Of a DNA stretch of 64,000 bases, positions 1-64,000 are shown in pieces. The translations under genes and the position numbers were made by a program. The first letter of the stretch is position 1. The number at the start of each line of letters is the position of its first letter. Below the pieces are notes generated by a model that worked only from the letters and a program-made list of their open reading frames with translations, was not told where the DNA came from and made no database searches. Origin of the DNA: Candidatus Doudnabacteria bacterium RIFCSPHIGHO2_12_FULL_48_16 (GTDB lineage Bacteria > Patescibacteriota > Doudnabacteria > UBA920 > O2-02-FULL-48-8); contig MFEY01000007.1 of assembly GCA_001780035.1 (NCBI GenBank), positions 198,343 to 262,342 on the forward strand, in the 5' to 3' direction.

Positions 1-23
1 TATAAGCGGACCAGAGCCACGGG

Positions 24-84
24 CGCAATCCTGACGAAAGTCAGGATCTCTCTATTGAGATCCCGAATCAAGTTCGGGATTGCC
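24..84 (-). repeat. Two-hairpin structured repeat element, copy C (inverted orientation)
   Basis: GCAAT-[hairpin 1]-ATCT..AGAT-[CCTGAC tttcg GTCAGG]-ATTGC architecture, shared with copies at 24504 and 43688. Confidence 0.6.
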
Positions 85-131
85 TCTCCTTTGCTTTTTT
101 GATTTAGTTTCTATTATCTATCACCTATCAG

Positions 132-872
132 CTACTGAATCAACCCCTGCTCCCTCGCGGATTTCTGGGCGGCTTCCAGTGACTTTTTGGCCGCCGCATT
201 ATCCGGCTCATACTGCAATATGGCGGTCCAGGCGTTGATCTCAATTAGCGGATCATTGATGGTATGACCATAGTAGGCATAAAAACGGACCAGATTTGCT
301 TCGTAATCAGTGGCTTTAAACGCTTCTTGAAACAACGGCTCCATTTCGTGCGGACGTTTTTTCAAATCATACCAAGACATCTCGATGAGTTTAGTATAAA
401 CAGAGGCGTTATTCGGAGCAATGGTTAGGGCTTTCCTAAATGACTCTTCAGCTTTCGCGTAATCCTTTAAGCGCCGGTAAATGCTCCCCAAATTGGAATA
501 CGGCACATACAAATTCGAGTCCGCTTTCGCGGCTTGCTCATAAGCGTAAATGGCCCGGCTCACCTGACCGAGTGATTCATGATTTAATCCCAGTTGAAGA
601 TAGAGGTCTGAGCACTTGTGGTCATCCTCCTTCGCTGAAGCTTCGGCGGACGGGTCGCTTGCTTGATCACAAGTTTTAATTTTGGTCTGCAGTTCCGCTA
701 TCACGGCTTCGACCCTCGCTCGCTGATCAGCCGTAATTTCCACTGGTTCGGTAATTTCTTCCGGCTGGCCAAAATATAAAATCATAGCCACCCCTGCAAT
801 GACGAGAACAACTAATCCTGCAATAATAGTTTTATTTTTTACGGTCCAAAATTTGATATCTGAGAGGTTCAT
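132..872 (-). CDS. TPR-repeat protein with N-terminal membrane anchor
   Basis: Single N-terminal hydrophobic helix (IIAGLVVLVIAGVAMILYF), then repeated A/Y/L-rich 34-aa TPR-like units (AIYAYEQAAK, YRRLKDYAKAEESFRKAL). Confidence 0.6.
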   Translation of the reverse strand: MNLSDIKFWTVKNKTIIAGLVVLVIAGVAMILYFGQPEEITEPVEITADQRARVEAVIAELQTKIKTCDQASDPSAEASAKEDDHKCSDLYLQLGLNHESLGQVSRAIYAYEQAAKADSNLYVPYSNLGSIYRRLKDYAKAEESFRKALTIAPNNASVYTKLIEMSWYDLKKRPHEMEPLFQEAFKATDYEANLVRFYAYYGHTINDPLIEINAWTAILQYEPDNAAAKKSLEAAQKSAREQGLIQ

Positions 873-946
873 AAATATAGGTTAATAGCCAAGATATAAT
901 AGTCCAATTATTAACCGATGGCAAGGGTGGGGTAGTTACCCAAACC

Positions 947-976
947 AAAAACCGCCTGCTTGCGCAAGGCGGTTTT
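947..976. terminator. Bidirectional rho-independent terminator (CCGCCTGC...GCAAGGCGG flanked by A-run and T-run)
   Basis: Hairpin with T-run on both strands; sits downstream of the surface-protein gene on the minus strand. Confidence 0.5.
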
Positions 977-1021
977 TGTGATGGTTTTAAGTTCCACCAA
1001 ACTTACACTAACTTACTAAAA

Positions 1022-4000
1022 TTAGTAAGAGAGAGTGCCACCATTGACAGGAATATTCTTGGTATCAGTGATGATACCGAAGGAAGTCTTGTCATCCCAG
1101 GTGAAGTCACCAACCGCTGCGAGAGCCGCAGTGATGGTTTCTGTCGCTGTGGAGGAGGCATTCGCGCCAGTGGTATCACCTTTGACCACGAAGGTCAAAG
1201 TGGTACCAGCAGCAACTGTCTGGCCGCTTGTGTTAATCAAGCCGGCCGTAACAGTAGCAGCGCTGTTGTGGTTCTTGGTCAACGCATTGGCTGTCGATCC
1301 ACTTGTGTAGTCGTAGTCAATGGTTGCGGCCAAGGTCACAGCAGTAACCGTAAGAGTGGTGGCATCCGGGATAGCCGTAATGACACCGCCTGCGGTTGAG
1401 GCCGTAGCAACACCAGTTCCACTGTAGCCAGTAACGGTCACTGTGTCACCGGTGGAAAATCCAGCGGTGGATGTGACGTTCAAGCTAGTGGAACCGTTCG
1501 CTTCGTCAGCAGTCAGAGTGGTCTGGGCTCCAAAGAAGAGCTTGCCAGTTCCTGGCTGCAACGGACGATAGTAAAGGATATCAGCATCGTCCAAGTCGAC
1601 TGTATAAGCAGCGCCGTTCTTGGTGAAGGTGATGGTGCAGTCGCCGCCGGTGACAGAGTCAACAACGGTAACCACCAAGTTACCCGTTACATAAGTTCCA
1701 CCGTCATCAACTCGGATAGTTGATCCGACTGGGATGCCATCGCAATCAGTCGGAACATCAATGACCTGGAAGGTGAGTTCAGCACCCCCGTCGCCACCGC
1801 TGTTGTCAGCGAAGGTAAGGGTTTGATACCCCTCAGTGGCCAAAGCCGTGTTGAGGTCAGTGCTCTTGTAGAGGTTGGCATTGCCAGAACTCGTCAAGAG
1901 AGCATTGCCGCTCAAAGTAACCGCAACCGCGTTCACGACTGCGTCGTAAGCGCTGTTAGCAGCAACATCAAAGCGGAACACTTCCTGAGTCGCGCTTTCA
2001 GATGTAGCACCTGAAGGTGACGCAGAGTTCAGAGCAACTGTGGCCTTGGTCCTGTAAATATCCTGGGCCGTACCGGCTGCAGATGAAACAGTTTCGGCAA
2101 TAGCCGCACCGGATGAAGCGCCGATTACGAGCACGTCATCAGTGGCGTGTACGATAGCCAAACTATGAGTTCCGCCGGAAACTGCGTTCGGGTAAGCGTT
2201 GACACTGCCCTTTAGAGTAAGGGTGGTGGTCGCGTTGCGAGGCAGAACCAAAGGAGTGGTCAAGTTAAAGGTCGCGGTGCCATCAACAGCAAGCGACAGT
2301 GAGGTTACGGTTGAACCAACCTGGGTGGAACCATTGAACAACTTGAGGTTGGACAAGGAACCGCCAAACTCATTCGGCGTGGTTGTGGAATCAGTCACAA
2401 TGATCTTGGTAATCTGTAGGTCTTCGGCTGAGCCGGCTTCAAAGTCGAACATAGCCAAAGTGACATCAGATTCACCCATGATCAATTGTCCAGCCACTGG
2501 TTGAGACGAGTTGGCCGAGACGGTGACAGAACCAGTCGAAGCGATCACTAAGCTCTGCAAATCAGCAGCGGTAGCATCCGAAGCGGACGAACCAGTAACT
2601 GCGCCAGTGGCGGATACGCTTACGTATTCCAAGCCGACTTCGGCAGTTGCATAATTTGCGGCGTTAGTGAGAATGTCAGCATACATATCGATGACAGCCT
2701 GTTGGCCGGCGGCGATAGTGAAAGCTGGGCTGGCGTTGAAGGTAAAGTCAACACCTTCAGTATCGGAGAGTTCGCCCTGAGTGACTCCGATTTGGGTGCT
2801 TCCATACATCATTCTCAGATTCTGGAAGTTGGCACCAAAGTCAGAAGTCGCATCTCCTGGGTCATCACCAACCACGATCTGGGTGACAGAGACGCCTTCG
2901 CCCGTACCGGCAGTTAAGACAAACGAACCAATTTTGACATTGGTCGCGCCCTTAACGCCAGTCGGGTTAGCCACAGTGGCGGAAGACATGGCGTTGTTAA
3001 TGGCTTCAGTCAAAGCGCCCGTCGCGGTGGTAACAGTGTTAGCATCGGATGAGGCGATAGTGATTGTAGCCAATGACACTTGACCGGTGGCAACCATGCC
3101 ACCGACAGAAACTTTGATTGTGGAAGCGGCAGTCAAAGCGCCACCTGTGGCGTCTTTGGTGTCAGCAACAACAGTCAATACTTTGGTCACGCCGGCTGGG
3201 ATGATGAAGGTATTACCTAAGCTAAAGGTCGTATCATCATCAGGAGAGGCGGTGGCCGTATCGACGAAGGTAGCTTCAGCAGTGTTGTCAGTGTCGAGAT
3301 CGGTGGTTGTCCCAACCTGTGAACCATCAACAAAGAGCTTGCCATTGTCGAGTCCAGCATCGTCGCCGGAAACAGTCAAGACAGTTCCAACGATAATCGT
3401 GGAAATCTTGACGGCTTCACCGGAGGCCTTGATGTTGAACTTAGCCAAGGTCACGCCAGTTGAAGCGGCGGTGACATTGCCAGTTGGGGAATCAGAAGCC
3501 TTGGTCACGGTCACGGTGCCGGAATTGATATCCGTCCCGTTGCCGGTTTCAGGCTCAATGATTGCCAAGGTGTCAGTCTGGTTCGGCTTGAGCGACACGC
3601 CGTAGTTCATGTCCTTAGCCGCGATGTCCGAAGACTTGCGGATAGTGAACTTGAACGAGCGGGAGGTGCCACCCACGATATCAGCGTGAACAGTGATCGT
3701 CTTGGTCTGGCCCGAAGTCAAAGAAATCGGGGAGGCCGAGAGATCAAATAAAACTGAATTGTCGGAAGCGACCTGCACGGTGGAACCGACTTGCACGCCA
3801 CTGTATTTCAGTTTGATGTTCTGAAGGTCAGTGGTGGCCACGGTGCCAACCAAAGTCAGGTTGAGCTTGGACACTTCAATAATCTGGTCAGCTGAGACCA
3901 AGTTGAAGCGCCAGACTTCCTGGTCATTCAATCCTGGGTCAATCGTCGCTGGGAACGAGGTGAAAGTGTTAATCGTCAATTTACCAAGGTCGGCCACGGT

Positions 4001-5140
4001 GGCAGTGGTCATCTTGTTGCCAACGAGTGGCAAACCGGAGACCGACGCGCCGCCGGAGAGAGCGACTGAGGTCAATGTGAGCGAGATGGTCTTACCAGAG
4101 GAAGTGCCGTTCGCCAAATCAGCCTTGACAGTGACGACACGGCTGGAGTTGGCAGGAACGGTGAACAAACCGGAAGAGTTGGTGAAGGTCGCAACTCCAT
4201 CAGAGTAGGAGTTGTATTCGGCCAATCGGGTGCTGCCATCATACAAGTAGATGTTGGACAAATCCGAGTTGGACGAAATACCGGTTCTCTTAACCGTGAC
4301 AGTCGTCACGACTGAAGCGGCAGAACCAGCGGTGAAGTTGACAGACAAGAACGGGATCAACGCTTGCGCGCCGTCGCCGGAAGTGGTGTCAGCAATGACT
4401 GAGGTAGCCACCGGGGTGGAAGCTGCGAGCGAAACGCTCAGAGCGCCGGAAACCGGAGGAGTGGTTGTGCCAGTGGTTGAGCAACCCGGGCGGGAGGCAA
4501 CCGCACCCTGGTCAGCCATAGCCAAGTCATAAGAGTTGGCTGCGACGACGTGGGCGAGATTGTAGCCAAATGAGCTAAAGTTGGCCATGGATGAAAAACC
4601 CATGCGGCCACTTGTACCCATCAGCCAGATTGCGCCATTGGAGATAACCTTGACACCAGCTGGGTGCGCAACTGCGCTGGAATCCAGGTTGGCGCCGGTG
4701 GAGAGATCGGCAAAGGTGTTGGCCGGAGCGGATTGGACGTTAGAGAAGCTAAATCCAAGACCGGTGAAGACCGAACCTGAGACGAATCCACGCTTTTGAC
4801 CGTTCGTCACTAAGTAAACGAGCGGGTCAGACGGACCTTTTACCAAGGTGCCGTCAGCGTAGGTCATAATAGGGCCGACTGGCAAAGCGACGTCTTCAGT
4901 GGTGGCAGTGACAACTTGCGAGAAGTTGTAACCCCAAGACTGGAAGACTTCAGCTGACGTGAAACCACGTCGGGTGCTGTTGGTGATCATCCAAACAACA
5001 CCGCCAGAGAGCACTAAACAACCTTCTGTGTGTACAGCAGCGGCAGCGAATGACGGGATAAGGCCGATTGACGCCCACAGGATTGTGGAAGCAGCCAAGC
5101 CGGCAGCCATTGCTTTCCGTGCTTTAGAAGATAATTGCAT
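1022..5140 (-). CDS. Giant cell-surface protein (1372 aa), S-layer/adhesin-like, Thr/Ser/Gly/Ala-rich with Ig-like repeat array
   Basis: Signal peptide (MQLSSKARKAMAAGLAASTILWASIGLIPSFAAAA). Three N-terminal ~60-aa repeats (G..R.GF.S..VF.S.GY.FS.V), then a long low-complexity beta-rich T/S/V/A region. AGGAGAA RBS, strong terminator downstream at about 947-976. Confidence 0.6.
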   Translation of the reverse strand: MQLSSKARKAMAAGLAASTILWASIGLIPSFAAAAVHTEGCLVLSGGVVWMITNSTRRGFTSAEVFQSWGYNFSQVVTATTEDVALPVGPIMTYADGTLVKGPSDPLVYLVTNGQKRGFVSGSVFTGLGFSFSNVQSAPANTFADLSTGANLDSSAVAHPAGVKVISNGAIWLMGTSGRMGFSSMANFSSFGYNLAHVVAANSYDLAMADQGAVASRPGCSTTGTTTPPVSGALSVSLAASTPVATSVIADTTSGDGAQALIPFLSVNFTAGSAASVVTTVTVKRTGISSNSDLSNIYLYDGSTRLAEYNSYSDGVATFTNSSGLFTVPANSSRVVTVKADLANGTSSGKTISLTLTSVALSGGASVSGLPLVGNKMTTATVADLGKLTINTFTSFPATIDPGLNDQEVWRFNLVSADQIIEVSKLNLTLVGTVATTDLQNIKLKYSGVQVGSTVQVASDNSVLFDLSASPISLTSGQTKTITVHADIVGGTSRSFKFTIRKSSDIAAKDMNYGVSLKPNQTDTLAIIEPETGNGTDINSGTVTVTKASDSPTGNVTAASTGVTLAKFNIKASGEAVKISTIIVGTVLTVSGDDAGLDNGKLFVDGSQVGTTTDLDTDNTAEATFVDTATASPDDDTTFSLGNTFIIPAGVTKVLTVVADTKDATGGALTAASTIKVSVGGMVATGQVSLATITIASSDANTVTTATGALTEAINNAMSSATVANPTGVKGATNVKIGSFVLTAGTGEGVSVTQIVVGDDPGDATSDFGANFQNLRMMYGSTQIGVTQGELSDTEGVDFTFNASPAFTIAAGQQAVIDMYADILTNAANYATAEVGLEYVSVSATGAVTGSSASDATAADLQSLVIASTGSVTVSANSSQPVAGQLIMGESDVTLAMFDFEAGSAEDLQITKIIVTDSTTTPNEFGGSLSNLKLFNGSTQVGSTVTSLSLAVDGTATFNLTTPLVLPRNATTTLTLKGSVNAYPNAVSGGTHSLAIVHATDDVLVIGASSGAAIAETVSSAAGTAQDIYRTKATVALNSASPSGATSESATQEVFRFDVAANSAYDAVVNAVAVTLSGNALLTSSGNANLYKSTDLNTALATEGYQTLTFADNSGGDGGAELTFQVIDVPTDCDGIPVGSTIRVDDGGTYVTGNLVVTVVDSVTGGDCTITFTKNGAAYTVDLDDADILYYRPLQPGTGKLFFGAQTTLTADEANGSTSLNVTSTAGFSTGDTVTVTGYSGTGVATASTAGGVITAIPDATTLTVTAVTLAATIDYDYTSGSTANALTKNHNSAATVTAGLINTSGQTVAAGTTLTFVVKGDTTGANASSTATETITAALAAVGDFTWDDKTSFGIITDTKNIPVNGGTLSY

Positions 5141-5624
5141 TGTATTCTCCTGTTTAACGGTTGCGCTTGCAGAATCAGGATTAATTATTCATATGAGACA
5201 ATCAATCCGTCATTCGAAACCAACCGATAAACATTTGTTTAATTTATTGCTCCGACGCTCTTGCGAGGTACGGAGTTCCGACTGTAACGTCGGAATAGAA
5301 TTAACTATTCGCCTTTTTACAGGCAAAAAAGCACAATGATCGACCCCGGGTTTTAAAGCCCCGATTGTGTTTCTATATAGTATTAATTCCACTTGTTAAG
5401 ACGAACGTCTGGAGAGGTTGGTTACAAAGAAATTATTCATAATTCCCCAGTATTCAGCCAGACGCAGACCCTCGATAAAATCCCCAAGGTTAGCCAATTT
5501 TCAGCAATAAAAAACCACCGCGGGTTAATTGCTCCCGGGCAGAGATATTGCTTAGTATTGAATTGATCCTGTGGGCATTTGCATCGAGTGTCAGTATTAT
5601 ATATAAAAGTGCCTTATTTGTCAA

Positions 5625-5687
5625 CCCTGTTAGAAGTCCACGCCAAAAAGCGTGGCATCCGCCTAAGGCGGATTACTTCTAACAGGG
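5625..5687. ncRNA. Y-shaped structured element: 13-bp closing stem CCCTGTTAGAAGT/ACTTCTAACAGGG enclosing two GC hairpins
   Basis: Inner hairpins CCACGCcaaaaaGCGTGG and TCCGCCtaaGGCGGA. Lies between two terminator-like hairpins downstream of tRNA-Gly. Confidence 0.35.
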
Positions 5688-5734
5688 TCAAGCTATAAGA
5701 AACAAAATTTAAATCCCCTTTCGGGGAGGTTTTT

Positions 5735-5808
5735 TGGAGCGGGATGCGGGAATCGAACCCGCGCCACCAGCTTGGAAGGCTAGCGTACTACCATTATACG
5801 AATCCCGC
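5735..5808 (-). tRNA. tRNA-Gly (anticodon TCC)
   Basis: Reverse complement GCGGGATTCGTATAATGGTAGTACGCTAGCCTTCCAAGCTGGTGGCGCGGGTTCGATTCCCGCATCCCGCTCCA. Cloverleaf with GTTCGATTC T-loop, anticodon loop CTTCCAA, encoded CCA. Confidence 0.85.
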
Positions 5809-5951
5809 TGAATCAATTCATAAGAAATTTTATCAAAATTTCCAGGTATTATCAATGGTCTATCGTTATCCACAAATTACTTGATAGGTATTGATAGGAT
5901 ATCTATTTTGTCCACAAAAGGAAGGCTGGCCTGTGAAGACCAGCCTTTTGC

Positions 5952-6767
5952 TTAACCATCGAGTTCTTCAGTACGCGTGATTGCGGCCGCAATCCCTGCC
6001 TCGATCACCTCGGACAGTTTCAGTTGCGCAAACACGTCGAGCCCGGCTTGTGTGATCCCGCCCTTGGTCGCCACGGATCGGACGATGTCAGCGAGATCCA
6101 ATTTTTGATCAAACGCCCTATGACAAAGGCCAAGCGTGGAAAGCAGGACTTCGCGCAGCGCCTCTTCTCGGCTCCAGCCTTGAGCCTCAATCGCGGCCAC
6201 GAAAGCTCCAAGTCCATACGCTACTAGTCCGGGCAGAGCGCCGATCGCAACAATCGCGGTTTTGACATCGTTCTCCACCACGGTTTCAAGCGCCTCACCC
6301 CAGCTGCGGATGATCTGAATCGCCATGCCACTCACTTCTGTGGCCATTGAAGGTTCGATCATATAGACGCTTCTCGCCTGGCCAGTCGCGGCCAAGATAC
6401 TTGTGCTCGCACGAACGAGACGACGTGTTCCGAGAACCCGAGTCAACGTGACAAAGGTCTTCCCTGTCACTACAGACAAGACGGTCTGTGTCGGGTTCAA
6501 AACCGGCGCCAAGTCACGCCCGACTTGCGCCAAATCCCCTGGCCTCACCGCCACGATCACGACCTCGGCGTCAGTAACTGCCTCAACCAAACACGCGCGG
6601 GCCTGGCATCTGGGAATCTGAGCTTCAATTTCCTTCAGGCGGCGTGAATCCTGACGACAAACCCACAACTCGCGAGGGTGGCAGACTTGCGTCTCGACCA
6701 ACCGCCTAGCAATGATTGAACCCAATTTCCCAAACCCGATTAACGCGACTTTCGAGCTGTTACTCAT
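5952..6767 (-). CDS. proC: Pyrroline-5-carboxylate reductase
   Basis: N-terminal Rossmann VALIGFGKLG. C-terminal P5CR signature ATKGGITQAGLDVF. AAGGAGGAGAG RBS. GC-richer than surroundings. Confidence 0.8.
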   Translation of the reverse strand: MSNSSKVALIGFGKLGSIIARRLVETQVCHPRELWVCRQDSRRLKEIEAQIPRCQARACLVEAVTDAEVVIVAVRPGDLAQVGRDLAPVLNPTQTVLSVVTGKTFVTLTRVLGTRRLVRASTSILAATGQARSVYMIEPSMATEVSGMAIQIIRSWGEALETVVENDVKTAIVAIGALPGLVAYGLGAFVAAIEAQGWSREEALREVLLSTLGLCHRAFDQKLDLADIVRSVATKGGITQAGLDVFAQLKLSEVIEAGIAAAITRTEELDG

Positions 6768-6968
6768 CGCTCTCCTCCTTTATTGTAAGCAAACAAAAAC
6801 TGACCCGAAGGGTCAGAGAATTGAGTTTGAAAAAATCCAACGCAAATCACTTATCCTTCGGATAAGTGGGTCGGCGGAACTTGATTGATAATTAAATAAT
6901 GCATGACTTTGACAGTATAGATCGGGTGTAAATCTGAGTCAAATTTTTCCAGAAACATCAGACGTTTC

Positions 6969-7042
6969 TGGTCGGGGTGCTGGGAATTGAACCCAGTCTA
7001 CCTGCTCCCAAAGCAGGCGTACTACCGGTATACGACACCCCG
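6969..7042 (-). tRNA. tRNA-Pro (anticodon TGG)
   Basis: Reverse complement CGGGGTGTCGTATACCGGTAGTACGCCTGCTTTGGGAGCAGGTAGACTGGGTTCAATTCCCAGCACCCCGACCA. Acceptor CGGGGTG/CACCCCG, anticodon loop TTTGGGA. Confidence 0.85.
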
Positions 7043-7119
7043 TAAGCAGCTGCCTAATTATATCTAATATTCACCTTTTTTAAAACCCCCTTGCGGGGGC
7101 TTTAAAAAATTTTTATATT

Positions 7120-7557
7120 TTATTGCTTAGAGGGATAGACTTCGTAAGTGCCGATCCATTCAACACCGCTTAAGTCAGTTCTGTGGCCCAAAGATTTTTT
7201 GAAGCCATGGTCGAGCATAAACACTTCGGGATTATCCAAACTGTAAACTACCAGGGTTCCAGTTTTGTGCGAGGACAATGCATTGATGGTGCCCGTATAA
7301 TCGTAGTTGCCGATCTGATTATCAGCGACCGTCCTAATTAGGCTCCAATCACTGCCGTAGCGCACCACATATGCTTCGCGCGACAGCGGCACGCGCTGTA
7401 AATTATCTTCGACCAAGAACACCGTGGCGTTGGTTTGGGTTTTTATGAGATCCCCCGCCTTCGGGGTGTATTCTGCAGCCGAGGCGTGGGAAGCGGTAAA
7501 AAGCATATAGCCGCCAGCCAATCCGAGACCCAGAAGAATCAGTTTGGATTTGCTCAT
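7120..7557 (-). CDS. Hypothetical secreted protein (signal peptide)
   Basis: Likely start at internal MSKSKLILLGLGLAGGYMLFTASHASA (cleavable signal peptide); the track ORF extends further upstream. Hairpin plus T-run terminator downstream. Confidence 0.5.
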   Translation of the reverse strand: MSKSKLILLGLGLAGGYMLFTASHASAAEYTPKAGDLIKTQTNATVFLVEDNLQRVPLSREAYVVRYGSDWSLIRTVADNQIGNYDYTGTINALSSHKTGTLVVYSLDNPEVFMLDHGFKKSLGHRTDLSGVEWIGTYEVYPSKQ

Positions 7558-7619
7558 AAATTGATTAATTAATGGACTTAAGAATATAGCAAATTTAGCG
7601 CTCGCCGTCAAGAAAAAAA

Positions 7620-7670
7620 CCCCAAAACCCACCAAAGGACGGGCAGGCAAGTTCGGGGTTGCGTTATTCC
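7620..7670 (-). terminator. Terminator hairpin with conserved 22-nt loop (CCAAAGGACGGGCAGGCAAGTTCGGGG core)
   Basis: Stem CCCCAAAAC/GTTCGGGG followed by T7 on the minus strand, downstream of the HU gene. Near-identical copy at 35160. Confidence 0.5.
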
Positions 7671-7797
7671 TTTTTCTTTTTAGCGAGGCGTGGCTGCAAA
7701 ACTAACCTGCGCAGTCCCGATCACATCGGGACGAGCACGTAGGCCGCAAATTCAGCAGAATTTGACGGCCGATAGTTTTGCGGCAGCGCCGAGCGCC

Positions 7798-8073
7798 CTA
7801 TCTTACTGCTTCTTTGAGGTTTTTGCCGGCGCGAAACTTGGGAACCTTGGTCGCCGCAATCTGGATTTTTTCTTCCGGCTTTTGCGGATTGACGCCCATG
7901 CGCGCGGACCTATTCATAACCACAAACGAGCCAAAGCCGGAGATATTCACTTCCTGCCCGCTCTTTAAAGTCTCGGTGATGACATCGACAAATCCGTGCA
8001 AAGCCCGTTCGGCATCCTGCTTGCCCATTGCGAGTTTCGCAGCCAGAGCATCAATCAGTTCTTGTTTATTCAT
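7798..8073 (-). CDS. hup: DNA-binding protein HU
   Basis: 91 aa: MNKQELIDALAAK...GFGSFVVMNRSARMGVNPQ...KVPKFRAGKNLKEAV, the canonical HU/IHF fold signature. Confidence 0.9.
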   Translation of the reverse strand: MNKQELIDALAAKLAMGKQDAERALHGFVDVITETLKSGQEVNISGFGSFVVMNRSARMGVNPQKPEEKIQIAATKVPKFRAGKNLKEAVR

Positions 8074-8083
8074 CCCGTTAGAA

Positions 8084-8178
8084 ATAATGATTAGTTGGAT
8101 AATAATTAAAATTTATACTGATTCCCGTTGATTATAATCTATATTATATATTAAGCTATGTCCAATTTCTAACGGGAT
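8084..8178. mobile_element. MITE-like element with 12-bp terminal inverted repeats CCCGTTAGAAAT / ATTTCTAACGGG, AT-rich 71-bp core
   Basis: Perfect terminal inverted repeats (TIRs) immediately upstream of the HU start codon. Core shares TACTG..ATTCCCGTTGA with the element at 50044. Confidence 0.45.
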
Positions 8179-8250
8179 TCAAAGGCTTGGGTTGAAACTT
8201 TACTAATTAAGCGATCCGAATGACCCGAATTAACATCCGAATTATCCGAA

Positions 8251-10377
8251 TCAACTGCAGCTATTCGTGATATTCGGATGCATTCGTAGATTAGGATCGC
8301 GATTGAGTCTGATATAAATATACCAAAATATTGACCAAATGACAAAGCCATCCCATAAGGTAAACGGCAGGTCATTGCCGGTGCGCGGCAGGGTCGCGCC
8401 AAGCACCTGGCCGCTAGCACCCAGGCTGGCGATTTTTATCTGATTCAATTCTCCCGGAGTGGCCAGCAGGCTCCAGGCAAATGTCCCGTCCGGTAATAAA
8501 TTATAGGATTGATTTTTGGGCGCATCTTCGTATTCGAGAGATGAAATAATTTGGCCGGCCGGGTCAATAACCGTGATTGTTTCTTTGCCGGAATTATTGA
8601 GGGCCAGATTGCTTTCGGATTTAAGCAGGACATAATAATGTCCCGGCTCAATTATCGGCGAATGAAAAGTATATTTACTCGCCGCATCCGCCACCTGCCA
8701 ACCATGCAGATCCAACGGCTGGCTGCCAGAATTAAACAGCTCAATAAATTCCTGCCCGCTAGTGGAAGGCTCCGGATACAGTTCGCTGATCAAGAGGCCG
8801 GAACTAACCGGCTCTAGCTCTTCGGGTCTTGCCTCATTGACCGCATTCGGCGTGGGGTCAATCCAAATCCATTGGCCGGCAAGGAGCGCATAGCTCTGGC
8901 CCTCTTTGCCCGCTTCAAAAGTGACCGAATCAATTAAGATTTTATTTTCATTAAACAGCCGCACGGTTTCGCTGCCGGTATTATCGAGTGCAAATCTACC
9001 GGCCGGAATCATGATCACGGCCAATCCCCCGGGATATACGATCGGGCTTTGGATCTTGTAAGCGGAAGATCTGATCGCCTGATCGGATGCGCCATCATCC
9101 AAAATCCAGTTGTGCAGATAAACCGGCTCTGACCCGGTGTTTAAGATCTCGACCCATTCTCCCCCGCTGTCGCTGCCGGCCGGATTCGGAAAAATTTCAT
9201 TAAACTTTATTTGCAATTGCGCCGGCGCGGTGACGGGCGGCGCAACTGCGCCGGCGCCAAACTGATTGGCCGCGCCTTTGGTAACAAAGCTCGTCCAGGC
9301 AAAAGATCCGTCGTCCTGCCGAGCGTAAGTTTCATTTTCTTTGGCTGGTTCTTTGTATGCAACCAATCTTAATTCTTGCTTGTCCGGCCACATCAGGCGC
9401 AAAGTGTCGCCGCCCGTATTGTTGAGTGCGAAACTGCCATCCAGCAGATCGATCACCAAAAATGATTTCGCGGCAACCTTGGTTTGGCCGGGAATGACAT
9501 AAGCGGAAGAACCGACGAGACCTGATTGGCCGGCATCATCCAAAATCCAATCGCTTAAGTCAACTTCGGAACTTGAATCATTGTATAATTCCACCCATTC
9601 TTCTCCGCCATCCGGGCCTTCGGGGTTGGGCGCAAATTCCGAAACCACAATGGCGCTGGAATAAAGCGGCGGCGCGGGAGCGGAGGTGCCGCTCGTTTCT
9701 GCCGGAGGAGTTGCCTCGCTGGCAGGCAACCCGTCCGCAGGCGGGTCAGCTGGCGGCGGCTCCGGCGCGAGCGGCAAGGCCGGCGTTGGGGTCGCCGACG
9801 AATTGCGCGGATGGCCGCTGACTTCCATAAAATCCGTGGAATTATTGTTTGTATCTAGGCCATTGCCCGCCTCCCCGCCAGGCAAGCGTTCAAGTGATTG
9901 GTTCGTGCCTGGGTTAGCGGCAAATGCTGACCCTTCGACAAATGCATTGGTGGCCTGGCCCCAGGCCACGCTGTCGATGATGGCCCCGGTATCATTGGCG
10001 CCATTGCGCAGGGCGACCGCATTGTCATCGGCAATGCTGCCGGTGGTGCTAGTGTCCGGCGCGGCTGAAATATCCGTAAAACTTGAATTGGCCCAAAGAT
10101 AAAAGCCGTGCGCTTTGACAATGGTTGAAGCGGTCCAGGATTTGAGCGCTGTGTCGGTCGTACCGGTTTTGGTCCGCTTGACCAGGCGATAACCTTTGAG
10201 GTCAATATCGGATGAAGTCGGATTGTAAATTTCCACGAAGTCGTTGGTCGTTTTGCCGCTGCCGCCGGTAATCTGGATTTGGCTGATGACCAGGTGGTCT
10301 GTGTCGGCGCGAGCCAGAAACGGCAAAAAGATTAAAACCCCTATAATAAAACAGATTTTTCTTGGTATTGGTTTCAT
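8251..10377 (-). CDS. Lamin-tail-domain (LTD) repeat surface protein with C-terminal LPxTG-type sorting signal
   Basis: Signal peptide MKPIPRKICFIIGVLIFLPFLARA. At least three LTD units (EFAPNPEGPDGGEEWVELYN..DLS.W.LDD; NEIFPNPAGSDSGGEWVEILN; SELYPEPSTSGQEFIELFN). Pro-rich linker. C-terminal LPRTG, then hydrophobic stretch, then RLNR. Confidence 0.7.
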   Translation of the reverse strand: MKPIPRKICFIIGVLIFLPFLARADTDHLVISQIQITGGSGKTTNDFVEIYNPTSSDIDLKGYRLVKRTKTGTTDTALKSWTASTIVKAHGFYLWANSSFTDISAAPDTSTTGSIADDNAVALRNGANDTGAIIDSVAWGQATNAFVEGSAFAANPGTNQSLERLPGGEAGNGLDTNNNSTDFMEVSGHPRNSSATPTPALPLAPEPPPADPPADGLPASEATPPAETSGTSAPAPPLYSSAIVVSEFAPNPEGPDGGEEWVELYNDSSSEVDLSDWILDDAGQSGLVGSSAYVIPGQTKVAAKSFLVIDLLDGSFALNNTGGDTLRLMWPDKQELRLVAYKEPAKENETYARQDDGSFAWTSFVTKGAANQFGAGAVAPPVTAPAQLQIKFNEIFPNPAGSDSGGEWVEILNTGSEPVYLHNWILDDGASDQAIRSSAYKIQSPIVYPGGLAVIMIPAGRFALDNTGSETVRLFNENKILIDSVTFEAGKEGQSYALLAGQWIWIDPTPNAVNEARPEELEPVSSGLLISELYPEPSTSGQEFIELFNSGSQPLDLHGWQVADAASKYTFHSPIIEPGHYYVLLKSESNLALNNSGKETITVIDPAGQIISSLEYEDAPKNQSYNLLPDGTFAWSLLATPGELNQIKIASLGASGQVLGATLPRTGNDLPFTLWDGFVIWSIFWYIYIRLNRDPNLRMHPNITNSCS

Positions 10378-10478
10378 GATGCTAATAACTTAGCATAAAA
10401 ATAGGATAATATTAATATATAATGACTTAAATATTAAGGCAAATATATCAACAATGACCGATCGGTCAAATATGATAT

Positions 10479-11024
10479 TTATTGCCAGTTTTCTATTTTA
10501 GCTTTCAAGATCGTGACGTTCTGGGCAATCCTCAATCGGTCGACTAAAATCTGAAATTCTTTAGGCAATAGGACGGGTCCAATCATCACGCTTTTTTGTA
10601 AATTAGTAAATCCGTTATTTAACAAAAATTTTCTCAAAAACCGCCGGTGGCGCCGCTTGTCTTCTGCAATATCAAAAACAATGACCGTGGCAAACCCATC
10701 AGTCCGCGGGGTCTTGTGTTTGGCCGCATGATTTATTAGCTGTTTCAACTCACCATCAATGGTCAATTGATAGTAAACCTTGTCGTCGGTTCGCTTTTTC
10801 GTGATCAATCCACTTTTTTGCAGACGATGTAATGCCGTTGTAATCGCCGGACCATTATACTGACCGCGCAATTTCTGCCGCAACCATTTATGATGATAGG
10901 CTCGACCCATCAGAGCGGCTGAGTAATACTCGTCAAATCCTTGAAAAAACTCCAATAATTTTCTCGGTAAGGACTCAATAGCTTTATTGACAGCTTTTTT
11001 AATTTTTTTACCTTTTTTAACCAT
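10479..11024 (-). CDS. Winged-helix regulator with C-terminal Cas2/PaaX_C-like domain
   Basis: N-terminal wHTH (LHRLQKSGLITKKRTDDKVYYQLTIDGE). C-terminus TVIVFDIAEDKRRHRRFLRKFLLNNGFTNLQKSVMIGPV resembles the Cas2 beta-alpha core (VIVYDI..DKRR..GxRVQxSV). Confidence 0.45.
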   Translation of the reverse strand: MVKKGKKIKKAVNKAIESLPRKLLEFFQGFDEYYSAALMGRAYHHKWLRQKLRGQYNGPAITTALHRLQKSGLITKKRTDDKVYYQLTIDGELKQLINHAAKHKTPRTDGFATVIVFDIAEDKRRHRRFLRKFLLNNGFTNLQKSVMIGPVLLPKEFQILVDRLRIAQNVTILKAKIENWQ

Positions 11025-11103
11025 AATTTTATTATATCATAAAGTGTCGATCGGTCTAAAGTGATATAAATTTAAATTAAACAAATCGGTTTAGATGGCT
11101 CGT

Positions 11104-11568
11104 TTACTCTTTTTTATGGCTTTCTTTTTCCTGTTCTTCCCCGGCTTTTTTGACCTCTTCCGGCAGTTGCTTATACAAAGTGCCCAGCACCCCGTTGACG
11201 AACTTGCCGCTGCTTTCCCCGCCGAAGGTCTTGCCCAGCTCCACCGCCTCGTTGATGGCAACCTTCGGCGGCACCTCATGAGCAAACAAGAGTTCGTAAA
11301 TTCCCAAGCGCAAGATACTACGGTCGATCACCGTAATCTGCTGCAGGGGCCATTCCGGCGCGGTTTTGACGATGATCTGGTCAATTTCCGGGATATGTTT
11401 TTCCACCCCGGCAATCAGATCAAATATAAAAGCGGGATCGTCGAGGCCCGGCGCAAACTGCTTGACATTGTGTTCGGTGATCGCAAGCAGCGAATTTTGC
11501 CGGTCATTGAAATCCCACTCATACAGACTTTGCATCGCGACCGTGCGCGAAAGGTGTCTGTTAGCCAT
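11104..11568 (-). CDS. nusB: Transcription antitermination factor NusB
   Basis: RSILRLGIYELLF...VAINEAVELGKTFGGESSGKFVNGVLG, a classic NusB motif. Confidence 0.9.
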   Translation of the reverse strand: MANRHLSRTVAMQSLYEWDFNDRQNSLLAITEHNVKQFAPGLDDPAFIFDLIAGVEKHIPEIDQIIVKTAPEWPLQQITVIDRSILRLGIYELLFAHEVPPKVAINEAVELGKTFGGESSGKFVNGVLGTLYKQLPEEVKKAGEEQEKESHKKE

Positions 11569-11571
11569 AAT

Positions 11572-11766
11572 TTATTTTTTTACTTTAGCGGTTTTGACCT
11601 TTACCACTTGCCGGCCCTTGTAGAAGCCGCAATTGGAGCAGGCTTCGTGGGGGCGGGACGGGAAATTGCAATTTTTGCAAACAGACAGGTTGGAAGCTTT
11701 GAGATGATCGTGGGAACGTCTCTGGTTTCGTCCGGACCGAGTCTTGTGTTTCTTTGGAACAGCCAT
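11572..11766 (-). CDS. rpmF: 50S ribosomal protein L32
   Basis: MAVPKKHKTRSGRNQRRSH... with a Cys cluster (CKNC...CSNC). Confidence 0.85.
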   Translation of the reverse strand: MAVPKKHKTRSGRNQRRSHDHLKASNLSVCKNCNFPSRPHEACSNCGFYKGRQVVKVKTAKVKK

Positions 11767-12041
11767 GGGATGATTTAGTGATTAGTGATTAGTAGCTATG
11801 AATTTATAACATAAAAATTTGATTTGGTCAACGCCCGATTTAACCTTTATCTGCCTCCGAGCGCCCTTCCCCAACATCTGCCGGCGAACAGGAGATCTGA
11901 CAAGCCTTGCGGCTTTTCAGATTCGCCGGCAGATGACAGGGGGGAACATACGATTGATCGCAGGTTCCCCGAATCGCATCGAGCCTTGCGGCCCTGCGAT
12001 TACTCAATGTCCAAGCACGGACATTTAACCCCCCTTATTGA

Positions 12042-12215
12042 CTAGCTATGCGGATCTGTGTGGGCCTCGAACAATCTGTGCGCGGGACGATCGTGGATCC
12101 AATCATCCGCCTTGTGGCCTTCCAGGAGAAGGACCAGGGCAAAGCCTAAAATCACGACCTCGGTAACCAGAATCCCCAGAACGACCAAGACAACGACGCC
12201 GAAGATCTTGCCCAT
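12042..12215 (-). CDS. Island gene: 57-aa single-TM hydrophobic peptide
   Basis: MGKIFGVVVLVVLGILVTEVVILGFALVLLLEGHKADDWIHDRPAHRLFEAHTDPHS. GGAGG RBS 4 nt upstream. Below the 60-aa track threshold. Confidence 0.5.
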   Translation of the reverse strand: MGKIFGVVVLVVLGILVTEVVILGFALVLLLEGHKADDWIHDRPAHRLFEAHTDPHS

Positions 12216-12236
12216 GCAGCCTCCGTTGAGAAACAG

Positions 12237-12296
12237 CTACCACTCGCGACGGATCGCGAGGCTGACCATTCCGATGAACGCCCCGCCGATCGCCAT
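12237..12296 (-). CDS. Island gene: 19-aa hydrophobic micropeptide (type I toxin-like?)
   Basis: MAIGGAFIGMVSLAIRREW, 21 nt upstream of the 57-aa peptide gene. No clear SD. Confidence 0.25.
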   Translation of the reverse strand: MAIGGAFIGMVSLAIRREW

Positions 12297-12438
12297 GATG
12301 ATCGGCGTCTGAGTGAACGATGCCAGTGGGATTGTAACCCAATACTGCTTGCATTCGCAAGCAATATTCCCACTTCTCCGGGTTTGAAAAAATTTCAAAT
12401 CCAGGGAAGTGGAGAGGAATTGAAAGCGGATATTCTTG

Positions 12439-12664
12439 CTAATCAATTCCTCTGTGGTTTCGCGAGTTATCGCGGACAGCCATCTGCCATCCGCGCCGTT
12501 CCTTGCGACTGCGGGGCTGAGCGGCACCGCCCTCATAGAGGTCGTAGCCGCGCCAGTAGGCTCGCCAGCGCTCGTGGCCGAAGAATTCCCCCCAGGCTTT
12601 CGGGCAGCCGAGCCGATGAAACGGCCACCATCGACGCTGGGGCCGGCAGGCTTCACAGATCATC
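12439..12664 (-). CDS. Island gene: 75-aa Cys/Trp/Arg-rich small protein
   Basis: MICEACRPQRRWWPFHRLGCPKAWGEFFGHERW... Its ATG overlaps the TGA of the upstream membrane gene (ATGA coupling). Confidence 0.4.
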
Positions 12665-13019
12665 GCCAGCTCCGACTTTTGACGGTCAGCCCCAGACCGG
12701 CACGCAGTTGGTTGAGGTAGTATCGCACGGCCGAGCGATACATCCAGCGCGGCCGTTGCATGATCCCCCAGACAATCATGGGGATCAGCACCGGCGCGAG
12801 CAGCAGCTCCACCAATCTGGCCGGTCGGGACCAGTATCGGGAAGCAATCTCGTGCTCGCCCATCCGGACGACGTAGTGGTGAAACGCAATCGCGCCCCAC
12901 ACGCCGAGGCCGATCAACGGCTGTTCGATGGCCAGGTAGTGGAGAATAGCCACCGCGCGGGAGACGACGAGCGAGACGAGCCCACCGATCATGCCGTAAA
13001 GCTCAATCACTGAGTCCAT
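12660..13019 (-). CDS. Island gene: 119-aa three-TM membrane protein
   Basis: MDSVIELYGMIGGLVSLVVSRAVAILHYLAIEQPLIGLGVWGAIAFHHYVV...LLAPVLIPMIVWGIM. AGAAAGAGG RBS. The track ORF 12660..13280 is N-terminally over-extended by Arg-rich translation. Confidence 0.5.
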   Translation of the reverse strand: MDSVIELYGMIGGLVSLVVSRAVAILHYLAIEQPLIGLGVWGAIAFHHYVVRMGEHEIASRYWSRPARLVELLLAPVLIPMIVWGIMQRPRWMYRSAVRYYLNQLRAGLGLTVKSRSWR

Positions 13020-13060
13020 GTATCGCCTCTTTCTTGAATAGCAACATGCCGAATCCCCCT

Positions 13061-13309
13061 TCAGTAATGACGAAATCCGGGCGGCGGCTGGTTGAGCGCC
13101 CTGATAACCCGAAGCAGCACGCGGCAGATCAATATGAGGATGATCAGGTCGTAGACCGCGTAAAGCGCCAGCACGAGGACGGGCACGCCGAGCAGAAAAT
13201 AACCGACGCGCTCGTGGCCGGTCGCGAACGGGATGATCACGATCCCGAGCAGGATCGCGGCGACGAAGCGATACTTCCACGACGGATGAAGTTCAAACTG
13301 CACACGCAT
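13061..13309 (-). CDS. Island gene: 82-aa two-TM membrane protein
   Basis: MRVQFELHPSWKYRFVAAILLGIVIIPFATGHERVGYFLLGVPVLVLALYAVYDLIILILICRVL. ATG 1 nt past the stop of the upstream ORF. Confidence 0.5.
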   Translation of the reverse strand: MRVQFELHPSWKYRFVAAILLGIVIIPFATGHERVGYFLLGVPVLVLALYAVYDLIILILICRVLLRVIRALNQPPPGFRHY

Positions 13310-13496
13310 GGGCCACCTCTTTGAGGAAGTAGTAATCCTTCTGGTTGACCAGGCCGCGCTTCTGGACCTCGGCCAGCCAGACCAGGTAGGTCGGCTACCG
13401 GTCGATGGGCAGCCGGACTTCGATCTCGTCCAGCAACTGCTGGCTCCACGACCCGAGACTGTCGGGCGCGAGCGGCAGATTGCGCCAGGTTGTCAT
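13293..13496 (-). pseudogene. Island gene interrupted by an in-frame TAG (33 aa + 33 aa)
   Basis: MTTWRNLPLAPDSLGSWSQQLLDEIEVRLPIDR-TAG-PTYLVWLAEVQKRGLVNQKDYYFLKEVAHACAV. GTGTGAGGTG RBS context. Coherent peptide on both sides of the amber codon. Confidence 0.35.
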
Positions 13497-13602
13497 ATCT
13501 ATTCACCTCACACAAAAAAAGAACCAACAATTGCAGCCACAATGTAAGGAATTAACCGCGAAAGTTCAAAGACTAAATTCTAGTGTTCTCTTTAACTGTC
13601 GG

Positions 13603-13630
13603 TTAACGCCCTAGCATTCTAGAAACAAAA
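13603..13630. repeat. Island R motif (single copy) TTAACGCCCTAGCATTCTAGAAACAA
   Basis: Matches the TAACGCCCnAGnATTnTnGAAACAA consensus shared with 14256-14282 and 14933-14960. About 108 nt upstream of the next island gene's ATG. Confidence 0.5.
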
Positions 13631-13846
13631 TTTTCAATTTTATATCTTACGTTTCGTTCTTGCGGAACAGGATTCCGATCCTCTGAACTCCATTCATCGC
13701 ACAATGCGATTGAAGTTCAAGGGAAGGGAGGGAGAAGTATTGGCGTACTTGCTCCCGGGGATTTGTTCGGGACTATTTCGCATGAGGACCATGCAACTTG
13801 ATCCACGAAGGAGAGACTTACAAACGGACTCGCCAAAGTCCACTGG

Positions 13847-14146
13847 TTACTCGCACTTGCCGCCTAACTGGTCCTTGGTCATAACGGCAATCTGGCCGCT
13901 CGACGTAGTAAACACGCAGGCGTGACCTCGCTCGGTCACGCGGATGGGATTAGCGATGAACGCCACCAGATGGAATATGATGGCGAAAACGATCACTACG
14001 CACATCAGCTTGAATGCGAAGACGGCGCTATTGATGTCGTTGAGAGTGTTGTTCGCACTCTCGAGAACGTTGGTGTCAGTCACCCACTGCGCGAATTTGG
14101 CAGTGGCTTCATCCACGAGTTCTTTTACCCGCTGACCTGAATACAT
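13847..14146 (-). CDS. Island gene: 99-aa protein with central TM helix
   Basis: MYSGQRVKELVDEATAKFAQWVTDTN...LMCVVIVFAIIFHLVAFIANPI. GTGTGAGGTCAAA-ATG RBS context. Confidence 0.55.
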   Translation of the reverse strand: MYSGQRVKELVDEATAKFAQWVTDTNVLESANNTLNDINSAVFAFKLMCVVIVFAIIFHLVAFIANPIRVTERGHACVFTTSSGQIAVMTKDQLGGKCE

Positions 14147-14203
14147 TTTGACCTCACACTTGCTTAGCTAAGAGTGTTGACGAAACTACGAACTTTTGTT
14201 TTC

Positions 14204-14282
14204 ACGATTCTGGGTGCTAAGTTTAACTTTCAAGGCTGTATAACTGAATTCATCCTTAGTTCTAACTAACGCCCAGGATTGT
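14204..14282. repeat. Island long imperfect palindrome (R-motif pair)
   Basis: TTGTTTTCACGATTCTGGGTGCTAAGTT ... AACTAACGCCCAGGATTGTGGAAACAA: about 24-bp arms with G-T wobbles, 24-nt loop. Confidence 0.55.
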
Positions 14283-14409
14283 GGAAACAATTTCCCTTCC
14301 GAAACTCTCAAGTTCTACTTACTGATTACTATTTACTGCTTACTTGAGTTCTTTGGAAGGGAGAGAGGAACCGGAAGGGATTGGACCTTCACGTTTCCTC
14401 TCAACTTGT

Positions 14410-14706
14410 CTAGCGTTCGTACATGGCGCCGCGGGGCTCTGGCTGACGCCAGAACGGGGTCGCGATGGATCCGGTGCAGACCATCTTCGGCGCGTGCTCC
14501 GCGATCGCCTTGCGCCGCATGTCGGCCGCGAACTCGTGCTCGGTCAGCGGGACGACCGGTCCGGCGATGTGCAGCTTGCGCTGCGCGTGGTGCACAGCCA
14601 CCCTGACCGCCTGGTGGAAGTTGGTCGCGTTCGTGACCTCGATGGTCACGGGCGGCATGCCGGGAAAAAGAGCCGAGGCGACGGGCAGTGCGAGTGTCAT
14701 GTTCAT
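14410..14706 (-). CDS. Island gene: 98-aa hypothetical protein
   Basis: MNMTLALPVASALFPGMPPVTIEVTNATNFHQAVRVAVHHAQ... GTGTGGAGGAC RBS context 8 nt upstream. The track ORF 14410..14724 starts slightly earlier. Confidence 0.5.
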   Translation of the reverse strand: MNMTLALPVASALFPGMPPVTIEVTNATNFHQAVRVAVHHAQRKLHIAGPVVPLTEHEFAADMRRKAIAEHAPKMVCTGSIATPFWRQPEPRGAMYER

Positions 14707-14870
14707 GTACTCTGTCCTCCACACGAGTTACCGAGTTTATTTTATTTGATCCAGCTGAGTGTCAGCCGGCACTGTTCGATACGAATCCTTTTTGCCCTTG
14801 AGACTTTCTTCGTGACAGTCTTTCGGGGCTTGTGCGTGTTTCTCTCATCTTGCACCCCTTTTGTTTTCAA

Positions 14871-14960
14871 AATTCTGGGGACTTATCTGATTGCTAGAGG
14901 GCAAATATATAATTTCCCTGCTAAATCGAGATAACCCTCCCAGAATCCTGGAAACAACCC
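14871..14960. repeat. Island long imperfect palindrome (R-motif pair)
   Basis: TTGTTTTCAAAATTCTGGGGACTTATC ... GATAACCCTCCCAGAATCCTGGAAACAA: about 25-bp arms, 36-nt loop. Confidence 0.55.
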
Positions 14961-15169
14961 CGACGCTTTGGTCAGGATAATTTCGCTCTTGCGAAATTAA
15001 AAAAGGTCCTTGCAGGACCAAAATGCGCTGATGCTTATTCGGTCCTGAACGAATAAGCACGACTATTCATTTTTAAAACAACATATAAGTATAGTCCGAT
15101 TTGGGGGGCTTGTCAAGAGATAAGGGTAGATAAGGGCTAGAGTTAGCCAAAAAGTGGTTAGTGGGCAGT

Positions 15170-15240
15170 GTTTAGTGGCTAGTTTAAAGCCCGGGAATTC
15201 CCGGGCTTTCTAATCACTAACCACTATTCACTAATCACTC
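15170..15240 (-). terminator. groEL terminator: AAAGCCCGGGAATTCCCGGGCTTT hairpin inside a ~30-nt imperfect inverted repeat (TTAGTGG / CCACTAA repeats)
   Basis: Perfect GC hairpin immediately after the groEL stop, flanked by AGTGGTTAGTGGGCAGTGTTTAGTGG and its imperfect complement. Confidence 0.5.
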
Positions 15241-17188
<1,948 letters not shown>

Positions 17189-17269
17189 ATTGCTTCTCCT
17201 TTGTTTAAATTGCTTAAAAAAATGCCCGGATGGACATTTTGTTTTTTTACTGCACTTTATTATAAAACT

Positions 17270-18253
17270 TTAACCAAGGTTGTGCAAGAGCCGCTCATAA
17301 GCCTGGGCGACTTCGGCCCGGACGTCGTAACCGTGCAGTTTCAGCATAGAAGCATTGGCAATCGTGCTCGAGGTGACGGTATTGTTTTCCGCCAGCTTGA
17401 AAGTGTGGCGGATATGGATCCGACGCAAAATCGGTTCAGCCAGAGCCGCGGGCAGCCAGAGGATCGTCTCCAGTAGGAATTTGATGACCGAAACCAAGAG
17501 CTCGCTGCGACGAACCGAGGACAAACGAGCCATCGGCTTGAAATTGGGGAAGTAACCGGTCAGCCACTGGTTCTGCTGCATCAATTGCCAATAATACCTA
17601 GCGCCCGTGACCGGCCGCATGCTGGCCAGCCAGAACATAAAATACGGATCCGCCGGAGAAATCAGCAATGGTTCAAAATTTAAATGGCGCGGGGTGACGA
17701 AAAATCCAAAACAAAACTTATCTTTGATTTTCTGCCGGGTTTTGTAAACGCCCAGCAGCCGGAACAGGACAATGATCAGGGAGCGGACAAAATAGAGGCG
17801 TCGATGTTTGGCAATGACGAAAAAATCGATATCCGAATCGCCATCCGCCGTACCCAAAGCCAGGCTGTTGATGACTGCGACGCTGCGCACAAACGGCAGG
17901 ACGGCCAGCCAATGAAAATACTGGTCAATCTTGGCCCACTTCTCGGCCAGGACCGCCTGGTTAGCCTGGTAAGCAGACGACCGCCAGGCTTTAACCGAAT
18001 AAAGATTGCCCGCCTGAATGACTTTTTGATCGAGGACTAAGCCGGCCAGCGCCTGCTCAACCTGGGGCAGGGTCGCGATTTGCTCAAGTAACAATTCGTG
18101 CACGCGGCGCGAAGAGAGCGGCAATTCGTAGAGCGCAAAAAACGCCAAGGTAGACACTACGGCTTGTTGCAGACGCTGATCTAGTTTAGTGTCGGCCGAC
18201 GTTTCAGTCGGCCCCCCGACCGAGCTATCGCGTCGGGGCAAATCCTTGTGCAT
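17270..18253 (-). CDS. Nucleotidyltransferase-fold protein (Pol-beta superfamily) with helical C-terminal domain
   Basis: NTase motif VINSLALGTADGDSDIDFFVIAK. Likely start at internal MHKDL; the track ORF 17270..18430 has a nonsense N-terminus overlapping the upstream gene. Confidence 0.45.
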   Translation of the reverse strand: MHKDLPRRDSSVGGPTETSADTKLDQRLQQAVVSTLAFFALYELPLSSRRVHELLLEQIATLPQVEQALAGLVLDQKVIQAGNLYSVKAWRSSAYQANQAVLAEKWAKIDQYFHWLAVLPFVRSVAVINSLALGTADGDSDIDFFVIAKHRRLYFVRSLIIVLFRLLGVYKTRQKIKDKFCFGFFVTPRHLNFEPLLISPADPYFMFWLASMRPVTGARYYWQLMQQNQWLTGYFPNFKPMARLSSVRRSELLVSVIKFLLETILWLPAALAEPILRRIHIRHTFKLAENNTVTSSTIANASMLKLHGYDVRAEVAQAYERLLHNLG

Positions 18254-18578
18254 CGATTTCCTTCCATTCATCGTTATAATCATCCCATTTGTAAGCCTTG
18301 ATCTTATGCGAAAATTCCGTTTCGGAAAATTTATACTCGACCCGCGCGGCCTTGCCTTGCTGGTGGGAATAAAATTCCTTTTTGTCGAGCACCACGGGCT
18401 TGGATTCGCGAACGAGCTTAATTTTACCAAGCGGGGTGGGGAAAATTAAAACTTCGGCCTTGCCCGTGATTACCGGGCCGTCCGCCGTCTGCATGATCAT
18501 ATCTTCAAAATGCGCATCTTCAACTTTGAATTTGCGGTGCAGTTCTTCTTTTAAGGCTTCCCATTTGTCGTCGATCAT
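18225..18578 (-). CDS. Hypothetical protein (117 aa, charged)
   Basis: MIDDKWEALKEELHRKFKVEDAHFED...: non-repetitive, balanced composition. No recognised motif. Confidence 0.45.
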   Translation of the reverse strand: MIDDKWEALKEELHRKFKVEDAHFEDMIMQTADGPVITGKAEVLIFPTPLGKIKLVRESKPVVLDKKEFYSHQQGKAARVEYKFSETEFSHKIKAYKWDDYNDEWKEIDAQGFAPTR

Positions 18579-18588
18579 AGATTATATT

Positions 18589-18780
18589 TCAATTCTTCTT
18601 CTCCCCTTGCGGGAGAAGATGTCCCGCCTTTGGCGGGACAGATGAGGGGTTATTGAGAATATCTTTAAGTTTATTCAGTAAACTTTTTTCGTGGTCCAAT
18701 TCGCTATTCCAGAATCTAATTACTTTAAAACCTTGAGCTTCTAAATACTTGGTTCGTTCAATATCATAGAATTTGCCCAA
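18589..18780 (-). pseudogene. DUF559 (Vsr-like endonuclease domain) C-terminal fragment
   Basis: DIERTKYLEAQGFKVIRFWNSEL matches the DUF559 C-terminal motif. No N-terminal half upstream. The tail is encoded by a two-hairpin repeat element. Confidence 0.45.
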
Positions 18781-18786
18781 CGGAAA

Positions 18787-19704
18787 TCAATGCTGGCAGC
18801 GGGGACAAAAGCTGCCGGTTCGGCCGTTAAACTTCATTGACTTTATTATACTACCACAAATTTTGCATTTCTCCCCAGCGCGGCCGTAGACCTTGTGGAT
18901 TAGGCCATAAGTGCCCCAATCGCCGCTCGGGCGGACAAAGTCGCCGACCGACGAGCCACAATGGTTGACTGCATCAGTTAGAATCTTTCTGATACCCTTA
19001 AAAATCCTATTTTTTTCCGACTTAGTCAACGACTTCACCAAACGCATGGGTTTCACTTTTGCATAATATAAAATCTCGTCCGAATAAATGTTGCCGATGC
19101 CAGCGACCAGATTCGGGTCCATCAAAAACTGCTTGAGTTTGGCTTTGGGCCGTTTATCCAAGATCGCCACAAATTTATCGATCGTGAAGTTTGTTGCCAA
19201 GGGTTCGGGGCCGTAATTTTGCAGCTCGGGCACCCGGGGCAATTCCCGGTCCGTCACCAACTTGAGGTAGCCAAACTGGCGGAAGTCATTATAAAAAAGT
19301 TTCGAGCCGTCCGTAAATTCAAAAATGACATGGGTGGATTTGGTTGGCAGATGGACCAGCGGCGAGGTTTTGATGTTAAACAGCCGGATTTGCTTGTCGA
19401 GTTCTTTTTTGCCGAAAAATATCAGCTGGCCGGTCATTTTCAGATGAACTAAGATCGCATACTTGCCGGCCAAATCAATAATCATCATCTTGGCGCGGCG
19501 CTGGACATCCGTAATGGTTTGGCCGCGCAACGTCGACGCAAACGTATACGTAATGCCATCGTGCGTTTGGCGCAAGTTCGACAAAGTCCCGGGGCCCATG
19601 GCCACCATTTTGCCCATCAGCACCCGGACCGCTTTGATTTTCTTCTGTTTGAGTTTGGGCCGCAGCTCGCGCACGACCGTTTCTACTTCAGGTAATTCGG
19701 GCAT
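18787..19704 (-). CDS. mutM: Formamidopyrimidine-DNA glycosylase
   Basis: Starts MPELPEVETVVREL (catalytic Pro2, Glu3). C-terminal zinc finger CKICGS...CPRCQ. The track ORF has 12 extra N-terminal codons. Confidence 0.9.
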   Translation of the reverse strand: MPELPEVETVVRELRPKLKQKKIKAVRVLMGKMVAMGPGTLSNLRQTHDGITYTFASTLRGQTITDVQRRAKMMIIDLAGKYAILVHLKMTGQLIFFGKKELDKQIRLFNIKTSPLVHLPTKSTHVIFEFTDGSKLFYNDFRQFGYLKLVTDRELPRVPELQNYGPEPLATNFTIDKFVAILDKRPKAKLKQFLMDPNLVAGIGNIYSDEILYYAKVKPMRLVKSLTKSEKNRIFKGIRKILTDAVNHCGSSVGDFVRPSGDWGTYGLIHKVYGRAGEKCKICGSIIKSMKFNGRTGSFCPRCQH

Positions 19705-19928
19705 ACGAGAATAATATAGCAGTTTCCACGACACTTGCAAAAATTATGTCGGAATTCGACGCGAACGAGGGGTAAATTTGCACTTGCCCGATTAGGGCTT
19801 TGCAAATTTCCCGAAGTGAGCTAAGAATTCCGGATAATTTTTGCCGTGTCGCAGTTTTGGCGCCACCTTTGTCTGTACAAAGGTGGCTAAATAAAAACAG
19901 CCCTTTTGGGCTGTTTTGTTTGGAGATA

Positions 19929-21005
19929 CTATAGTTCTAAGATCTTCACCATCTGCTTGATCATGCTCAGCACCACCGGCGGCGGCAACTGGCTGTATGA
20001 TTCCACTCCTTCATCATCCATAATGGTCCAGGGCTTTTCGATCACTTTGACTTTTTTGGTGGCCAGATCCAGTTCATACCCATATTCTGGGGTCAATTCG
20101 TAATCATCCACGGATTCAGCGGCCACGGCTTTCGGGATGGAATTGCGCAAAAAAATTTTCGGCACGCCATGGAGTTTCAACAGTTGCTGAAAAATTTTGT
20201 CATCAGTTTCGAGCCGGACTCGAATCGGCTCAATCCCCAGTTCATCGCCCTCTTTGGGCATCATGCGAGCTTTGTTGCAGGTAGGATTGTCGCACATCAG
20301 ATAAAAAGCTTTGGTCGCCTCATCATATCCCACCTCGCTCGTCACCATAAGTTTGACATTGCGCGGGGATTGGCAAATCGGACAGACAACCCGGTATTTG
20401 ATCCGTTCGTCGATAATCGCGTTCGGCACATTGATAAACACCAGGAAATCCGGATGATTTTCATAACCAATCAATTGCTTGAGGAACAAAGAATAGCCGA
20501 CTTGATCCAGAGCCCGAGGGAAGCCGTCAATAAACAAGGCTTGCCGGGGCCGCTTGCTGATTTCGTATTTGATCAAAGCCAAAATCAACTCAGACGAGAT
20601 CAGGCTCGACTGGTTGCGACCCATGATCAAATCAATAGTCTCTTCCACTGAATGATAACCGCGATAATTATTCTTCAAAAATTCGATTAATTCCTGCTTG
20701 CTTTGTTCTGATGTTTCCAGAGCTTGGTGCACATCGCGCACCAAATCACCAACTGAGAGGTGGCCAACTTTTTCCTGGCCCACGATTTCCATAAACATTT
20801 TGGAGTAAGTCCCCTTGCCGGAGTTTTTCTTGCCCAATAAAAAAGCCACGAACGAATTTTTGTCTAAGTAAGCCTTTAATTTTTTAACTTCGGGTCCGGC
20901 CTTGGCCTCGAAATACTGCTTGCGCCCAGCCGGATCATTCAGATCGAATTTTTGATTAAGCCCGGCGATCTTCGTCTTGAATACTGGAAAAGCGGAATTA
21001 TCCAT
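19929..21005 (-). CDS. Adenylate kinase-family nucleoside monophosphate kinase with N- and C-terminal extensions and zinc LID
   Basis: P-loop LLGKKNSGKGT, HLSVGDLVRD, IDGFPR motif, and CPICQ...C..C zinc LID. 358 aa versus about 215 for a typical Adk. Confidence 0.55.
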   Translation of the reverse strand: MDNSAFPVFKTKIAGLNQKFDLNDPAGRKQYFEAKAGPEVKKLKAYLDKNSFVAFLLGKKNSGKGTYSKMFMEIVGQEKVGHLSVGDLVRDVHQALETSEQSKQELIEFLKNNYRGYHSVEETIDLIMGRNQSSLISSELILALIKYEISKRPRQALFIDGFPRALDQVGYSLFLKQLIGYENHPDFLVFINVPNAIIDERIKYRVVCPICQSPRNVKLMVTSEVGYDEATKAFYLMCDNPTCNKARMMPKEGDELGIEPIRVRLETDDKIFQQLLKLHGVPKIFLRNSIPKAVAAESVDDYELTPEYGYELDLATKKVKVIEKPWTIMDDEGVESYSQLPPPVVLSMIKQMVKILEL

Positions 21006-21013
21006 AAACGGTA

Positions 21014-21682
21014 TTATTTGATCGTAATCTTCTTAATTATAACCGGGTTGATTGGGAGCGAGGGCTCGTCATACAGATTGGGCTGGACCGGCACCGCAGC
21101 GATTTTGGTCACCACGTCCATACCGGAAGTGACATAACCAAAGAAGGTGTAATTGCCGTCGAGCGAGGCCTGAACATCGGCCGATTCTTTGGTGACGATA
21201 AAAAATTGGCTGCCGGAAGACGGTCCCTTGGCCTGGGTCGAAGCCATACCGATGGCGCCGACGTTGGCTTTGAGTCCAATCTCTGCCGGCACGGTGTAGC
21301 CGGGTCCCCCCTGCCCCCAGGTGGTCGGATCATCCTGCTTGGAGTTCGGATCGCAACCCTGGATTACAAAGTCCTTAAGGATGCGGTGAAACTTCGTGTT
21401 GTTGCAGTAGCCGTCGGTGGCGAGTTTGATAAAATTCGCGACAGTTTTCGGCGCGGCCTTGCCGTTGAGCGTAACTTCAAACGAACCCATGTTGGTTTCG
21501 ATCAAAGCCACGGCCGATTCCGGAGTTGGATTTTCAGCGGCTGGTTCCTCGGTCGGCGCTTGAGTTTGTTCTTTCGCGGGTTCGGTATTGGGCATAGCGA
21601 CTTTGTGATCCTTAAAATAATAAAATCCCCAGATAATGAGGCCAATGACGACCAAAGTTCCAAAAATTTTTCCAAATGACAT
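21014..21682 (-). CDS. ppiB: Peptidyl-prolyl cis-trans isomerase (cyclophilin type), membrane-anchored
   Basis: FHRILKDFVIQGCDP, GGPGYTVPAE, GAIGMASTQAKGPSSGSQFFIV, with an N-terminal TM helix. Confidence 0.85.
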   Translation of the reverse strand: MSFGKIFGTLVVIGLIIWGFYYFKDHKVAMPNTEPAKEQTQAPTEEPAAENPTPESAVALIETNMGSFEVTLNGKAAPKTVANFIKLATDGYCNNTKFHRILKDFVIQGCDPNSKQDDPTTWGQGGPGYTVPAEIGLKANVGAIGMASTQAKGPSSGSQFFIVTKESADVQASLDGNYTFFGYVTSGMDVVTKIAAVPVQPNLYDEPSLPINPVIIKKITIK

Positions 21683-21801
21683 ATCTTTTTTGTCTCAATT
21701 GCTAATGATTACTGCCTAATTTTAACAAAAATCTCGAGTTTTGTAAAGGTTGGCAAGGGTCAGACTCTATATTATATTAGTTAATCCCAAAAGGAGGATC
21801 G

Positions 21802-22416
21802 ATGGGACTAAGACACCTGGCAATCATCCCTGACGGCAACCGCCGCTGGGCCAAGCAACACCGCGTCAACGTGATGGCGGGTTACAAGGCTGGCGCGGAT
21901 CGGATGCTGGAAGTTGTGGGATGGTGCTTGAAGCATCGTATCCCCCACCTTTCTGGTTTCATCTTGTCGAAAGACAACACGCGCAAACGGCCGGACGAAG
22001 AAATCGTGGCCATTCGGGAAGCGACGTTGTATTTCTTGCGTGAGATCGACAGACTCAAGCTCAACATCCGCTTGTGTGGTGATGTACGCGACCAGCACCG
22101 GTTGTGGAACCAAGAGGCGTTCAGCAGTCTCGACTGTACGGATCGACGAAAAGCACCTCTGACGTTCTGGGGCATGGTCAATCATTCCCGAACCGATGAC
22201 CTGGGCTTCGACTTTCCATACCAACATTGGGCTGTTCCCGATGTCGATCTGCTGATTCGCACCGGCGACCGGCAACGCCTCGATGGTTTCATGCCCATGA
22301 AAATCGCCTACAGCGAGATTCTGTTTCTGTCGAAGATGTGGCCGAACTTCACCGTGCGGGACATGGACAAGGCGCTGGCCTGGTACCGGTCCCGCAAGCG
22401 CACACAAGGAGAGTAA
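21802..22416 (+). CDS. uppS: Isoprenyl transferase (undecaprenyl diphosphate synthase family)
   Basis: HLAIIPDGNRRWAK, DLLIRTGDRQRLDGF. AAAGGAGGATCG RBS. GC-richer than surroundings. Confidence 0.75.
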   Translation: MGLRHLAIIPDGNRRWAKQHRVNVMAGYKAGADRMLEVVGWCLKHRIPHLSGFILSKDNTRKRPDEEIVAIREATLYFLREIDRLKLNIRLCGDVRDQHRLWNQEAFSSLDCTDRRKAPLTFWGMVNHSRTDDLGFDFPYQHWAVPDVDLLIRTGDRQRLDGFMPMKIAYSEILFLSKMWPNFTVRDMDKALAWYRSRKRTQGE

Positions 22417-22440
22417 TTGGCTCCTTGTGTGCGGTGTTTT
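22395..22440 (+). terminator. uppS intrinsic terminator (GCACACAAGGAG..CTCCTTGTGTGC + T7)
   Basis: 12-bp perfect stem spanning the stop codon, followed by GGTGTTTTTTT. Confidence 0.65.
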
Positions 22441-22446
22441 TTTACT

Positions 22447-22484
22447 TGTAACAACTATAGAGCGATAGGCGCATAGTTGTTACA
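22447..22484. repeat. Palindromic element E1 (TGTAACAACTAT-agagcgataggcgc-ATAGTTGTTACA)
   Basis: 12-bp perfect inverted repeat with conserved loop TAGAGCGATAGG, 30 nt after the uppS stop. Confidence 0.55.
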
Positions 22485-22487
22485 TTG

Positions 22488-23060
22488 TTATTTCTGCTCA
22501 ATTTTTTTGTATACTTCGTTGCCATCGGAAATAATTTCGCCCGTTTGATAACCTGATAATTTAATTTGCGTTTGGCCAAAACTAATTTGGCGGGCTTGCA
22601 AATCCAACAATGTGCCTGAATCCAGCATAATCCGCTGATTGGTATTCAAATAAGCAATAACCATTTGTTTCTGATTGATTAAGTCCAACAATTCTTTCAT
22701 GGCGGAGGAATTCATTTCCCCTGCTGGCAGTAAAACTTGTTGAACCTCATAACGTTTCAAAACGTAAACCAAACCGGTGGCGTGGAAGTCATCGGCCTGG
22801 GTTAAAATCAATAAATCGATTTGGTGATCGTAAAACGGCAAAATCCGGCCCAGCTCCGATAAAATTTTGTCACCCGGCCCGCCATTGATCAAAATCTTGT
22901 TCCCCTGATAGGTTTGGACAAAAATTTCGCCGGATTCATAAGAATTCACATGCAATTTCCAATCCGGTCGGGTTTGATACAATCCAAAACTAATTGCAAT
23001 CAGCAGCAGCGCTAAAGGTAAAATTAAATATTTGATGAGGTTTTTGGTCGAAGTGTCCAT
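22488..23060 (-). CDS. ComEC C-terminal metallo-beta-lactamase-like domain protein (degenerate active site)
   Basis: ILINGGPGDKILSELGR...IDLLILTQADDFHATGL resembles the ComEC MBL domain, but the HxHxDH motif is replaced. Overlaps the comEC stop by 37 nt. Confidence 0.5.
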   Translation of the reverse strand: MDTSTKNLIKYLILPLALLLIAISFGLYQTRPDWKLHVNSYESGEIFVQTYQGNKILINGGPGDKILSELGRILPFYDHQIDLLILTQADDFHATGLVYVLKRYEVQQVLLPAGEMNSSAMKELLDLINQKQMVIAYLNTNQRIMLDSGTLLDLQARQISFGQTQIKLSGYQTGEIISDGNEVYKKIEQK

Positions 23061-24490
23061 AATTTATAATACCAAACAAAAATACCGGCGAGAATTAAAT
23101 AATAAACCAGCACGCTGTAGATATTAATATTCAACCCCAGAGACGCGTATGGGATTGAGGCAAACAAGCCAACTACCTTGAGAATATAAGTTAACAGCAG
23201 CCACGAGATGGCCATCAAGGGCCAGGCCAGCTTCAGCCCGACAAACCCAACAAAACCAGCGAGGAAACCAAACAGCATGGCCACCGGCACCGCGAGCATA
23301 ACCAGCAAATTGACCGGCACGGCCACGATTGACAGTGAGCCAAAATAATAAAGCAAAATCGGCAACGTGAAGATCTGCGCCGCGAGGGTGGCCAGCAGAT
23401 AGTTGCGCAGCAACTTCGGCATCCACAAAAAATATGGCTCAATCAAAGGCGAGAAATATATCAATCCTAACACGGCGGCAAATGAGAGCTGAAAGCCAAT
23501 GTCAAAGTGCAGGATTTGCGGATTAAATGCCAGCATAACTGCGGCGCTGAAAACCAAGGCGTTGGTTATGGCATAGAGACGGCCGATGTTCAGCGCGATC
23601 AAAAGCAGAACGCCCATAACGCCGGCGCGGATCACGGACGCGGAAGCGCCGGTCATAAATACGAACGCGATGATCGCAATAACCGAAAGGGCAAATGAAA
23701 TGCGCTTGCGCAGGCCCAGCCACTGCAGGAGCCAGCCGATGCCGGCGGCGATAATGCTGATATTGTATCCGGAGACGGCCACGATGTGCGAAGTGCCGGT
23801 GGCGCTGAATTGATCCAGCAGGGTTTGCGGGATCGCCCGCTTGGCGCCCAGGAGCAGTCCGCCCATAAACGATGCCTGCGGCTCCGGCAGCAAATGATTG
23901 AGATTCTCCACGAATCGTTGTTTGAATTTCAAAATATAATATTTGATCGGGTTGCCAGAATTCCCATCCGCGCTTTCCACTTTGGGATAATAAGCCACGG
24001 CATCGATGCCGAAACGCGATAAATAATTTTTGTAGTTGAAATCCGGAAATTCCTTCGGCTCCTCCAGTTTGGCCGAAAAAACCACCTTCTGCCCATATTG
24101 GTATTCGGGAAACAGCGGCACCGTGGCCAAAACTTTGCTGGTTAGTTCCCGGTCGCCGATTATGATCTGACCGAGAGTTAGATAAACCTTGTCCGTTCGG
24201 ACATCTGGCTCTTCCATAATCAGGGAGGTCGCCAAAACCTCTAGGCCGTAAAATGGCGCCAAATCGTTTTGATGATAAGTGGCTTGGAACCTAAGCGACC
24301 CCAACAGAGCCACAACGCCGGCCAACCCAATCACAACGGCTAGCTTATTTTTCCAGCCGATGGTAATGAGGCCAATAAAAAACATGGCTGCGAATGCCAT
24401 GATAAAGTGGTTGATAAATCGCCCTAAAAAAACTCCAAGAATAAACGCTAAGCAAAAAATTAGAAAAGCTTTTGATTTTGACAACGACAT
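23024..24490 (-). CDS. comEC: DNA internalisation competence protein ComEC/Rec2 (DUF4131 + competence channel domains)
   Basis: Polytopic. Competence-domain motif GLLLGAKRAIPQTLLDQFSATGTSHIVAVSGYNISIIA. Confidence 0.8.
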   Translation of the reverse strand: MSLSKSKAFLIFCLAFILGVFLGRFINHFIMAFAAMFFIGLITIGWKNKLAVVIGLAGVVALLGSLRFQATYHQNDLAPFYGLEVLATSLIMEEPDVRTDKVYLTLGQIIIGDRELTSKVLATVPLFPEYQYGQKVVFSAKLEEPKEFPDFNYKNYLSRFGIDAVAYYPKVESADGNSGNPIKYYILKFKQRFVENLNHLLPEPQASFMGGLLLGAKRAIPQTLLDQFSATGTSHIVAVSGYNISIIAAGIGWLLQWLGLRKRISFALSVIAIIAFVFMTGASASVIRAGVMGVLLLIALNIGRLYAITNALVFSAAVMLAFNPQILHFDIGFQLSFAAVLGLIYFSPLIEPYFLWMPKLLRNYLLATLAAQIFTLPILLYYFGSLSIVAVPVNLLVMLAVPVAMLFGFLAGFVGFVGLKLAWPLMAISWLLLTYILKVVGLFASIPYASLGLNINIYSVLVYYLILAGIFVWYYKLWTLRPKTSSNI

Positions 24491-24503
24491 GGTCTTAAAT
24501 AAT

Positions 24504-24564
24504 GCAATGCTGAACTTGGTTCAGCATCTATTTTTAGAGATCCTGAAATAAATTCAGGATTGCG
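24504..24564 (+). repeat. Two-hairpin structured repeat element, copy A
   Basis: gcaatGCTGAACttggtTCAGCatct...agatCCTGAaataaatTCAGGattgcg, between hisS and comEC. Confidence 0.6.
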
Positions 24565-24571
24565 AATTATT

Positions 24572-25813
24572 TTACCACAGCATGGACTTGACTTCGGCCA
24601 CCAGATTGGCCAGATCGACAGTCCGCTGTTCTTTCTCGCGCAAATTTTTCAAAGTCACTTTCCGCGCCGAAGCTTCATCGGGCCCGAAAATCACGGCGAC
24701 CTGCATATTTTTCGCCTGCGCGTATTTGAACTGCTTGTCGAGTTTCGAGGGTTCGTAGACGACCTCGGCATCAATCCCGGCATTTCGCAAATTGGTGGTC
24801 ATATTCAAATAATCGGCAGTTAAGTTTTCATCCAGATTAAACACAATTACCTCAGCCGCGGTCTGGGGGGCGACCACATCCATTTCTTGAATCGCCGCAA
24901 ACAGCCGGTCCAGGCCAATCGAGCCGCCGACCGCCGGCATTTTGACGCCCGTAGTTTTTTCCAGCAAGTCATCATACCGCCCGCCGCCGCAGACGCTGCC
25001 AAATTCCGGTTTGGCCACCAAGACAAATTCAAACACTATACCCGTGTAATAAACCAAACCTCTCATTAAATATTTATCAAATTCCATCTGCTCCACCCCG
25101 AGGCCGGATAACAGTTGGGTCATCTGGTTAACATAGCCCTTGCTCGATTTCTCCATCAGTTGGGAATATTTTTTGAGAATATTACGATCAAATCCTTGCT
25201 CAACCAAACTCTCAACAACTTTTTCTTCGCCAATTTTATCCAGTTTATCCAATGTCCGCATAAAATTCCCAATATCCTTTTTGACAATATTGAGCTTGGT
25301 TAATACCTGGTCCACCAGTTTGCGGTCATTGAATTTTACCTTCACCTCGCCAATTTCCAATGATTTAAAAGCTGCATCAAAAGTCGCAATCACTTCGGCG
25401 TCCGCAATTATTGAATCCGAGCCGATAATATCCACGTCGCATTGCATAAACTCGCGGTAGCGGCCCTTCTGGGGTTTGTCTGCGCGCCACACCGGCGCCA
25501 TCTGATAACGCTTAAACGGTTTGGGCAGTTCGGGATAACTGGCCACGAATCTCGCCATTGGGACGGTCAGATCATAGCGCATAGCGACTTTGCGGCCACC
25601 CTGGTCTTCGAATTTATACATCAACTGCTCACCCTCCTCCCCGTATTTGCCGCCCAGGAGTTCATAATATTCCAGCGCCGGCGTGTCCATGGGGGCAAAG
25701 CCAAACCGCTCGAAGACTTCGGAAATCTTCTGCATAATTTTTTTGCGCGCCAGCTGCTCCTGGGGCAGATAGTCGCGAAAACCTTTTAAAATTTGGGGGA
25801 TCTCTTTTGCCAT
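24572..25813 (-). CDS. hisS: Histidine--tRNA ligase
   Basis: Class II motifs: RYDLTVPMARF, GRYREFMQCDVDIIG, C-terminal anticodon-binding domain. Confidence 0.9.
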   Translation of the reverse strand: MAKEIPQILKGFRDYLPQEQLARKKIMQKISEVFERFGFAPMDTPALEYYELLGGKYGEEGEQLMYKFEDQGGRKVAMRYDLTVPMARFVASYPELPKPFKRYQMAPVWRADKPQKGRYREFMQCDVDIIGSDSIIADAEVIATFDAAFKSLEIGEVKVKFNDRKLVDQVLTKLNIVKKDIGNFMRTLDKLDKIGEEKVVESLVEQGFDRNILKKYSQLMEKSSKGYVNQMTQLLSGLGVEQMEFDKYLMRGLVYYTGIVFEFVLVAKPEFGSVCGGGRYDDLLEKTTGVKMPAVGGSIGLDRLFAAIQEMDVVAPQTAAEVIVFNLDENLTADYLNMTTNLRNAGIDAEVVYEPSKLDKQFKYAQAKNMQVAVIFGPDEASARKVTLKNLREKEQRTVDLANLVAEVKSMLW

Positions 25814-25907
25814 GGATTAATTTTAGCACAAAAGTAAACTAAAAAAAACGAGGCGCGATCTTGTCTGTGAAGAACAAGACCGCGCCCAGGAAATCGATTG
25901 TTGGTCC

Positions 25908-26948
25908 TTAAACCCGCCGCTTAAAGACCGGCGGGGCTTCGCTGACCAGGCACCGAATCCCCGCTTGCGCAAAAACGGGGTAATGGCAGATTGGCGCCTC
26001 GGTCGTGAAGACTTGGTTCGTCCCCACCAACTCCTCCAACACGCCCCTGGCGATATCGTCGCCGCCCGTCATCAGGATGCGACCATCAGCGAGCTGGATC
26101 AGGTTGAGCGCGTAAGGCACCTCCAGGCCCGGCAAGCGATGAACGGTGACACCGAGAGGCTCGCACACCGTCCGGATGACTTTTTCCGAATCGGCCGGAT
26201 TGACGAGAGCCCAAGATTTACGCTCCACATCAACCCAAGCCGCGGTCATCACGCAGGGATCCAAAATCAAGTGCTTGCCGCCGTCCCGACCCGTGACCAG
26301 GCAGGCATAACGATCCCAGTGATCGTTAAAAAACACTCGATCCGTCACCCCCTCCATGGTACAAAAGACGGCCACCGGCAGAGGGAGAATGCCGACCTGC
26401 AACCCGGCGGCATGAAGAGGAGCGAGATCGTCGGGATTGACCCAACGCGACTTCCCTTCATGTTCAATGATTCGTTCGCCGACCAGGATTGTATTCCCGG
26501 TCGCCAGGGTTCGTCCCCCTTCTCCGAATGGGGAAGCAATCAATTCGACGCTCGATCGGAGCAACCGCGTCCAGCCCGAATTGATGAGATTGACTTTACC
26601 CGCGCGCATGGCGAGATCACGCGGATAGATCGTGCCGCCCGGAAAAAAATCCGGGCCGACGCCAGCCAGACGGCAACCCAGCGACAAAGCCATCCCGAGT
26701 GTCGTTTTGTCCACGTCTTCCGGGTGACCGTATACAATCCGGAATTCCGGGCCCATTTCCCGCAGAGCGGCCAGGATGGAAATATACTCAAATCGCAGCG
26801 CCTCCTGTAGCGTCTCAACCCTGTCCACTCGCCGTCTCAGATCGACGGCAAACTGAGCGGAGGTTGGCGGCGACGGGAATCGCTCGTCGGAGCTTTCCAA
26901 CTGCCGAGGAAAAACCGGCTCTCCCACCAGCAGAAACTCAAACCCCAT
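25908..26948 (-). CDS. Pentein-fold (amidinotransferase/DDAH/arginine deiminase superfamily) enzyme
   Basis: C-terminal catalytic-Cys motif AQAGIRCLVSE (compare GGGxRCMT). About 347 aa. GGAGG RBS. GC about 60 percent. Confidence 0.45.
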   Translation of the reverse strand: MGFEFLLVGEPVFPRQLESSDERFPSPPTSAQFAVDLRRRVDRVETLQEALRFEYISILAALREMGPEFRIVYGHPEDVDKTTLGMALSLGCRLAGVGPDFFPGGTIYPRDLAMRAGKVNLINSGWTRLLRSSVELIASPFGEGGRTLATGNTILVGERIIEHEGKSRWVNPDDLAPLHAAGLQVGILPLPVAVFCTMEGVTDRVFFNDHWDRYACLVTGRDGGKHLILDPCVMTAAWVDVERKSWALVNPADSEKVIRTVCEPLGVTVHRLPGLEVPYALNLIQLADGRILMTGGDDIARGVLEELVGTNQVFTTEAPICHYPVFAQAGIRCLVSEAPPVFKRRV

Positions 26949-27032
26949 GATCATCCTCCGTTTCGTAACTGAACGAAATATTATAACCGAATATTCCAAA
27001 ACAAACAAGACCCCATACGGGGTCTCTGGGCG

Positions 27033-27257
27033 TTAAGAAATTTCGATGAGTTTGTGGGTGCTTTTGTATCCGGAAACGATTCGAATGTTGGACGGCGCGG
27101 TATTGAAATATTCCGCCAAAATTTCGAGCGTCGCCTCGTTGGCTTGATTATCGGCCGGGGGCACCGTGACCCAAATTTTGTATTCATCCAGTCCTGTTTC
27201 TTCGATCTTTTCCTGGCTGGACTTGGCCTGGACTTTGACTTTGATGATTTGCGGCAC
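27033..27257 (-). CDS. DUF167 (YggU-like) protein
   Basis: 74 aa: KIWVTVPPADNQANEATLEILAEYFN...IRIVSGYKSTHKLIEI, matching the UPF0235 pattern. Confidence 0.6.
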   Translation of the reverse strand: MPQIIKVKVQAKSSQEKIEETGLDEYKIWVTVPPADNQANEATLEILAEYFNTAPSNIRIVSGYKSTHKLIEIS

Positions 27258-27262
27258 GGGGG

Positions 27263-27400
27263 TTAGCGCTCCAGGGGCGCAGCGGCGCTGCGATATTGGG
27301 CCGCCAGCTTGGGGGATTGTTTAAAAGCGTAAATAATTCCGATAATGGCAATGATCACGACAATGATGAAAATCTCAAGCTTTCTTAGGGAAATATTCAT
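27263..27400 (-). CDS. Possible 45-aa single-TM membrane peptide
   Basis: MNISLRKLEIFIIVVIIAIIGIIYAFKQSPKLAAQYRSAAAPLER, between DUF167 and the adenosyltransferase gene. No clear SD. Confidence 0.25.
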   Translation of the reverse strand: MNISLRKLEIFIIVVIIAIIGIIYAFKQSPKLAAQYRSAAAPLER

Positions 27401-27446
27401 AATTAAAGAGGGTTAAATCACGCCCTCAATATTAGCACTTAAAAAA

Positions 27447-27974
27447 TTAGTAATCAATACCCCGCTGGGCCAGGATACCCTGGTAATACGGATGCTTGAT
27501 CATGCGCATCTCCGTGACCAAGTCGGCCAGATCGATCAGCTTTTTGATCCGCTTGTGGCCGGTCAGGCACAAATGGGTCTGAACCGGCTTGGATTTGATA
27601 ATTTTAACCACATCGTCGACCGTCAACAAATCCGATTCAATGGCCGAGATCGCTTCATCCAGAATTACCAAATCGTATTTTTTGCTTTTGAGAGCCTTGA
27701 TCGATTCGGCCATGGCATTCTTCGCCGCCTTGATGTGCTCCGCGATCGGTTTGCGGTCGCCCAAAATCCCGACAAAGCCGCGGCCCATGAGTTTGACGTC
27801 CACGCCTTTGAGTTTGGACAAAACTTCCCGCTCGCCACTCGGCCAGTCGCCTTTGACAAACTGCAAATACAGAACCTTCAGGCTGGTGCCGGCCGCGCGA
27901 ATGGCCAAGCCCGCCGCAGCCGAGGTTTTTCCCTTGCCGTTGCCGATATAAATAATGGTTAAACCTTGGGCCAT
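27447..27974 (-). CDS. cobO: Cob(I)yrinic acid a,c-diamide / corrinoid adenosyltransferase (CobA/CobO/BtuR family)
   Basis: GNGKGKTSAAAGLAIRAAG...YLQFVKG..SGE. 175 aa. Confidence 0.8.
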   Translation of the reverse strand: MAQGLTIIYIGNGKGKTSAAAGLAIRAAGTSLKVLYLQFVKGDWPSGEREVLSKLKGVDVKLMGRGFVGILGDRKPIAEHIKAAKNAMAESIKALKSKKYDLVILDEAISAIESDLLTVDDVVKIIKSKPVQTHLCLTGHKRIKKLIDLADLVTEMRMIKHPYYQGILAQRGIDY

Positions 27975-28058
27975 GGGGTATTGTTTAATCCCTGATTAAC
28001 CTCTATACTATATCAAATCAAAATCGATTTCACCGCACCATAACCGGAGGAGGCTCCG

Positions 28059-28316
28059 ATGACAACCGAAGACCGTCCGCAATGGATCAAGGACTTGCAG
28101 GACTACGGGATTCACCCGCCGGCAGACAGGGACAAGGCACGGGAACTTTATGAGTTCCTGATGCACGGCACCAACCCGCCCAAAGTCACTCAGCGCGCCA
28201 AGCTGATCCGGCAACAACAGAAGCAAAGCGAAGGACTGAGGCAGGCTCGGCTGGAGGAAAGCCGGCAGACAATGGCTGCGCTCGTGGCCCGCCGCCACCA
28301 TCTTCCTCGCTCGTAG
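28059..28316 (+). CDS. Hypothetical 85-aa protein
   Basis: GGAGGAGG RBS. Strong terminator GGACGTCCC..GGGACGTCC + T6 at about 28357-28385. GC-rich. Confidence 0.4.
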   Translation: MTTEDRPQWIKDLQDYGIHPPADRDKARELYEFLMHGTNPPKVTQRAKLIRQQQKQSEGLRQARLEESRQTMAALVARRHHLPRS

Positions 28317-28388
28317 AATCGCCGCGCCTTCCCGATCGTCTTTGACAACAACAGGACGTCCCACAACCAGGGACGTCCGTTTTTTATT

Positions 28389-28646
28389 TTAATATTGCTC
28401 TGTGGGTTCCGGCTCGACCGAAACCCCCAGCTTCTCTTTCAGTTTGGCGATAAGCCGATCCAGAGCCGCAATATCTTGCGGGGTCATGCCCGGCTGCGTC
28501 TTGGCTTCTTCCAATCCCTTGATTCGATATTTAAGATCATCACCGAAGCCGTTTTTGGGTGCGCCATCTTCCCTTTTGTAGCCCCTGGGGGCCGATTTTT
28601 GATTATTTAAATCCATGTTTTTTCTTTCTCTTCTCTTCTCTCCCAA
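28389..28646 (-). CDS. Hypothetical small charged protein
   Basis: MDLNNQKSAPRGYKREDGAPKNGFGDDLKYRIKGLEEAK... Start may be the internal MDLNNQ (28616). Confidence 0.4.
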   Translation of the reverse strand: MGEKRRERKNMDLNNQKSAPRGYKREDGAPKNGFGDDLKYRIKGLEEAKTQPGMTPQDIAALDRLIAKLKEKLGVSVEPEPTEQY

Positions 28647-28766
28647 AAGAAATGCTAATAGCGAGGGCTGTAATTTTTAAGGACAACGTCGAAGGCTTTC
28701 CAATGCCTGAGACTTTAGCCCCGCCTTAGCGGGGCGTGTCCGCAAAAATTACAGCCCGAGCGACAT

Positions 28767-31421
28767 TTAGCATTTCGACCACCCACAACTTTCGCATTTT
28801 TGACACCCTTCGGTCATGCGCAGCATGTCGCCGCACATCATGCAGACCGGCGCATTGCCGTTGTCCGCAATCGAAACTTTTTGGCTGGTGAACGGGCTGC
28901 CGGCGGTATGAATCTCCTGCATCACGGCCTGGAACACCGGTTGCTGAATGACGACTTTCGGCGCTTCCACTTTCGGGATTTCGAGCTTAAGTTCAATTTG
29001 CCCGCGCTTAGTGTGGTTTTCCAGGACATTGGCAATGGCATCAGGCAGCGACAGAATTCGCTCCCCGTTGTGGAAGACCGGGTCCGGCCCGCGGATGCCC
29101 TTGAGCTGCTCAACGACGGTGGGCAGCGAAATACCCGAACGCAAGGCCAAAGAAATCATCCGGCAAATCGCTTCGGTCTGGGCACCGAAGAATCCGCCGG
29201 CCTTGCCGAGCTGCGAAAAAACTTCAAACGGGCCATATTCGTCTTCGTTAACCGTGACATACAAGTTGCCATAGGCCGTCGGGACTTTGTAGGTGGAACC
29301 CTGCATAACATCCGGCCGCTTGCGGGGAGAGATCTTGGTTGCACCGGTGGCTGGAATGGAAACTGGATTGACAATTGGTTCGGGTGCTGACAAAACAGGT
29401 GCTTCGAGTTTGGCGGCCGCCTGAATGGCTTCGTTCCTCTGCTGAGTCTCCACTTGGTCGGATGCGTCTTTGCCCAGTTTTTTATGATCCGTCGCCAGAA
29501 TCTGCTCGTCCCGGCTGCCATCGCGGTAAATCGTCCCGCCTTTGCAGCCCAGGTCATAAAGCATTTCGTAAAGCTTCGCGGTCTGTTCAACCGTGTAATT
29601 TTCCGGCGCATTCACGGTTTTGGAAATCGCGCTGTCCGTCCAGCGCTGGACCGCGGCCTGCACCCGCACATGCTCTTCCGGAGTCAATTCCATGGCGGTG
29701 ACAAAGTAATCGGGCAGCGATTCCCCGGGATGAGCATCCAGCCAGTCTTTGGCCAGCTTGATATGCTCCTGATGCACCCCCAGGCGGGATTTGCGGAAAT
29801 ATGTCCAGGAGAAGAACGGTTCAACGCCGGTGGAAGTGCCGACCATGGTGCCGATCGTGCCGGTGGGGGCCTGGGTCAGAATGGTGACGTTGCGAATGCC
29901 GTATTGCCGCACCAGGTGCCGGATATACTCCGGCATTTTTTTCATAAAACCCGATTGCAGGAATTGTTCCGCATCAAACTGGCCAAACGTTCCCTTTTCG
30001 CGGGCCAGGTCAATGGAAGTTTCATAGGCAGTAATGGCGATAAACTGGTAAAGCTTATCGATAAACTCCACGCCCTGGGGCGAGCCGTAGCGCAGGCCGA
30101 GGTTAATCAACATTTCCGCCAAGCCGATGGTGCCCATGCCGACGCGCCGTTCGCTCATCTGCTGCTTGTAATTTTGATCAAAGAAATAGGGTGTGGCGTC
30201 AATGACGTTGTCTTGGAACCGCACCGCATCCTGCACGGTCCGCTTGAGTTTGTTCCAATCGACATCTTTTTTGGCGGTATCCACGTGCTTGGCCAAGTTC
30301 ACATGGCCAAGATTGCACACTCCCCAAGCCGGCAGCGGCTGTTCGCCGCAAGGATTGGTGCAGGGCAGATCGGCATAGTAGCCGGAATTGGAATAGTAGT
30401 TGGCCCGGTCGATAAAATACATGCCCGGTTCCGCCGAGCCCCAAGCGGAAGAAATGATATTTTCCCAGATGTCCTTAGCCCGGACGGTCTTGTGCTTGAT
30501 GACCCGGCCGCCAATTTCTTTCCAGCGGGTGATGTTGCCGTCCCAGCGATCCTTAAACATCGGATCCGAGGTGTCGGGAAAAATCAAATCCCACGGCTGG
30601 TCGTTTTTGACAGCCAGCATAAAATCATCGGTGATGCCCACCGAAATATTGGCGTTGGTGATCCGGCCGGCTTCTTTTTTGGAATTGATAAAGTCAATCA
30701 CATCCGGATGCCAGACATTCAAAATCAGCATCAGGGCCCCGCGGCGCGAACCGCCCTGCTCGATCAAGCCGGTCACAAAACTGTAAAGCGATGCCCAGGA
30801 AACCGCGCCGGATGAGCGGCCGTTGACGCCTTTGACGTAAGCATAACGCGGACGCAGGGTCGAAACGTTGATGCCGACGCCGCCCCCCCGGCTCATAATT
30901 TCGGCCATCTGGCCCAGGGTGTCAAAAATCCCCTGGCGCGAATCCTTCGGCGACGGAATGACATAGCAATTGTAATAAGTTAAATTCTGGCCCGTGCCCG
31001 CGCCGGTAAAAATCCGACCGGCCGGCACGTATTTCCAATCATCCATAAGCTCGCGGAACCGGCCTTCCCATTCGGTCTGCGCTTCGGGCGTGGCTTCGAC
31101 GCTGGCGATGTGCTTGGCGATACGCTCAAACATCTGTTCCGGCACCGTCTCGAGAGGCTTATCGACATGCTCAATCGCCCGGGTTTCCAAACTGCCGTCG
31201 CGCAATTTCACGATAACTTCATGGTTGGCTTGGTCAACTTTTTCCACCGTGCCGATTTCCCGCTGGCCGGTTTTGAGGTTAACGCAAACCACCACGGTAT
31301 CTCCCACGGTCATAGTCTCCTTTTTGGCATCCTTAATCGCATAACGATCAAGGAAAATCTTTTCGCCCAGTTCGGCGAGGGCGTTAACTTTTCTGGTTTG
31401 GAGATTTTCTTTCGGCTGCAT
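28767..31421 (-). CDS. nrdJ: Ribonucleotide reductase class II (adenosylcobalamin-dependent), NrdJ
   Basis: Start at MQPKENLQTRKV (track ORF over-extended to 31646). Catalytic CGEQPLPAWGVCNLGHVNL. C-terminal zinc ribbon CMMCGDMLRMTEGCQKCESCGWSKC. Confidence 0.85.
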   Translation of the reverse strand: MQPKENLQTRKVNALAELGEKIFLDRYAIKDAKKETMTVGDTVVVCVNLKTGQREIGTVEKVDQANHEVIVKLRDGSLETRAIEHVDKPLETVPEQMFERIAKHIASVEATPEAQTEWEGRFRELMDDWKYVPAGRIFTGAGTGQNLTYYNCYVIPSPKDSRQGIFDTLGQMAEIMSRGGGVGINVSTLRPRYAYVKGVNGRSSGAVSWASLYSFVTGLIEQGGSRRGALMLILNVWHPDVIDFINSKKEAGRITNANISVGITDDFMLAVKNDQPWDLIFPDTSDPMFKDRWDGNITRWKEIGGRVIKHKTVRAKDIWENIISSAWGSAEPGMYFIDRANYYSNSGYYADLPCTNPCGEQPLPAWGVCNLGHVNLAKHVDTAKKDVDWNKLKRTVQDAVRFQDNVIDATPYFFDQNYKQQMSERRVGMGTIGLAEMLINLGLRYGSPQGVEFIDKLYQFIAITAYETSIDLAREKGTFGQFDAEQFLQSGFMKKMPEYIRHLVRQYGIRNVTILTQAPTGTIGTMVGTSTGVEPFFSWTYFRKSRLGVHQEHIKLAKDWLDAHPGESLPDYFVTAMELTPEEHVRVQAAVQRWTDSAISKTVNAPENYTVEQTAKLYEMLYDLGCKGGTIYRDGSRDEQILATDHKKLGKDASDQVETQQRNEAIQAAAKLEAPVLSAPEPIVNPVSIPATGATKISPRKRPDVMQGSTYKVPTAYGNLYVTVNEDEYGPFEVFSQLGKAGGFFGAQTEAICRMISLALRSGISLPTVVEQLKGIRGPDPVFHNGERILSLPDAIANVLENHTKRGQIELKLEIPKVEAPKVVIQQPVFQAVMQEIHTAGSPFTSQKVSIADNGNAPVCMMCGDMLRMTEGCQKCESCGWSKC

Positions 31422-31452
31422 GATTTTGTGGGACGGGTGGTTAATTATTTTG

Positions 31453-31899
31453 TTATTCCAATTTCTTGGCTTCCTTAATGAACTCTTCAACGTCAGCGAA
31501 CTGGCGATAGACGGAAGCGAAGCGGATATAAGCGACCTGATCCTTGCCCTTGATCCGGCGCATGACGATGTTGCCGATGTCTTTGGCCGGGATCTGCTCC
31601 TTGCCGGACTTCTGGATATCCTGCTCGATGCCGGAGACCAAGGCATGGAAATCGTCTCGCGTCAGAGGACGTTTCTCAAAGGCCTTGCGGATGCCGGATT
31701 CAATCTTTTCCCTCATGTAAGCTTCGGTTCGGCCGTCGCGCTTCACCACGGTCAGATCCAAAATTTCCATTTCCTCGTGGGTGGAGAATCGGGCGCCGCA
31801 TTTGGTGCATTCCCGGCGGCGCCGGATGGCCAAACCATCTGAAATCGGACGGGAGTCCAAAACTTTGGTGTCGTCATTTTGACAGTTGGGGCAGCGCAT
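31453..31899 (-). CDS. nrdR: Transcriptional repressor NrdR
   Basis: MRCPNCQNDDTKVLDSRP...CTKCGARFST zinc ribbon plus ATP-cone. Confidence 0.9.
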   Translation of the reverse strand: MRCPNCQNDDTKVLDSRPISDGLAIRRRRECTKCGARFSTHEEMEILDLTVVKRDGRTEAYMREKIESGIRKAFEKRPLTRDDFHALVSGIEQDIQKSGKEQIPAKDIGNIVMRRIKGKDQVAYIRFASVYRQFADVEEFIKEAKKLE

Positions 31900-32038
31900 G
31901 AAATTGTCTCCGGTTTTTTGGCGTAAAAAAAATAAGAGGGATTTTGCTTAAAATAAGCCTCTCGGTGATTTTTAGAATGTGCCCGTGTTGGTGTTTGTCT
32001 GGATATTTGTGTCCAAAGGGTAAGCCTTAGGGCTTCGA

Positions 32039-32088
32039 ACACAAGATATAGTGTTTACCATAGATAATATAACCCTATATATAGAATG
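32039..32088. promoter_or_regulatory. Two NrdR boxes upstream of nrdR-nrdJ
   Basis: ACACAAGATATAGTGT and ACCCTATATATAGAAT match the acaCwAtATaTwGtgt consensus. Centres about 33 bp apart. Confidence 0.6.
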
Positions 32089-32259
32089 CTGTCAAAAGCC
32101 AATTTCGGGCTATTTTCTACGGGCGGAACTACCGGTAGAGAAACTTATCAACAAAAGAGTGCCATGAGGGTTTCCCTGTGTCAATTTCAAATTTTCCCTC
32201 TCCCTTTGCGGGAGAGGGTGGCGCGAAGCGCCGGGTGAGGGGTATAATTAATTATATTT

Positions 32260-33447
32260 ATGACCTCTAATCTGGAAAAATCCAAATCAAGCTGTCTTTA
32301 CTGCGGCAACAACCCTATCCCACACACGGTTCATAAGTTTTATGAATCCCTCGACATCGCATTTGGGCCGATTCGGCGCGGCTTGTCTCAAAGTCCCCTC
32401 GGCGCCGCCGGGGACAAGCTTGGTAACTTGGTCGGCATCGGGCTTTATCGAATCCTCAAGGCTATGGGCCTGATCACCATCAATACCAGCATCGACGAAA
32501 TCAAATATGACCGGGCGCGGGTGATTTGGGCGGAAGCCATGCGGCGGCAAATCCCGATCGAGGAGATCAAACCATTTAACCGCTCGATTGATTTATACAA
32601 AAGCCGGATCAATAACCGGGATTTTTGGTTTATGAACCTGCCGCGGCGCGAACACGTCGCCACTAGCAACTTAACCTGGGTCGATGATAAATGGCTGCTC
32701 AAGAAAAAACTGCGCGAACATAGCCTGCCCACGGCCAAGGGCGGGGCGTTTTTCAGGTATGCGGCGGCCAAGCAAATGTTCCATCAACTGAATAAGCCGG
32801 TCATCGTCAAGCCGCGCGCCGGATCGCGTGGCCGGCACACCACGACCTTTATTTACACCGAAGATGATTTTTGGCAGGCGTTTAAAATCGCCAAACAACT
32901 CTGCCACTGGGTAATTGTCGAAGAACACCTCTTCGGCGATGTCCAGCGCGGCACCATCATCGGCGGCAAGCTGATTGGGGTCTTAGGCGGCAGCTCGCCC
33001 AAGGTCACCGGGGATGACCAAAACTCAATTTTAGAACTGATCCGACAAACCGACGCCGGCCGGCCGATGGGCGTAAAAGAAATCCAAGTCAATCCGTATT
33101 TCATGCAGCGGCAAGGGCTAACCATGGAAACCGTGTTGCCGGCCGGAAAAACCGTTTATCTGTCAGAAAAAATTGGAGTCAACTACGGTGGCACGAGTTT
33201 TGACGCTACCCCCTACACTCATCCAGAAACCAAAGCTATGCTGGAAAAAGCCGGCCAGGTGCTCAACGTTTCGATCTTGGGGTTTGATTTCATCGTGCCG
33301 GATATTAGAAAATCCTACAAAGAACAAAAAGCCGGCATTATCGAATGCAACGGCGCGCCGTTTATCAATTTACATCACGATCCCCTGATCGGAGAATCCA
33401 TCAACGCCGCCAAAGCCGTGTGGGATTTAGTTTTAGAAAATAAATAG
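32260..33447 (+). CDS. ATP-grasp protein resembling the N-terminal + ATP-grasp domains of cyanophycin synthetase (no Mur-ligase domain)
   Basis: KPVIVKPRAGSRGRHTTTF (compare CphA PVVVKPLDGNHGRGV). IIECNGAPFINLHHDPLIG (compare CphA IEVNAAPGFRMH). -10 TATAAT 16 nt upstream of the ATG. Confidence 0.5.
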   Translation: MTSNLEKSKSSCLYCGNNPIPHTVHKFYESLDIAFGPIRRGLSQSPLGAAGDKLGNLVGIGLYRILKAMGLITINTSIDEIKYDRARVIWAEAMRRQIPIEEIKPFNRSIDLYKSRINNRDFWFMNLPRREHVATSNLTWVDDKWLLKKKLREHSLPTAKGGAFFRYAAAKQMFHQLNKPVIVKPRAGSRGRHTTTFIYTEDDFWQAFKIAKQLCHWVIVEEHLFGDVQRGTIIGGKLIGVLGGSSPKVTGDDQNSILELIRQTDAGRPMGVKEIQVNPYFMQRQGLTMETVLPAGKTVYLSEKIGVNYGGTSFDATPYTHPETKAMLEKAGQVLNVSILGFDFIVPDIRKSYKEQKAGIIECNGAPFINLHHDPLIGESINAAKAVWDLVLENK

Positions 33448-33459
33448 AAAAAAACCGGT

Positions 33460-33496
33460 GTAACAACCATAGAGCGATAGGTTGGTGGTTGTTACA
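33460..33496. repeat. Palindromic element E2 (TGTAACAACCA-tagagcgataggttgg-TGGTTGTTACA)
   Basis: Same arms and loop as E1, 13 nt after the ATP-grasp gene stop. Confidence 0.55.
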
Positions 33497-33597
33497 TAAC
33501 GAATAGCATATAAAAAGAGGGACGGAGGCTGTCTTGGGTCGATGTCGAGTCGACTCCCAGCCTCCGTTTTTTTCGTCCTCCTCACCCTTCCTCCTGC

Positions 33598-34329
33598 TTA
33601 CGTCTGCTCCGGTTCCGGATGGGCCAGCATGGCCGCCTCGAGCCGATCCCATTCGTCCTTGGGCTTCCAGGCCACGTTGCCTTTCTCAATCTCCGCGGCG
33701 ACTTCCGGATCCTCCTGCTGGTATTGCGGCAGCGGGTCGTGGATCAGACTGACTACCGGCACGCCGAACCACACCCGATGGAGCGACCGGTTAAAGAACC
33801 CGGCAATAGCCACCGCCATGGCGCTCTTGCTCCCTACAAGGGCGACCCCTTCGCCCGTGGTCCGGAAGTTGTTCAGGACGTCGTCAGCCACGATCACCCG
33901 GTCATCCGGATCGAGATCGTGCCGTCCCAGAATGAGTATCGACTTCTCCCGGCTGGTCGACGTCGCCAGCGCGACGACCTTCCTATCGGCGTAGATCACA
34001 CGACAGGCCAATGCGCGGGCGATACTGTCGGCGACAAGAATCCCGCCCATGGGCATGCCCATGACGACGGTCGGATTGAACGGGCGCAACCGGTCGATCA
34101 TTTTGACCGCCCATTCATCGTAAACGAACCGATACTGCTCGATGGGAGCGAAGTTAAGGTAGACATCGCCCACATACTGCAAACCGGTGACCGGATCACA
34201 TTCGGTGTAGCCGACAACCGGTCCCAGCCATTCGCGATTCGGGCCCCGCGGGCATTTGTAGTAGCCTTTGAGCCCCCGCATCAAGGCCCGCGGATCCTTC
34301 TGGATCGCATCGATTCGTGTCAGTTTCAC
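33598..34329 (-). CDS. pyrE: Type I phosphoribosyltransferase (putative orotate PRTase)
   Basis: PRPP-binding loop RVIVADDVLNNFRTTGEGV. GTG start with GAAGGAGGAGG RBS. Adjacent to pyrF. Confidence 0.5.
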   Translation of the reverse strand: MKLTRIDAIQKDPRALMRGLKGYYKCPRGPNREWLGPVVGYTECDPVTGLQYVGDVYLNFAPIEQYRFVYDEWAVKMIDRLRPFNPTVVMGMPMGGILVADSIARALACRVIYADRKVVALATSTSREKSILILGRHDLDPDDRVIVADDVLNNFRTTGEGVALVGSKSAMAVAIAGFFNRSLHRVWFGVPVVSLIHDPLPQYQQEDPEVAAEIEKGNVAWKPKDEWDRLEAAMLAHPEPEQT

Positions 34330-34365
34330 GGCCTCCTCCTTCAGCCGCGTGGCGCGCGGCTTGTT

Positions 34366-35070
34366 TCAGTTGGTTACGGCGCTGATCTGCGCGACGATAT
34401 TGGCAATCGCCGCCTTCGGATCCGCGGCTTCGCTGAATTCACGACCCACCACGATGCCGCTGGCGCCATTCTTGAACGCATTCTCGTGCGTGTCGACCCG
34501 GGCCTGGTCATCCTGCTTCACACCTGCGGAACGGACTCCCGGCGTGTAGAACGGCAATCCCTGCAACTCACGCCGCTTGCTGAGCATCGCCAGCTCCTGC
34601 GGGGAGCAAACGATTCCGTTGAGCTCGACCAGCTTCGCGTTCCGCGCACGCTGCAGGACGACAGCTTTCGAGGGCTGGCCGGTCGTCAGGTGCACTTCCT
34701 CCTCGCCAAGCGAGGTGAGTGCCGTGATCCCCCAGACTTCGATCTTGCCGTCCGCGCCATCGAGCGCGCCGTAGAGCATGTCGATCCCGCCGGCGATGTG
34801 CACCGTGACGATGTCGGCCGCGGACTTGCAAACAGCCATGACGCGCTTCTTCGCAGTCACCGGGATGTCCTCGATCTTCAGATCGGCCATCACTTGCGCG
34901 ACGGCAGTGTCGTCCTTGAGCATCTGTGCGACACTCGGACCGCACTCATCCCAGAGATCATGGATCTTCGCGGCCTTGATCCATCCCATGAGCTCTTCGA
35001 GTTGCTTCATCTTCTCGACAGCCTGATTGTATCCCAAGCCATCAAGCGCCAGAATAATCAGTGGCTTCAT
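34366..35070 (-). CDS. pyrF: Orotidine 5'-phosphate decarboxylase
   Basis: ILALDGL, DLKIEDIPVT (D-x-K-x-x-D-I-P catalytic motif), VHIAGG, WGITALTS, IVVGR. Start at internal MKPLIILALDG with GAAGGAGAAG RBS. Confidence 0.8.
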   Translation of the reverse strand: MKPLIILALDGLGYNQAVEKMKQLEELMGWIKAAKIHDLWDECGPSVAQMLKDDTAVAQVMADLKIEDIPVTAKKRVMAVCKSAADIVTVHIAGGIDMLYGALDGADGKIEVWGITALTSLGEEEVHLTTGQPSKAVVLQRARNAKLVELNGIVCSPQELAMLSKRRELQGLPFYTPGVRSAGVKQDDQARVDTHENAFKNGASGIVVGREFSEAADPKAAIANIVAQISAVTN

Positions 35071-35159
35071 CCCTGCTTCTCCTTCTGAATTCACGCACCC
35101 ATTCATGGGCCGTGACAATATAGAATACCAAACGGGGGCATTGGTAAGCAAATGCAAAA

Positions 35160-35210
35160 ACAGACCCCGAACCCCGCCAAAGGGACGGGCAGGCGAGTTC
35201 GGGGTGGCAG
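35160..35210 (-). terminator. Terminator hairpin with the same conserved loop (CCAAAGGGACGGGCAGGCGAGTTCGGGG)
   Basis: Stem ACCCCGAAC/GTTCGGGGT + T-run on the minus strand, downstream of ftsZ. Confidence 0.5.
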
Positions 35211-35242
35211 TATTCTAAATTCCAGATTCTAGTTTCTAGATT

Positions 35243-36385
35243 CTATTTGATTTTCTTTCTGATAAACGCCGGGATTTCCAGTTCATCCTGATCCGCCGGG
35301 TCGATCTCCAGCTCTTCCTCAATCACCTTCGGCGCGTAAATGGGCTTTTTGACCTCACTCTTCATCACTATCGGTTCTTCCTTCCGGACCGGGGCGCTCA
35401 TTGATTCCGTGCGGCGCATATTTTCATCAAACCCGGTGGCGACCACGGTAATTTTGACTTCCTCATCCATTTCCTCATCAATGACCGTGCCAAAAATGAT
35501 TTTGGCTTCCGGATCCACGGACTTGGTGATGAATTTGGCAGCTTCCTCAACTTCGTGCATGGATAAATCTTTGCCGCCGGTGATATTGAACAACACGCCG
35601 CGCGCGCCGTCGATCGAAAGTTCGAGCAACGGCGAATCAATTGCCGCGCGCGCCGCATCCAGGGCCCGGTTTTCTCCGGTGCCGCGCCCGATGCCCATCA
35701 GAGCCGAGCCGGCATTCTGCATGACGGCCTTAACATCGGCAAAGTCGACGTTGATCGTGCCCGGAGTGGTGATCAAATCGGAAATTCCGGCCACGCCCTG
35801 GCGCAAAACATCATCCACAGTTTTAAACGCATCCAGGAGCGAGGTTTTCTTATCAATTATTTGTAAAATCCGGTCGTTGGGAATGACGATAATGGTATCA
35901 ACGTGCTGTTTGAGCATTTCCAAGCCCCGTTCCGCCAGTTCGCGGCGCTTGGCTCCTTCGAATGCAAACGGCTTGGTGACCACCCCGACGGTCAGGATGC
36001 CGGTTTTGCGGGCGAGCTCCGCCACAACCGGCGCAGCGCCGGTGCCGGTGCCGCCGCCAAGACCGCAGGTGATAAACACCATGTCCGCGTTATGGATGGC
36101 ATCGAGGATTTCTTCTTTTGATTCTTCCGCCGCCGCGCGTCCAATGTCCGGGTTCATGCCGGCGCCGAGGCCGCGGGTTATGGATTTACCAATGTGGATT
36201 TTTTCATCAGCCTGGGAATTATGCAGTGCCTGCGCGTCAGTGTTGACCGCGACAAACTCCACGCCGCGGATACCGGTTTCCATCATGCGATGAATGGCAT
36301 TGTGGCCGCTGCCGCCGACGCCGACAACTTTAATCCGGGCGAATGTTTCGATTTTGGGTTTAACCTCAGAGGATTTGTATTTCAT
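35243..36385 (-). CDS. ftsZ: Cell division GTPase FtsZ
   Basis: [15 protein letters not shown] tubulin signature. Confidence 0.95.
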
Positions 36386-36386
36386 A

Positions 36387-37634
36387 CTATGGCAAAAATG
36401 ATTTAAACCATTTGCGCATTTTGTTCACGGACTCGTGCTCCAGGAACTTGCGGGCAAATTTATTGACCGTGCGCGATGAGCCGAGCAAATATTCATTGGC
36501 CCACATGACCAGCCCGACGGCTGTGGCAAACTGCGGCTCATTGACCCGGTCCAAAACGGCGGTCACGGTGCCGGGCAAGCCAAGCGAAACAGGCAGGCGT
36601 AAATGCTTCTTGGCTAATTCTACTACACCGGGAAGTTTCGCGCCACCGCCAGTCAAAATCGCCCCCGCCGGCAGCTGGCCGTCACGGTTAATGCGTTTTA
36701 GCTCGCGGTTAACGAGGTCAAAAATCTCTTCCAACCGGGCCTCAATGATTTCCGCAATGTGTTTGATGCTGACCCGGCCCTCTTCCTGCTTGTCAATCTT
36801 GGCCAAATCGATTTCCACATCCTTTTTGACCTCGCGAGCTTCCGCGTGGCCATATTGCAACTTCACTTTTTCAGCGGTGTCAACCGAGGTGCGCAGGCCA
36901 ATCGCCAAGTCATTAGTAATGTGCATGCTACCGACTGGCAAAATCGTGCTGGCAGCCAGATCGCCTTCCTCAAACACGACGAGGCCGGTGGTGCCACCAC
37001 CGAGATCGATCAAAACCACACCCAGCTCCTTCTGTTTTTTATTCAGCACGGCCTGGGCCGAGGCCAATGGCGCCAAAACCAGATCATCGATTTCCAGTCC
37101 GGCCTGCAAAATGCATTTGGTGAGATTTTTAATAAACGGCACGGAGGCCTGAATGATCTGGCTATCGACTTCCAGGCGGATGCCGGACATGCCGACCGGA
37201 TCTTTGATGCCGGTTTGACCGTCGACAGTAAAATTTTTGGGGATAACATGTAAAATTTCCCGGTTGGCGGGAATGGAAATCGCTTGGGAGGCATCCACGA
37301 CCCGGACCACATCGGCCTCCGTGATTTCGCCGTCCGCCCGGGCCACCGCCACGACCCCGTGGCTTTCCTGGGAGGTAATCTGGGCCCCGCCGACCGAAAC
37401 CACGGCATGATCCAAAGTTAACCCCGTCATGCGCTCGGCTTTTTCCAGGGCTTCCGAAATGCTGGAAACCGCCTCATCGATGTCGACTATGACGCCGCGG
37501 CGGATGCCAGCTGAAGAGGCTTCGCCCACGCCGACAATACTGGGGCTCCCCAATTCTGATTCTTGCTTACCGACGACCACCCGGATAGTGGAGGAGCCGA
37601 CATCAAGCCCGATAAATATTTTTTCTTTCGCCAT
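36387..37634 (-). CDS. ftsA: Cell division protein FtsA
   Basis: Actin-like ATPase [17 protein letters not shown]. Immediately upstream of ftsZ. Confidence 0.9.
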
Positions 37635-37693
37635 TTGATTTTTTCTTTTTAGATTTCCCCTCCCCTGACGAGGGGAGGGAACAAACAGTTAAA

Positions 37694-38173
37694 TTATTTT
37701 AAACGTTCTTTGACCAGTTTGGAAATTACCGAACCGTCGGCTCTTGCGCCCACTTTCGCCACCACTTCTTTCATGACTCTGCCAAAGTCGGCCTTAGTGG
37801 CATTGCCAGTCGCAATCGTCTCATCCACGATTTTCGCGACTTCTGATTCCGGCAGGGCTTGCGGTAAATATTTTTCTAAGGTCTTCATCTGAGCCTGCTC
37901 GTTGGCAACCAGATCGGCGCGGCCACCGGCGGCAAAACTTTCGATCGAATCTTTATGCTGCTTAACTTTTTTTGCAACCACTTTGAGCGCTTCGCCGTCA
38001 CTTAGCAGTTCCCGCCCACCTTCGGTGGGCGAGGCTCGCCCAGACTGCGTCTGGGCGGCAATTTCCGCATTTTTGAATGCGGCCTTCAAATTACGCAGCG
38101 CTGAAACCGCAATTTCATCTTTGGCTTTCAGCGCCGTGGTTAAATCCTGATCAATAGTTTGAATTAAGCTCAT
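37694..38173 (-). CDS. GatB/YqeY domain protein
   Basis: 159 aa helical: DLTTALKAKDEIAVSALRNLKAAFKN. Confidence 0.7.
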   Translation of the reverse strand: MSLIQTIDQDLTTALKAKDEIAVSALRNLKAAFKNAEIAAQTQSGRASPTEGGRELLSDGEALKVVAKKVKQHKDSIESFAAGGRADLVANEQAQMKTLEKYLPQALPESEVAKIVDETIATGNATKADFGRVMKEVVAKVGARADGSVISKLVKERLK

Positions 38174-38204
38174 CAGTAATCAATCTTTACGGACAGTTAA
38201 ATTT

Positions 38205-38450
38205 TTAGCGTCTCTTAAAACTTCGGGTTGGCACAAACTTGCCTTGTTTCTTCAGTTCTTCGCGCTTTTCGCGATTTTCGCTGCGGCGCTGGGCCGCTTC
38301 ACGCAATAAGTTGCGGGATTTGGCCGGCTCGAAAAAGCGGATTCGGCGGGCGCGAATCAAAACTCCGCTTTGTTGAATCTTGCGGTTAAACCGCCTCAGC
38401 AATCCTTCGAAGGATTCGCCGTCTTTTTTCTTTACTACTACCAAAATCAA
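38205..38450 (-). CDS. rpsU: 30S ribosomal protein S21
   Basis: VVKKKDGESFEGLLRRFNRKIQQSGVLIRARRIRFFEPAKSRN. Confidence 0.8.
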   Translation of the reverse strand: MILVVVKKKDGESFEGLLRRFNRKIQQSGVLIRARRIRFFEPAKSRNLLREAAQRRSENREKREELKKQGKFVPTRSFKRR

Positions 38451-38568
38451 TCACCCCTTTCTTTCCCGACGCTTCGGTCGGGACTCCGACCTCCGATATT
38501 TCGGAGCGTCGGAGAAAATTCTACGTGGAATATACCACAAAACCGCTGAATGGTCAAATATCCACAGG

Positions 38569-39849
38569 TTACCGGCCTAATCTTTTTTTGACTTCATCGA
38601 TGATCCGGTCGATCACAAACAGCTCCTGCATACCTGACCGCACGTCGCGCAAAATCACGGTGCCTTCCCGGGCTTCCTTGTGGCCGATAATCAGAGCGAT
38701 ACTGGCTTTGCTCGATTCCGCCAGCTTAAGCTGCATTTTGATCGAACTGGGACCGGAAAATTCGGAAGCGATGATATCATGATTCCACAGTTCGGTAAAA
38801 AGTTTCAACGATTTTTTCGCAGCCAGCTCCCCCAACGGCACCAGAAACACTTCGGCCCGATGTTTGGCGGCAAATTTAATCTGGGCCAATTCCAAGGCTT
38901 TAAGGATGACTTCCTGAGTGGAATCAAATCCCAAGGCCGGACAGGCCGCTCCGCCCAACGATTGGATCAGCTCGTCGGAATGACCCCCGGTCCCGAGCAC
39001 GAAATCCTGATCGGCGATCCGGCAACGCAGTTCAAACACGGTCCGACGATTCCAAGGCCGGCCGATGACATGCGGATTGAGGTTATAGCTGATAGCCAGC
39101 TCATCCAGACCTTCCAGCACCGAAATCAGCTGGGCTCGGCAAGTCTCGCATAAATAGTCGACGATCACGGGCGCGTCGGTTGTTGTTGTGGAGCAGGCTA
39201 AATTTTTGCAGGCAAAAATCTGCAGCGGGTTGCCGGCCTCGAGGTAGATCAAACAATTTTCACATAAATCGTATTTCTTGTCTTTAAAATAAATTTTGAG
39301 CTGGTCCTGATAATTGGGCTGGCATTCCACGCAGCCGACATTGTTGACTTCCAGAGAAAAATTGCTTAAACCGACTTCGGTAAACAACCGCAGTAGTAAA
39401 TTGAGGAGTTGGGCATCGCTGACCGGCGCCACGGGTCCGAAAATCTGAAAGCCAAATTCCCGATTTTGCTTTAACTCATTTTTTTCATCCCAGCAGGCGA
39501 CCAGCATATCATAATACCATTTCACCACCTTTATCGGTTCCTGTTCCTGCAGGGGCAGATATAGCCGGGCAAGGCCAAAAATGCCGGCCGGAGCGGCAGC
39601 AATGCTGGGGCCTTTGGTTTGCAGAAAATTCAGCAACTGGCAGCCGACTTTGGACCAAAAGCCGAACAGCCGCGAGTCCTCGAACATCGGCGTCTGCACC
39701 TGACTAAAACCAAAAGTGCGCGAAAGCGCCACCACTTTCTCCCAAAATCCTTCCCAAGACATAAACTGGTCCTGACCCAGGTCAAAACTGCCGGGCAATC
39801 GATGAGGGGCTTTTTCAACATTTGGAGTTGGTTTTTTGGGGCGGCCCAT
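38569..39849 (-). CDS. Divergent histidyl-tRNA synthetase paralog with zinc-ribbon insertion
   Basis: HisRS-like N-terminus (ALSRTFGFSQVQTPMFEDSRLF), relic motif 2 (NREFGFQIFG), Cys cluster CVEC..C..C...C..C, and HisRS-type anticodon-binding domain (ALIIGHKEAREGTVILRDVRSG). Confidence 0.55.
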   Translation of the reverse strand: MGRPKKPTPNVEKAPHRLPGSFDLGQDQFMSWEGFWEKVVALSRTFGFSQVQTPMFEDSRLFGFWSKVGCQLLNFLQTKGPSIAAAPAGIFGLARLYLPLQEQEPIKVVKWYYDMLVACWDEKNELKQNREFGFQIFGPVAPVSDAQLLNLLLRLFTEVGLSNFSLEVNNVGCVECQPNYQDQLKIYFKDKKYDLCENCLIYLEAGNPLQIFACKNLACSTTTTDAPVIVDYLCETCRAQLISVLEGLDELAISYNLNPHVIGRPWNRRTVFELRCRIADQDFVLGTGGHSDELIQSLGGAACPALGFDSTQEVILKALELAQIKFAAKHRAEVFLVPLGELAAKKSLKLFTELWNHDIIASEFSGPSSIKMQLKLAESSKASIALIIGHKEAREGTVILRDVRSGMQELFVIDRIIDEVKKRLGR

Positions 39850-39938
39850 AATAAAAAGTAAAAAGTTAGAAATAAAAAGTCAAAACTTCCAGTTTATTTT
39901 ACTTTTGTTTTACTTTTTACTTTTTCCCTTTTACTTTG

Positions 39939-40571
39939 CTAAAAGCTATACGCTGGAGTTTTAGTGTATACCTCAAACTCGTTTAATGGCAAGGCCCGCA
40001 AAAACACCTTTCCGATGATATTGGACCGCTTGAGCACGCCCCAATCACGCGAATCCGATGACGCCAGGCGGTTATCGCCCATGACGAAATATTCGTCATC
40101 GCCAATGGTCAAGACATTCTTGCCACCGACCACGGCCGCGTCATGCGGAAAGGTCAATCCTTGATTGGACAAATAAGACTCATCCAGCGGCGCTCCTTCC
40201 GGGTTGCCCGGCGAAAAAATTATTACCTTACCGTTGTCAATTTCCACCCGTTCATGCGGCAGGCCGATCACCCGCTTGATAAAAAATTGTTTGGGATCTT
40301 TCGGATAGCGCAGGACGACCACTTGGCCACGGCTTGGATTGCCGAAATGATAAGTCAGTTCGTCAATGACCAAATATTGGCCGTTTTGGAAATTGGGTTC
40401 CATACTAGAACCGGAAACAATAAACGGCTGAAAAATAAAATAGCGAATCGGGACGATAATTGCCAGGGCAATGATCACTATTTTCAAAAAATCCCAGATG
40501 AACAGAAGGCCCGAAACAAATGTGCCGGAGGAGGGGTTTTGATTTTCTGGATTGGACTCGTTTGGAGACAT
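39939..40571 (-). CDS. lepB: Signal peptidase I
   Basis: GSSMEPNFQNGQYLV (Ser box), GDNRLASSDSRDWG. Confidence 0.9.
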   Translation of the reverse strand: MSPNESNPENQNPSSGTFVSGLLFIWDFLKIVIIALAIIVPIRYFIFQPFIVSGSSMEPNFQNGQYLVIDELTYHFGNPSRGQVVVLRYPKDPKQFFIKRVIGLPHERVEIDNGKVIIFSPGNPEGAPLDESYLSNQGLTFPHDAAVVGGKNVLTIGDDEYFVMGDNRLASSDSRDWGVLKRSNIIGKVFLRALPLNEFEVYTKTPAYSF

Positions 40572-40583
40572 AAAATTATTTTA

Positions 40584-40660
40584 TGGTGGATGATAGTGGA
40601 CTCGAACCACTGACCTCGTCGATGTGAACGACGCGCTCTAACCAGCTGAGCTAATCATCC
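40584..40660 (-). tRNA. tRNA-Val (anticodon CAC)
   Basis: Reverse complement GGATGATTAGCTCAGCTGGTTAGAGCGCGTCGTTCACATCGACGAGGTCAGTGGTTCGAGTCCACTATCATCCACCA. Anticodon loop TTCACAT. Confidence 0.85.
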
Positions 40661-40864
40661 AAATGTAAGATAAGGCTGCCGCCTCACTTTGTGAGGCGAG
40701 CCTCGCCCAACTGAAGTTGGGCGGAAGCTAACCGCCCGCATAACAAAGGACTTCATAAGCTTAACAAAGAAGGGGCGTGCCCGCAACGCCTGAGTCCCGC
40801 CGCGGCGGGACAATGGCGGGCGGGTGGAAAATCAATACTCTTTCCGGTATAATAACTTGGCATT

Positions 40865-42367
40865 ATGCCAAACTTTGATGTCATCAAACCCAATGGGATC
40901 AGACCGCCGGCTGGTTCCAATTTTACGCCGCCCCGCAAGAGGCGGTTTCGCAAATTGAAGTGGCTTTTGGTCGTGGTGATTTTATTGACTCTTGGCCTCT
41001 GGGGTGTAACCCGGGTTTTTTCCCGAACCAATCAAATCTTTACCAGTAAACAAAATATCTTTACCCGGATCGGGAATCTGATCATCAGCCCGGATCGGCC
41101 TTTAATCGGAGAAGAAGACGGCGCGGTTAACATTCTGCTTATGGGCATCGGCGGCGAGGGCCACGATGGCGCGCATCTGGCCGACACGATGATCGTCGCC
41201 AGCATTGATCTCAAGAGCCACGAGGTCGTGCTGACTTCGATCCCGCGTGATTTTGCCTTAGTTCTGCCCAAAGTCGGCTACAATAAAATCAACGCCGCTT
41301 ATGCTTACGGTTACCGCGATGATCCGAATACAGCCGGCGATGCCGCGATTTGGGCGGCGCAGGAAGTCACCGGCCTGACCATCCCTTACTACGCTGTGAT
41401 TGATTTCCAAGGATTTGTCAAAGCGGTTAACGATGTCGGCGGAGTTGACGTCGTGATCGATAATACATTTACCGATACAACATTCCCCAATGATTACCCC
41501 AACGATACCAAAGGCTATCTCTCTCCCGTGACTTTTGCCAAAGGCCCGGCCCATATGGACGGCCGCACGGCGCTGATTTTTGCTCGCTCCCGCCACAGCG
41601 AAAACAACAACGAAGGATCGGATTTTGCCCGGTCGGAACGCCAGAAAAAAATCATCACCGCGCTCAAGGAGCGGGTTTTGTCCCTTAATTTGACTGATCT
41701 GGCCACCATTAACAATTTACTGGCCGATTTTTCCGACAATTTCCGCACCAATCTCGAACCTTACGAAATGAAACGCCTGGCCGATCTGGCCAAAGAGACC
41801 GCCAGTGACGCTATCTACTCGTTCTCCCTGGAACCGCAGACCAATCTGATTTGTTCCGAGCTCGTCGACGCCAACACGGGCAAACACATTGTGGTGCCGG
41901 CCAAACCGGCGCCAGAAACCCCAACCGCAACTGAGACACTCGCAACAAAGCCCACGGCCCCTGCTCCGGATTCGGCCCCGGCAGAGCCGCAGGTCGTGCC
42001 AATGTATGTTATTCATCCCTGCGTCGGCAAAACGCTCGGGGACATCCACGAATTCGTGCGCCTGGCTCCGATTTTGGCCAAGCTTAGAAAAGAAGCGGCC
42101 AGCCTTGAACTCCAAAACTCCGTCGGCAAAACCGGTTTGGCCAACAAGCTCTTCGGCCCGCTGGCCGACTTTGGGGTAGTCATTAAATACACGACCTTCC
42201 AGGGCAAGGTTCCCTACGAACAAACTCTGCTTTACGATAATTCCCATAACGGCAAACCGCAGACCCTGGAATATTTAAAATCAAATTTCCGGTTGAATTT
42301 GTCAGACGTCAACTACCCGGCCAGTCCGGCCGACTTTGTCATTATTATCGGAAAGGATAATTTGTGA
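40865..42367 (+). CDS. LCP (LytR-CpsA-Psr) family cell-envelope protein with Pro/Thr-rich linker
   Basis: N-terminal TM. ILLMGIGGEGHDGAHLADTMIVASID...TSIPRD LCP core. PAKPAPETPTATE linker. Confidence 0.8.
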   Translation: MPNFDVIKPNGIRPPAGSNFTPPRKRRFRKLKWLLVVVILLTLGLWGVTRVFSRTNQIFTSKQNIFTRIGNLIISPDRPLIGEEDGAVNILLMGIGGEGHDGAHLADTMIVASIDLKSHEVVLTSIPRDFALVLPKVGYNKINAAYAYGYRDDPNTAGDAAIWAAQEVTGLTIPYYAVIDFQGFVKAVNDVGGVDVVIDNTFTDTTFPNDYPNDTKGYLSPVTFAKGPAHMDGRTALIFARSRHSENNNEGSDFARSERQKKIITALKERVLSLNLTDLATINNLLADFSDNFRTNLEPYEMKRLADLAKETASDAIYSFSLEPQTNLICSELVDANTGKHIVVPAKPAPETPTATETLATKPTAPAPDSAPAEPQVVPMYVIHPCVGKTLGDIHEFVRLAPILAKLRKEAASLELQNSVGKTGLANKLFGPLADFGVVIKYTTFQGKVPYEQTLLYDNSHNGKPQTLEYLKSNFRLNLSDVNYPASPADFVIIIGKDNL

Positions 42368-43686
42368 GAATTCCCCTGGTTGCCATCATTGGATCGCCCA
42401 ATTCCGGCAAATCGACTTTCTTCAACAAAGTTCTGGAAGAACGCAAGGCTCTGACCTACCCGGAAGCCGGCACCACCCGCGACCGGGCCTATGGTCTGGC
42501 CGCCTGGAACGGCCTGTCGTTTTATCTGATCGACACCGCCGGAATTATCGGCAATCCGGATTCTGATCTGGAAAAAAACGTGCAGAAACAAACCCAAATC
42601 GCGCGCGACGAAGCGGATTTGATCTTATACATCGTCGACGGGCAAACTCCGGTGGGCTCGGAAGACCTACGGGTTGCAGCGCAGCTGAAGCAAACCAAAA
42701 AGCCGATTGTCTTGGCCGTCAACAAGATTGATACCCGCAACGCCAAAACCGAAACCGCGGCCAGCGGCTATTTAAAACTCGGCCTGGGGGAAACCTATGC
42801 CATGTCCTCGATCAACGGCGCTGGCATCGGCGACCTGCTGGATGCCGTGGTGGCTGAACTTAAAAAACAATTTGACGCCGCCGATAAAAATCAAGAAGAG
42901 GGTTTGCGCATTGCCTTTGTCGGCAAGCCCAATGTCGGCAAATCATCTTTGATTAACGCCCTCTTAAAGCAAGAGCGGCTGATCACCTCGCCGATTGCGG
43001 GCACCACCCGCTCCACCGTAGAAGTGCCGTTCGAGCATGGCGGACAAAAATTCATTTTGCTCGATACCGCCGGGATTAAAAAGAAATGGAACCAGGATTC
43101 GGACGTGGCGGCAGCCGCGGCCATGCAGTCGATCCGCACCATCAGCCAGGCTGATGTGATCTTCTTTACGGTCGATGCCAGCCAAGAACTCTCGGTCCAG
43201 GACCAGATTATCGCGGAGCAAATTCTGGATGCCCAAAAAAGCTGCGTCGTGGCGCTCAATAAAATTGATTTGCTCGCCCCCAATGACCAGCAAAGGCTAC
43301 TCGATACCTTGCCGGACTATCTGCCTCAAATGTGGTATTTGCCGGTCCTGTTTATTTCCGCCAAAACTTCCCAGGGCCTCGACCTTCTGTTAAAATTCGC
43401 CATAGAGGCGCACCGGGCGGCTAGGCGCGAAATCGACCCGGACGAACTCGACGCTTTTCTCGAAAAAATCACCAAAGAGAGTATGCCGGGCAAGATGGAA
43501 GATCAGCGCGCGCCGAAAATCTATAACCTTAAGCAAATCGGCACTGCGCCGCCGACCTTCAAAATGACCGTCAATTTTCCGGCGGCCATCGCCACCGCCT
43601 GGAAAAGATGGTTCGAAAAACAATTCCGCCTGAAATTCGGCCTGGAGGGCACGCCGATTGAAATTAGATATACTAAGAAAAATTAA
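42364..43686 (+). CDS. der: Ribosome-associated GTPase Der (EngA)
   Basis: Two G domains (GSPNSGKST; GKPNVGKSS) plus KH-like C-terminus. GTG start overlapping the LCP stop. Confidence 0.9.
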   Translation: MRIPLVAIIGSPNSGKSTFFNKVLEERKALTYPEAGTTRDRAYGLAAWNGLSFYLIDTAGIIGNPDSDLEKNVQKQTQIARDEADLILYIVDGQTPVGSEDLRVAAQLKQTKKPIVLAVNKIDTRNAKTETAASGYLKLGLGETYAMSSINGAGIGDLLDAVVAELKKQFDAADKNQEEGLRIAFVGKPNVGKSSLINALLKQERLITSPIAGTTRSTVEVPFEHGGQKFILLDTAGIKKKWNQDSDVAAAAAMQSIRTISQADVIFFTVDASQELSVQDQIIAEQILDAQKSCVVALNKIDLLAPNDQQRLLDTLPDYLPQMWYLPVLFISAKTSQGLDLLLKFAIEAHRAARREIDPDELDAFLEKITKESMPGKMEDQRAPKIYNLKQIGTAPPTFKMTVNFPAAIATAWKRWFEKQFRLKFGLEGTPIEIRYTKKN

Positions 43687-43687
43687 C

Positions 43688-43746
43688 GCAATGCTGAACT
43701 TGTTTCAGCATCTCGGAAATAGATCCTGACTTTCGTCAGGATTGCG
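43688..43746 (+). repeat. Two-hairpin structured repeat element, copy B
   Basis: gcaatGCTGAACttgttTCAGCatctcggaaatagatCCTGACtttcgTCAGGattgcg, between der and pth. Confidence 0.6.
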
Positions 43747-43754
43747 AAAACTCT

Positions 43755-44294
43755 ATGTTTCTCATTATAGGTTTGGGCAATCCGGGCAACAAATACGGGC
43801 GAACCCGCCATAACCTGGGCTTTGCCGTCTTGGACTTGCTCTCCGGCGGCGCGGCTTGGAACAATAAATATGATTCCCAATTCATAAAGCTCGATGATGT
43901 CATCCTGGCTAAGCCCCAAACGTTTATGAACAAATCCGGGAAGGCGGTGAAAGAAATCATGAAATTTTATCCGGACGCGACTTTGGTGATCGTGCATGAT
44001 GATCTGGATTTCCCGCTCGGTGCCATCCGGATCCAAAAAAACGCCTCGGCCGCCGGCCACAACGGGGTGCAGAACATCATTGATGAACTGGGCACCCAAA
44101 ACTTTATCCGAATTCGGCTGGGCATTGATAACCCGGAACTGCGTGGTTTAATGCCGGGTGAAGATTTTGTCTTACAAAAATTTATGGCCCAAGAAGAGCC
44201 ACTAATGAAAGAAGTTTTGGAAAAAGCCAAACAAGCGGTGGAGGTGCTGCAAACCGAAGGGTTGGAAATTGCGCAGTCCAAATACAATGGATAA
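43755..44294 (+). CDS. pth: Peptidyl-tRNA hydrolase
   Basis: MFLIIGLGNPGNKYGRTRHNLGF, HNG catalytic region. Confidence 0.9.
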   Translation: MFLIIGLGNPGNKYGRTRHNLGFAVLDLLSGGAAWNNKYDSQFIKLDDVILAKPQTFMNKSGKAVKEIMKFYPDATLVIVHDDLDFPLGAIRIQKNASAAGHNGVQNIIDELGTQNFIRIRLGIDNPELRGLMPGEDFVLQKFMAQEEPLMKEVLEKAKQAVEVLQTEGLEIAQSKYNG

Positions 44295-44767
44295 TCGCTT
44301 TAACGCCTCACCCTATGTGAGGCGTTAAATTTAGCCAAAAGGAAGAGCCGCCGGTGACAATTGGAGAAGTTGTCACCTGCGGCCCGGAAAAACTGGTGCG
44401 GTGAGGCGGAGATTACGAATCGAGTTTGCCGACCCGGCGCACGTCGATGCCCAGGTCGATCGAACCCGAATGGCTGAGTGGCGGGAGCGGAGCCGGAGCC
44501 GGCTGCAAGCGCGGCGGGTTTGACGCCTGCCAGACCGTGGGGTCCGGCTTGCGTTCGAGACTCTGCTGGCCGCCCTTGCGCCCGGATTGCGGCTGAGACT
44601 TGCTCAGCACCTTTCGCGCGATTACCCGGTCAAAACCCGCAAGCTGTCCCACCCTAAAAAAATATCTTGCCACGATGGCCTCCAAACGATACCTACCTGG
44701 TTGATGTTAACGGCCGGGGAAACAGCCGTTTTGGGAAAGTCCGATTGGCCGAACCGGACTGGCGGGA

Positions 44768-45124
44768 CTACCAGAGCGCGGTCAAAAATCGGATCGGCTT
44801 TCGAACCAGCCGGCTGATCCGATCCCAGAAATGTCCGCCGGAGCGGATTAGACGGTTGGAGCTGAATGCCCATCTCGGCGGGGGCGGCGGTATCGGCACA
44901 TATTGATAACCGCGACCCGCAGGCAGGCTAGCCACCGGATCATCCTCTTGATCCGAAATTCGGGCGCCCGCCATAAACGAGATCAGGCCGAGTCCAACTC
45001 CGACCATGGCCAACAACAAACCGGCCACGACCTGCACCTGCAGACAGAAATAGATCGCCGAGAGCGCCAACCCAAGCAGGAGGGCGCAAAAACAGACAGC
45101 TCGGATAAAATCCTTATGCCTCAT
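44768..45124 (-). CDS. Possible two-TM membrane protein with Pro-rich tail (GC-rich region)
   Basis: MRHKDFIRAVCFCALLLGLALSAIYF...VAGLLLAMVGVGLGLISFMAGA...PIPPPPPRW. Weak support. Confidence 0.3.
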   Translation of the reverse strand: MRHKDFIRAVCFCALLLGLALSAIYFCLQVQVVAGLLLAMVGVGLGLISFMAGARISDQEDDPVASLPAGRGYQYVPIPPPPPRWAFSSNRLIRSGGHFWDRISRLVRKPIRFLTALW

Positions 45125-45431
45125 CGAAACCCTCCAGTCTCGATTGGAAAATGACGTTACAAAAAAATGCACCACGGGCTAATTCCCACAATGCACCTTA
45201 ACGTCCTTGACCCTACCTATAAGCGCAAGACCTATGCGGAAAACCGCACCAGCCTTAACTTGTGGTTACTCGGAAACAATAGGAGGGATGCTGTTTCCTT
45301 TCGCCGCTTGCTAGGTAGGATCAAAGACGCTAGCTATAAAATATTGTAAAATCAATACTGTATAATAGCTTAACGCTAATTAGCCAGCATGACAAGCAAT
45401 CTTAGCAAAAACCGCAAGTTTTGTCAACACT

Positions 45432-46529
45432 ATGGCCGCTAACCCGATCGCCAATAAAATTTTTGGAAACGGCTTTAACCTGATCCCGCAGATCGGCCCG
45501 GTGAGCCTCCTGCGGCTGTTTAAGCACTTCGGCGGATTTGAACCGGCCTGGTTCGCTGCACAAGCGGAATATTTGCACGCTGGCATTTCACAAAAACTGG
45601 CTCAGATCATCCGTGACAAAAAACCGCAGATCAATCCGGAGTTGGCGTTCGCGGAATTAACCCGCCGGCAGATTGAAGTGTTGACGATTGGCGAAGTCGG
45701 TTATCCCCCGCTGCTTAAGGAAGTCGCGGCCGCGCCGCCGGTCCTCTATGTTCGCGGCAACCAACAGATCCTCACTGCAGCGAGCGTGGCCGTGGTCGGC
45801 ACCCGCAAAATAACCAGCTACGGCCAGCAAGCCTGCCAAGAGCTAATCACCGGCCTGGTTCAAAACAACCTCAGCATTGTCTCGGGGCTGGCATTCGGCG
45901 TCGATGCCCAGGCGCTCAGCGTTTGCGTAGCGGAAGGCGGCATTCCGGTGGCCGTGCTGGCCTCGGATTTGGACAACAGCAGTATTTCCCCGCGCAGTAA
46001 TTTCCAGCTGGCGCAAAAAGTCGTGGAGCGCGGCTGCCTGGTCTCGGAATATCCGCTCGGTATGGTGGTGCAGAAACAAAATTTTCCCATCCGCAACCGG
46101 ATCATCTCCGCCTTGAGTTTAGGCACGCTGGTGATCGAAGCTGACATGGAAAGCGGCTCGCTGATTACCGCCAACTTTGCCCTGGAGCAAAATCGGGAGG
46201 TCTTTGCCGTGCCCGGCTCGATTTTTTCCCAGAGCAGCCGCGGCACCAATGCTCTGATCAAAAAAGGAGCCAAACTGGTGGCACGAGTTAATGATATTCT
46301 GGAAGAATTTGACATCACGAGCGCCAACCCGGCACCGATTGATCTCTCCGCCACGCCCCAAGAGCAAACCGTGCTCGATGTTTTGGCCAAAGAACCCATC
46401 CATATTGATGATTTAATCAAACTCCTCAAGCTTCGACCGGCAGATCTTAATTCCTTGTTAACCATGCTGGAAATGAAAGGCCGGGTAAAAAATTTAGGCG
46501 GCGGCAAGTATGCCAAAGTGAGGGGGTAA
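45432..46529 (+). CDS. dprA: DNA processing protein DprA (Smf)
   Basis: Rossmann-like LAFGVDAQALSV...AVPGSIFSQSSRGTNALIKKGAKLV. Confidence 0.85.
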   Translation: MAANPIANKIFGNGFNLIPQIGPVSLLRLFKHFGGFEPAWFAAQAEYLHAGISQKLAQIIRDKKPQINPELAFAELTRRQIEVLTIGEVGYPPLLKEVAAAPPVLYVRGNQQILTAASVAVVGTRKITSYGQQACQELITGLVQNNLSIVSGLAFGVDAQALSVCVAEGGIPVAVLASDLDNSSISPRSNFQLAQKVVERGCLVSEYPLGMVVQKQNFPIRNRIISALSLGTLVIEADMESGSLITANFALEQNREVFAVPGSIFSQSSRGTNALIKKGAKLVARVNDILEEFDITSANPAPIDLSATPQEQTVLDVLAKEPIHIDDLIKLLKLRPADLNSLLTMLEMKGRVKNLGGGKYAKVRG

Positions 46530-46567
46530 ACTTGACAAAAGGAAATTAAATCGTAAAGATTAATGGC

Positions 46568-48820
46568 ATGACTAAGTCACTGGTAATAGTGGAAAGCCCG
46601 ACCAAGGCCAAAACCATCACGCGATTCCTCGACGGCAAATACTTCGTTGCGGCGTCGTTCGGTCATATCCGCGATTTGCCCGCGAGCAAAATGGGCATTG
46701 ATATTGAACATGATTTCGAACCCACCTATGTCGTGCCGCCCAAAGCCAAAAAGCGCGTAGCGGAACTCAAAAAACTGGCCAAGGATGCGCCCGAAGTGAT
46801 TCTGGCAACGGACGAAGACCGCGAGGGCGAAGCCATTGCCTGGCATTTAATTTCAGCTTTGGGGTTGGAAAAGAAAACCATCAAGCGAATCGCCTTTCAT
46901 GAAATCACCAAAACCGCGATTGCTGAAGCCCTGGAACACCCCCGCCAACTCGATCTCCATCTGGTCGATGCCCAACAGGCGCGCCGCATCCTGGATCGGC
47001 TGGTCGGCTATGAACTCTCGCCATTTCTTTGGAAAAAAGTCCGACGCGGCCTGTCCGCTGGCCGGGTGCAATCCGTGGCCGTCCGCTTAATCGTGGAACG
47101 CGAACGGGAAATCCAAAAATTTCAACCGGTGGAGTATTGGAGCATTGAAGCGACTTTCAACAAAGACGGCCAGTTTATCGGCAAGCTCGCCAAAATTGAC
47201 GGTCAGGCCTTGGGCCAGATCGGCATCAAGGACGAAGCGCGGGCCAAGAAAATTTTGGCTGATCTAGCCAATCGCCCAGCCGAAATAATTGAAGTTACGA
47301 AAAAAAAAACCCGCCGCAATCCAGCCGCCCCCTTCATCACTTCGACGATGCAGCAGGAAGCCGCGCGCAAATTGGGCTTTAGCGCCAAGCAGACCATGAT
47401 GTATGCCCAACAATTATATGAAGGCGTGGAAATCGGCGAAGAGGGCGCCACGGGCCTGATCACATATATGAGAACCGATTCGGTCAACTTGTCGGACTTT
47501 GCCCTGGAATCGGCCAAACAAGCCATTACGGAAAAATACGGCAAGGATTATCTGCTCCCGGAACCCCGCAAATACGCCTCTAAGTCTAAAAACGCCCAAG
47601 AAGCCCACGAAGCGATCCGGCCGACCGACTTAAATCGGGATCCTGAAAGCGTCAAAGCCCACCTCGATCGCAATCAATATCGCCTCTACGATTTAATCTG
47701 GAAGCGCACCATCGCCACCCAGATGCCGGAAGCGGTGTTTGACCAAACCAGTGTGGATACCGCGATTAAGGGGGATAAGCAATATATTTTCCGTTCCACC
47801 GGCCAAGTGATCAAATTCGACGGCTTTATGAAAGTTTATTTGGAAGGCACGGATGAAGAAACCGCGGAAGAACAGGAAGGTCTGTTGCCCGAACTGGCCA
47901 AGGGCGACAAGCCCAAGGTCCTGAAAATTCTCCCCAAACAACACTTCACCCAGCCCCCGCCGCGGTTTAGCGACGCGTCGTTGATCAAAGCCCTGGAAGA
48001 ACAAGGCATCGGCCGGCCGTCGACCTATGCCCCGACCATCTCCACCATCCAAGATCGCGGCTACGTCGATAAAATTGAGAAAAAATTCCATCCGACCGAT
48101 ATCGGTTTTATCGTCAATGACATTTTGGTCGAACATTTCCCCAAAGTCGTTGACTTGCAGTTTACAGCGCAGATGGAAGAACAACTCGACCAGATTGCCG
48201 AAGGCGAAAAAGAATGGGTGCCGGTGATCAAGGAATTTTACGGCCCGTTCCACGACAACCTAAAAACCAAAGAAAAAGAAGTCGAGCGACACGTCGAACT
48301 GTTGGATGAAAAATGCCCGGACTGCGGCAACCCGCTGCAGGTCAAATTCGGCCGGTTCGGCAAATTCATTTGCTGCTCCACCTACCCGGAATGCAAATAT
48401 ACCCGGCCCTTACCGGAGGAACAAAAGATCATCGATGACAACGCCGGCGTAATCTGCGAGAAATGCGGTAAGCCGATGGTCGTCAAATTCGGCCGGTTCG
48501 GCTCATTCCTCGGCTGCTCCGGCTACCCGGAATGCAAAAACATCAAGAAGATTGTCAAAAGCACCGGCGTGCCCTGCCCGGTTTGCGGCGAAGGCGAAAT
48601 GGTGGAACGTAAATCCAAACGCGGCATTTTCTACTCCTGCTCCAAATATCCGCAGTGTAAATTCCTTATGAACGGCAAACCGACCGGGGAAAAATGCCCA
48701 AAATCCGGCGACCTCTTAATGGAAATGAAAAACGGCGTGATCAAATGCTCGAACAAAGAATGCGATTTCGAAAAAGAAATCAAGGCGGAAGCCGAAACCG
48801 TGGAAACAATTAAAACTTAA
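46568..48820 (+). CDS. topA: DNA topoisomerase I
   Basis: TOPRIM VIVESPTKAKTI. Active-site region. Three C-terminal C4 zinc ribbons (CPDCG...C; CEKCG...C; CPVCG...C). Confidence 0.95.
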   Translation: MTKSLVIVESPTKAKTITRFLDGKYFVAASFGHIRDLPASKMGIDIEHDFEPTYVVPPKAKKRVAELKKLAKDAPEVILATDEDREGEAIAWHLISALGLEKKTIKRIAFHEITKTAIAEALEHPRQLDLHLVDAQQARRILDRLVGYELSPFLWKKVRRGLSAGRVQSVAVRLIVEREREIQKFQPVEYWSIEATFNKDGQFIGKLAKIDGQALGQIGIKDEARAKKILADLANRPAEIIEVTKKKTRRNPAAPFITSTMQQEAARKLGFSAKQTMMYAQQLYEGVEIGEEGATGLITYMRTDSVNLSDFALESAKQAITEKYGKDYLLPEPRKYASKSKNAQEAHEAIRPTDLNRDPESVKAHLDRNQYRLYDLIWKRTIATQMPEAVFDQTSVDTAIKGDKQYIFRSTGQVIKFDGFMKVYLEGTDEETAEEQEGLLPELAKGDKPKVLKILPKQHFTQPPPRFSDASLIKALEEQGIGRPSTYAPTISTIQDRGYVDKIEKKFHPTDIGFIVNDILVEHFPKVVDLQFTAQMEEQLDQIAEGEKEWVPVIKEFYGPFHDNLKTKEKEVERHVELLDEKCPDCGNPLQVKFGRFGKFICCSTYPECKYTRPLPEEQKIIDDNAGVICEKCGKPMVVKFGRFGSFLGCSGYPECKNIKKIVKSTGVPCPVCGEGEMVERKSKRGIFYSCSKYPQCKFLMNGKPTGEKCPKSGDLLMEMKNGVIKCSNKECDFEKEIKAEAETVETIKT

Positions 48821-49071
48821 AAATTATTAACTTAAAAAATTTATGCGCGAAAATGCCTATGGTCGGGAGAACTCAAAACAAACATTAATTGAAGTCCAAC
48901 TCGCAGTTTGAAGAACTCGATAAAGCCGCCTAATACGCGGCTTTTGGTTTCTTTGGAAATTCGACCCTGTCCGAGCGACAAAAACTCGGTTAGATATGTC
49001 ATTGTCGCGAGTCCGTCGAATTTCCGACTTCTTTCCGCCGCTTTCTTCTAGAAGAAAGCGGCAAGAATAAA

Positions 49072-50070
49072 TTAATTATTTAATTTCGGGAAATGCTTGT
49101 GAATTATCCGCTCCACGTCCGCGGCAGTTTTGGCCTGTTCCATCAATTCCGTCCGGATTTCTTTGGCCCCGTCAAAACCGGCCACATAAGCCTTGTAGTG
49201 TTTCTTCATCACGTCAAAACTTTTAACGCCTGCAAAAGTTTGTTCAAACAGATAAGTGTGTTCAATCATCACCCGAAGTTTTTCCTCGGTTGATGGCTGA
49301 TGGCGGCTAAACAACCACGGATTGCCAAAGATTCCCCGGCCCAGCATCACGCCATCGCACCCGGTGTCTTTTACCTTTTGTTCAGCTTCGGCCAGGGACA
49401 TGACGTCGCCGTTGCCCAGGATCAATGGCCCTTTGATTCCGGATTCTTGATTCCTGATTCTCATTATTTCCGGCACAAGCTCCCAGTGCGCCGGCACCCG
49501 GGACATTTCTTTGACGGTGCGCAAATGCACAATCAAAGCCGCCGGCTTGGTGGCCAAAATCTGAGGGATCCAAGTCTCGATCTCATTGGTCTTGAATCCA
49601 ATCCGCGTTTTCACGGAAACCGGTAAGCCTCCCCCGCCTTCCCTGGCTGCCAAAATTATTTCCTGAGCCAGGGCCGGGGTTTTAATCAAGGCCGAACAGG
49701 ACGCCTGATTCAGAACCTTTTTGACCGGGCAGCCCATGTTGATGTCGATCCCGTCGAATCGCATTGCTTTGAGCATTTGAGCGACTTGGTAAAAATTTTC
49801 CGGCTTGGCGCCGAAAATCTGAGCCACGATCGGCCGTTCCGCTTCAGTATATTGCAAATCAACCAGCAATTTGGGCTTGCCCGGCGAGAGCAAGCCATCG
49901 ACCGAAACAAATTCCGTCCACATCACGGGCGGTTTGCCATATTTGGCGATTATCGTGCGAAAAGCCAAATCCGTGACATCCGCCATGGGCGCCAAAGCAA
50001 AAATCGGTTTGTTCAATTGATCCCAGAATCCTTTATTCACCCCGTTAGAAATTCCGTTGCTATTTTTCAT
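49072..50070 (-). CDS. dus: tRNA-dihydrouridine synthase
   Basis: FALAPMADVTDLAFR, DINMGCPVKKV. The first about 10 codons overlap a terminal-inverted-repeat element. Confidence 0.85.
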   Translation of the reverse strand: MKNSNGISNGVNKGFWDQLNKPIFALAPMADVTDLAFRTIIAKYGKPPVMWTEFVSVDGLLSPGKPKLLVDLQYTEAERPIVAQIFGAKPENFYQVAQMLKAMRFDGIDINMGCPVKKVLNQASCSALIKTPALAQEIILAAREGGGGLPVSVKTRIGFKTNEIETWIPQILATKPAALIVHLRTVKEMSRVPAHWELVPEIMRIRNQESGIKGPLILGNGDVMSLAEAEQKVKDTGCDGVMLGRGIFGNPWLFSRHQPSTEEKLRVMIEHTYLFEQTFAGVKSFDVMKKHYKAYVAGFDGAKEIRTELMEQAKTAADVERIIHKHFPKLNN

Positions 50071-50137
50071 TAGGCTAATATTATATTCTTACTGCATTAT
50101 TCCCATTGAACATAAAAAATACTTCATTTCTAACGGG
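50044..50137. mobile_element. MITE-like element with 13-bp terminal inverted repeats CCCCGTTAGAAAT / ATTTCTAACGGGG, 68-bp core; overlaps the dus start
   Basis: Left TIR lies within the first about 9 codons of dus (encoding GISNGV). Right TIR is in the 5' UTR. Core related to the 8084 element. Confidence 0.45.
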
Positions 50138-50232
50138 GTCCATAGCAATCTATTCTATAAAAAAAGGAACTCCGACGCAAGGTCGGAGTTCCGACCCGCG
50201 AAGCGGCGTCGGAACAAAAAAAGCCCGCGGGC

Positions 50233-50607
50233 TTACAACCCGATGGCTTGGCTTATCGTCCAAAAAATCACCCCGGCAATACCCCAAACTGGAATACACA
50301 ACCAGCTGACATAACCGTTGATATTCCACTGGGAATATTTCCAAAGTTTTTTATTTTCCAATTTATCGTAAATCAATCCCAAACTGTATTCCAAGAATAA
50401 ACCGATTATAGCGCTGGCAAAAAACAATTCCAAAATTCCATAGCCGTTCTGAGCCGTCAAAAATATTACATACAAAAGCGGCCAGATGATGATTGAGATA
50501 AAACCGAACCAATTAAACCGGTGCTGGCGGCTTCGGTGCAGATAAGCCAGCCGGTATCCGAGAAAAGTCAGGACCAAAAATACAAAATCAAAAAATATTA
50601 TGTTCAT
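50233..50607 (-). CDS. Hypothetical 4-TM membrane protein
   Basis: Hydrophobic. Translationally coupled (4-nt overlap) to the upstream polytopic membrane protein. Tandem terminators downstream. Confidence 0.5.
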   Translation of the reverse strand: MNIIFFDFVFLVLTFLGYRLAYLHRSRQHRFNWFGFISIIIWPLLYVIFLTAQNGYGILELFFASAIIGLFLEYSLGLIYDKLENKKLWKYSQWNINGYVSWLCIPVWGIAGVIFWTISQAIGL

Positions 50608-51731
50608 AACGGATGATCTGTTTTAGCGTACCTGGCCCAAAGTTGGAAGATCGTGCCGACCAGCAAGCCGCCCAAGGCGGCGGCAAACAGCGCGATCACA
50701 ATTTCATACAAACCATACTGGAATTCCGGAGCAAAAAACTGGGTCGATAGCCCGACCAGCAATGCCGCCCAAAGCGTCCCCGCCAGGAAACCGCGGGCAG
50801 GATAGCCGAAGCGACCTTTGGTCACATCCAACAATAGTGCCGGCAAGATAAATGAGAAAATAAACAGCCAGAGCGGCGGGCGGTCGTGCGGAATCATAAT
50901 TATGTTCAGGCTTGTCTCTTTGCCATACGAAACCAGGCTGAGCAACAAAAACATCATGGTCACCCAAACGGCGCTGGCGTGGCCTTTCATCGCCCGTTCG
51001 GCAATTAACAAATACCCGACGAGCCAGCACGCGATCACTCCAGCGCCGGCAAACCCCCAAACCTGGCCCCAGCCTTCGGTCGGATGGAATGGCAGAATCA
51101 AAAAAAATATTCCTCCCATAATGGCACCCAGACACAAATGGCCGTAAAAATTAAAATCCTTATCCTTGTGGAATTTTTTGAGTTCCACAAACAGCAACCC
51201 CAAAGCTGCCAGAGCGGACAGAGACAACAGCGCATGCGCCGGACTCCAGGATAAACTGACGGGCCGAGACAAGTCCTCCACCCCGTATATGGAGTGCCAA
51301 AAGTTATCCAGCGGCGCCGACAGCGGAATTAAGGTCAAAACAAAGGCAATTTTTTTCCAAATTTTCTCGCGGGTATGCCGCCAGATATGAATGCCGATCA
51401 GAATCGCCAAAATCGTGGATGAATACAGAAAGACATGAGGCAGAATCCAAAAACTATCCCGGCCGATGGCGCGGTGCCACCAGATATCCCAACCTGCCGC
51501 CATAATCCCCAACATAACGAACACAATCATAGCTTTAATCAGCCGGAGTTCTTTGTTTTTTGGCAAATGCTGTCTTTGCCGTCGCGGTAAGGCATCCATT
51601 AAGAAATAAACGCCAAATAACACCGCGGCAACCACGAGGGATGCCAAAAAAGCGGTTTGGGGCGTGCCGACAACCACCAGCTGCGATTGGGAAACCTGCC
51701 GAACAATTTGATCTGCATGAGCTAATAACAT
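50604..51731 (-). CDS. Hypothetical polytopic membrane protein (about 10 TM)
   Basis: 375 aa, multiple hydrophobic helices with W/H-rich loops. No recognised motif. Confidence 0.5.
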   Translation of the reverse strand: MLLAHADQIVRQVSQSQLVVVGTPQTAFLASLVVAAVLFGVYFLMDALPRRQRQHLPKNKELRLIKAMIVFVMLGIMAAGWDIWWHRAIGRDSFWILPHVFLYSSTILAILIGIHIWRHTREKIWKKIAFVLTLIPLSAPLDNFWHSIYGVEDLSRPVSLSWSPAHALLSLSALAALGLLFVELKKFHKDKDFNFYGHLCLGAIMGGIFFLILPFHPTEGWGQVWGFAGAGVIACWLVGYLLIAERAMKGHASAVWVTMMFLLLSLVSYGKETSLNIIMIPHDRPPLWLFIFSFILPALLLDVTKGRFGYPARGFLAGTLWAALLVGLSTQFFAPEFQYGLYEIVIALFAAALGGLLVGTIFQLWARYAKTDHPL

Positions 51732-51740
51732 ATTTTTTAT

Positions 51741-52994
51741 TTAATCATTTTTCATAAAGATTTTGTTTTCAAACAGCCAATACTTAAGCGCGGTCCATAA
51801 CGGCAAAACCGACCAAAAATATCGCAAGTCCGCCCCTTTGCGGATCAGCCAGCCCCAGAATCCGACGACCAATAAATTCGGGGTATACAAAATCGCGTAT
51901 TTGCCGCTCACTGGGATGACAAACCGGGTTGGCCCCACGCTGTAAGGCAACAATGGCCGGCCCTTGATCAGCCGGAAGATATTTTTTGCCACCAGGGCGC
52001 CGTGCCGGACCGCTTCCTGGCCGGTCTGGGCATTCGATTTTTTGGTTGCCGGATCGGTAAAGCAAAGGTTATCTCCGGCGATAAAAATATTCGGACTGTG
52101 TTTCAAGTTCAAAAAATCGGTAGTGATAATCCGGTCTTTTTTATCCGCTGCCAAATCTCCGCCAGCTGGCGGATCCACCGGCAGGCGGATTGAGCGCACG
52201 CCGCCGGTCCAGATCAGCAGATCAGAGTTGATCCGGTCTTTCATATTGATTATGATGTGATCCGCGGCGGCTTCGGTGATCAGGCTGGAAAACCGGGTTT
52301 CCACGCCCATGCCCGTCAGCCGCTCCCCGACCATCTTGGCCACTTTTTCCGATAGCCCGCCCAAAAATGACATTCCCCCCTCGACAATGATAATCTTAAA
52401 ATTCTCCAATTTTTTGCCGTGATCTTCGCACTCATGCTTCAAAAGGTTATGCAGCTCGCCGGCCAGCTCGGTTCCGGCAAACCCGCCGCCGCCGATGACG
52501 AACTGGGCCCGATCTTTCTTGATCACGATTTCCTCAATCCGGTTGCGGATCATGATCGCCTCGTCCAAATTCTTAAGCGGGTAACCGTGCTTATCCAATC
52601 CGGGAATATCGTAAAAATCCGCGATGGATCCCATGGCCACGACCAAATAATCAAAGCTCAAGATGCGCGAGTCAGTAATAACTTTCCCATCAGCAAGGGC
52701 AATCCGGTCAATATAAGCCTTAAAGACCTTGACTTTGGTTTTGTAAAAAATTTGGGCCAAGGAAATTGCCACCGTCCGTTTGACCCGCCGAACCTCAACC
52801 AATCCGTGTTCAGTCGTCGCCGCTTCATATAAACCGGGATGATAACATTGATAATCTTTGCGGTCGACCAGAATGATCTGGTAATCCGAGTTATCATGCA
52901 AATAATTATTCAAGTCCAAAGCGGCGCGGATGCCGGCAAAACCGCCGCCCAAGATGACGATATTTTTTTTCTCTTCAATTGTTTTATGTTTCAT
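51741..52994 (-). CDS. ndh: Type II NADH dehydrogenase (NDH-2)
   Basis: Two dinucleotide folds (NIVILGGGFAGIRAA; QFVIGGGGFAGTELAGE). Start at internal MKHKTIEEKK. Confidence 0.8.
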   Translation of the reverse strand: MKHKTIEEKKNIVILGGGFAGIRAALDLNNYLHDNSDYQIILVDRKDYQCYHPGLYEAATTEHGLVEVRRVKRTVAISLAQIFYKTKVKVFKAYIDRIALADGKVITDSRILSFDYLVVAMGSIADFYDIPGLDKHGYPLKNLDEAIMIRNRIEEIVIKKDRAQFVIGGGGFAGTELAGELHNLLKHECEDHGKKLENFKIIIVEGGMSFLGGLSEKVAKMVGERLTGMGVETRFSSLITEAAADHIIINMKDRINSDLLIWTGGVRSIRLPVDPPAGGDLAADKKDRIITTDFLNLKHSPNIFIAGDNLCFTDPATKKSNAQTGQEAVRHGALVAKNIFRLIKGRPLLPYSVGPTRFVIPVSGKYAILYTPNLLVVGFWGWLIRKGADLRYFWSVLPLWTALKYWLFENKIFMKND

Positions 52995-54472
52995 TGGATT
53001 CCGGCCGGCGAGAGAGTGTGCGGCCCGGCCGCATAGCCGCCGACAACGCCGCCCAAACAAAACGTTAGCGAATAATCACTGCCGCCGCCTTGGTATTTAT
53101 ATTGATTTTGCTCCATGCTACAGCCGCCGTCGGCCGGCTCGGGCGCTGCCGGCCAGGAAGAAATGTAAGTCGACCACTTGGGCGATCCATCGTTTGTATT
53201 AACTACGCCGTTTAAGGCCGTCGGATAACGGGCGTTATCATTGTAGAATAATTCCAAGGCCGTTTGCAGTTGGCGGATGTCGGAAATTCGTTTGGCGTCA
53301 CGGGAGTTCTCCCGGGCATCGCCGAGCGATTGGCCGGTGAGCAAGGCCGTAATTTCATCCACGGTTTTGTATTCAGCGGGTGCTTGAATGTTCAATGGCT
53401 GGTTGAAATTGGACATTTTAAATTCCCAATTGACCTGGCCTGAGCCCACGGAATTGGATTCGGTGCTGGCGCTGACCCCGCCGGTGATTTTGCGCAGATA
53501 ATAATCTTTTTTCCCGATCCATAATTCACCCGTGGTAAAAGTCACTCCCTTCAACAATTCCTGTTTTTCGGTATCATCCATCTCATGACCGGTAGCAATC
53601 TGCTCGGAACCGGCAATAAATTGCTTCAAGCGTTCGCGGTCAATCTGATATTGAAACCGGTAAACCGCAGCTCCATCAATTTTTTCATCCGGCAATTTGG
53701 CGCTGATGCTGAAGGGATTGGAAGTATCCCACAATTCGCGCAGCTTGCGCTTTTGCTCCGGGGTCAATTCGTCGCCGGCCGAACTTTGGCCCAATTCTGA
53801 TTCATCAATCTTGATCCAGATATTCTTGATTTTGCTCAAATCGATAAAACCCAAATCCGGCACCTGATCCAGTTTAATATAAACCGTTTTGGTCAAGGTT
53901 TTGGTTTCGACCCCAAACACAAAATCCTGAAAAGTCAGGGTAAAGGAAAATTCAACTTTTGGGTTGTTGACATCCGCCACTTCTGCCGCCCCGGTAAAAT
54001 CCAGGGTGACTTTCGAATTGGTGGTCCCGGCCACCTGGCCCGCGGCCTGGGGCTGATAAACGGTTTTACTATTAGTCAAAGCGGTGGGAACCAGGGACAT
54101 CAGGCTGGGAGCGTTCACTGTGCCGGTGACATTGCCCTCATAATTAAAAGAGGTCAGGCCGTCCATCTGATCAAACATCCGGGTCATGATGACCTCCGGG
54201 CCAACCGGCCAAAAAGCGTAAACGAGACCGCCAGCGATCAGTAAAACCGCCACGGCAGCGCCGCTTGTGATTAAAAATTTTTTGCTTTTGAAAAACGATA
54301 ATTTTCCTGGACCGGCCGGGGCCATACTCTCGGCGGCGGTGGGAGGTGTTAATCCCTCATCGATATCAGATACCGGCCAGCCTTGGGCGAGCAAAGCTTG
54401 CTTAATCTCGCTGTCGGCCAGGCCGCTTTGGCGGCTGGACTCAATGTATGCCAAAAGTTCCGGAGTTGTCAT
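52991..54472 (-). CDS. Membrane-anchored extracellular protein with C-terminal pilin-like domain
   Basis: TM at about residue 66-88. C-terminal ARDAKRISDIRQLQTALELFYNDNARYPT resembles the type IV pilin/pseudopilin N-terminal helix motif. Stop overlaps the ndh start (ATGA). Confidence 0.45.
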   Translation of the reverse strand: MTTPELLAYIESSRQSGLADSEIKQALLAQGWPVSDIDEGLTPPTAAESMAPAGPGKLSFFKSKKFLITSGAAVAVLLIAGGLVYAFWPVGPEVIMTRMFDQMDGLTSFNYEGNVTGTVNAPSLMSLVPTALTNSKTVYQPQAAGQVAGTTNSKVTLDFTGAAEVADVNNPKVEFSFTLTFQDFVFGVETKTLTKTVYIKLDQVPDLGFIDLSKIKNIWIKIDESELGQSSAGDELTPEQKRKLRELWDTSNPFSISAKLPDEKIDGAAVYRFQYQIDRERLKQFIAGSEQIATGHEMDDTEKQELLKGVTFTTGELWIGKKDYYLRKITGGVSASTESNSVGSGQVNWEFKMSNFNQPLNIQAPAEYKTVDEITALLTGQSLGDARENSRDAKRISDIRQLQTALELFYNDNARYPTALNGVVNTNDGSPKWSTYISSWPAAPEPADGGCSMEQNQYKYQGGGSDYSLTFCLGGVVGGYAAGPHTLSPAGIQ

Positions 54473-54611
54473 TTAGTTTGATTAATTTTGTTTCCCATCG
54501 GCAAAACTAGAAGTATTTTGTTATATTAACTCTTTTTTGTCGATAACCCGATACTCCCCTAATTGTAAACCCCCACACCATTGCATGGCAAATGGTGTGG
54601 GGGTGAATTAT

Positions 54612-55298
54612 TTAAACTATTTGACTTTTGTCCAAAAAAATAAATTTACCTACGGGTAAATCATTACCGAGCTTCAGTTTTCCAATCCGAATGCGCTTGA
54701 GGTTGCGGACCGAAAACCCGAGCTCGCCGAACATTTTGCGCACCTGGCGATTCATGCCCTCGTGAATGACAATGTGAACCGTGGTCCCAGCGGTTTTAAT
54801 TTTGGCCGGTGCGGTCATTTTACCGTCAATCATCATGCCGGTTTCGATTTTTTCGATCCGGCCGCGGCTCAATTCCTTATCGAGAATCACTTCATATTCT
54901 TTTTCGTGCTCCATCGACGGATGGGTCATGGCCTGGGTCAGCTCACCGTCGTTGGTGAATACCAACAGGCCCTCAGTATCGAAATCCAGACGGCCCACCG
55001 GCCAGACCACATTTTTCAATTCCGCCGGCAAGAGGTCAAAAACGGTACGGCGGGCGCGCGGATCATTCCTGGTGGTCATATAGCGCTTCGGTTTGTTCAA
55101 AACCAGATAAATCAATTTCTGCTGACCAATTTTTTTGCCGTCAACTTCCACTTTGTCCTTGGCCGAATCAACTTTGGTGCCCAAAATTTTAACCACCCGA
55201 CCATTAACCTTGACCTTACCGGCCAAAATTAATTCCTCGGCGTGGCGGCGCGAGGCAATTCCGGCTTGCGAAATGTATTTTTGGAGTCGTTCCTGCAT
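54612..55298 (-). CDS. rluB: Pseudouridine synthase (RsuA/RluB family)
   Basis: S4 domain (RLQKYISQAGIASRRHAEELILAGKVKVNG). Catalytic VGRLDFDTEGLLVFTNDGEL. Confidence 0.85.
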   Translation of the reverse strand: MQERLQKYISQAGIASRRHAEELILAGKVKVNGRVVKILGTKVDSAKDKVEVDGKKIGQQKLIYLVLNKPKRYMTTRNDPRARRTVFDLLPAELKNVVWPVGRLDFDTEGLLVFTNDGELTQAMTHPSMEHEKEYEVILDKELSRGRIEKIETGMMIDGKMTAPAKIKTAGTTVHIVIHEGMNRQVRKMFGELGFSVRNLKRIRIGKLKLGNDLPVGKFIFLDKSQIV

Positions 55299-55312
55299 GT
55301 TATCATTATACT

Positions 55313-55789
55313 ATGTTTCAAAGATTTTGGGATTGGTATCAAAAATACTACCGGGTCAATCTGACCGTAACCGTTTTTCTCTTTGCCCTCCAGCTGTTTC
55401 ACCTCTACTGGATGTTTACCGACATTATCCTGCTCAAACTGACCGGGCAGAGTTATTTCGGGCTGTCAAAAATCTGGGGCGTGCTCTCGACCTTTATCGA
55501 CTATTCGGAAATCCCGGCGCTAGTCTCGACCAATATCCTCTATATTTACCTGCTGAGAGAAAAATTTTCTTACAAATATCTCTGGTTTTTATTTTCGCTA
55601 AACATCCAGTTGCTGCATATCTTCTGGATTACCGATGAAATTGTGATTAAAAAATTCAATGCCAGCCTGCATTTGTTTCACTGGAGCACGGCCATCGCCT
55701 GGATCGCGATTTTGATTGACTATCTGGAGGTGCCGGTGATTTTCGATACCGCCCGCCGCCTCATTGTGGAAATAAAAAATAAATCCTAA
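55313..55789 (+). CDS. Hypothetical 4-5 TM membrane protein
   Basis: 158 aa, hydrophobic, AT-richer codon usage. Confidence 0.45.
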   Translation: MFQRFWDWYQKYYRVNLTVTVFLFALQLFHLYWMFTDIILLKLTGQSYFGLSKIWGVLSTFIDYSEIPALVSTNILYIYLLREKFSYKYLWFLFSLNIQLLHIFWITDEIVIKKFNASLHLFHWSTAIAWIAILIDYLEVPVIFDTARRLIVEIKNKS

Positions 55790-55862
55790 AAAAACGAACC
55801 GTGAGATCCCAAGGAGGAATCGCACGGTCATAGGCGCGAATAATGCGCCGGGTTAAGTGGGC

Positions 55863-56519
55863 TCAGCCGACTGCTTCGGACTTGACGACGACTTCGGGTT
55901 CGGACGGGACAGGGAGTTCCTGCCACACCAGATGGAGGGTCGATCGTCCCGGCAGCCGGAGCACATAGACAGCTCCGCCCAAAGCGCCGATCAAACAGAT
56001 GCCGGCCAGCCATCTCCAGCCGACATTGCCAGTCAGAATGGCCAGGACGCAAAGCGCCACAGCCACGATCACGCCGAAAGCAAAAACCCGGTTGAGGGTA
56101 TGCTGGCGGTCTGCCCAGATCTCGATCTGGCCGGAGGCCACCAGAGCTTCCTCGCGCTCGTTCATCGCTTCCTCGCGCAGACTCAGAGCCTCGTCTCGCG
56201 CTTGCAGCGCTTCTTCGCGTTCACTGAGCGCTGTCTCACGCGCTTGCAACGCCTCGTCGCGTTGACTCAGAGCTGCATCGCGGAGCTTCCGGGCCTCGTC
56301 ACCCTGAGCCCTCATGACTTCAAGCCCGAGCCTGCCTTTCTCGGCTTGGTGGTGCACGGCCTGAAGAAGATGACTCTGAGCCCCTGGCTCGTCGATTTCC
56401 AAAGTCTGCCCTTTCGGGTCCTGCGAACTATCCTTGACCTTGTTGGTCACTGTTTTTCCTCCGTGGGGAATTTGGGACACGGGCCCAAAAATAAAAACAT
56501 CTTTTCGCGCCCGTGACAC
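55863..56519 (-). CDS. Coiled-coil protein with tandem REEAL/RDEAL repeats and C-terminal TM helices
   Basis: EALQARETALSEREEALQARDEALSLREEAMNEREEAL, encoded by about 33-bp tandem DNA repeats at 56150-56300. Two C-terminal TM segments. GC-rich. Confidence 0.45.
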   Translation of the reverse strand: MSRARKDVFIFGPVSQIPHGGKTVTNKVKDSSQDPKGQTLEIDEPGAQSHLLQAVHHQAEKGRLGLEVMRAQGDEARKLRDAALSQRDEALQARETALSEREEALQARDEALSLREEAMNEREEALVASGQIEIWADRQHTLNRVFAFGVIVAVALCVLAILTGNVGWRWLAGICLIGALGGAVYVLRLPGRSTLHLVWQELPVPSEPEVVVKSEAVG

Positions 56520-56566
56520 AAAATGAGATTATCAAAATAGCAAAATAAAAAAGCCCCGTCAATGCC

Positions 56567-56595
56567 TTGAAAAATGCCGAAAACAAATGTATAAT
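56567..56595 (+). promoter_or_regulatory. Sigma-70 promoter for tRNA-Lys (TTGAAA-17-TATAAT)
   Basis: Perfect -35 and -10 hexamers with 17-nt spacer, about 18 nt upstream of the tRNA 5' end. Confidence 0.6.
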
Positions 56596-56613
56596 ACACG
56601 AGTATTTTTGCCT

Positions 56614-56688
56614 GGGTGTGTAGCTCAGTGGTAGAGCACCTGCCTTTTAAGCAGAGGGTCGCGCGTTCGATCCGCGCCACACCCACCA
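56614..56688 (+). tRNA. tRNA-Lys (anticodon TTT)
   Basis: GGGTGTGTAGCTCAGTGGTAGAGCACCTGCCTTTTAAGCAGAGGGTCGCGCGTTCGATCCGCGCCACACCCACCA. Terminator CCGCCCGATCGGGCG + T7 follows. Confidence 0.85.
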
Positions 56689-56689
56689 A

Positions 56690-56718
56690 AAAATTCCGCC
56701 CGATCGGGCGATTTTTTT
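56690..56718. terminator. Bidirectional terminator (CGCCCGATCGGGCG + T-run) shared by tRNA-Lys and dnaJ
   Basis: Palindromic GC hairpin with T-run after it on the plus strand and an A/T-run on the other side. Confidence 0.6.
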
Positions 56719-56720
56719 AT

Positions 56721-57860
56721 TTAGCCGACGATCTTGTCCCAAAAACTCTCATCAACTTGCGCGCTCTCGCCCGACTCTTCCGATAATTTTTTGAAGAGTT
56801 CTTTTTCTTTCTTATTAAGCTTGGTCGGCGTCACCACTCGCACCGTGAGCAGATGGTCACCGCGGCCGGAACCGTTAAGGATTGGCGCGCCGCGGCCTTT
56901 GAGTCGGAAAACTTTGCCTGACTGCGTGCCGGCCGGAATTTTGACCTGCGCTTTTCCATCCACGGTCGGTACATCCAGGATCGTGCCCAGGGCGGCTTGA
57001 TAAAAACTAATCGGAATTTCAGAAAAAACCGCGGCTCCTTCCCGCTTAAAACCGGATTTAGTCGCCACCCGCAATTGTAAATACAAATCGCCAAAATTTG
57101 AGCCTTTGTAGCCGACTTCGCCTTCTTTGCTGATCCGAATCCGCTGGCCGTTCTCCACCCCAGCCGGAATTTTGACCTTGATAGTTTTGGTCCGGCGCTG
57201 CTGGCCCGATCCTTTGCAAACCGAGCAGGCCCGTTCCGCCACTTTACCATTGCCATCACAACGATCACAGGTGCTGACCGAAGACATCTGGCCGAGGATC
57301 GTTTGGCGCGTAACCCGAATCTGGCCCTGGCCGTGGCATTTGGGACAAGTGTTGATTTTACTGCCGGGTTCGGCGCCTGAGCCGGAACAATGTTCGCAGG
57401 CATCGGTTTTTTCTAAGCTAATTTCTTTTTCCACTCCGAAAACGGCCTCGTCAAAAGACAGATCCATTGCCATTTCCAAATCAACTCCGCGCTCCCGCCG
57501 CGGTCGCCGGCCGCCACCAAAAATATTGCTAAAGATATCCATCGGGTCGTCAAAATCAAACCCGCCAAAACCCTGGGCAAAATCATTAAAATCAAATCCT
57601 TGGGCATTAAAACCGCCCTGTTGCGCACCCTGGCCGCGCGCCTGGTTCTGGTTGAAGGTCGTGCCAAACCGGTCATACTGCTGCCGTTTGCCCGGGTCGG
57701 ATAAGACCTGATAAGCTTCGCTGACTTCCTTAAATTTTGACTCGCTGCCCGCGCCCTTATCCGGATGGTACTGGTGGGCCAGCTTGCGATAGGCGCGTTT
57801 AATTTCCTCTGCCGAGGCAGATTTGGAAATACCTAGGATTTGGTAATAATCTTGCGCCAT
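56721..57860 (-). CDS. dnaJ: Chaperone DnaJ
   Basis: J domain ([32 protein letters not shown]), G/F region, four CxxCxGxG repeats. Confidence 0.95.
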
Positions 57861-57868
57861 AAACTTCC

Positions 57869-58843
57869 TTAAATTTGCAACTTATTGACTTCAACCTGGA
57901 CTTTTTCGATGCGGAAAAATTTAACCAGCAACAAAACCCGAAACAACAACCACACAATCAATGAAGTCAGCCAGATAAAAATGAAGGCCACGGTTCGCAG
58001 TAAAGCCACAATGATAATCGCGAAAATTACCGGAAAAAGCTTTTCGTGAGAGGCAGCCGCATGCTGGATCCGTTCCGCCGCCGCCCCGGCCACCACGTCG
58101 CCCAGCAACGGATTGCCAGAAATATTTATTTTGAACCGTTCGGCCAGCTGTTTTTTTAATTCTGCCAAAACCTGGTTCTTTTCCGCGGGCGGGACTTGCT
58201 GAAATTGCGGATCTTGCCGCTGCGCTTGTTTGACCACGAATTGTTCAAAGGTCTGATCGGGATCAAAATCGCCAAGGCCTTGCGGCACGTATTCCAGCCC
58301 TCGGGCGGCGTAACGGCCAATCTGGCCGTAGAATCGTTCCGGGTGCGTTTCAAAATCCCGGTTAATTTTATGGTAAACATTAAACCCCACCGCGATCAAT
58401 AAAGCATAGACCATGAGGTTGATAGCGGCGCTGACAATCCGATTGAGGGCAAAATCCGCCCGGGTTTTTTCATCGGAGCGGATCCGCCGTTCAAACAAAA
58501 AACTTAAAAAGAAGAACACTGCCCCGCCGGCCGCAATATACCAGTCCTTGGGCAACACGGCCAAATACCAGATCAGAATCCCCAGATTGGTGGCCCAAAA
58601 AATCCAAACCTTGGCATTCACAATTGCCAATAATGCCAAAAACCCTACCCCGACCGCGGCCAACAACAAAGGGAAGAGCCAAAACCCCTGTTCATGCGGG
58701 TGGCTCAAGCCGGCACCGAAAACTTGCCAAGCGGTGCCGAAGCTTATGATCGCCAAGACCGCCAAAAAAGCAGCCTTGAGCAAGCGAACCTGGTGGGTCC
58801 AGTCCGGGGCTTGCAGCCCCTGAGGCAAAGTTTTATTTTCCAT
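57869..58843 (-). CDS. Hypothetical membrane protein (between dnaK and dnaJ)
   Basis: Start at internal MENKTLPQ. Several TM helices. The track ORF is N-terminally over-extended. Confidence 0.45.
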
Positions 58844-58859
58844 TTGATATGAGGTCGAT

Positions 58860-59168
58860 TTAAAACCCGAACTTAGATGATTCCGATGTCGCGGCCGGCG
58901 AGTTCGGCAGATTGCCTTCAATCTTGCCGAAGCTTTCTTCATAGCGCTTGAGATTGTCGTTGAGGGCGGCCACAATGCGCTTGAAGTGGCCGGGACTGGT
59001 AATGATTTTCGCGACTTCGATCCCCTGCGGGCCGAACACGCTCATAAAATCCAAAACAAACTCTTCTTTGTTGTGGGCTGCAAACATCAAGTTGGAATAC
59101 GCTCCCTTAAGTATACCATCCTCGATCTTGATATTGATATTCTGTTCCGGGTTTTTATTCTCAGCCAT
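58860..59168 (-). CDS. DUF3467 protein
   Basis: Start at MAENKNPEQ. YSNLMFAAHNKEEFVLDFMSVFGPQGIEVAKIITSPGHFKRIVAALNDNLKRYEE matches the DUF3467 pattern. Confidence 0.6.
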   Translation of the reverse strand: MAENKNPEQNINIKIEDGILKGAYSNLMFAAHNKEEFVLDFMSVFGPQGIEVAKIITSPGHFKRIVAALNDNLKRYEESFGKIEGNLPNSPAATSESSKFGF

Positions 59169-59169
59169 A

Positions 59170-61044
59170 TTATTTCTTCTCTTCATTAATGACTTCGGCA
59201 TCCACCGGCCCTTGGTCTTTGGGTTTTTCTGCACCCTCAGCGCTCGGCGCTGCCCCCTGATTTTGATACATCGCGGCGCCGACTTTTTGAATGGCGGCGG
59301 ACAATTCATCCATGGTTTTTTTGATCGGATCAATCTCCGGCTTGTCTTTGATGGCTTTCAGCGCGTCAATTTTGGCTTGGACATCTTGCTTGTCCTCATC
59401 CTTGACCTTATCGCCAGCATCTTTGAGGGTGCGTTCCGAAACAGCGATCAGGGTATCGGCCTGGTTTCTGGTTTCTATAACTTCCTTGTTCTTGCGATCC
59501 TCTTCCGCATGCATTTCGGCTTCCTTTTTCATGCGCTCAACTTCTTCTTTGGACAGGTTCGAGGAACCGGTGATCGTGATATCCTGCGATTTGCCAGTGG
59601 CCTTGTCTTTGGCCGTCACTTTCAAAATCCCATTAGCGTCGATATCAAACGTGACTTCGACCTGCGGCACGCCCCGCGGCGCTGGCGGGATACCGTCGAG
59701 GTGAAACCGGCCCAGCGACTTGTTGGCAGTGGCCATCGGCCGTTCGCCCTGCACAACGTTGATTTCAACTGAAGTCTGATTGTCAGCCGCCGTGGAAAAA
59801 GTTTGGGATTTGGAAGTCGGGATGGTGGTGTTGCGTTCGATTAAGGGAGTGGCCACACCGCCCAGAGTTTCCAGGCCCAAGGTCAGAGGCGTGACATCCA
59901 AGAGCAAAATTTCCTTGCCCTGAACGTCGCCGGAGAGCACGCCGGCCTGCACGGCCGCGCCCTTGGCCACGGCTTCCATCGGATCAATGCCGCGCTCCAC
60001 CTGCTTGCCGATATATTCTTCCACGAACTTTTGCACGGCCGGCATGCGGGTCGGCCCGCCGACCATAATAATCTTGCCGATATCGGTTGGGGTTAGTTTG
60101 GCATCGGTTAAAGCCTGCTGCACCGGATGCTTGAGCCGAAGCAGGATCGGCTTAACCAAATCTTCCAGCTTGGCCCGGGTCAGCTTCAAGTTCAAATGCT
60201 TTGGCCCGCCCGCATCGGCGGAGATAAACGGCAGGTTCAAATCGCTCTCCAGCACGGTGGAGAGTTCGATCTTGGCTTTTTCCACGGCTTCCCGCACACG
60301 GTTCATGGCCATCTTGTCATTGTTGAGATCCAAGCCGGTTTCACGTTTAAATTCCGACGCGACATAATCAATCAAGGCCTGGTCCATATCCTTGCCGCCG
60401 AGCTGCGTATCGCCGCTAGTGGACAGAACTTCGAACGTGGCCTGACCTTCATGCTCGCCAAAATCCATGATCGTGACATCGAGCGTACCGCCGCCCAAGT
60501 CAAACACCAAAATCTTCTGATCTTTGCCGGTTTTGTCCAAACCATAGGCAAAGGCCGCGGCCGTCGGCTCATTAATTACCCGCACGACCTCCAAGCCGGC
60601 AATTTCCCCGGCATTCTTGGTCGCTTGCCGCTGCGAATCATCAAAATAAGCCGGCACGGTAATCACGGCTTTGGCCACCGGCGCGCCCAGATAAGCTTCC
60701 GCGTCTTTCTTGATCTTTTGGAGCAAGAAGGCGGAGAGTTGTTCTGGCGCGTATTCCTTGGCTCCCCCGCCCGAAGCGGCGGGGCCACCGAGTTTGTATT
60801 TAAAGTTGGTGCCCATCTTGCGCTTGAATTCAAACGCCGTGCCTTCCGGATTGGTCACCGCCTGCCGGCGAGCCGGTTCTCCGACCAACAGCTGGCCGTC
60901 TTTCGTAAACGCCACGTAAGACGGAAAAGCCTTGCCCGCCATGGTCTGGCCTTCGGCTGACGGGATAATTACGGGCTTGCCCGCTTCCATCACCGCCGCG
61001 GCCGAGTTGGAAGTTCCCAAATCGATTCCTATAATTTTTGCCAT
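59170..61044 (-). CDS. dnaK: Chaperone DnaK (Hsp70)
   Basis: Start at [14 protein letters not shown]. Hsp70 signatures throughout. The track ORF has 27 spurious N-terminal codons. Confidence 0.95.
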
Positions 61045-61282
61045 ACATATCCTTTCTTTAGCGAGGGTGTTGCTGAAAAATGAATTGTGAGGCCGAAGTT
61101 GCTTTACCGCAACGAGGCCGAGCACTTAGGTCTAAAATTCTGCGTCTGGCAAATTTTAGACCGTCATTTTTCACAATACCCGAGCGTTATTTCCCCACCG
61201 CAACTTTGGCGGGGATGATTATCCCGCCACCGAAAATTAATAACAAACGTCGGCGGGATCCCGCCAGAGGCGGGACTTGATA

Positions 61283-61771
61283 CTAATTAATTTTGGCTTT
61301 GCCAACCGCGACCTTGGCTGGAATAATCACTGCACCATTTAACATAAATCCTGGTTGCAATTCTTTGAGCACTTTGCCCACGTCGCCCGGCGTTTCCTCC
61401 ACCGCTTCGTGATGCGTGGGGTCGAACGGCTCGCCCACGGTTTTGATCTTCACGACTCCGAGTTCCTCCATGGTTTTTTCCAACTGCTGGATGGTCGCGC
61501 GAAGGCCGGTCAGCCAATCTTTATATTTATCATCCTTAGGGGCGTAAGTCAGGACTTGTTCGAGACTTTGCAGAGTGGGCATGAGTTTCATCACCGTCAC
61601 TTGTTTGGCGAATTCCAGCACCTCGCGGGTTTCGGCTTCCTTGCGCTTCTTGTAATTTTCAAAATCGGCCGCCGTGCGCTTCCAATTGGCGGTTAATTGC
61701 ACAATTTCATCTTCGGGGCTCAAAATTTCCGGTTCATCCGGATGGGCTGGAATTTGTTGTTCGTCTGCCAT
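61283..61771 (-). CDS. grpE: Nucleotide exchange factor GrpE
   Basis: 162 aa: coiled-coil N-terminus, C-terminal beta domain. Between hrcA and dnaK. Confidence 0.85.
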   Translation of the reverse strand: MADEQQIPAHPDEPEILSPEDEIVQLTANWKRTAADFENYKKRKEAETREVLEFAKQVTVMKLMPTLQSLEQVLTYAPKDDKYKDWLTGLRATIQQLEKTMEELGVVKIKTVGEPFDPTHHEAVEETPGDVGKVLKELQPGFMLNGAVIIPAKVAVGKAKIN

Positions 61772-61782
61772 GGATTAATAAT

Positions 61783-62520
61783 TTAAAATTTAACATTTAT
61801 AATTAAGAAGATAATTGCGGCGCCGGAAATTAGCTTCGCCAAATACTCGATAATAGACAGATTCTTGGCGTAGGCCATGCGCTTCGGGCCAATAATTCCA
61901 ATCACGCCTTGCTTGCCATCTTTCATGCGGACATTCGATACGATTAAACTCAAGTTCTTCGGCACCGGCACCGGTGATTCACCACCAATGATGGCTTCGA
62001 CCGTCACATCGGTTTTCTTGATCAATTTGTTCGCGCTCTGATCAATGTTTTCCAAAAGCTGCGCCACTTGCTTCATGGTTTTTGGATCAGTGAATTCCGG
62101 ATCCCCGATAATATGGGAGAGTCCGGTAGCAGACGATTGATTGGGTAAGAGCGCGAACGCAGCTTGCCCAGAAACTTGAGACAAAAGATTCGATATGGAT
62201 TTGCCCAATTGCTCGTGCTGGGCATTCAGCTTCACAAGCTCGCCTTTGAGCATCCGGCGTTCCTTTTCTGATAGCTCAAACCGGCGCATCAATTCGTTAA
62301 CGAAAAACCGGTAGCCCCGATCAGTCGGCACGCGGCCTGCGGATTTGTGCGGCTGCATAATAAACCCGGCCTTTTCCAGGGCGGCCATTTCATTGCGGAT
62401 TGTGGCCGAGGATTCCTTGAAATGGTATTTCTCGACCAATTCCTTGGAGCCGACCGGGTTGGCCGTTTCCGAGTATTCTTTGACAATGGCGGCTAAAATC
62501 CGCTGTTGGCGTAATTCCAT
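61783..62520 (-). CDS. hrcA: Heat-inducible transcription repressor HrcA
   Basis: Start at internal MELRQQRILAAIVKEYSETANPVGSKEL (wHTH). CIRCE operators immediately upstream. Confidence 0.85.
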   Translation of the reverse strand: MELRQQRILAAIVKEYSETANPVGSKELVEKYHFKESSATIRNEMAALEKAGFIMQPHKSAGRVPTDRGYRFFVNELMRRFELSEKERRMLKGELVKLNAQHEQLGKSISNLLSQVSGQAAFALLPNQSSATGLSHIIGDPEFTDPKTMKQVAQLLENIDQSANKLIKKTDVTVEAIIGGESPVPVPKNLSLIVSNVRMKDGKQGVIGIIGPKRMAYAKNLSIIEYLAKLISGAAIIFLIINVKF

Positions 62521-62567
62521 AAAATTTCGGAGAAATTTTACCCCGACCGAAGCGTCGGGGTAGCTTC

Positions 62568-62632
62568 TGGCACTAACTGACTCAGAGTGCCAAATAATTA
62601 TATTATTGGCACTCAAAGATGTCAAGTGCTAA
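62568..62632. promoter_or_regulatory. Two tandem CIRCE-like operators upstream of hrcA-grpE-dnaK
   Basis: TTGGCACTC-AAAGATGTC-AAGTGCTAA (one mismatch per half versus TTAGCACTC-N9-GAGTGCTAA), and a weaker TGGCACTAA-N9-AGAGTGCCA. Confidence 0.65.
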
Positions 62633-62645
62633 AAAGCCGCCATTT

Positions 62646-63521
62646 TTAGCGGCTAATCAGTTTAGCTGGATTACTGACCAACATCGTTTTTATTTCCCGC
62701 AAAGTTATCCCCTCCTGGATAAGGAGGTGCGTAAAATCCAATAATGCCTGATCAGGAGATTTGCTGAACACTTGGCCCATATCGGAACTAAGGATACAAC
62801 GGTCGGCGCCAATAACTTTTATCTGCCGCGCAATTTTCGAGATTGGTATTTTATCAATGGAATACATGGAATAACATTGTTCAATATACGCCCCTCGATC
62901 AGCCAGTTCTTTTTGCAAACCAAGTGACATGTTAATTTTTTGGTAAATCGGGTGAGTAACGATGATTCGTTTGATCCCCAATTGAACTGCCCGCCGGACC
63001 AATATCTGCGATTCTTGAGATGATATATGACCAGTCGCCAGGATGGCATTATAATTTTTGATAGCCTTTAAGACAGACAAGACTTCCGGTTTTAATCTTT
63101 GATCGTGACAAATACTATAACCTTCGAGCCTTTGATTTTTAATTTTTAATTTCCCTTTCGACCATTCCGGCGGAATTTCATATTTTTGCTTTCGGAGAAT
63201 GTTGGCCGCGCTTATCGTGGGGAACCAAACGATAATCGGTCGTTGGCTCAACTCAGCCACGGCGGTGATAATCTTATCATTAAAACCGCCGACATATTGA
63301 TTTAGAGCCACAGAAAAGATAATTCTCGGGCTGAGTGATTTGAAGGCCCCTCGGGAAGCCATGGCGACCGTGGGGAAAAAGTGATTTTTGACTCCAATCG
63401 CCTTAATCTTTCCTCGCTGGTCTTTAATTAACTCGGCCAAAGTGAATTTCCGCGGAATTATTTCCGGACCGATGTGAACATGCAGATCAATTGCTTGTCG
63501 GATAATTTTTTTAAGATTCAT
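62646..63521 (-). CDS. Metal-dependent hydrolase (amidohydrolase/TIM-barrel-like, DxHxH motif)
   Basis: N-terminal DLHVHIGPE. 291 aa. No further resolution possible by eye. Confidence 0.35.
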   Translation of the reverse strand: MNLKKIIRQAIDLHVHIGPEIIPRKFTLAELIKDQRGKIKAIGVKNHFFPTVAMASRGAFKSLSPRIIFSVALNQYVGGFNDKIITAVAELSQRPIIVWFPTISAANILRKQKYEIPPEWSKGKLKIKNQRLEGYSICHDQRLKPEVLSVLKAIKNYNAILATGHISSQESQILVRRAVQLGIKRIIVTHPIYQKINMSLGLQKELADRGAYIEQCYSMYSIDKIPISKIARQIKVIGADRCILSSDMGQVFSKSPDQALLDFTHLLIQEGITLREIKTMLVSNPAKLISR

Positions 63522-63583
63522 AAATGCTAAATAAAATTAAGAGAACGGATCGACGGGCCAGCGCCGATCCGTTTGTGAGTGGC

Positions 63584-63949
63584 CTAGCCCATCCAGGGTC
63601 GCTGCAACTCGGGTGGCACCAGGTAAAGCCGCGGCAGCTCCCCATCAACATGGTCGTCCTTATGCCTGGCCACAGCGGAGACTTTGATCGGTGAAAACTG
63701 CTGCTCGATAAGCGTAGCTTCGGTCAGCCGTTCAATGAGGTAGGGTCGATGATCCGCGCCTAACCCCATATTCCGGGCCGTGGTTGCGGCCTTGGCTTCC
63801 AGCCACGGTGGGAAATATTGCTGAAAGTTGGCCGCAATGTCGGCGCGAAGCACAGAGGCCGCCGGATCAAATTCCGACCAGAGCCGGAATTCAGCTTGAG
63901 GAATCAGCCCTGCCAGATGCTCGCGAAAGCTGGCAAAATATTCATCCAC
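63584..63949 (-). CDS. Hypothetical protein (GC-rich)
   Basis: 121-aa ORF with balanced composition. No motif recognised. Confidence 0.3.
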   Translation of the reverse strand: MDEYFASFREHLAGLIPQAEFRLWSEFDPAASVLRADIAANFQQYFPPWLEAKAATTARNMGLGADHRPYLIERLTEATLIEQQFSPIKVSAVARHKDDHVDGELPRLYLVPPELQRPWMG

Positions 63950-64000
63950 AGCCGGTGCCGGCAGCGAGTTGATGCGGCTGCCGTAGATGTCCGCCCCCAG

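What the first reader, a model, noticed from the sequence alone, without database searches (positions are those of the whole stretch)
24..43746. Three copies of a 60-nt two-hairpin element with compensatory base changes (24-84, 24504-24564, 43688-43746)
All copies share GCAAT...ATCT-N-AGAT...ATTGCG framing and hairpin 2 stem CCTGA(C)/(G)TCAGG.

Hairpin 1 differs between copies (GCTGAAC/GTTCAGC versus CCCGAAC/GTTCGGG), and hairpin 2 loops differ (ctttcg versus aataaat), while pairing is preserved. That is compensatory evolution, indicating selection on RNA or ssDNA structure.

The copies are intergenic and occur in both orientations relative to the neighbouring genes, so they are not simply terminators. 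They are candidates for a REP/BOX/Correia-like mobile structured element or an sRNA family.
Basis: seen in the sequence. Interest (0 to 1): 0.7.

Follow-up and report, generated by a model that had tools for sequence, protein, structure and literature searches.

The report
Empty ends of an Ssn nuclease cassette
The three 60-base repeats are the two hairpin ends of a small mobile cassette that, in related bacteria, carries a gene for a single-strand-DNA-cutting GIY-YIG nuclease (the Ssn family, described in 2025), so they are DNA hairpin sites rather than small RNAs.

Summary
Three 58-60 nt copies lie at 25-83 (-), 24504-24563 (+) and 43688-43745 (+), far more than chance gives. Across 27 copies from related genomes the hairpin stems keep pairing through compensatory changes.

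The window comes from a Candidatus Doudnabacteria (CPR) genome from the Rifle aquifer. Each copy is a pair of oppositely oriented half-sites, c-GCA-[AT S C Y GA..TC R G S AT]-CT.

In five related genomes the same two half-sites bracket a 100-aa single-domain GIY-YIG ORF. The left end lies 6-9 nt before the ATG, and the last codons and the stop lie inside the right hairpin. The 60-nt repeats are therefore ORF-less, MITE-like versions of that cassette.

The protein is 58% identical to a homologue flanked by the exact Neisseria NTS consensus. That places the system in the published Ssn/SRM family, in which ssDNA-specific nucleases bind a hairpin repeat (Chenal et al. 2025).

The half-site layout matches NTS, but the published SRM search pattern misses these CPR elements.

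One copy sits in frame inside dus in a relative and is absent from the window's dus, which indicates gain or loss of copies.

No support was found for an sRNA, a terminator or a REP/RAYT origin. This is a new member of a known kind. No ssn gene lies in the window.

The parts
25..83 (-). Copy 1: complete ORF-less cassette (59 nt). It lies 48 nt downstream of the stop of the TPR gene (132-872, -). The next gene on that strand starts about 240-280 nt further on, beyond the window edge.
   Evidence: (85.7 bits)
58..83 (-). Copy 1, left-end half-site: GCA-ATCCCGAA-CTTGA-TTCGGGAT-CT. This half carries the compensated C-G/C-G stem variant.
25..49 (+). Copy 1, right-end half-site read on its own strand: GCA-ATCCTGAC-GAAA-GTCAGGAT-CT.
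24504..24563 (+). Copy 2: complete ORF-less cassette (60 nt). It fills the spacer between the hisS stop (24572, - strand) and the comEC-like start (24490, - strand), and is oriented opposite to both genes.
   Evidence: (80.8 bits)
24504..24529 (+). Copy 2, left-end half-site: GCA-ATGCTGAA-CTTGG-TTCAGCAT-CT.
24538..24563 (-). Copy 2, right-end half-site read on its own strand: GCA-ATCCTGAA-TTTAT-TTCAGGAT-CT.
43688..43745 (+). Copy 3: complete ORF-less cassette (58 nt). It starts 1 nt after the der stop (43686) and ends 9 nt before the pth ATG (43755), in the same orientation as both genes.
   Evidence: (81.5 bits)
43688..43713 (+). Copy 3, left-end half-site: GCA-ATGCTGAA-CTTGT-TTCAGCAT-CT. It is 25/26 identical to the left end of the ORF-bearing cassette in L081.
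43721..43745 (-). Copy 3, right-end half-site read on its own strand: GCA-ATCCTGAC-GAAA-GTCAGGAT-CT. It is 25/25 identical to the right end of the L081 cassette.

Best explanation
Each 60-nt element is an 'empty' Ssn cassette. It consists of two inverted copies of an Ssn-related hairpin motif (SRM) joined by a few leftover bases.

In related Doudnabacteria the same two ends bracket a 100-aa single-domain GIY-YIG nuclease gene of the Ssn family. The window's copies are therefore non-autonomous, MITE-like derivatives of that cassette.

When the DNA is single-stranded (during uptake in natural transformation, replication or repair), each half folds into an 8-9 bp hairpin flanked by GCA on the 5' side and C on the 3' side. 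By analogy with Neisseria SsnA/NTS, an Ssn nuclease would bind that hairpin strand-specifically and cut a few nucleotides upstream, just outside the element. Because the two half-sites lie on opposite strands, either strand carries one cuttable site.

The compensatory stem changes reflect selection, or propagation bias, for ssDNA hairpin formation needed for recognition.

What is shown here: the repeat family, the hairpin covariation, the physical ORF-in-the-middle relationship, co-residence of empty and full cassettes in the same MAGs, and presence/absence differences at orthologous sites.

What is taken from the literature: the ssDNA-only, hairpin-directed cleavage and the effect on transformation.

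What is inferred: that the CPR enzyme does the same on these sites, and that the cassette spreads by a nuclease-dependent route.
For: (1) ORF-bearing versions exist.
- L081 3969-4319 reads GCAAT-GCTGAACTTGATTCAGC-ATCT-gtaatt-ATG...ATT CAG AGA TCC TGA-CTTTCGTCAGG-ATTGC.
- L088, L085 and L090 have the same layout.
- L066 has the same right end and a complete empty element 21 nt upstream.
- The middle 5-10 nt of the empty copies begin like the ORF's leader (CAAAA..) and end like its last codon (..AG).

(2) Empty and full cassettes occur in the same MAGs. CAYOPE01 has L090 plus L043/48/51/52/63. JACPKU01 has L085 plus L016.

(3) The protein is GIY-YIG only (PF01541), 100 aa.
- Tyr9, Tyr20 and Glu67 are invariant.
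- They have the same spacing as the Y6/Y17/E64 residues mutated in N. meningitidis SsnA (PMC11893778).

(4) The protein is 58% identical to P0051. The P0051 gene in L096 is flanked by CGTCATTCCCGCGAAGGCGGGAATCCAG, an exact match to the published NTS consensus.

(5) The half-site layout matches the functional anatomy of NTS. NTS reads C-GTC-[AT......AT]-C and the element reads c-GCA-[AT......AT]-C. The 3' C and the 5' trinucleotide are the determinants of binding and cutting in the paper.

(6) More distant homologues keep the architecture with different sequence: L093 has TGTCAT-hairpin-ATCC // GGAT-hairpin-ATGACA, and L092 has 10-bp and 12-bp arms.

(7) Folding with DNA parameters gives two 8-9 bp hairpins, z = -4.4 to -5.5. 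Covariation supports the local hairpins and rejects the long-hairpin alternative.

(8) Sites are gained or lost.
- In L062 the element sits in frame inside dus, adding about 21 aa absent from the window's Dus.
- L051 and L060 carry a copy at a site that is absent from the window.
- The window's hisS-comEC copy is absent from the L051 hisS 3' spacer.
Against: - No ssn gene lies in the window or in 10 kb beyond its left edge. Whether this genome encodes the enzyme is unknown, so the three copies may be orphans.
- The published degenerate SRM search sequence does not match these elements (0 hits).
- Direct comparison with N. meningitidis SsnA was not possible, because its sequence is not held. 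Family membership rests on an intermediate homologue.
- No target-site duplication or clean empty site was found at nucleotide resolution. All Rifle strain variants carry all three copies, so recent mobility is not shown.
- The strong sense-orientation bias of the commonest subtype is not predicted by a purely DNA-level role. About 12 of about 13 copies with assignable context (12 of 17 if copies without assignable context are counted) are co-oriented with their flanking genes, and many lie 7-13 nt upstream of an ATG.
- Nuclease activity of any CPR homologue is untested.
Confidence: 0.8

Rival explanations
1. A structured RNA element. This could be an intercistronic processing or stability signal, a translation-related 5' structure or an sRNA, acting in the polycistronic transcripts in which the copies are embedded.
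For: - The copies lie between co-directional genes and are surely transcribed.
- In about 12 of about 13 copies of the commonest subtype with assignable context, the element is in the sense orientation. It sits 1-13 nt after a stop and 7-13 nt before an ATG.
- RNA folds are stable, z = -3.8 to -6.0.
- Most genes in this genome lack a Shine-Dalgarno sequence and have very short leaders, so a processing site that creates a short leader is conceivable.
Against: - There is no Rfam match, and no loop or junction nucleotides are conserved.
- Copy 2 and several other copies are antisense to their genes. One copy lies antisense and in frame inside dus.
- The halves are the ends of a nuclease-gene cassette.
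- The characterised enzyme of that family does not bind RNA (PMC11893778).
- The sense bias can be inherited from ORF-bearing cassettes that need read-through transcription.
Confidence: 0.08
2. A REP/BIME-type or IS200/IS605-derived palindromic element, mobilised by an HUH (Y1) transposase such as a RAYT.
For: The element is a short extragenic palindromic repeat with no target-site duplication and a hairpin-based design. In these respects it resembles REP.
Against: - The gene found between the two ends in five related loci is GIY-YIG, not a Y1 transposase.
- No Y1/RAYT gene is listed among the Pfam-annotated neighbours of the loci fetched with gene calls. Coverage is limited: the pattern-scan loci (L011-L072) carry no gene calls.
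- The element has no GTAG-type REP head.
Confidence: 0.03
3. Double-stranded operator sites for a dimeric DNA-binding regulator, or intrinsic terminators or attenuators.
For: Each half is a palindrome of the 6-5-6 type, and the copies lie in intergenic spacers.
Against: - G-C and C-G stem variants coexist within one genome. They preserve pairing but change base identity, which does not fit a single regulator.
- The downstream genes are unrelated housekeeping genes: pth, atpA, murG, secA, comF and others.
- No U tract follows either hairpin, whereas genuine terminators in the window have one.
Confidence: 0.03

Closest known systems
Ssn nucleases and their Ssn-related motifs (SRM), e.g. NTS/dRS3 of Neisseria (Chenal et al., Nat Commun 2025, PMC11893778)
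   Same: - The nuclease is a single-domain GIY-YIG protein of about 94-100 aa.
- The gene is bracketed by hairpin repeats (an 'NTS-ssnA-NTS' arrangement like an IS), and many extra copies of the repeat occur in intergenic DNA.
- The half-site anatomy matches: a 5' trinucleotide, an 8-bp stem that begins and ends with AT, then a 3' C.
- The catalytic Tyr/Tyr/Glu residues have the same spacing.
- An intermediate homologue (P0051/L096) is flanked by the exact NTS consensus.
   Different: - The palindrome core differs (S-C-Y-G-A-A/C instead of TCCCGCG), and the 5' trinucleotide is GCA instead of GTC.
- The published degenerate SRM pattern does not match.
- The repeated unit here is a fixed inverted pair of half-sites, i.e. 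the cassette minus its ORF, rather than single NTS units.
- Copy number is low: 3 per 64 kb, and 5-6 detected per MAG.
- The host is a CPR/Patescibacteria lineage, which the paper does not mention.
- Activity is untested.
REP/BIME elements and RAYT (IS200/IS605-like Y1 transposases)
   Same: Both are short extragenic palindromes recognised as ssDNA hairpins. In both, the cognate enzyme gene is itself flanked by the repeats, there is no target-site duplication, and domestication is possible.
   Different: The enzyme class differs: a hydrolytic GIY-YIG nuclease versus an HUH/Y1 enzyme with a covalent intermediate. The sequence is unrelated. Here the two ends are on opposite strands.
Rickettsia palindromic elements (RPE)
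   Same: Both are palindromic repeats that can sit in frame inside protein-coding genes without destroying them. This is seen here in L062 dus. The Ssn paper lists Rickettsia among SRM-rich genera.
   Different: RPEs are longer, about 100-150 bp. The comparison rests on my knowledge of Ogata et al. 2000 and was not tested with the tools. The three window copies are all intergenic.
MITEs such as Correia elements of Neisseria
   Same: Both have terminal inverted repeats and are non-autonomous internal-deletion derivatives of a longer element. Both are inserted close to genes and are co-transcribed.
   Different: No TA or other target-site duplication is present. The parent element encodes a nuclease rather than a DDE transposase. 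Each terminal repeat is itself a hairpin.
Free-standing GIY-YIG homing endonuclease genes (e.g. T4 Seg proteins, I-TevI relatives)
   Same: Both are small selfish GIY-YIG genes inserted between host genes and dependent on read-through transcription.
   Different: Homing endonucleases have a separate DNA-binding domain, cut duplex DNA at an empty allele, and are not bounded by hairpin inverted repeats or accompanied by ORF-less copies at unrelated loci.

Membership tests
Ssn / SRM system | The repeat is a hairpin-forming imperfect palindrome with conserved, oriented flanks. | tested here: met
   All six half-sites in the window fit GCAAT-S-C-Y-GA..TC-R-G-S-ATCT. ssDNA folds give two 8-9 bp hairpins. 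Stems covary at four positions.
Ssn / SRM system | The repeats flank, on both sides, a gene for a single-domain GIY-YIG protein of about 94-100 aa. | tested here: met
   Met in related genomes: L081, L085, L088 and L090 have both ends, and L066 has the right end plus an adjacent full element. The protein is 100 aa and matches PF01541 only. It is not met inside the window itself, which has no ssn homologue (tblastn).
Ssn / SRM system | The protein is homologous to N. meningitidis SsnA (the paper's criterion is E < 1e-10; CDD cd10448). | tested here: inconclusive
   The SsnA sequence and CDD are not available in the tools. Indirect evidence: 58% identity (E about 1e-31) to P0051, whose gene is flanked by the exact NTS consensus. 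Tyr9, Tyr20 and Glu67 are invariant with the same spacing as SsnA Y6/Y17/E64.
Ssn / SRM system | Match to the published degenerate SRM search sequence HGTCWYN(0-2)YYVSBRHN(0-5)WNVSBRGN(0-2)RNCYNB. | tested here: not met
   There are 0 matches in the window and in all Doudnabacteria and Moranbacteria-type loci, and 2 matches in the Rhodocyclaceae control L096. The pattern is a search aid derived from 29 genomes, not a definition, but these elements fall outside it.
Ssn / SRM system | A cytosine immediately 3' of the palindrome (crucial for binding) and a conserved trinucleotide 5' of it (crucial for cutting). | tested here: met
   The 3' C is invariant in all 27 copies, as the C of ATCT. The 5' trinucleotide is invariant but is GCA rather than GTC. 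The Moranbacteria-type relative L093 has GTC.
Ssn / SRM system | Strand-specific cleavage of ssDNA only, a few nucleotides upstream of the hairpin, with no activity on dsDNA or RNA. | not testable with these tools
   This needs purified protein and oligonucleotide assays.
MITE (non-autonomous derivative of a TIR-bounded element) | Terminal inverted repeats shared with a longer ORF-bearing element, with the internal part deleted. | tested here: met
   Window copy 3 is 25/26 and 25/25 identical to the two ends of the L081 cassette. The middle bases correspond to the ORF leader and the last codon.
MITE (non-autonomous derivative of a TIR-bounded element) | Target-site duplication. | tested here: not met
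   The flanks of 25 copies show no direct repeat. They show only the complementary c...g that extends the inverted repeat.
REP / RAYT | Association with a Y1 (HUH) REP-associated transposase gene flanked by the repeats. | tested here: not met
   The flanked gene is GIY-YIG. No Y1 transposase is listed among the annotated neighbours. Whole genomes were not scanned.
Known RNA families (Rfam 15) / tRNA-like | A significant covariance-model match or a tRNA call. | tested here: not met
   The only gathering-threshold hits in the window are four tRNAs elsewhere. The best hit on copy 3 has E = 1.3 and is irrelevant.
Intrinsic terminator | A G+C-rich hairpin followed by a U tract. | tested here: not met
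   A-rich or mixed sequence follows both hairpins. Real terminators in the window, such as 50120-50200 on the - strand, have T7 tracts.

The most novel reading that the evidence does not exclude
The CPR cassette is a working transposable unit of a so far unestablished class. In this reading, a 100-aa GIY-YIG ssDNA nuclease cuts just outside two oppositely oriented terminal hairpins. The cassette gives rise to MITE-like empty copies that spread to new intergenic sites and can also land in frame inside genes.

The very clean architecture in Doudnabacteria would make the mechanism directly testable. The ORF start lies 6-9 nt from the left end, the stop codon lies inside the right hairpin, and the ends total 51 nt.

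A related possibility is that these sites govern the fate of ssDNA taken up by the ComEC/DprA machinery, on which CPR bacteria are thought to depend.
Probability: 0.3. Interest if true: 0.75.

Novelty: new member of a known kind. Interest (0 to 1): 0.42.

Why it matters
- It explains a puzzling structured repeat without invoking a new RNA.
- It extends the Ssn/SRM system, described in 2025, to the Candidate Phyla Radiation, with a motif that the published search pattern does not detect. SRM surveys are therefore likely to undercount divergent lineages.
- The Doudnabacteria cassette is unusually compact and shows a clear full-versus-empty relationship. One copy is also inserted in frame in a conserved gene. 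This is the kind of evidence needed to decide whether Ssn cassettes are true mobile elements, a question the original paper left open.
- For annotation, the copies should be labelled as SRM-like DNA repeats, not as ncRNA genes.

Tried and rejected
- Rfam at gathering and E-value thresholds, and ARAGORN, gave nothing at the copies.
- I first read the element as a perfect four-way junction (cloverleaf) and considered tRNA-like or RNase P processing and junction-specific cleavage. I dropped this because the 'outer' and 'middle' stems never vary within the family. Their complementarity is fully explained by the two half-sites being inverted copies of one motif, and ssDNA folding prefers two extended hairpins.
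- The long single hairpin (RNase III-like) alternative is rejected by covariation: pair 6-56 is unpaired in 22 of 27 copies.
- A promoter inside the element is rejected because it contains no -10-like hexamer, whereas normal genes here have TATAAT 7-13 nt before the ATG.
- A search for SD-like content in the middle loop was unconvincing.
- A viral-contig scan gave only a chance hit.
- The weak covariance-model hit at 50166-50192 is a terminator.
- Population polymorphism was checked for all three copies. Every Rifle strain variant carries them, so no empty allele was found.
- Literature searches for Doudnabacteria repeats, GIY-YIG with MITE, COG2827 and YhbQ found nothing. The dRS3 + GIY-YIG search found the Ssn paper.
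- An attempt to reach a named Neisseria SsnA through a second homology search failed, because the top 120 hits were all closer relatives of the query.
- It could not be determined whether the window's own genome has an ssn gene. The closest ssn gene from the same site belongs to another species' assembly, MFFE01.

Full report
**Observation.** The three copies are real. They lie at 25-83 (element sense on the minus strand), 24504-24563 (+) and 43688-43745 (+).

- The framing pattern is expected 0.14 times by chance, and a full-length pattern 0.00 times, against three elements found.
- A covariance model built from the three copies and run over the whole window with filters off finds only these three, at E about 1e-22 to 1e-24.
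- The next hit, 50166-50192, is an ordinary intrinsic terminator with a T7 tract.
- A fuzzy search for single half-sites finds exactly six, two per element and none solitary.

**Source and context.** Exact-protein look-ups place the window in Rifle-aquifer metagenome assemblies and MAGs (GCA_001777855.1, GCA_001777785.1 and others). The element's relatives are in Candidatus Doudnabacteria MAGs.

- Copy 3 fills the spacer between der and pth. It starts 1 nt after the der stop and ends 9 nt before the pth ATG, in sense orientation.
- Copy 2 fills the spacer between hisS and a comEC-like gene, antisense to both.
- Copy 1 lies 48 nt after the stop of a TPR gene, in sense orientation.
- All strain variants recovered from the site carry all three copies unchanged.

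**Family.** A loose pattern was scanned over one genome per species (596 Gb). About 33 chance hits were expected, and the scan returned 53 loci.

- Only 18 of the 53 loci showed hairpin pairing. All 18 are in Doudnabacteria MAGs, or in MAGs labelled 'uncultured Saccharibacteria'. Three of the loci from the latter MAGs are syntenic with the window at 65-77% nucleotide identity.
- A metagenome scan added seven loci carrying the element, five of them new copies. A viral scan added none.
- Twenty-seven distinct copies were aligned. The stem sequences are nearly invariant and the middle 5-10 nt are free.
- Four stem positions covary with essentially complete pairing: GC/CG, TA/CG, CG/GC and CG/AT/TA.
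- The alternative single long hairpin is contradicted, with pair 6-56 unpaired in 22 of 27 copies.
- Rfam and ARAGORN find nothing.

**The key result.** In locus L066 a complete element is followed 21 nt later by a 100-aa GIY-YIG ORF. Its last codons and stop codon lie inside a second, partial element.

Close homologues of that protein (72-84% identity, all 100 aa) were then looked up in their contigs. In L081, L088, L085 and L090 the ORF sits exactly between the two halves of the element:

GCAAT-hairpin-ATCT, 6-9 nt, ATG ... AAG/CAG AGA TCC TGA-(rest of hairpin)-ATTGC.

- The two halves of window copy 3 are 25/26 and 25/25 identical to the ends of the L081 cassette.
- The variable middle of the short copies starts like the ORF's leader (CAAAA) and ends like its last codon (AG).
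- The 60-nt elements are therefore ORF-less derivatives of a cassette of about 350 bp.
- Empty and full cassettes occur in the same MAGs (CAYOPE01, JACPKU01).
- More distant homologues keep the architecture with other sequences. L093 has TGTCAT-CCTGAACTTGATTCAGG-ATCC on the left and its exact reverse complement on the right. L092 has 10-bp and 12-bp arms around unrelated hairpins.

**Identification.** A proteobacterial homologue (P0051, 58% identical) is flanked in L096 by CGTCATTCCCGCGAAGGCGGGAATCCAG. That sequence led to Chenal et al. 2025 (PMC11893778). According to that paper:

- SsnA of N. meningitidis is a 94-aa single-domain GIY-YIG protein.
- It binds the hairpin repeat NTS (CGTCATTCCCGCGMAVGCGGGAATCYRG) only as ssDNA and strand-specifically, and cuts a few nucleotides upstream. 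It is inactive on dsDNA and RNA.
- The C just after the palindrome is crucial for binding, and the three nucleotides before the palindrome are crucial for cutting.
- The system lowers transformation by NTS-bearing DNA.
- ssn genes in many phyla are flanked by Ssn-related motifs, an IS-like arrangement.

The L096 flanks match the NTS consensus and the paper's degenerate SRM pattern. The CPR elements do not match that pattern. Their half-site layout is nevertheless the same: c-GCA-[AT S C Y G A..T C R G S AT]-C against C-GTC-[ATTCCCGC..GCGGGAAT]-C, and the Moranbacteria-type relative even has GTC.

- The right end read on its own strand has a GAAA/GGAA/GCAA loop. This explains the TTNC loops seen on the top strand.
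- The protein matches only PF01541.
- Tyr9, Tyr20 and Glu67 are invariant and spaced as SsnA Y6, Y17 and E64.
- With DNA parameters each copy folds as two 8-9 bp hairpins.
- The apparent outer and middle stems are simply the inverted flanks of the two half-sites.

**Gain and loss.**

- L051 and L060 are two different relatives. They share a copy at one orthologous site, with identical stems but diverged loops and flanks. The window lacks that site's genes.
- The window's hisS-comEC copy has no counterpart downstream of hisS in L051. L051 instead has a decayed half-element directly before hisS.
- In L062 a copy lies antisense and in frame inside dus, adding about 21 residues that the window's 62%-identical Dus lacks. 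This recalls Rickettsia palindromic elements.
- No target-site duplication is seen.

**Mechanism proposed.** The copies are ssDNA hairpin sites for an Ssn-type nuclease, one site on each strand, left by or spread from the ssn cassette.

- Shown here: the repeat, its covariation, the cassette relationship and site turnover.
- Taken from the literature: hairpin-directed ssDNA cleavage and its effect on transformation.
- Inferred: that the CPR enzyme acts in the same way, and that cleavage just outside both ends underlies spread.

**Unexplained.**

- The commonest subtype is almost always in sense orientation and close to a start codon. This may be inherited from ORF-bearing cassettes that need read-through transcription, but an RNA-level effect is not excluded.
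- It is not known whether the window's genome encodes Ssn.

**Verdict.** It is a new, divergent member of the Ssn/SRM kind, and of moderate interest.

Noticed in passing
window 18596-18652: A second, different two-hairpin repeat: TTCTTCTCCCCTTGCGGGAGAAGATGTCCCGCCTTTGGCGGGACAGATGAGGGGTTA. It is 82% identical to L028 6201-6255 in another Doudnabacteria MAG. It lies about 17 nt upstream of a likely ATG on the minus strand. Rfam gives no match.
   Followed up: partly
window, gene starts throughout (e.g. 32260, 40865, 50070, 55298, 11024): Most genes lack a Shine-Dalgarno sequence and have a TATAAT-like box ending 7-13 nt before the ATG. This suggests very short leaders or leaderless mRNAs in this CPR organism.
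   Followed up: partly
window 50120-50200 (minus strand): Two tandem intrinsic terminators (hairpin plus T7) lie downstream of the 125-aa gene at 50233-50607. One of them was the only weak non-family hit of the covariance model.
   Followed up: yes
L088 5944-6033: A copy of the element with a 31-nt insertion in the first hairpin loop lies inside a 545-aa DinB-like (IMS) ORF. This appears to be another intragenic copy.
   Followed up: partly
L051 5218-5255: A decayed half-element (..AGAGAT-CCTAAAACAAGTTCAGG-ATTAC) lies 4 nt before the hisS ATG in a relative, preceded by a terminator-like hairpin.
   Followed up: yes
L069 1707-1808: A perfect inverted repeat of about 100 nt in a metagenome contig matched the search pattern by chance. 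Its arms are not self-complementary hairpins, and it is not a family member.
   Followed up: partly
window 46568-48820 versus L001 12814-15161: topA is one 750-aa ORF in the window and in most strain assemblies. In one assembly (L001) it is split into 308-aa and 474-aa ORFs, with about 95 extra bases.
   Followed up: no
window 32196-32255: A 60-nt stretch is 84% identical to L030 32-91 from another Doudnabacteria MAG, just upstream of the gene starting at 32260. Rfam gives no match and its nature is unknown.
   Followed up: partly
L096 1797-1880: In the Rhodocyclaceae control locus, the ssn gene is followed by a complete ORF-less unit (forward NTS, short spacer, inverted NTS-like hairpin). This is the same full-plus-empty adjacency seen in the Doudnabacteria loci L085 and L066.
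   Followed up: partly

What the first reader, a model, noticed from the sequence alone, without database searches (positions are those of the whole stretch)
8084..50137. Two related MITE-like elements with CCCCGTTAGAAAT terminal inverted repeats; one contributes the first codons of dus
The first element (8084-8178) sits just upstream of the HU start. The second (50044-50137) has 13-bp perfect TIRs and an AT-rich core sharing TACTG..ATTCCCGTTGA with the first.

In the second element the left TIR lies inside the dus reading frame (codons for GISNGV) and the right TIR is in the 5' UTR. The element therefore appears to have inserted at the 5' end of dus and now supplies its start codon, N-terminus, and probably its promoter.

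A third stem with the related sequence CCCTGTTAGAAGT occurs at 5625.
Basis: partly seen in the sequence, partly recalled or inferred. Interest (0 to 1): 0.6.

Follow-up and report, generated by a model that had tools for sequence, protein, structure and literature searches.

The report
Small transposons inserted in start codons
Three copies of a roughly 60-105 bp non-coding mobile element sit in this Doudnabacteria genome, two of them exactly inside the start codons of the HU and dus genes, which the insertion itself rebuilds; the same element ends occur in over a hundred genomes from several phyla.

Summary
CCCGTTAGAAAT occurs four times exactly, as two inverted pairs (0 expected), and the stem at 5625 is a variant of the same sequence.

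- E1, 8073-8177, TTCA/TTCA.
- E2, 50040-50138, TTCA/TCCA.
- E3, 5625-5687, TCAA/TCAA.

Syntenic relatives lack E1 and E2. The same repeat pair occurs in at least 118 loci from Patescibacteria, Desulfobacterota, Planctomycetota, Omnitrophota and others. The 4-bp duplication is perfect in 75 of 126 elements (13.5 expected).

The upstream ATG at 50070 is an annotation artefact.

What the element does supply is one base. Insertion fell between N and TGAA of the start codon, so the element's terminal purine plus the duplicated TGAA rebuilds RTGAA (GTG for dus, ATG for HU). E3 rebuilds a -35 box in the same way. 55 of 123 elements elsewhere sit like this on intact housekeeping genes.

No parent transposase was found. 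The repeat start (CCC) and the T..A duplication resemble piggyBac/IS1380. A fixed insertion orientation remains unexplained.

The parts
7798..8073 (-). HU (hup) gene, 91 aa. The A of its ATG (8073) is the terminal base of E1 and the TG (8072-8071) belongs to the duplicated target.
   Evidence: ORF. Pfam Bac_DNA_binding. Homologues are 74-88% identical.
8069..8072 (-). E1 target-site duplication, gene-side copy (TGAA on the - strand).
   Evidence: Sequence. Register test.
8073..8085 (-). E1 gene-proximal 13-bp terminal inverted repeat (ATTTCTAACGGGA on the - strand).
8086..8164 (-). E1 core, 79 nt and AT-rich. It contains an internal half-site TCAACGGGAAT (8131..8121) and promoter-like matches TAGAAA-17-TATAAT and TGGACA-17-TAGATT.
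   Evidence: The core is 66% identical to L075a, which sits at a different gene.
8165..8177 (-). E1 gene-distal 13-bp terminal inverted repeat (TCCCGTTAGAAAT on the - strand).
8178..8182 (-). E1 relic target copy TGAA preceded by T, i.e. a relic TTG-AA start. It opens an 8-codon upstream ORF.
49072..50040 (-). dus (tRNA-dihydrouridine synthase), 322 aa from GTG 50040..50038. The G is the terminal base of E2.
50036..50039 (-). E2 target-site duplication, gene-side copy (TGAA on the - strand).
50040..50052 (-). E2 gene-proximal 13-bp terminal inverted repeat (ATTTCTAACGGGG on the - strand).
50053..50125 (-). E2 core, 73 nt. It contains the internal half-site TCAATGGGAAT (50109..50099) and the spurious in-frame ATG at 50070..50068 used by the public gene model.
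50126..50138 (-). E2 gene-distal 13-bp terminal inverted repeat.
50139..50143 (-). E2 relic target copy TGGA (1 mismatch to TGAA) preceded by A, i.e. the relic ATG of dus. It opens a 20-codon upstream ORF.
50152..50157 (-). -10-like TAGAAT, 8 nt upstream of the relic ATG. This is the likely native (leaderless-type) dus promoter. The terminator of the upstream gene lies at 50192..50166.
   Evidence: The same TAGAAT-8 nt-ATG arrangement is seen in relative L121. Family-wide peak.
5621..5624 (-). E3 target-site duplication copy (TTGA on the - strand). It forms the first four bases of the -35 hexamer TTGACA.
5625..5687 (.). E3: variant 13-bp repeats CCCTGTTAGAAGT/ACTTCTAACAGGG around a 37-nt core of two GC hairpins.
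   Evidence: Fold of -46.8 kcal/mol, z = -9. Same variant repeats in L133-L138.
5688..5691 (-). E3 second target-site duplication copy (TTGA on the - strand).
5596..5624 (-). Perfect TTGACA-17-TATAAT promoter whose -35 box was split and then rebuilt by the E3 insertion.

Best explanation
E1, E2 and E3 are non-autonomous DNA transposons (MITEs) of one family.

**Defining features.** The family has 13-bp perfect terminal inverted repeats, 5'-YCCCGTTAGAAAT (E3 has the variant CCCTGTTAGAAGT). The core is non-coding and variable, from 2 to about 115 nt. Each insertion duplicates 4 bp of a target that reads R|TRAA.

**Shown: how insertion leaves the genes intact.**
- E1 and E2 inserted between the first and second base of the HU and dus start codons (N|TGAA).
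- The 4 bp are duplicated and the element ends in a purine, so the downstream junction reads ...CGGG-R-TGAA and rebuilds an RTG start codon.
- The ORFs are therefore untouched. dus changed from ATG to GTG; HU probably changed from TTG to ATG.
- The old start remains as a relic upstream of the element.
- E3 did the same to a -35 hexamer (TTGA|CA).

**Inferred: expression.**
- The genes are still transcribed from their native, largely leaderless-type promoters.
- Those promoters now produce a leader of about 100 nt that begins with a short relic ORF and folds into the repeat hairpin.
- Translation re-starts at the rebuilt RTG. Translation of the relic ORF would help by opening the hairpin; in some family members that ORF stops at the UAA of the proximal arm, 4 nt before the start.

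**Inferred: start-codon copies are survivors.** Copies elsewhere in these gene-dense genomes would be lost.

**Inferred from end structure only: the enzyme.** The mobilising enzyme is probably a DDE transposase of the piggyBac/IS1380 type. It is encoded elsewhere or is no longer present.
For: **Repeats**
- The repeats are exact and non-random.

**Target duplication**
- Window elements: E1 TTCA/TTCA, E3 TCAA/TCAA, E2 TTCA/TCCA.
- In 126 elements the 4 nt outside a 13-bp repeat are a perfect direct repeat in 75.
- Random pairing of left and right flanks gives 13.5 +/- 3.4, with a maximum of 30 in 2000 permutations.
- Other registers give at most 41 matches.
- The terminal bases are complementary in 120 of 126 elements.
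- The duplicated 4-mers vary but co-vary between the two sides (TGAA, TAAA, TGGA, TCAA, CGTG, TGGG, TATG and others). This is a real duplication, not a fixed site.

**Empty sites**
- dus: three syntenic relatives have a 41-58 bp upstream spacer and ATGAAT/ATGAAC with no element.
- HU: L128 keeps the LTD-HU gene order and reads GAGTATGAATAAGCAAGAA. L130 also has no element.

**Mobility**
- Elements with E1-like cores sit at five different genes in three Doudnabacteria species.
- L105a and L105b are 93% identical in the core, lie at two different genes, and are on the same contig whose HU lacks the element.

**Non-autonomous**
- No transposase or recombinase was found among the 33 window ORFs scanned, out of 46 of at least 150 aa.
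- No protein family recurs in the 8-kb flanks.
- No long repeat pair encloses an ORF.

**Rebuilt starts**
- 55 of 123 elements abut an ORF of at least 60 aa at R+TG.
- Nine of ten tested are intact housekeeping proteins whose Pfam domains begin at residues 1-32; the tenth had no hit.
- 36 of 55 keep a relic ATG upstream.
- -10-like boxes peak 6-14 nt before the relic ATG.
- An extreme case is L043. There the last 5 nt of the repeat plus the duplication rebuild the 5' acceptor strand of tRNA-Pro.

**Decay**
- One young copy (L105b) already has an indel in one arm. This fits a selfish element.
Against: - No autonomous parent with these repeats was found, so the transposase family is a guess.
- Most cores are unrelated although the repeats are identical. 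E1 and E2 are 45% identical in the core and 24/24 in the arms; most of the 126 cores are singletons. This is unusual for a copy-and-paste MITE family.
- Insertion orientation is tied to an asymmetric target, which two identical repeats do not predict. All 17 copies of one core family share the orientation, and the internal half-site is 13:0 next to the distal arm.
- The cross-genome conservation of the repeats is partly by ascertainment, because the scan required exact arms.
- E1 is fixed and identical in all five contigs shown, out of 23 read, of this species. No current mobility is shown in this genome.
- All statements about expression are inference; there are no transcript data.
Confidence: 0.8

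Rival explanations
1. One reading: E2 inserted at the 5' end of dus and now supplies its start codon, first ~10-20 residues and promoter.
For: - The longest ORF starts at ATG 50070 inside the element and reads through the proximal arm.
- The public protein model P0001 uses that start.
- The upstream gene's terminator lies only about 25 nt before the element.
Against: - 19 of the 20 retrieved Dus sequences (17 of the 19 homologues) contain the (M)N/R/S-x-(G)FW motif encoded right after the arm. Most start there; five are called with extra upstream residues.
- Relatives lacking the element have the same codons preceded by ATG.
- A TAGAAT box lies 8 nt upstream of the relic ATG, outside the element, and mirrors relative L121.
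- No oriented promoter signal appears inside 54 start-codon elements.
Confidence: 0.07
2. A conserved cis-regulatory RNA. The two arms form a leader hairpin that sequesters the region just before the start codon. The internal AACGGGA half-site acts as an alternative pairing partner, giving a translational switch spread across phyla.
For: - The arm abuts the start codon in 55 of 123 cases.
- The hairpins are stable, -22.6 and -31.3 kcal/mol with z of -2.3 and -3.9.
- The internal half-site always lies next to the distal arm (13:0).
- Symmetric arm variants keep the pairing (E3; L060).
Against: - The target duplications and empty sites show insertion rather than vertical conservation.
- 68 of 123 elements are not at gene starts. 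They lie in either direction relative to neighbouring genes, and some have only a 2-nt loop.
- The cores are unrelated.
- There is no Rfam match even at E <= 1.
- Symmetric arm changes are equally expected for transposon subfamilies.
Confidence: 0.05
3. Domesticated elements. They arrived by transposition, but the arms are now kept by host-level selection, for example as paired binding sites for a regulator or as mobile 5'-leader cassettes for leaderless genes.
For: - The arms are 24/24 identical where the cores are at chance-level identity.
- E1 is fixed and identical in all five contigs shown of 23 read.
- Orientation is consistent relative to the gene.
- SD-like GGAG lies next to the proximal arm in 10 of 54 elements, against 0 of 54 in the mirror position.
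Against: - L105b shows arm decay in a young copy.
- No common function links the target genes: HU, dus, ClpP, FtsH, RuvB, Fmt, MurC-like and others.
- The orthologous genes of close relatives do without the element.
- Arm identity elsewhere is by ascertainment.
Confidence: 0.08
4. Invertible promoter switches (invertons). A site-specific recombinase flips the AT-rich core between the inverted repeats to switch HU or dus on and off.
For: - 12-14-bp inverted repeats flank a 73-79-nt AT-rich segment with promoter-like hexamers directly upstream of genes.
Against: - All five contigs shown of this species carry E1 in the same orientation.
- No recombinase is present in the window, and none recurs near the 118 loci.
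- Direct 4-bp duplications are not a feature of invertons.
- Many family members have GC-hairpin cores or 2-nt loops with no promoter.
Confidence: 0.02
5. REP/REPIN-type palindromes moved by a RAYT (HUH) transposase, or an IS200/IS605-type derivative.
For: - Hairpin-forming pairs of about 100 bp are scattered in intergenic DNA.
- Insertion orientation is fixed relative to a short target, as with HUH enzymes.
Against: - HUH transposition makes no target duplication and uses a fixed target. Here the flanking 4-mers vary and co-vary.
- REP sequences are species-specific, whereas these arms are shared across phyla.
- No HUH or other gene family recurs nearby.
Confidence: 0.03

Closest known systems
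Correia elements (Neisseria MITEs)
   Same: - About 100-150 bp, non-coding, with terminal inverted repeats that fold into a hairpin in transcripts.
- Found predominantly just upstream of genes.
- Can carry promoter-like sequences and alter expression (review PMC10969869).
   Different: - Correia elements are confined to Neisseria.
- They have about 26-bp repeats and duplicate TA (own knowledge).
- Here the repeats are 13 bp, the duplication is 4 bp (T-R-A-A) and the insertion point is inside the start codon.
- The same repeats occur in several phyla.
piggyBac superfamily / bacterial IS1380 family
   Same: - piggyBac elements duplicate 4 bp: TTAA, with variants TAAA, TCAA, CTAA and TATG.
- Their repeats begin CCCTT, CCCTC or CCCAT (PMC10813416).
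- piggyBac is paired with prokaryotic IS1380-like transposases (PMC5718144).
- Here the repeats begin (Y)CCCG and the duplications are TGAA, TAAA, TCAA and TTAA.
   Different: - No transposase was found, so homology is untested.
- The preferred target is asymmetric (R|TRAA), not the palindrome TTAA.
- The similarity of the canonical piggyBac repeat CCCTAGAAAGATA to CCCGTTAGAAAT is recalled from memory and may be chance.
Rickettsia palindromic elements (RPEs)
   Same: - Small palindromic mobile elements that persist inside genes because the insertion is compatible with the gene product (PMC10969869).
   Different: - RPEs insert in frame and are translated.
- Here the ORF is left intact because the start codon is regenerated.
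- Only one case (L017) is an in-frame 99-nt insertion.
REP / REPIN sequences with RAYT transposases
   Same: - Paired inverted short repeats form hairpins of about 100 nt in intergenic DNA.
   Different: - REPINs have no target duplication, are species-specific and come with a RAYT gene.
- None of these holds here.
Invertible promoters (fimS-type invertons)
   Same: - Short inverted repeats bracket an AT-rich promoter-like segment next to a gene.
   Different: - No recombinase and no second orientation were seen.
- Flanking direct duplications are present.

Membership tests
MITE (miniature inverted-repeat transposable element) | Terminal inverted repeats | tested here: met
   13/13 perfect in E1, E2 and E3. 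Terminal bases are complementary in 120 of 126 elements.
MITE (miniature inverted-repeat transposable element) | Target-site duplication of constant length | tested here: met
   A 4-bp duplication is perfect in 75 of 126 elements, against 13.5 expected. In the window: TTCA/TTCA, TTCA/TCCA, TCAA/TCAA.
MITE (miniature inverted-repeat transposable element) | Small and without coding capacity | tested here: met
   63-105 bp in the window. Elsewhere the exact 12-mer arm pairs span 47-128 bp, and copies with only a 2-nt loop between the arms also exist. They contain only short relic ORFs.
MITE (miniature inverted-repeat transposable element) | Several copies at non-orthologous sites, and empty sites in relatives | tested here: met
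   Three copies in 64 kb. The same core occurs at 5 genes in 3 species. Empty dus and HU sites are seen.
MITE (miniature inverted-repeat transposable element) | An autonomous parent element with the same repeats | tested here: inconclusive
   None was found in the window or in about 0.9 Mb of held loci. Whole genomes could not be searched for repeat pairs 1-3 kb apart.
piggyBac / IS1380-derived element | Repeats start with CC(C); 4-5-bp duplication, TTAA-like | tested here: met
   The sequence shows (Y)CCCG ends and T-R-A-A duplications. The family features are taken from PMC10813416 and from own knowledge of ISfinder for IS1380.
piggyBac / IS1380-derived element | Mobilised by a piggyBac/IS1380-type DDE transposase bounded by the same repeats | not testable with these tools
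   No transposase was found.
Correia element | TA duplication, ~26-bp repeats, Neisseria | tested here: not met
   The duplication is 4 bp, the repeats are 13 bp, and the hosts are Patescibacteria and others.
REP/REPIN | No target duplication; species-specific sequence; linked RAYT gene | tested here: not met
   A duplication is present. The arms are shared across phyla. No gene recurs nearby.
Integron attC site | 5'-RYYYAAC ... GTTRRRY-3' order of the core sites | tested here: not met
   On either strand the element reads 5'-GTTAGAA ... TTCTAAC-3', the opposite order.
Inverton | Both orientations of the segment occur in a population; a recombinase is nearby | tested here: not met
   The five contigs shown (of 23 read) are identical in orientation. 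No recombinase is in the window. Read-level data were not available.
Any Rfam RNA family | Covariance-model match | tested here: not met
   Only tRNAs reach the gathering score. Nothing credible appears at E <= 1 over the three elements.

The most novel reading that the evidence does not exclude
The family may not be a passive survivor at gene starts. It may be targeted, in a fixed orientation, to the first bases of transcription units: position +2 of leaderless genes, and the promoter or 5' ends of tRNA genes. Its ends would then be 'designed' so that terminal purine + TGAA rebuilds the start codon. On this reading it is a cross-phylum, piggyBac-like mobile 5'-leader cassette. It would convert leaderless genes of ultra-small CPR (Patescibacteria) genomes into hairpin-leadered ones, with the repeats retained for a host or element function.
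Probability: 0.15. Interest if true: 0.7.

Novelty: new member of a known kind. Interest (0 to 1): 0.5.

Why it matters
**Genome annotation.** The elements make gene callers over-extend ORFs, as with the public dus model. They also change start codons (ATG to GTG) and hide native promoters about 100 nt upstream.

**Biology.**
- Candidate Phyla Radiation genomes are usually regarded as poor in mobile DNA.
- This family shares identical 13-bp ends with Desulfobacterota, Planctomycetota and Omnitrophota.
- It persists inside the start codons of essential genes (HU, ClpP, FtsH, RuvB, Fmt).
- It therefore gives a natural experiment on how such organisms initiate translation after a leaderless gene acquires a structured leader.
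- It also gives a marker for horizontal exchange between co-occurring phyla.

**Open points.** The piggyBac-like end structure and the orientation-specific asymmetric target are concrete leads towards an undescribed prokaryotic transposase.

Tried and rejected
**Searches that found nothing**
- Rfam at gathering and E-value thresholds: only tRNAs and noise.
- Full-text literature search for the 12-mer and for MITEs in Patescibacteria: nothing relevant.
- Search for an autonomous copy: repeat pairs 400-4000 bp apart enclosing an ORF, all-against-all clustering of 614 flanking ORFs and Pfam on 33 of the 46 window ORFs of at least 150 aa. No transposase or recombinase.
- Viral contigs: one hit in 2.9 million contigs, so phage carriage is not the main route.

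**Signals tested and not supported**
- Promoter inside the element directed at the gene: TAGAAA-(16-18)-TAnnnT occurs 10 times towards the gene and 5 times away from it. Strong -10 boxes are not enriched on the sense strand (71 against 100).
- Reading-frame bias of element length: 23:13:19, not notable.
- Association of TAAA/TGAA duplications with stop codons of upstream genes: only 11 of 123.

**Alternative models rejected**
- A 5-bp duplication with 12-bp repeats: fits worse (41 against 75 perfect).
- attC, REP, inverton and tyrosine-recombinase core-site readings: rejected for the reasons in the membership table.

**Population check**
- No strain-level presence/absence polymorphism of E1 was seen in the five HU-encoding contigs shown of 23 read.

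Full report
**1. Observation**

CCCGTTAGAAAT occurs four times exactly in the window, against none in 100 shuffles. The copies form two inverted pairs: 8074-8085/8165-8176 and 50041-50052/50126-50137.

One further base on each side is complementary, so the inverted repeats are 13 bp. E1 spans 8073-8177 and E2 spans 50040-50138.

The stem at 5625-5637/5675-5687 (E3, CCCTGTTAGAAGT) is a perfect 13-bp inverted repeat. It differs from the C-type 13-mer at two positions, and both arms carry the same changes. No other copies exist in the window.

All neighbouring genes are on the minus strand. On that strand the proximal arms read:
- ATTTCTAACGGG-ATG-AAT-AAA for HU (7798..8073).
- ATTTCTAACGGG-GTG-AAT-AAA for dus.

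**2. Where dus starts**

The longest ORF starts at ATG 50070, inside E2. The public model of this protein (P0001, Candidatus Doudnabacteria) uses that start and so begins MKNSNGISNGVNKGFWDQ.

The closest orthologues (71-76% identity) begin MNKGFWD, MNRGFWD or MRRGFWD. This is exactly what GTG 50040 encodes.

Three syntenic relatives (Pyr_redox_2 - dus - topA) were compared:
- They have only 41-58 bp upstream of dus.
- They have no element.
- Their dus reads ATGAAT/ATGAAC AAA/CGA GGA TTT TGG.

So E2 is an insertion, dus starts at 50040, and the 10-residue extension is an annotation artefact.

**3. Target duplication and exact anatomy**

With 13-bp repeats, the four bases outside are direct repeats:
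- E1: TTCA (8069-8072) and TTCA (8178-8181).
- E3: TCAA (5621-5624) and TCAA (5688-5691).
- E2: TTCA (50036-50039) and TCCA (50139-50142), one mismatch.

On the gene strand E1 and E2 read N-TGAA-[Y...R]-TGAA-. The insertion fell between the first and second base of the start codon. The element's terminal purine then completes a new RTG. That is G for dus (ATG in relatives, GTG here) and A for HU (the relic copy reads TTGAA).

E3 split the -35 box of a perfect TTGACA-17-TATAAT promoter (5624..5596). The duplicated TTGA rebuilds it.

**4. The family elsewhere**

By depositor labels these are:

| Label | Loci |
|---|---|
| Patescibacteria (many classes) | 64 |
| Deltaproteobacteria / Thermodesulfobacteriota / Syntrophaceae | 21 |
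| Planctomycetota | 12 |
| Omnitrophota | 5 |
| Stahlbacteria | 2 |
| Gammaproteobacteria | 2 |
| Nitrospirae | 1 |
| Clostridia | 1 |
| Edwardsbacteria | 1 |
| Unclassified | 9 |

Chance expectation for this pattern in 596 Gb is below 0.1 (own arithmetic).

Flank statistics for the 126 elements:
- The 4-bp flank is a perfect direct repeat in 75. Random pairing of left and right flanks gives 13.5 +/- 3.4.
- Other registers give at most 41 matches.
- The terminal bases are C/G in 76 and T/A in 44.
- The duplicated 4-mers are mostly TGAA, TAAA, TGGA and TCAA, with a purine before them in 84%.

The E3 variant repeat occurs in 6 metagenome contigs representing 4 distinct loci. Three of the four loci have a perfect T..A duplication (TAAA/TTTA or TTGA); L136 has TAAA/TGAA, one mismatch.

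**5. Evidence for mobility**
- Elements with E1-like cores sit in front of five different genes in three Doudnabacteria species. E1 is 66% identical to L075a in the core.
- L105a and L105b are 93% identical. They lie at two genes on the same contig whose HU gene (L130) has no element.
- HU in relative L128 keeps the LTD-HU gene order and reads GAGTATGAATAAGCAAGAA without an element.
- E1 itself is fixed and identical in all five contigs shown, out of 23 read, of this species.

**6. Non-autonomy**
- Pfam on 33 of the 46 window ORFs of at least 150 aa finds only housekeeping genes. These include GroEL, Fpg, HisRS, RNR, FtsZ/FtsA, EngA, DprA, DnaJ/DnaK and ComEC; TopA is known from the Pfam annotations. 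There is no transposase.
- No protein family recurs in the 8-kb flanks of the 118 loci.
- No long repeat pair encloses an ORF.
- Only one of 2.9 million viral contigs carries an element.

**7. Start codons and other rebuilt signals**
- 55 of 123 elements abut an ORF of at least 60 aa whose RTG is made of terminal base + duplication.
- Nine of ten such ORFs are intact S30AE, Mur ligase, UvrD, CCA-adding enzyme, FtsH, ClpP, Fmt, epimerase and RuvB. Their Pfam domains begin at residues 1-32; the tenth had no hit.
- In 36 of the 55 the relic copy is still ATG.
- A -10-like hexamer peaks 6-14 nt upstream of the relic ATG, most often at 7 nt. A native SD is seen in only 5 of 54. Most targets therefore look like leaderless or short-leader genes.
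- For dus, TAGAAT lies 8 nt before the relic ATG, as in relative L121.
- In L043 the element sits inside tRNA-Pro. The last 5 nt of the repeat (CGGGG) plus the duplication CGTG rebuild the acceptor strand.
- In L017 a 99-nt insertion stays in frame.

I read these as survivorship: only insertions that regenerate the interrupted signal persist in gene-dense genomes. Targeting of transcription starts is not excluded.

**8. Expression (inference only)**
- As RNA the leaders fold into the repeat hairpin: -22.6, -31.3 and -46.8 kcal/mol, with z of -2.3, -3.9 and -9.
- The relic start opens a short ORF of 8 codons in E1 and 20 codons in E2. In 7 family members that ORF ends at the UAA of the proximal arm, 4 nt before the start, and in 2 more it overlaps the start by 4 nt.
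- This suggests hairpin opening and re-initiation.
- SD-like GGAG next to the proximal arm occurs in 10 of 54 elements, against 0 of 54 in the mirror position.
- No oriented promoter signal was found inside the elements.

**9. Unexplained**

*a. Orientation.*
- All 17 copies of the 93-nt Desulfobacterota core family have the duplication as TAAA, TGAA or TAAG in one core orientation, whatever the neighbouring genes do.
- At gene starts the internal AACGGGA half-site is always next to the distal arm (13:0).
- An asymmetric target and fixed orientation are not expected for two identical repeats.

*b. Cores.*
- Cores are mostly unrelated while repeats are identical.
- Arm decay in L105b argues against host-level constraint.

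*c. Parent.* The parent transposase is unknown.

**10. Comparison with known systems**

The elements behave like Correia elements and other bacterial MITEs (PMC10969869). They differ in repeats, duplication, host range and insertion point.

The (Y)CCC repeat start and the 4-bp T..A duplication match the hallmarks reported for piggyBac: TTAA with TAAA, TCAA and TATG variants, and CCCTT, CCCTC or CCCAT ends (PMC10813416). The prokaryotic relatives of piggyBac are IS1380-like elements (PMC5718144). This is a lead, not a tested membership.

attC, REP/RAYT, inverton and Rfam families fail defining features.

No description of this family was found in the searchable literature.

**11. Verdict**

The claim that E2 donates the N-terminus and promoter of dus is refuted, apart from one base of the start codon. 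This is a new member of a known kind, with two odd properties worth following up: orientation-specific insertion and cross-phylum identical ends.

Noticed in passing
window 50068-50070 (ATG on the - strand) and protein P0001: The public gene model for this dus starts at an ATG inside the mobile element. This adds 10 residues (MKNSNGISNG) that no orthologue has. Similar over-extensions are likely wherever this family sits at a gene start.
   Followed up: yes
window 5140-5624 (- strand): A perfect TTGACA-17-TATAAT promoter lies about 450 nt upstream of the start of the 1372-aa surface-protein ORF. This implies either a very long leader or an unannotated small gene or RNA. Rfam finds nothing there.
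   Followed up: partly
window 8200-8300; L130 1455-1480: Five or more copies of CCGAAT/ATTCGG lie in both orientations between the end of the LTD-domain gene and E1. A related motif, GCATTCGTAGATTrGkATCGC, lies upstream of HU in another Doudnabacteria genome, in the opposite orientation.
   Followed up: no
window 39852-39937: An A/T-rich block of imperfect inverted repeats built from AAAGT/ACTTT units lies next to tRNA-Val (40584-40660).
   Followed up: no
window 24572-25813 and 38569-39849: There are two ORFs with histidyl-tRNA-synthetase-like domains. The second matches weakly (1e-11) and may be a paralogue with another role.
   Followed up: no
L043 5089-5263: An element is inserted inside a tRNA-Pro gene. 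The last five bases of the repeat (CGGGG) plus the duplicated CGTG recreate the 5' acceptor strand, which pairs perfectly with the 3' strand.
   Followed up: yes
L017 5239-5333: A 99-nt insertion (element plus duplication) keeps the reading frame open from the SD-preceded relic ATG into the gene. The element could therefore be translated as a 33-residue N-terminal extension.
   Followed up: partly
L005 7778-7807; L097 7375-7405; L031 3979-4010: In L005 two arms are abutted, B-A|TTCA|T-A, which looks like a circle junction or two elements sharing a target. L097 and L031 show minimal elements whose two arms are separated by only 2 nt.
   Followed up: partly
L032 2038-2049; L080 6253-6264: Solo proximal arms lie directly before ATG with no detectable partner arm. 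They may be remnants of partial deletion.
   Followed up: no
L128 1495-1510: In a relative, the LTD-domain gene stop (TGA) overlaps the HU start (ATGA). This four-base overlap is exactly the kind of site, A|TGAA, that the element uses.
   Followed up: partly

Follow-up and report, generated by a model that had tools for sequence, protein, structure and literature searches.

Introduction

Integron arrays and CALINs (clusters of attC sites lacking an integron-integrase) carry cassettes whose attC sites fold on the bottom strand. Hairpins between genes are also known from the early and late transcripts of phage T7, where they are sites of RNase III processing, and from bacterial operons, where REP and BIME elements act as intercistronic stabiliser hairpins. 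Correia elements exist in hundreds of scattered copies, and the SAS of Cluster K mycobacteriophages is a 13-bp sequence of the phage genome. We analyzed a 64-kb stretch of a Candidatus Doudnabacteria genome (hereafter the window) that presents, on the minus strand of the groEL-rpmF interval (11767-15240), an array with some resemblance to each of these systems. Our comparisons with T7 and REP/BIME, Neisseria, SAS and LDR or sib/ibs rest on general knowledge.

Like integron arrays and CALINs, the array consists of cassette-sized, co-oriented and mostly orphan small genes separated by imperfect hairpins of 60-170 nt whose base is conserved and whose apex varies, and it occupies a fixed chromosomal site with species-variable content. 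It shares with the T7 and REP/BIME hairpins the recurrence, on the transcript strand, of long imperfect intercistronic hairpins a short distance before ribosome-binding sites, and their G·U-tolerant, sense-specific structure fits a role in RNA. However, its hairpins are longer (about 45 bp), are restricted to a single locus in a cellular genome and are conserved in sequence beyond structural need, and rnc is not at its usual nusB-adjacent place in the Doudnabacteria clade. The minimal mobile elements of Neisseria also present different genes in one interval with conserved flanks, natural competence and no dedicated recombinase, and Correia repeat-enclosed elements are inverted-repeat elements of about 100-150 nt co-transcribed with their neighbours, as the array's hairpins would be. 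Unlike Correia elements, the hairpins here occur only in one interval and only in one orientation, and unlike both Neisseria systems the array differs between species rather than strains. In the SAS/ESAS, too, some of the genes have a conserved repeat immediately before their start codon, extended by inverted repeats; this likeness suggests shared translational control, and the window also reuses GTGTGAGGT as a Shine-Dalgarno (SD) context. In contrast to the SAS, the element here is a ~100-nt hairpin of a bacterial chromosome, and the gene content varies. Finally, the tandem type I toxin-antitoxin (TA) repeats of E. coli (LDR, sib/ibs) resemble the array in their tandem modules of about 500-700 nt, each with a small hydrophobic peptide, and in their highly structured untranslated regions, but the array's peptides are unrelated between modules, antisense RNA genes are not detectable in it and many of its products are soluble or exceed 100 aa.

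Results

Location, authenticity and base composition

All features described below lie on the minus strand. The initial annotation had placed the array between L32/nusB and groESL, and its flanks are indeed groEL (15241-16890) and rpmF (11572-11766), with nusB next in line; the small ORFs and palindromes that it described between them are real. Independent assemblies contain the array sequence in at least 23 contigs, and it is therefore not a chimera: contigs of the ENA, JGI and NCBI assemblies are 99.9-100% identical over the locus, both junctions included. Across the 23 contigs of this population the array is unchanged and no shuffling was seen.

The interval had been described as a GC-rich island. 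This holds for its ORFs and for the segment 12.4-13.0 kb, which is the GC-richest 500-nt window of the 64 kb, but not for the island as a whole (53.2% vs 51.1%), since an equal richness is reached in 20% of 3.5-kb windows. The interval is rather a mosaic of ORFs (54-68% GC) and AT-rich spacers (37-40%). The GC3 of the array ORFs is 0.70-0.89 against 0.44-0.73 in host genes, and the GC-content of the interval is elevated in 17/17 loci. A foreign origin of the island is made less plausible by the lack of donor homologues and by the presence of the interval at this site in 11/11 relatives with both flanking genes, which indicates that the site was inherited vertically. Based on GC skew, the sense strand of the array is here the lagging-strand template. 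Competence genes are present in the window, and the organism encodes ComEC and DprA.

Conservation across related loci

Related loci are labeled L004, L010, L011, L092, L096, L097, L102 and L105. All 11 Doudnabacteria-like relatives with both flanking genes present a variable groEL-rpmF interval of 1.2-6 kb; L010 contains at least 9.7 kb upstream of rpmF, with groEL out of range. The search for the same island in related genomes that had been proposed thus reveals a family-wide feature, and the cassette-like layout that had been perceived, of co-oriented small orphan genes parted by conserved imperfect palindromes, is confirmed. Conservation across species covers the site, its promoter and leader, the hairpins of the family and the tail hairpin, but not the genes: between species, alignment is limited to hairpins, leader and tail, the ORFs do not align, and the genes between hairpins are almost all unrelated orphans whose content differs among related species. 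Arrays of relatives also encode proteins of 150-300 aa.

Promoter and leader

The groEL terminator (AAAGCCCGGGAA/TTCCCGGGCTTT; 15150-15240) lies inside a longer stem formed by (TAGTGAT)n heptamers and their complement, an arrangement also found in L096 and L105. It is followed by the array promoter (TTGACA-17 nt-TATACT; 15088-15116), which matches the consensus at 11/12 positions; TTGACA is perfect and the -10 box conserved in L010, L011, L092, L096, L097 and L105. The leader contains a hairpin, P1 (15031-15060), whose conserved loop UUCAGGAC (15042-15049) is identical in L092, L096 and L105 and reads UUCAGGAG in L097, with compensatory variation of the stems, and an intrinsic terminator (GGTCCTGCAAGGACC followed by T6; 14999-15019) whose 5' arm complements the P1 loop. 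Both promoter and leader show conservation across seven species.

Small genes of the array

The initial annotation had listed at least seven short ORFs (19-119 aa). We count nine, plus a 28-codon frame, a0, absent from that list. This small basic ORF (14762-14848; 28 aa) possesses an SD and starts 9 nt past hairpin copy 1, and basic counterparts are located upstream of the ORF A homologues of L102 and L105. ORF A (14410-14706; 98 aa, soluble) is the sole array gene with relatives in other species (L102, 48%; L011, 38%; L105, 31%). Its family, kept at the protein level, comprises five proteins including four relatives in a search of 5.8 billion proteins. ORF B (13847-14146; 99 aa) is an orphan with a central transmembrane (TM)-like segment. 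ORF C (13395-13496; 33 aa) probably represents a nonsense pseudogene, with 33 codons, an in-frame TAG and 33 further open codons (13296-13496). ORFs D (13061-13309; 82 aa) and E (12660-13019; 119 aa) both present 2-3 TM-like segments; E is an orphan without any true homologue among 1.84 billion representatives. An ATGA overlap couples E to ORF F (12439-12663; 74 aa), which corresponds to the Cys/Trp/Arg-rich protein of about 75 aa noticed earlier (6 Trp, 16 Arg+Lys and 3 Cys). ORF G (12237-12296; 19 aa) is a remnant, the 3' end of a gene for a 70-aa membrane protein that lost its 5' part to a 172-nt deletion and is intact in L004 (GCA_001780075.1). Lastly, ORF H (12042-12215; 57 aa) has an N-terminal TM-like segment.

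Several earlier statements on these genes are borne out only in part. The peptides were said to be mostly TM: TM-like hydrophobic segments are present in B, D, E and H but not in A, C and F. Of the two reported ATGA overlaps, that of E and F (12660-12663) is correct, but 13307-13309 is no true overlap, D's ATG falling there within C's post-TAG frame, by 14 nt. The initiation context described at three genes, GTGTGAGGT, is exact at two of them (13505-13513 and 14151-14159; 0.13 expected), but the third gene has the variant GTGTGGAGGA (about 14715-14724). Good SD sequences had been reported as well, and an SD-like purine run can be read 5-8 nt ahead of every start codon. The SDs, a GC3 higher than GC2, the protein-level ORF A family and a compensatory SNP pair in a spacer hairpin all indicate that the array genes are real. 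They decay, by nonsense codon and deletion, and duplicate, as illustrated by tandem paralogues in L092. D, E and F are directly coupled, with no c-type hairpin at their junctions. As anticipated, the ORFs gave no significant match in Pfam, PHROGs, NCBIfam or PADLOC, and the array has no counterpart in Rfam, in the protein family libraries or in the literature searched, in agreement with the view that this is not a described system.

A family of punctuation hairpins

The arm motif CCCAGAATYNTGRAAACAA matches five times in the island and once, weakly, elsewhere, relative to 0.34 matches expected, and its arms form three imperfect hairpins of ~100 nt (type c) spaced by about 665 nt (z = -5.2, -3.1 and -2.1). 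Both the repeated motif and the long palindromes of the initial annotation are therefore supported. Copy 1 (type I; 14858-14960) is 82-89% identical to copies of L096, L092, L011 and L097. Copy 2 (type II; 14193-14293) ends 46 nt ahead of the start of ORF B and has an ortholog in L096 (7865-7965; 86.5%), and copy 3 (13528-13631) ends 31 nt ahead of the start of ORF C. The family totals about 30 copies within about 45 kb of interval, one to six per interval (one or two in the 4.3 kb of L102), all of them on the gene-sense strand and inside the interval; zero copies were found outside it in 1.19 Mb from 79 sources, which include about 60 other CPR lineages.

These hairpins are more conserved than the DNA of groEL: the identity of type I copies between species (82-89%) compares with 72-77% for groEL and 71-76% for rpmF-nusB, which suggests a putative sequence-specific recognition partner. 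They are also structurally constrained. The basal 16-bp stem is paired in 90.8% of cells and presents compensatory changes at 11/16 pairs; 0/500 shuffles matched the real pairing, and slid registers reached only 34-51%. G·U outnumber A·C in the stem (51 vs 10), and canonical pairing is higher on the sense strand (90.8%) than on the antisense strand (78.6%). The covariation and the excess of G·U indicate sense-strand selection for the structure. The hairpin base (5'-TTGTTT...AAACAA-3') is conserved, and the apex is variable (68-169 nt) and tolerates insertions, which are nested in some hairpins. About 16 of 28 hairpins end 20-55 nt upstream of a start codon with a strong SD, and at L092 (3016-3111) SD and ATG fall within the stem. 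The purine-rich 3' arms of hairpins b (see below) and c are SD-like and paired to pyrimidine-rich 5' arms.

Spacers, tail hairpin and rpmF end

Two spacer hairpins, a (GAGAGGAAAC...GGTTCCTCTC) and b (TCCCTTCC...GGAAGGGA), are located at 14293-14400, and a+b-like units recur at 12367-12455 and in L011 (7400-7497). The spacer after F (12331-12455) contains, besides its a+b unit, a weak promoter-like site (12360-12331) and a hairpin (12342-12367) in which two SNPs between strains compensate each other. The left end, already described as highly structured, folds at -94.9 kcal/mol (11835-12041; z = -5.8) into four adjacent hairpins. The last of these, the tail hairpin (CTGCCGGCGAA...[inner hairpin]...CTCCTG-TTCGCCGGCAG; 11865-11945), has 18 pairs, 12 with compensatory changes, and is conserved as one copy per locus in 22 clade loci and none elsewhere. 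It closes the interval upstream of the rpmF promoter (TTGACC-17 nt-TATAAA; 11803-11831), a sequence reading conserved in the clade. The rpmF 5'UTR consists of G-poor (CTAATCA)n heptamers (11776-11798) complementary to those that follow groEL; in relatives too, the heptamers are part of the groEL 3' and rpmF 5' UTRs.

Discussion

The island of the window is best read as the local version of a clade-wide locus of Candidatus Doudnabacteria (Patescibacteria/CPR) at a fixed groESL/rpmF-nusB site. We see about an even chance that the array is a lineage-specific, fast-turnover small-protein operon punctuated by hairpins of the sense-strand RNA. Judging from sequence, transcription would start at the conserved sigma-70-type promoter, and pairing with the conserved P1 loop would oppose the leader terminator. 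The ~100-nt hairpins would act in RNA, where their role may be that of double-strand-specific sites of processing or stability, which split the long transcript or shield message ends, or of translational operators where the purine-rich 3' arm holds the SD. The tail hairpin would insulate or terminate the unit ahead of the rpmF promoter. Several observations stand against operon punctuation. The strand asymmetry also fits a sense strand that folds as single-stranded DNA; the conservation beyond that of groEL points to a putative partner with sequence specificity; no RNase III gene was found within the window or near any clade locus, rnc coming after nusB in most other CPR lineages but not in this clade; the c-type hairpin is missing at some junctions (D-E-F; L102); and the higher GC-content of the interval in 17/17 loci is not accounted for.

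The hairpins could instead be recombination sites folded in single-stranded DNA, at which a recombinase encoded elsewhere captures, excises and reshuffles cassettes, so that the array would resemble a CALIN or sedentary chromosomal integron. The initial annotation had raised this comparison, and the units are cassette-sized (about 500-1200 nt) and in one orientation, the genes are orphans like those of chromosomal integrons, unrelated genes are flanked by orthologous hairpins, the conserved base and insertion-tolerant apex are attC-like, and the favoured strand is the transiently single-stranded lagging-strand template. We nevertheless consider membership in integrons or CALINs unlikely. No tyrosine recombinase (IntI- or Xer-like) was found in the 64 kb of the window, nor up to about 10 kb from any related array, and no R''/R' (RYYYAAC...GTTRRRY) box pairs were found. 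We rejected an attC identity of the hairpins because the GTT/AAC polarity of their base is the reverse of that of attC, and attC-type folding because their structure is selected on the gene-sense strand instead of the ORF-complementary one. An integron array was likewise rejected on the invariance of the 23 population contigs. Hairpin subtypes hold their position while the intervening genes change, so the hairpins do not travel with their own gene as attC sites would; many junctions have no hairpin, and IMG/VR, phage and plasmid collections yielded no copy.

It also seems improbable that the palindromes are selfish MITE- or REP-like repeats amplified in place within a permissive island of horizontal origin undergoing decay, its ORFs being eroding foreign or spurious genes and neither repeats nor ORFs having a function. 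Terminal arms of about 19 nt, nested insertions, two pseudogenes among the nine reading frames of the window, the predominance of orphans and the frequent contig ends within the array would suit such repeats. However, all copies share one orientation, a fixed position relative to start codons and confinement to the interval, neither target-site duplications nor a transposase were seen, and the array's boundaries (promoter, leader, tail) are conserved. The compensatory changes, the strand-specific excess of G·U and a conservation stronger than that of groEL indicate purifying selection over many millions of years. We find it quite doubtful that the array groups small membrane toxins with antitoxin or immunity partners (type I TA or bacteriocin-immunity), its hairpins being mRNA fold-backs that block toxin translation. 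Several hydrophobic peptides (57-119 aa), the tandem modules, the paired SD-like arms and the stem enclosing SD and ATG in L092 agree with this reading, on whose toxin or immunity side only hydrophobicity bears: toxin, immunity and defence models (PADLOC, Pfam, NCBIfam) gave no match, antisense promoter/terminator pairs were looked for and none was found, leader-peptide, double-glycine and transporter genes are absent, the genes are mutually unrelated rather than repeated, A, C and F are soluble, and arrays of relatives include proteins of 150-300 aa. A remnant of a prophage, satellite or defence island is largely refuted and appears very improbable. GC3 above that of host genes, small co-oriented orphan genes and inverted heptamer repeats at both ends recall such a remnant, but the heptamers are UTR sequences in relatives as well, PHROG and PADLOC gave no matches, no similarity to phage, plasmid or IMG/VR sequences was found and no integrase is present. 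All clade members share the same site, promoter, hairpins and tail, which means vertical inheritance.

If the array is a small-protein operon, whose transcription, processing and translation we infer, its content would turn over through duplication, deletion, decay and homologous exchange, with the conserved hairpins and flanks as anchors. Its products are probably envelope or host-interaction proteins with a fast turnover.

Genomic context of the variable interval

The interval under study (window 11767-15240) is bounded on the right by groEL (15241-16890, minus strand) and on the left by rpmF (11572-11766, minus strand), which is followed by nusB. The organism is a Candidatus Doudnabacteria from the Rifle aquifer, and the genes around the interval are all housekeeping genes of the Patescibacteria/CPR type, including DnaK/DnaJ/GrpE, FtsZ/FtsA and topoisomerase I. 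Our Pfam survey of 42 window proteins, where housekeeping genes were found among the top 25 of 64 families, also identified the competence proteins ComEC and DprA. Two other genes of this neighborhood were noted: a protein of 181 aa with winged-helix and Cas2-like (PaaX_M) domains encoded after nusB (10479-11024, minus strand), which was dropped as a partner of the array because it is not syntenic in relatives, and, three genes from the array, a protein of 708 aa with a signal peptide, a proline-rich linker and repeated lamin-tail domains (LTD), which is likely a surface protein (8251-10377, minus strand).

A segment of 3.9 kb containing both junctions was recovered at 99.9-100% identity across contigs of independent ENA, JGI and NCBI assemblies, which excludes the chimeric assembly that the initial annotation had considered. 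The array was constant across 23 contigs (from 36-38 index blocks), the sole differences being one 172-nt deletion and five SNPs. Strains differ at positions 12346 and 12363 by a SNP pair that is compensatory (U-A to C-G) within a spacer hairpin (12342-12367; compared with 10640-10700 of strain GCA_001780075.1), and this same strain retains a 70-aa gene where the window presents the deletion.

Conservation of the interval across relatives

We gathered related loci via NusB from GTDB species genomes and via L32 from metagenomes. The order groES-groEL-[variable interval]-rpmF-nusB was observed in every Doudnabacteria-like relative with enough sequence; in one locus (L010), groEL was not found within 9.7 kb upstream of rpmF. 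The initial annotation had pointed to this junction in related genomes, and the island was indeed found there throughout the clade, with a length of 1.2-6.0 kb and a variable content in 11 genomes. When intervals were compared between species with blastn, the aligned sequences were the first ~180-400 nt (groEL terminator, promoter and leader), the hairpins described below, a few short non-coding modules and a hairpin located just upstream of rpmF; none of the array ORFs aligned between species. One hairpin subtype (type I) is 82-89% identical between species, relative to 72-77% for groEL DNA and 71-76% for rpmF-nusB of the same species. The leader, the recurrent punctuation hairpin and the tail hairpin are under stronger constraint than groEL. 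Moreover, hairpin subtypes persist in place between species and the genes around them differ.

Punctuation hairpins between the genes

The repeated 26-nt motif reported initially is real and constitutes the arm of an imperfect hairpin of ~100 nt, hereafter the punctuation hairpin, present in three copies in the window (14858-14960, 14193-14293 and 13528-13631) with a spacing of ~665 nt. We found six arm matches relative to 0.34 expected (five in the island and a weak one elsewhere), and the three long hairpins have folding z-scores of -2.1 to -5.2. Smaller hairpins that occur in pairs ("a" and "b"), their 5' arm being rich in pyrimidines (CTCCCTTCC type), are also located between ORFs; an nhmmer profile built from them recovered only its own seeds. 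The left end had been described as highly structured, and the region 11835-12041 does fold into four adjacent hairpins (z = -5.8). We searched these sequences against the 4227 families of Rfam 15: tRNAs alone exceeded the gathering thresholds, nothing relevant was found at E<=10 in 11500-15400, and the loci L010 and L011 yielded nothing relevant at E<=1.

A covariance model was seeded with the three window hairpins and one hairpin of L011, and was then rebuilt from 21 copies. It identified a total of ~30 copies, all on the gene-sense strand and all inside the interval: three in the window, four in L096, four in L105, five to six in L092, three in L097, two in L108, two in L010, one in L011, one to two in L102 and one in L110. 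The rest of the sequence searched (1.19 Mb from 79 sources, including ~60 other CPR lineages) contained no copy, and neither did the 60 kb of the window outside the interval or the regions flanking 10 arrays.

Across the 21 copies, 90.8% of the cells of the basal 16-bp stem are paired and compensatory double changes are found in 11 of the 16 pairs. None of 500 shuffles reached these values and sliding the register reduced pairing to 34-51%. Both the sequence and the length (68-169 nt) of the apex vary, and GC-rich insertions nested within it are tolerated; nested GC-rich hairpins of 30-70 nt were observed inside it, with the conserved base intact, in L092 (1861-2029), L105 (8725-8861) and L097 (5403-5533). 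The stem contains 51 G·U relative to 10 A·C combinations, and pairing drops from 90.8% on the sense strand to 78.6% on the reverse strand, which shows that the structure is selected on the gene-sense strand. The nominal P-value of this asymmetry (1e-7) overstates independence because the copies are related. Such a constraint is compatible with an RNA element of the transcript and equally with the folding of that DNA strand, which is the lagging-strand template according to GC skew, and computation does not separate action as RNA from action as single-stranded DNA. For ~16 hairpins out of 28, a start codon with a strong Shine-Dalgarno sequence follows 20-55 nt after the hairpin end, and in a few cases the Shine-Dalgarno sequence or the ATG is located inside or beside the purine-rich 3' arm.

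Promoter, leader and boundaries of the array

The array is preceded by a set of elements common to seven species. The first is a predicted strong promoter on the minus strand (15116-15088), in which the -35 box is a perfect TTGACA and the -10 box resembles TATACT. It is followed on the same strand by a leader hairpin (P1, 15031-15060) with a covarying stem and the 8-nt loop UUCAGGAC, then by an intrinsic terminator (15005-15019 and a U run). The P1 loop is identical in four species and reads UUCAGGAG in L097; L010 and L011 possess a divergent leader. The corresponding promoter-leader regions are located at 14999-15116 in the window (minus strand), 5080-5290 in L096, 1650-1860 in L092, 6640-6770 in L105 and 5250-5400 in L097. 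In four of five species, the 5' arm of the terminator is complementary to the P1 loop, which suggests that the leader may represent an attenuator or riboswitch-like element, or a small RNA gene (~80-130 nt) with read-through. The leader had no match in Rfam. Readings of the P1 loop (CAGGA) as an SRP-RNA-like element or a CsrA site were set aside: Rfam gave no match and CsrA was not found in the sequence examined.

The other end of the array is marked by the tail hairpin (11865-11945, minus strand), with the consensus ATCTGCCGACGAA...[inner hairpin]...CTCCTG-TTCGTCGGCAGAT. Twelve of its 18 outer pairs present compensatory changes and the unpaired CUCCUG is invariant. Exactly one copy was found in each of 22 clade loci (e.g., L105 9841-9929 and L096 9713-9804), always upstream of the rpmF promoter, and none was found elsewhere. 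This clade-specific hairpin is a candidate insulator, terminator or protein-binding site.

Heptamers (TAGTGAT)n and their complement are also found at both ends of the interval, where they form an extended stem around the groEL terminator (15150-15240) and a G-free or G-poor 5'UTR of rpmF (11776-11798), a gene with no obvious Shine-Dalgarno sequence. Across the array, the heptamers of one end are complementary to those of the other. Similar heptamers are present in L096 (4955-5050), in L105 (6420-6530) and just upstream of rpmF in L092, L102 and L107. An interpretation as inverted transposon ends was rejected, since in relatives the heptamers likewise belong to the stem of the groEL terminator and to the 5'UTR of rpmF.

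Small reading frames and base composition

The island encodes small frames on the minus strand, designated A to H from groEL to rpmF, each preceded in the sequence by a Shine-Dalgarno-like run 5-8 nt before its start. Hydrophobic segments resembling transmembrane helices are found in ORFs B (99 aa), D (82 aa), E (119 aa) and H (57 aa) and are absent from ORFs A (98 aa), C (33 aa) and F (74 aa, rich in Trp, Arg and Cys). The ATGA overlap noted earlier was borne out for the E/F pair. ORF G (19 aa) is the remnant of a longer gene, which spans 70 codons in strain GCA_001780075.1 and is shortened in the window by the 172-nt deletion. ORF C is interrupted by an in-frame TAG (13395-13397) followed by 33 further open codons, a frame that extends 14 nt into ORF D. 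The simplest reading is that of a nonsense pseudogene; a reassignment of TAG is without support.

As initially proposed, the island products have no recognizable homologs: no match was found in Pfam, PHROGs, NCBIfam or PADLOC. A search of 1.84 billion cluster representatives found no true relative of ORF E, and a family profile of ORF A recovered five proteins in 5.8 billion, every one from this clade. ORF A is the only window gene common to relatives (L102 48%, L011 38% and L105 31%), and its alignment looks like that of a genuine protein family; AlphaFold2 run on ORF A without an alignment gave an unusable model (pLDDT 49). A very basic small ORF (28-49 aa; motif ER[LI]xR[RF]...) was observed between a type I hairpin and the ORF A homolog in three species: the window, where it corresponds to a frame of 28 codons (a0, 14762-14848, minus strand) between the first hairpin and ORF A, L102 (103-240) and L105 (6886-7035). 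This suggests that the two genes constitute a conserved module. Among 67 candidate array ORFs of relatives, approximately six had a Pfam match (DUF5715 twice, zf-HC2 twice, MHYT and LysM). L092 possesses a tandem pair of paralogous cassettes with 50% amino-acid identity. In L010 (8869-9006), we observed a perfect 69-nt tandem duplication within a 153-aa array ORF, which doubles its HLEDCAHCRAA motif (zf-HC2, anti-sigma-like).

The island had been described as GC-rich, which is true mainly of its genes and only slightly of its whole: third-position GC-content is 0.70-0.89 in the island frames relative to 0.44-0.73 in 42 host genes, whereas the whole island barely exceeds the window (respectively, 53.2% and 51.1%), a value equalled by one fifth of same-sized windows. 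Within this mosaic, genes are GC-rich and spacers AT-rich, and the richest 500 nt of the window are found within 12.4-13.0 kb. In its frames, third-position GC-content is higher than second-position GC-content, which is the pattern of real genes. In all 17 loci compared, the interval is GC-richer than the remainder of the locus. A second GC-rich stretch of the window (33600-35100) reaches 63.8% GC; it contains a long plus-strand ORF (33619-35088) with an odd first-position GC-content of 0.77, which may be on the wrong strand or in the wrong frame.

Comparison with known systems

The cassette-like appearance of the island had suggested an integron or a CALIN. A complete integron contains an adjacent IntI-type tyrosine recombinase, which a CALIN lacks by definition, and attC sites carry R'' (RYYYAAC) and R' (GTTRRRY) boxes, the 5' arm containing AAC and the 3' arm containing GTT. 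We found nothing at E<0.01 in tblastn searches of the window and 183 loci with IntI1 and XerC, using approximate query sequences. A regular-expression search of both strands for complementary box pairs spaced by 47-140 nt gave zero pairs in the island (shuffle mean 0.2), and the hairpin bases read TTGTTT...AAACAA, the opposite polarity with GTT and AAC in swapped arms. Furthermore, it is the bottom strand of attC, complementary to the ORFs of the cassettes, that folds and is recombined, whereas the strand constrained here is the ORF-sense strand, as the G·U excess indicates. Integron cassettes, which each combine a gene with an attC site of its own, are mobile and vary in presence and order between close strains; in contrast, this array is invariant in the population and hairpin subtypes stay while genes differ. 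The integron and CALIN readings were abandoned on these grounds, and the description of the array as cassette-like and undescribed stands, now for the whole clade. Dispersed MITE/REP-like repeats typically have many copies in both orientations, often with target-site duplications, and were rejected since, in the window and the related loci searched, the copies share one orientation and one interval. A prophage, plasmid or defense island was likewise rejected: PHROGs and PADLOC gave no match, the island had no blastn match in phage and plasmid collections and no similarity in IMG/VR, and the site is vertically inherited. The single-arm hairpin pattern gave six matches in IMG/VR, all due to chance according to the covariance model, and the tail-hairpin pattern gave none. 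The two-arm pattern, which works locally, found nothing in metagenome_contigs or viral_contigs, where related contigs are lacking or were missed by the gapped scan. The small membrane peptides had also evoked a toxin or bacteriocin-immunity cluster; no toxin, immunity or transporter family was found by Pfam, NCBIfam or PADLOC and the island contains no plus-strand promoter/terminator pairs indicative of antisense RNA genes; we regard this proposal as unlikely.

Two other known systems share features with the locus. RNase III-type intercistronic sites are double-stranded RNA stems of at least ~20 bp formed by the transcript strand between cistrons, and the punctuation hairpins likewise present imperfect ~45-bp stems and a sense-strand constraint and end 20-55 nt before start codons. 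The gene rnc (RNase III) directly follows nusB in ~75 other CPR loci (e.g., L069 10567-11157 and L040 10574-11206); it does not follow nusB in the window or in the loci of the Doudnabacteria clade and was not found within them. Hotspots of the minimal mobile element type harbor differing genes at one site between conserved flanks, with no dedicated recombinase and a competent host. Judged from its gene content, the groEL-rpmF interval is a putative hotspot of this kind, with its variable 1.2-6 kb of content in 11 genomes, no recombinase found and the presence of ComEC and DprA. We rate the locus as a replacement hotspot or a small-gene array with structured intergenic repeats. Our literature searches returned no description of such arrays in CPR.

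Proposed mechanism and significance

The interpretation that we consider most likely, with about an even chance of being correct, is a lineage-specific, operon-like array of small envelope proteins with fast turnover, interspersed with hairpins of RNA punctuation. Transcription would start at the conserved promoter and proceed through a leader subject to regulation, and the sense-strand hairpins would serve as processing or stability sites, or as translational operators. They are probably recognized by a sequence-specific partner, because they are so conserved. The unit would end at the tail hairpin, ahead of the rpmF promoter. Genes would turn over by duplication (as in L092), deletion (ORF G) and nonsense decay (ORF C), and probably also by homologous exchange, for which the hairpins and flanks would provide the anchors, the organism being competent.

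A bolder interpretation, which we regard as rather unlikely, is that the interval constitutes a previously undescribed platform of gene diversification. A fixed scaffold (promoter/attenuator, sequence-specific sense-strand hairpins and terminal hairpin) would then be recognized by a partner that allows genes of small envelope proteins to be born, swapped or silenced at a high rate. Candidates for this partner are an RNA-binding protein, or a nuclease or recombinase whose substrate would be single-stranded DNA of the lagging-strand template. If true, such a platform would be a functional analog of the integron, mechanistically unrelated to it and possibly central to the adaptation of episymbionts to their hosts.

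The genomes of CPR/Patescibacteria are tiny and contain very few accessory regions; one question about these bacteria is how their surface or host-interaction diversity is generated. The locus bears on this question, as orphan small membrane proteins are concentrated at one site beside essential genes. Its three structured motifs (leader, punctuation hairpin and tail hairpin) are new to Rfam and nothing on them was found in our literature searches. Hairpins acting at the RNA level would represent, for an uncultured phylum, a new class of elements that punctuate and regulate operons, whereas hairpins acting at the DNA level would amount to a new cassette system. In either case, these results provide searchable covariance models and a concrete place to study the turnover or birth of orphan genes.
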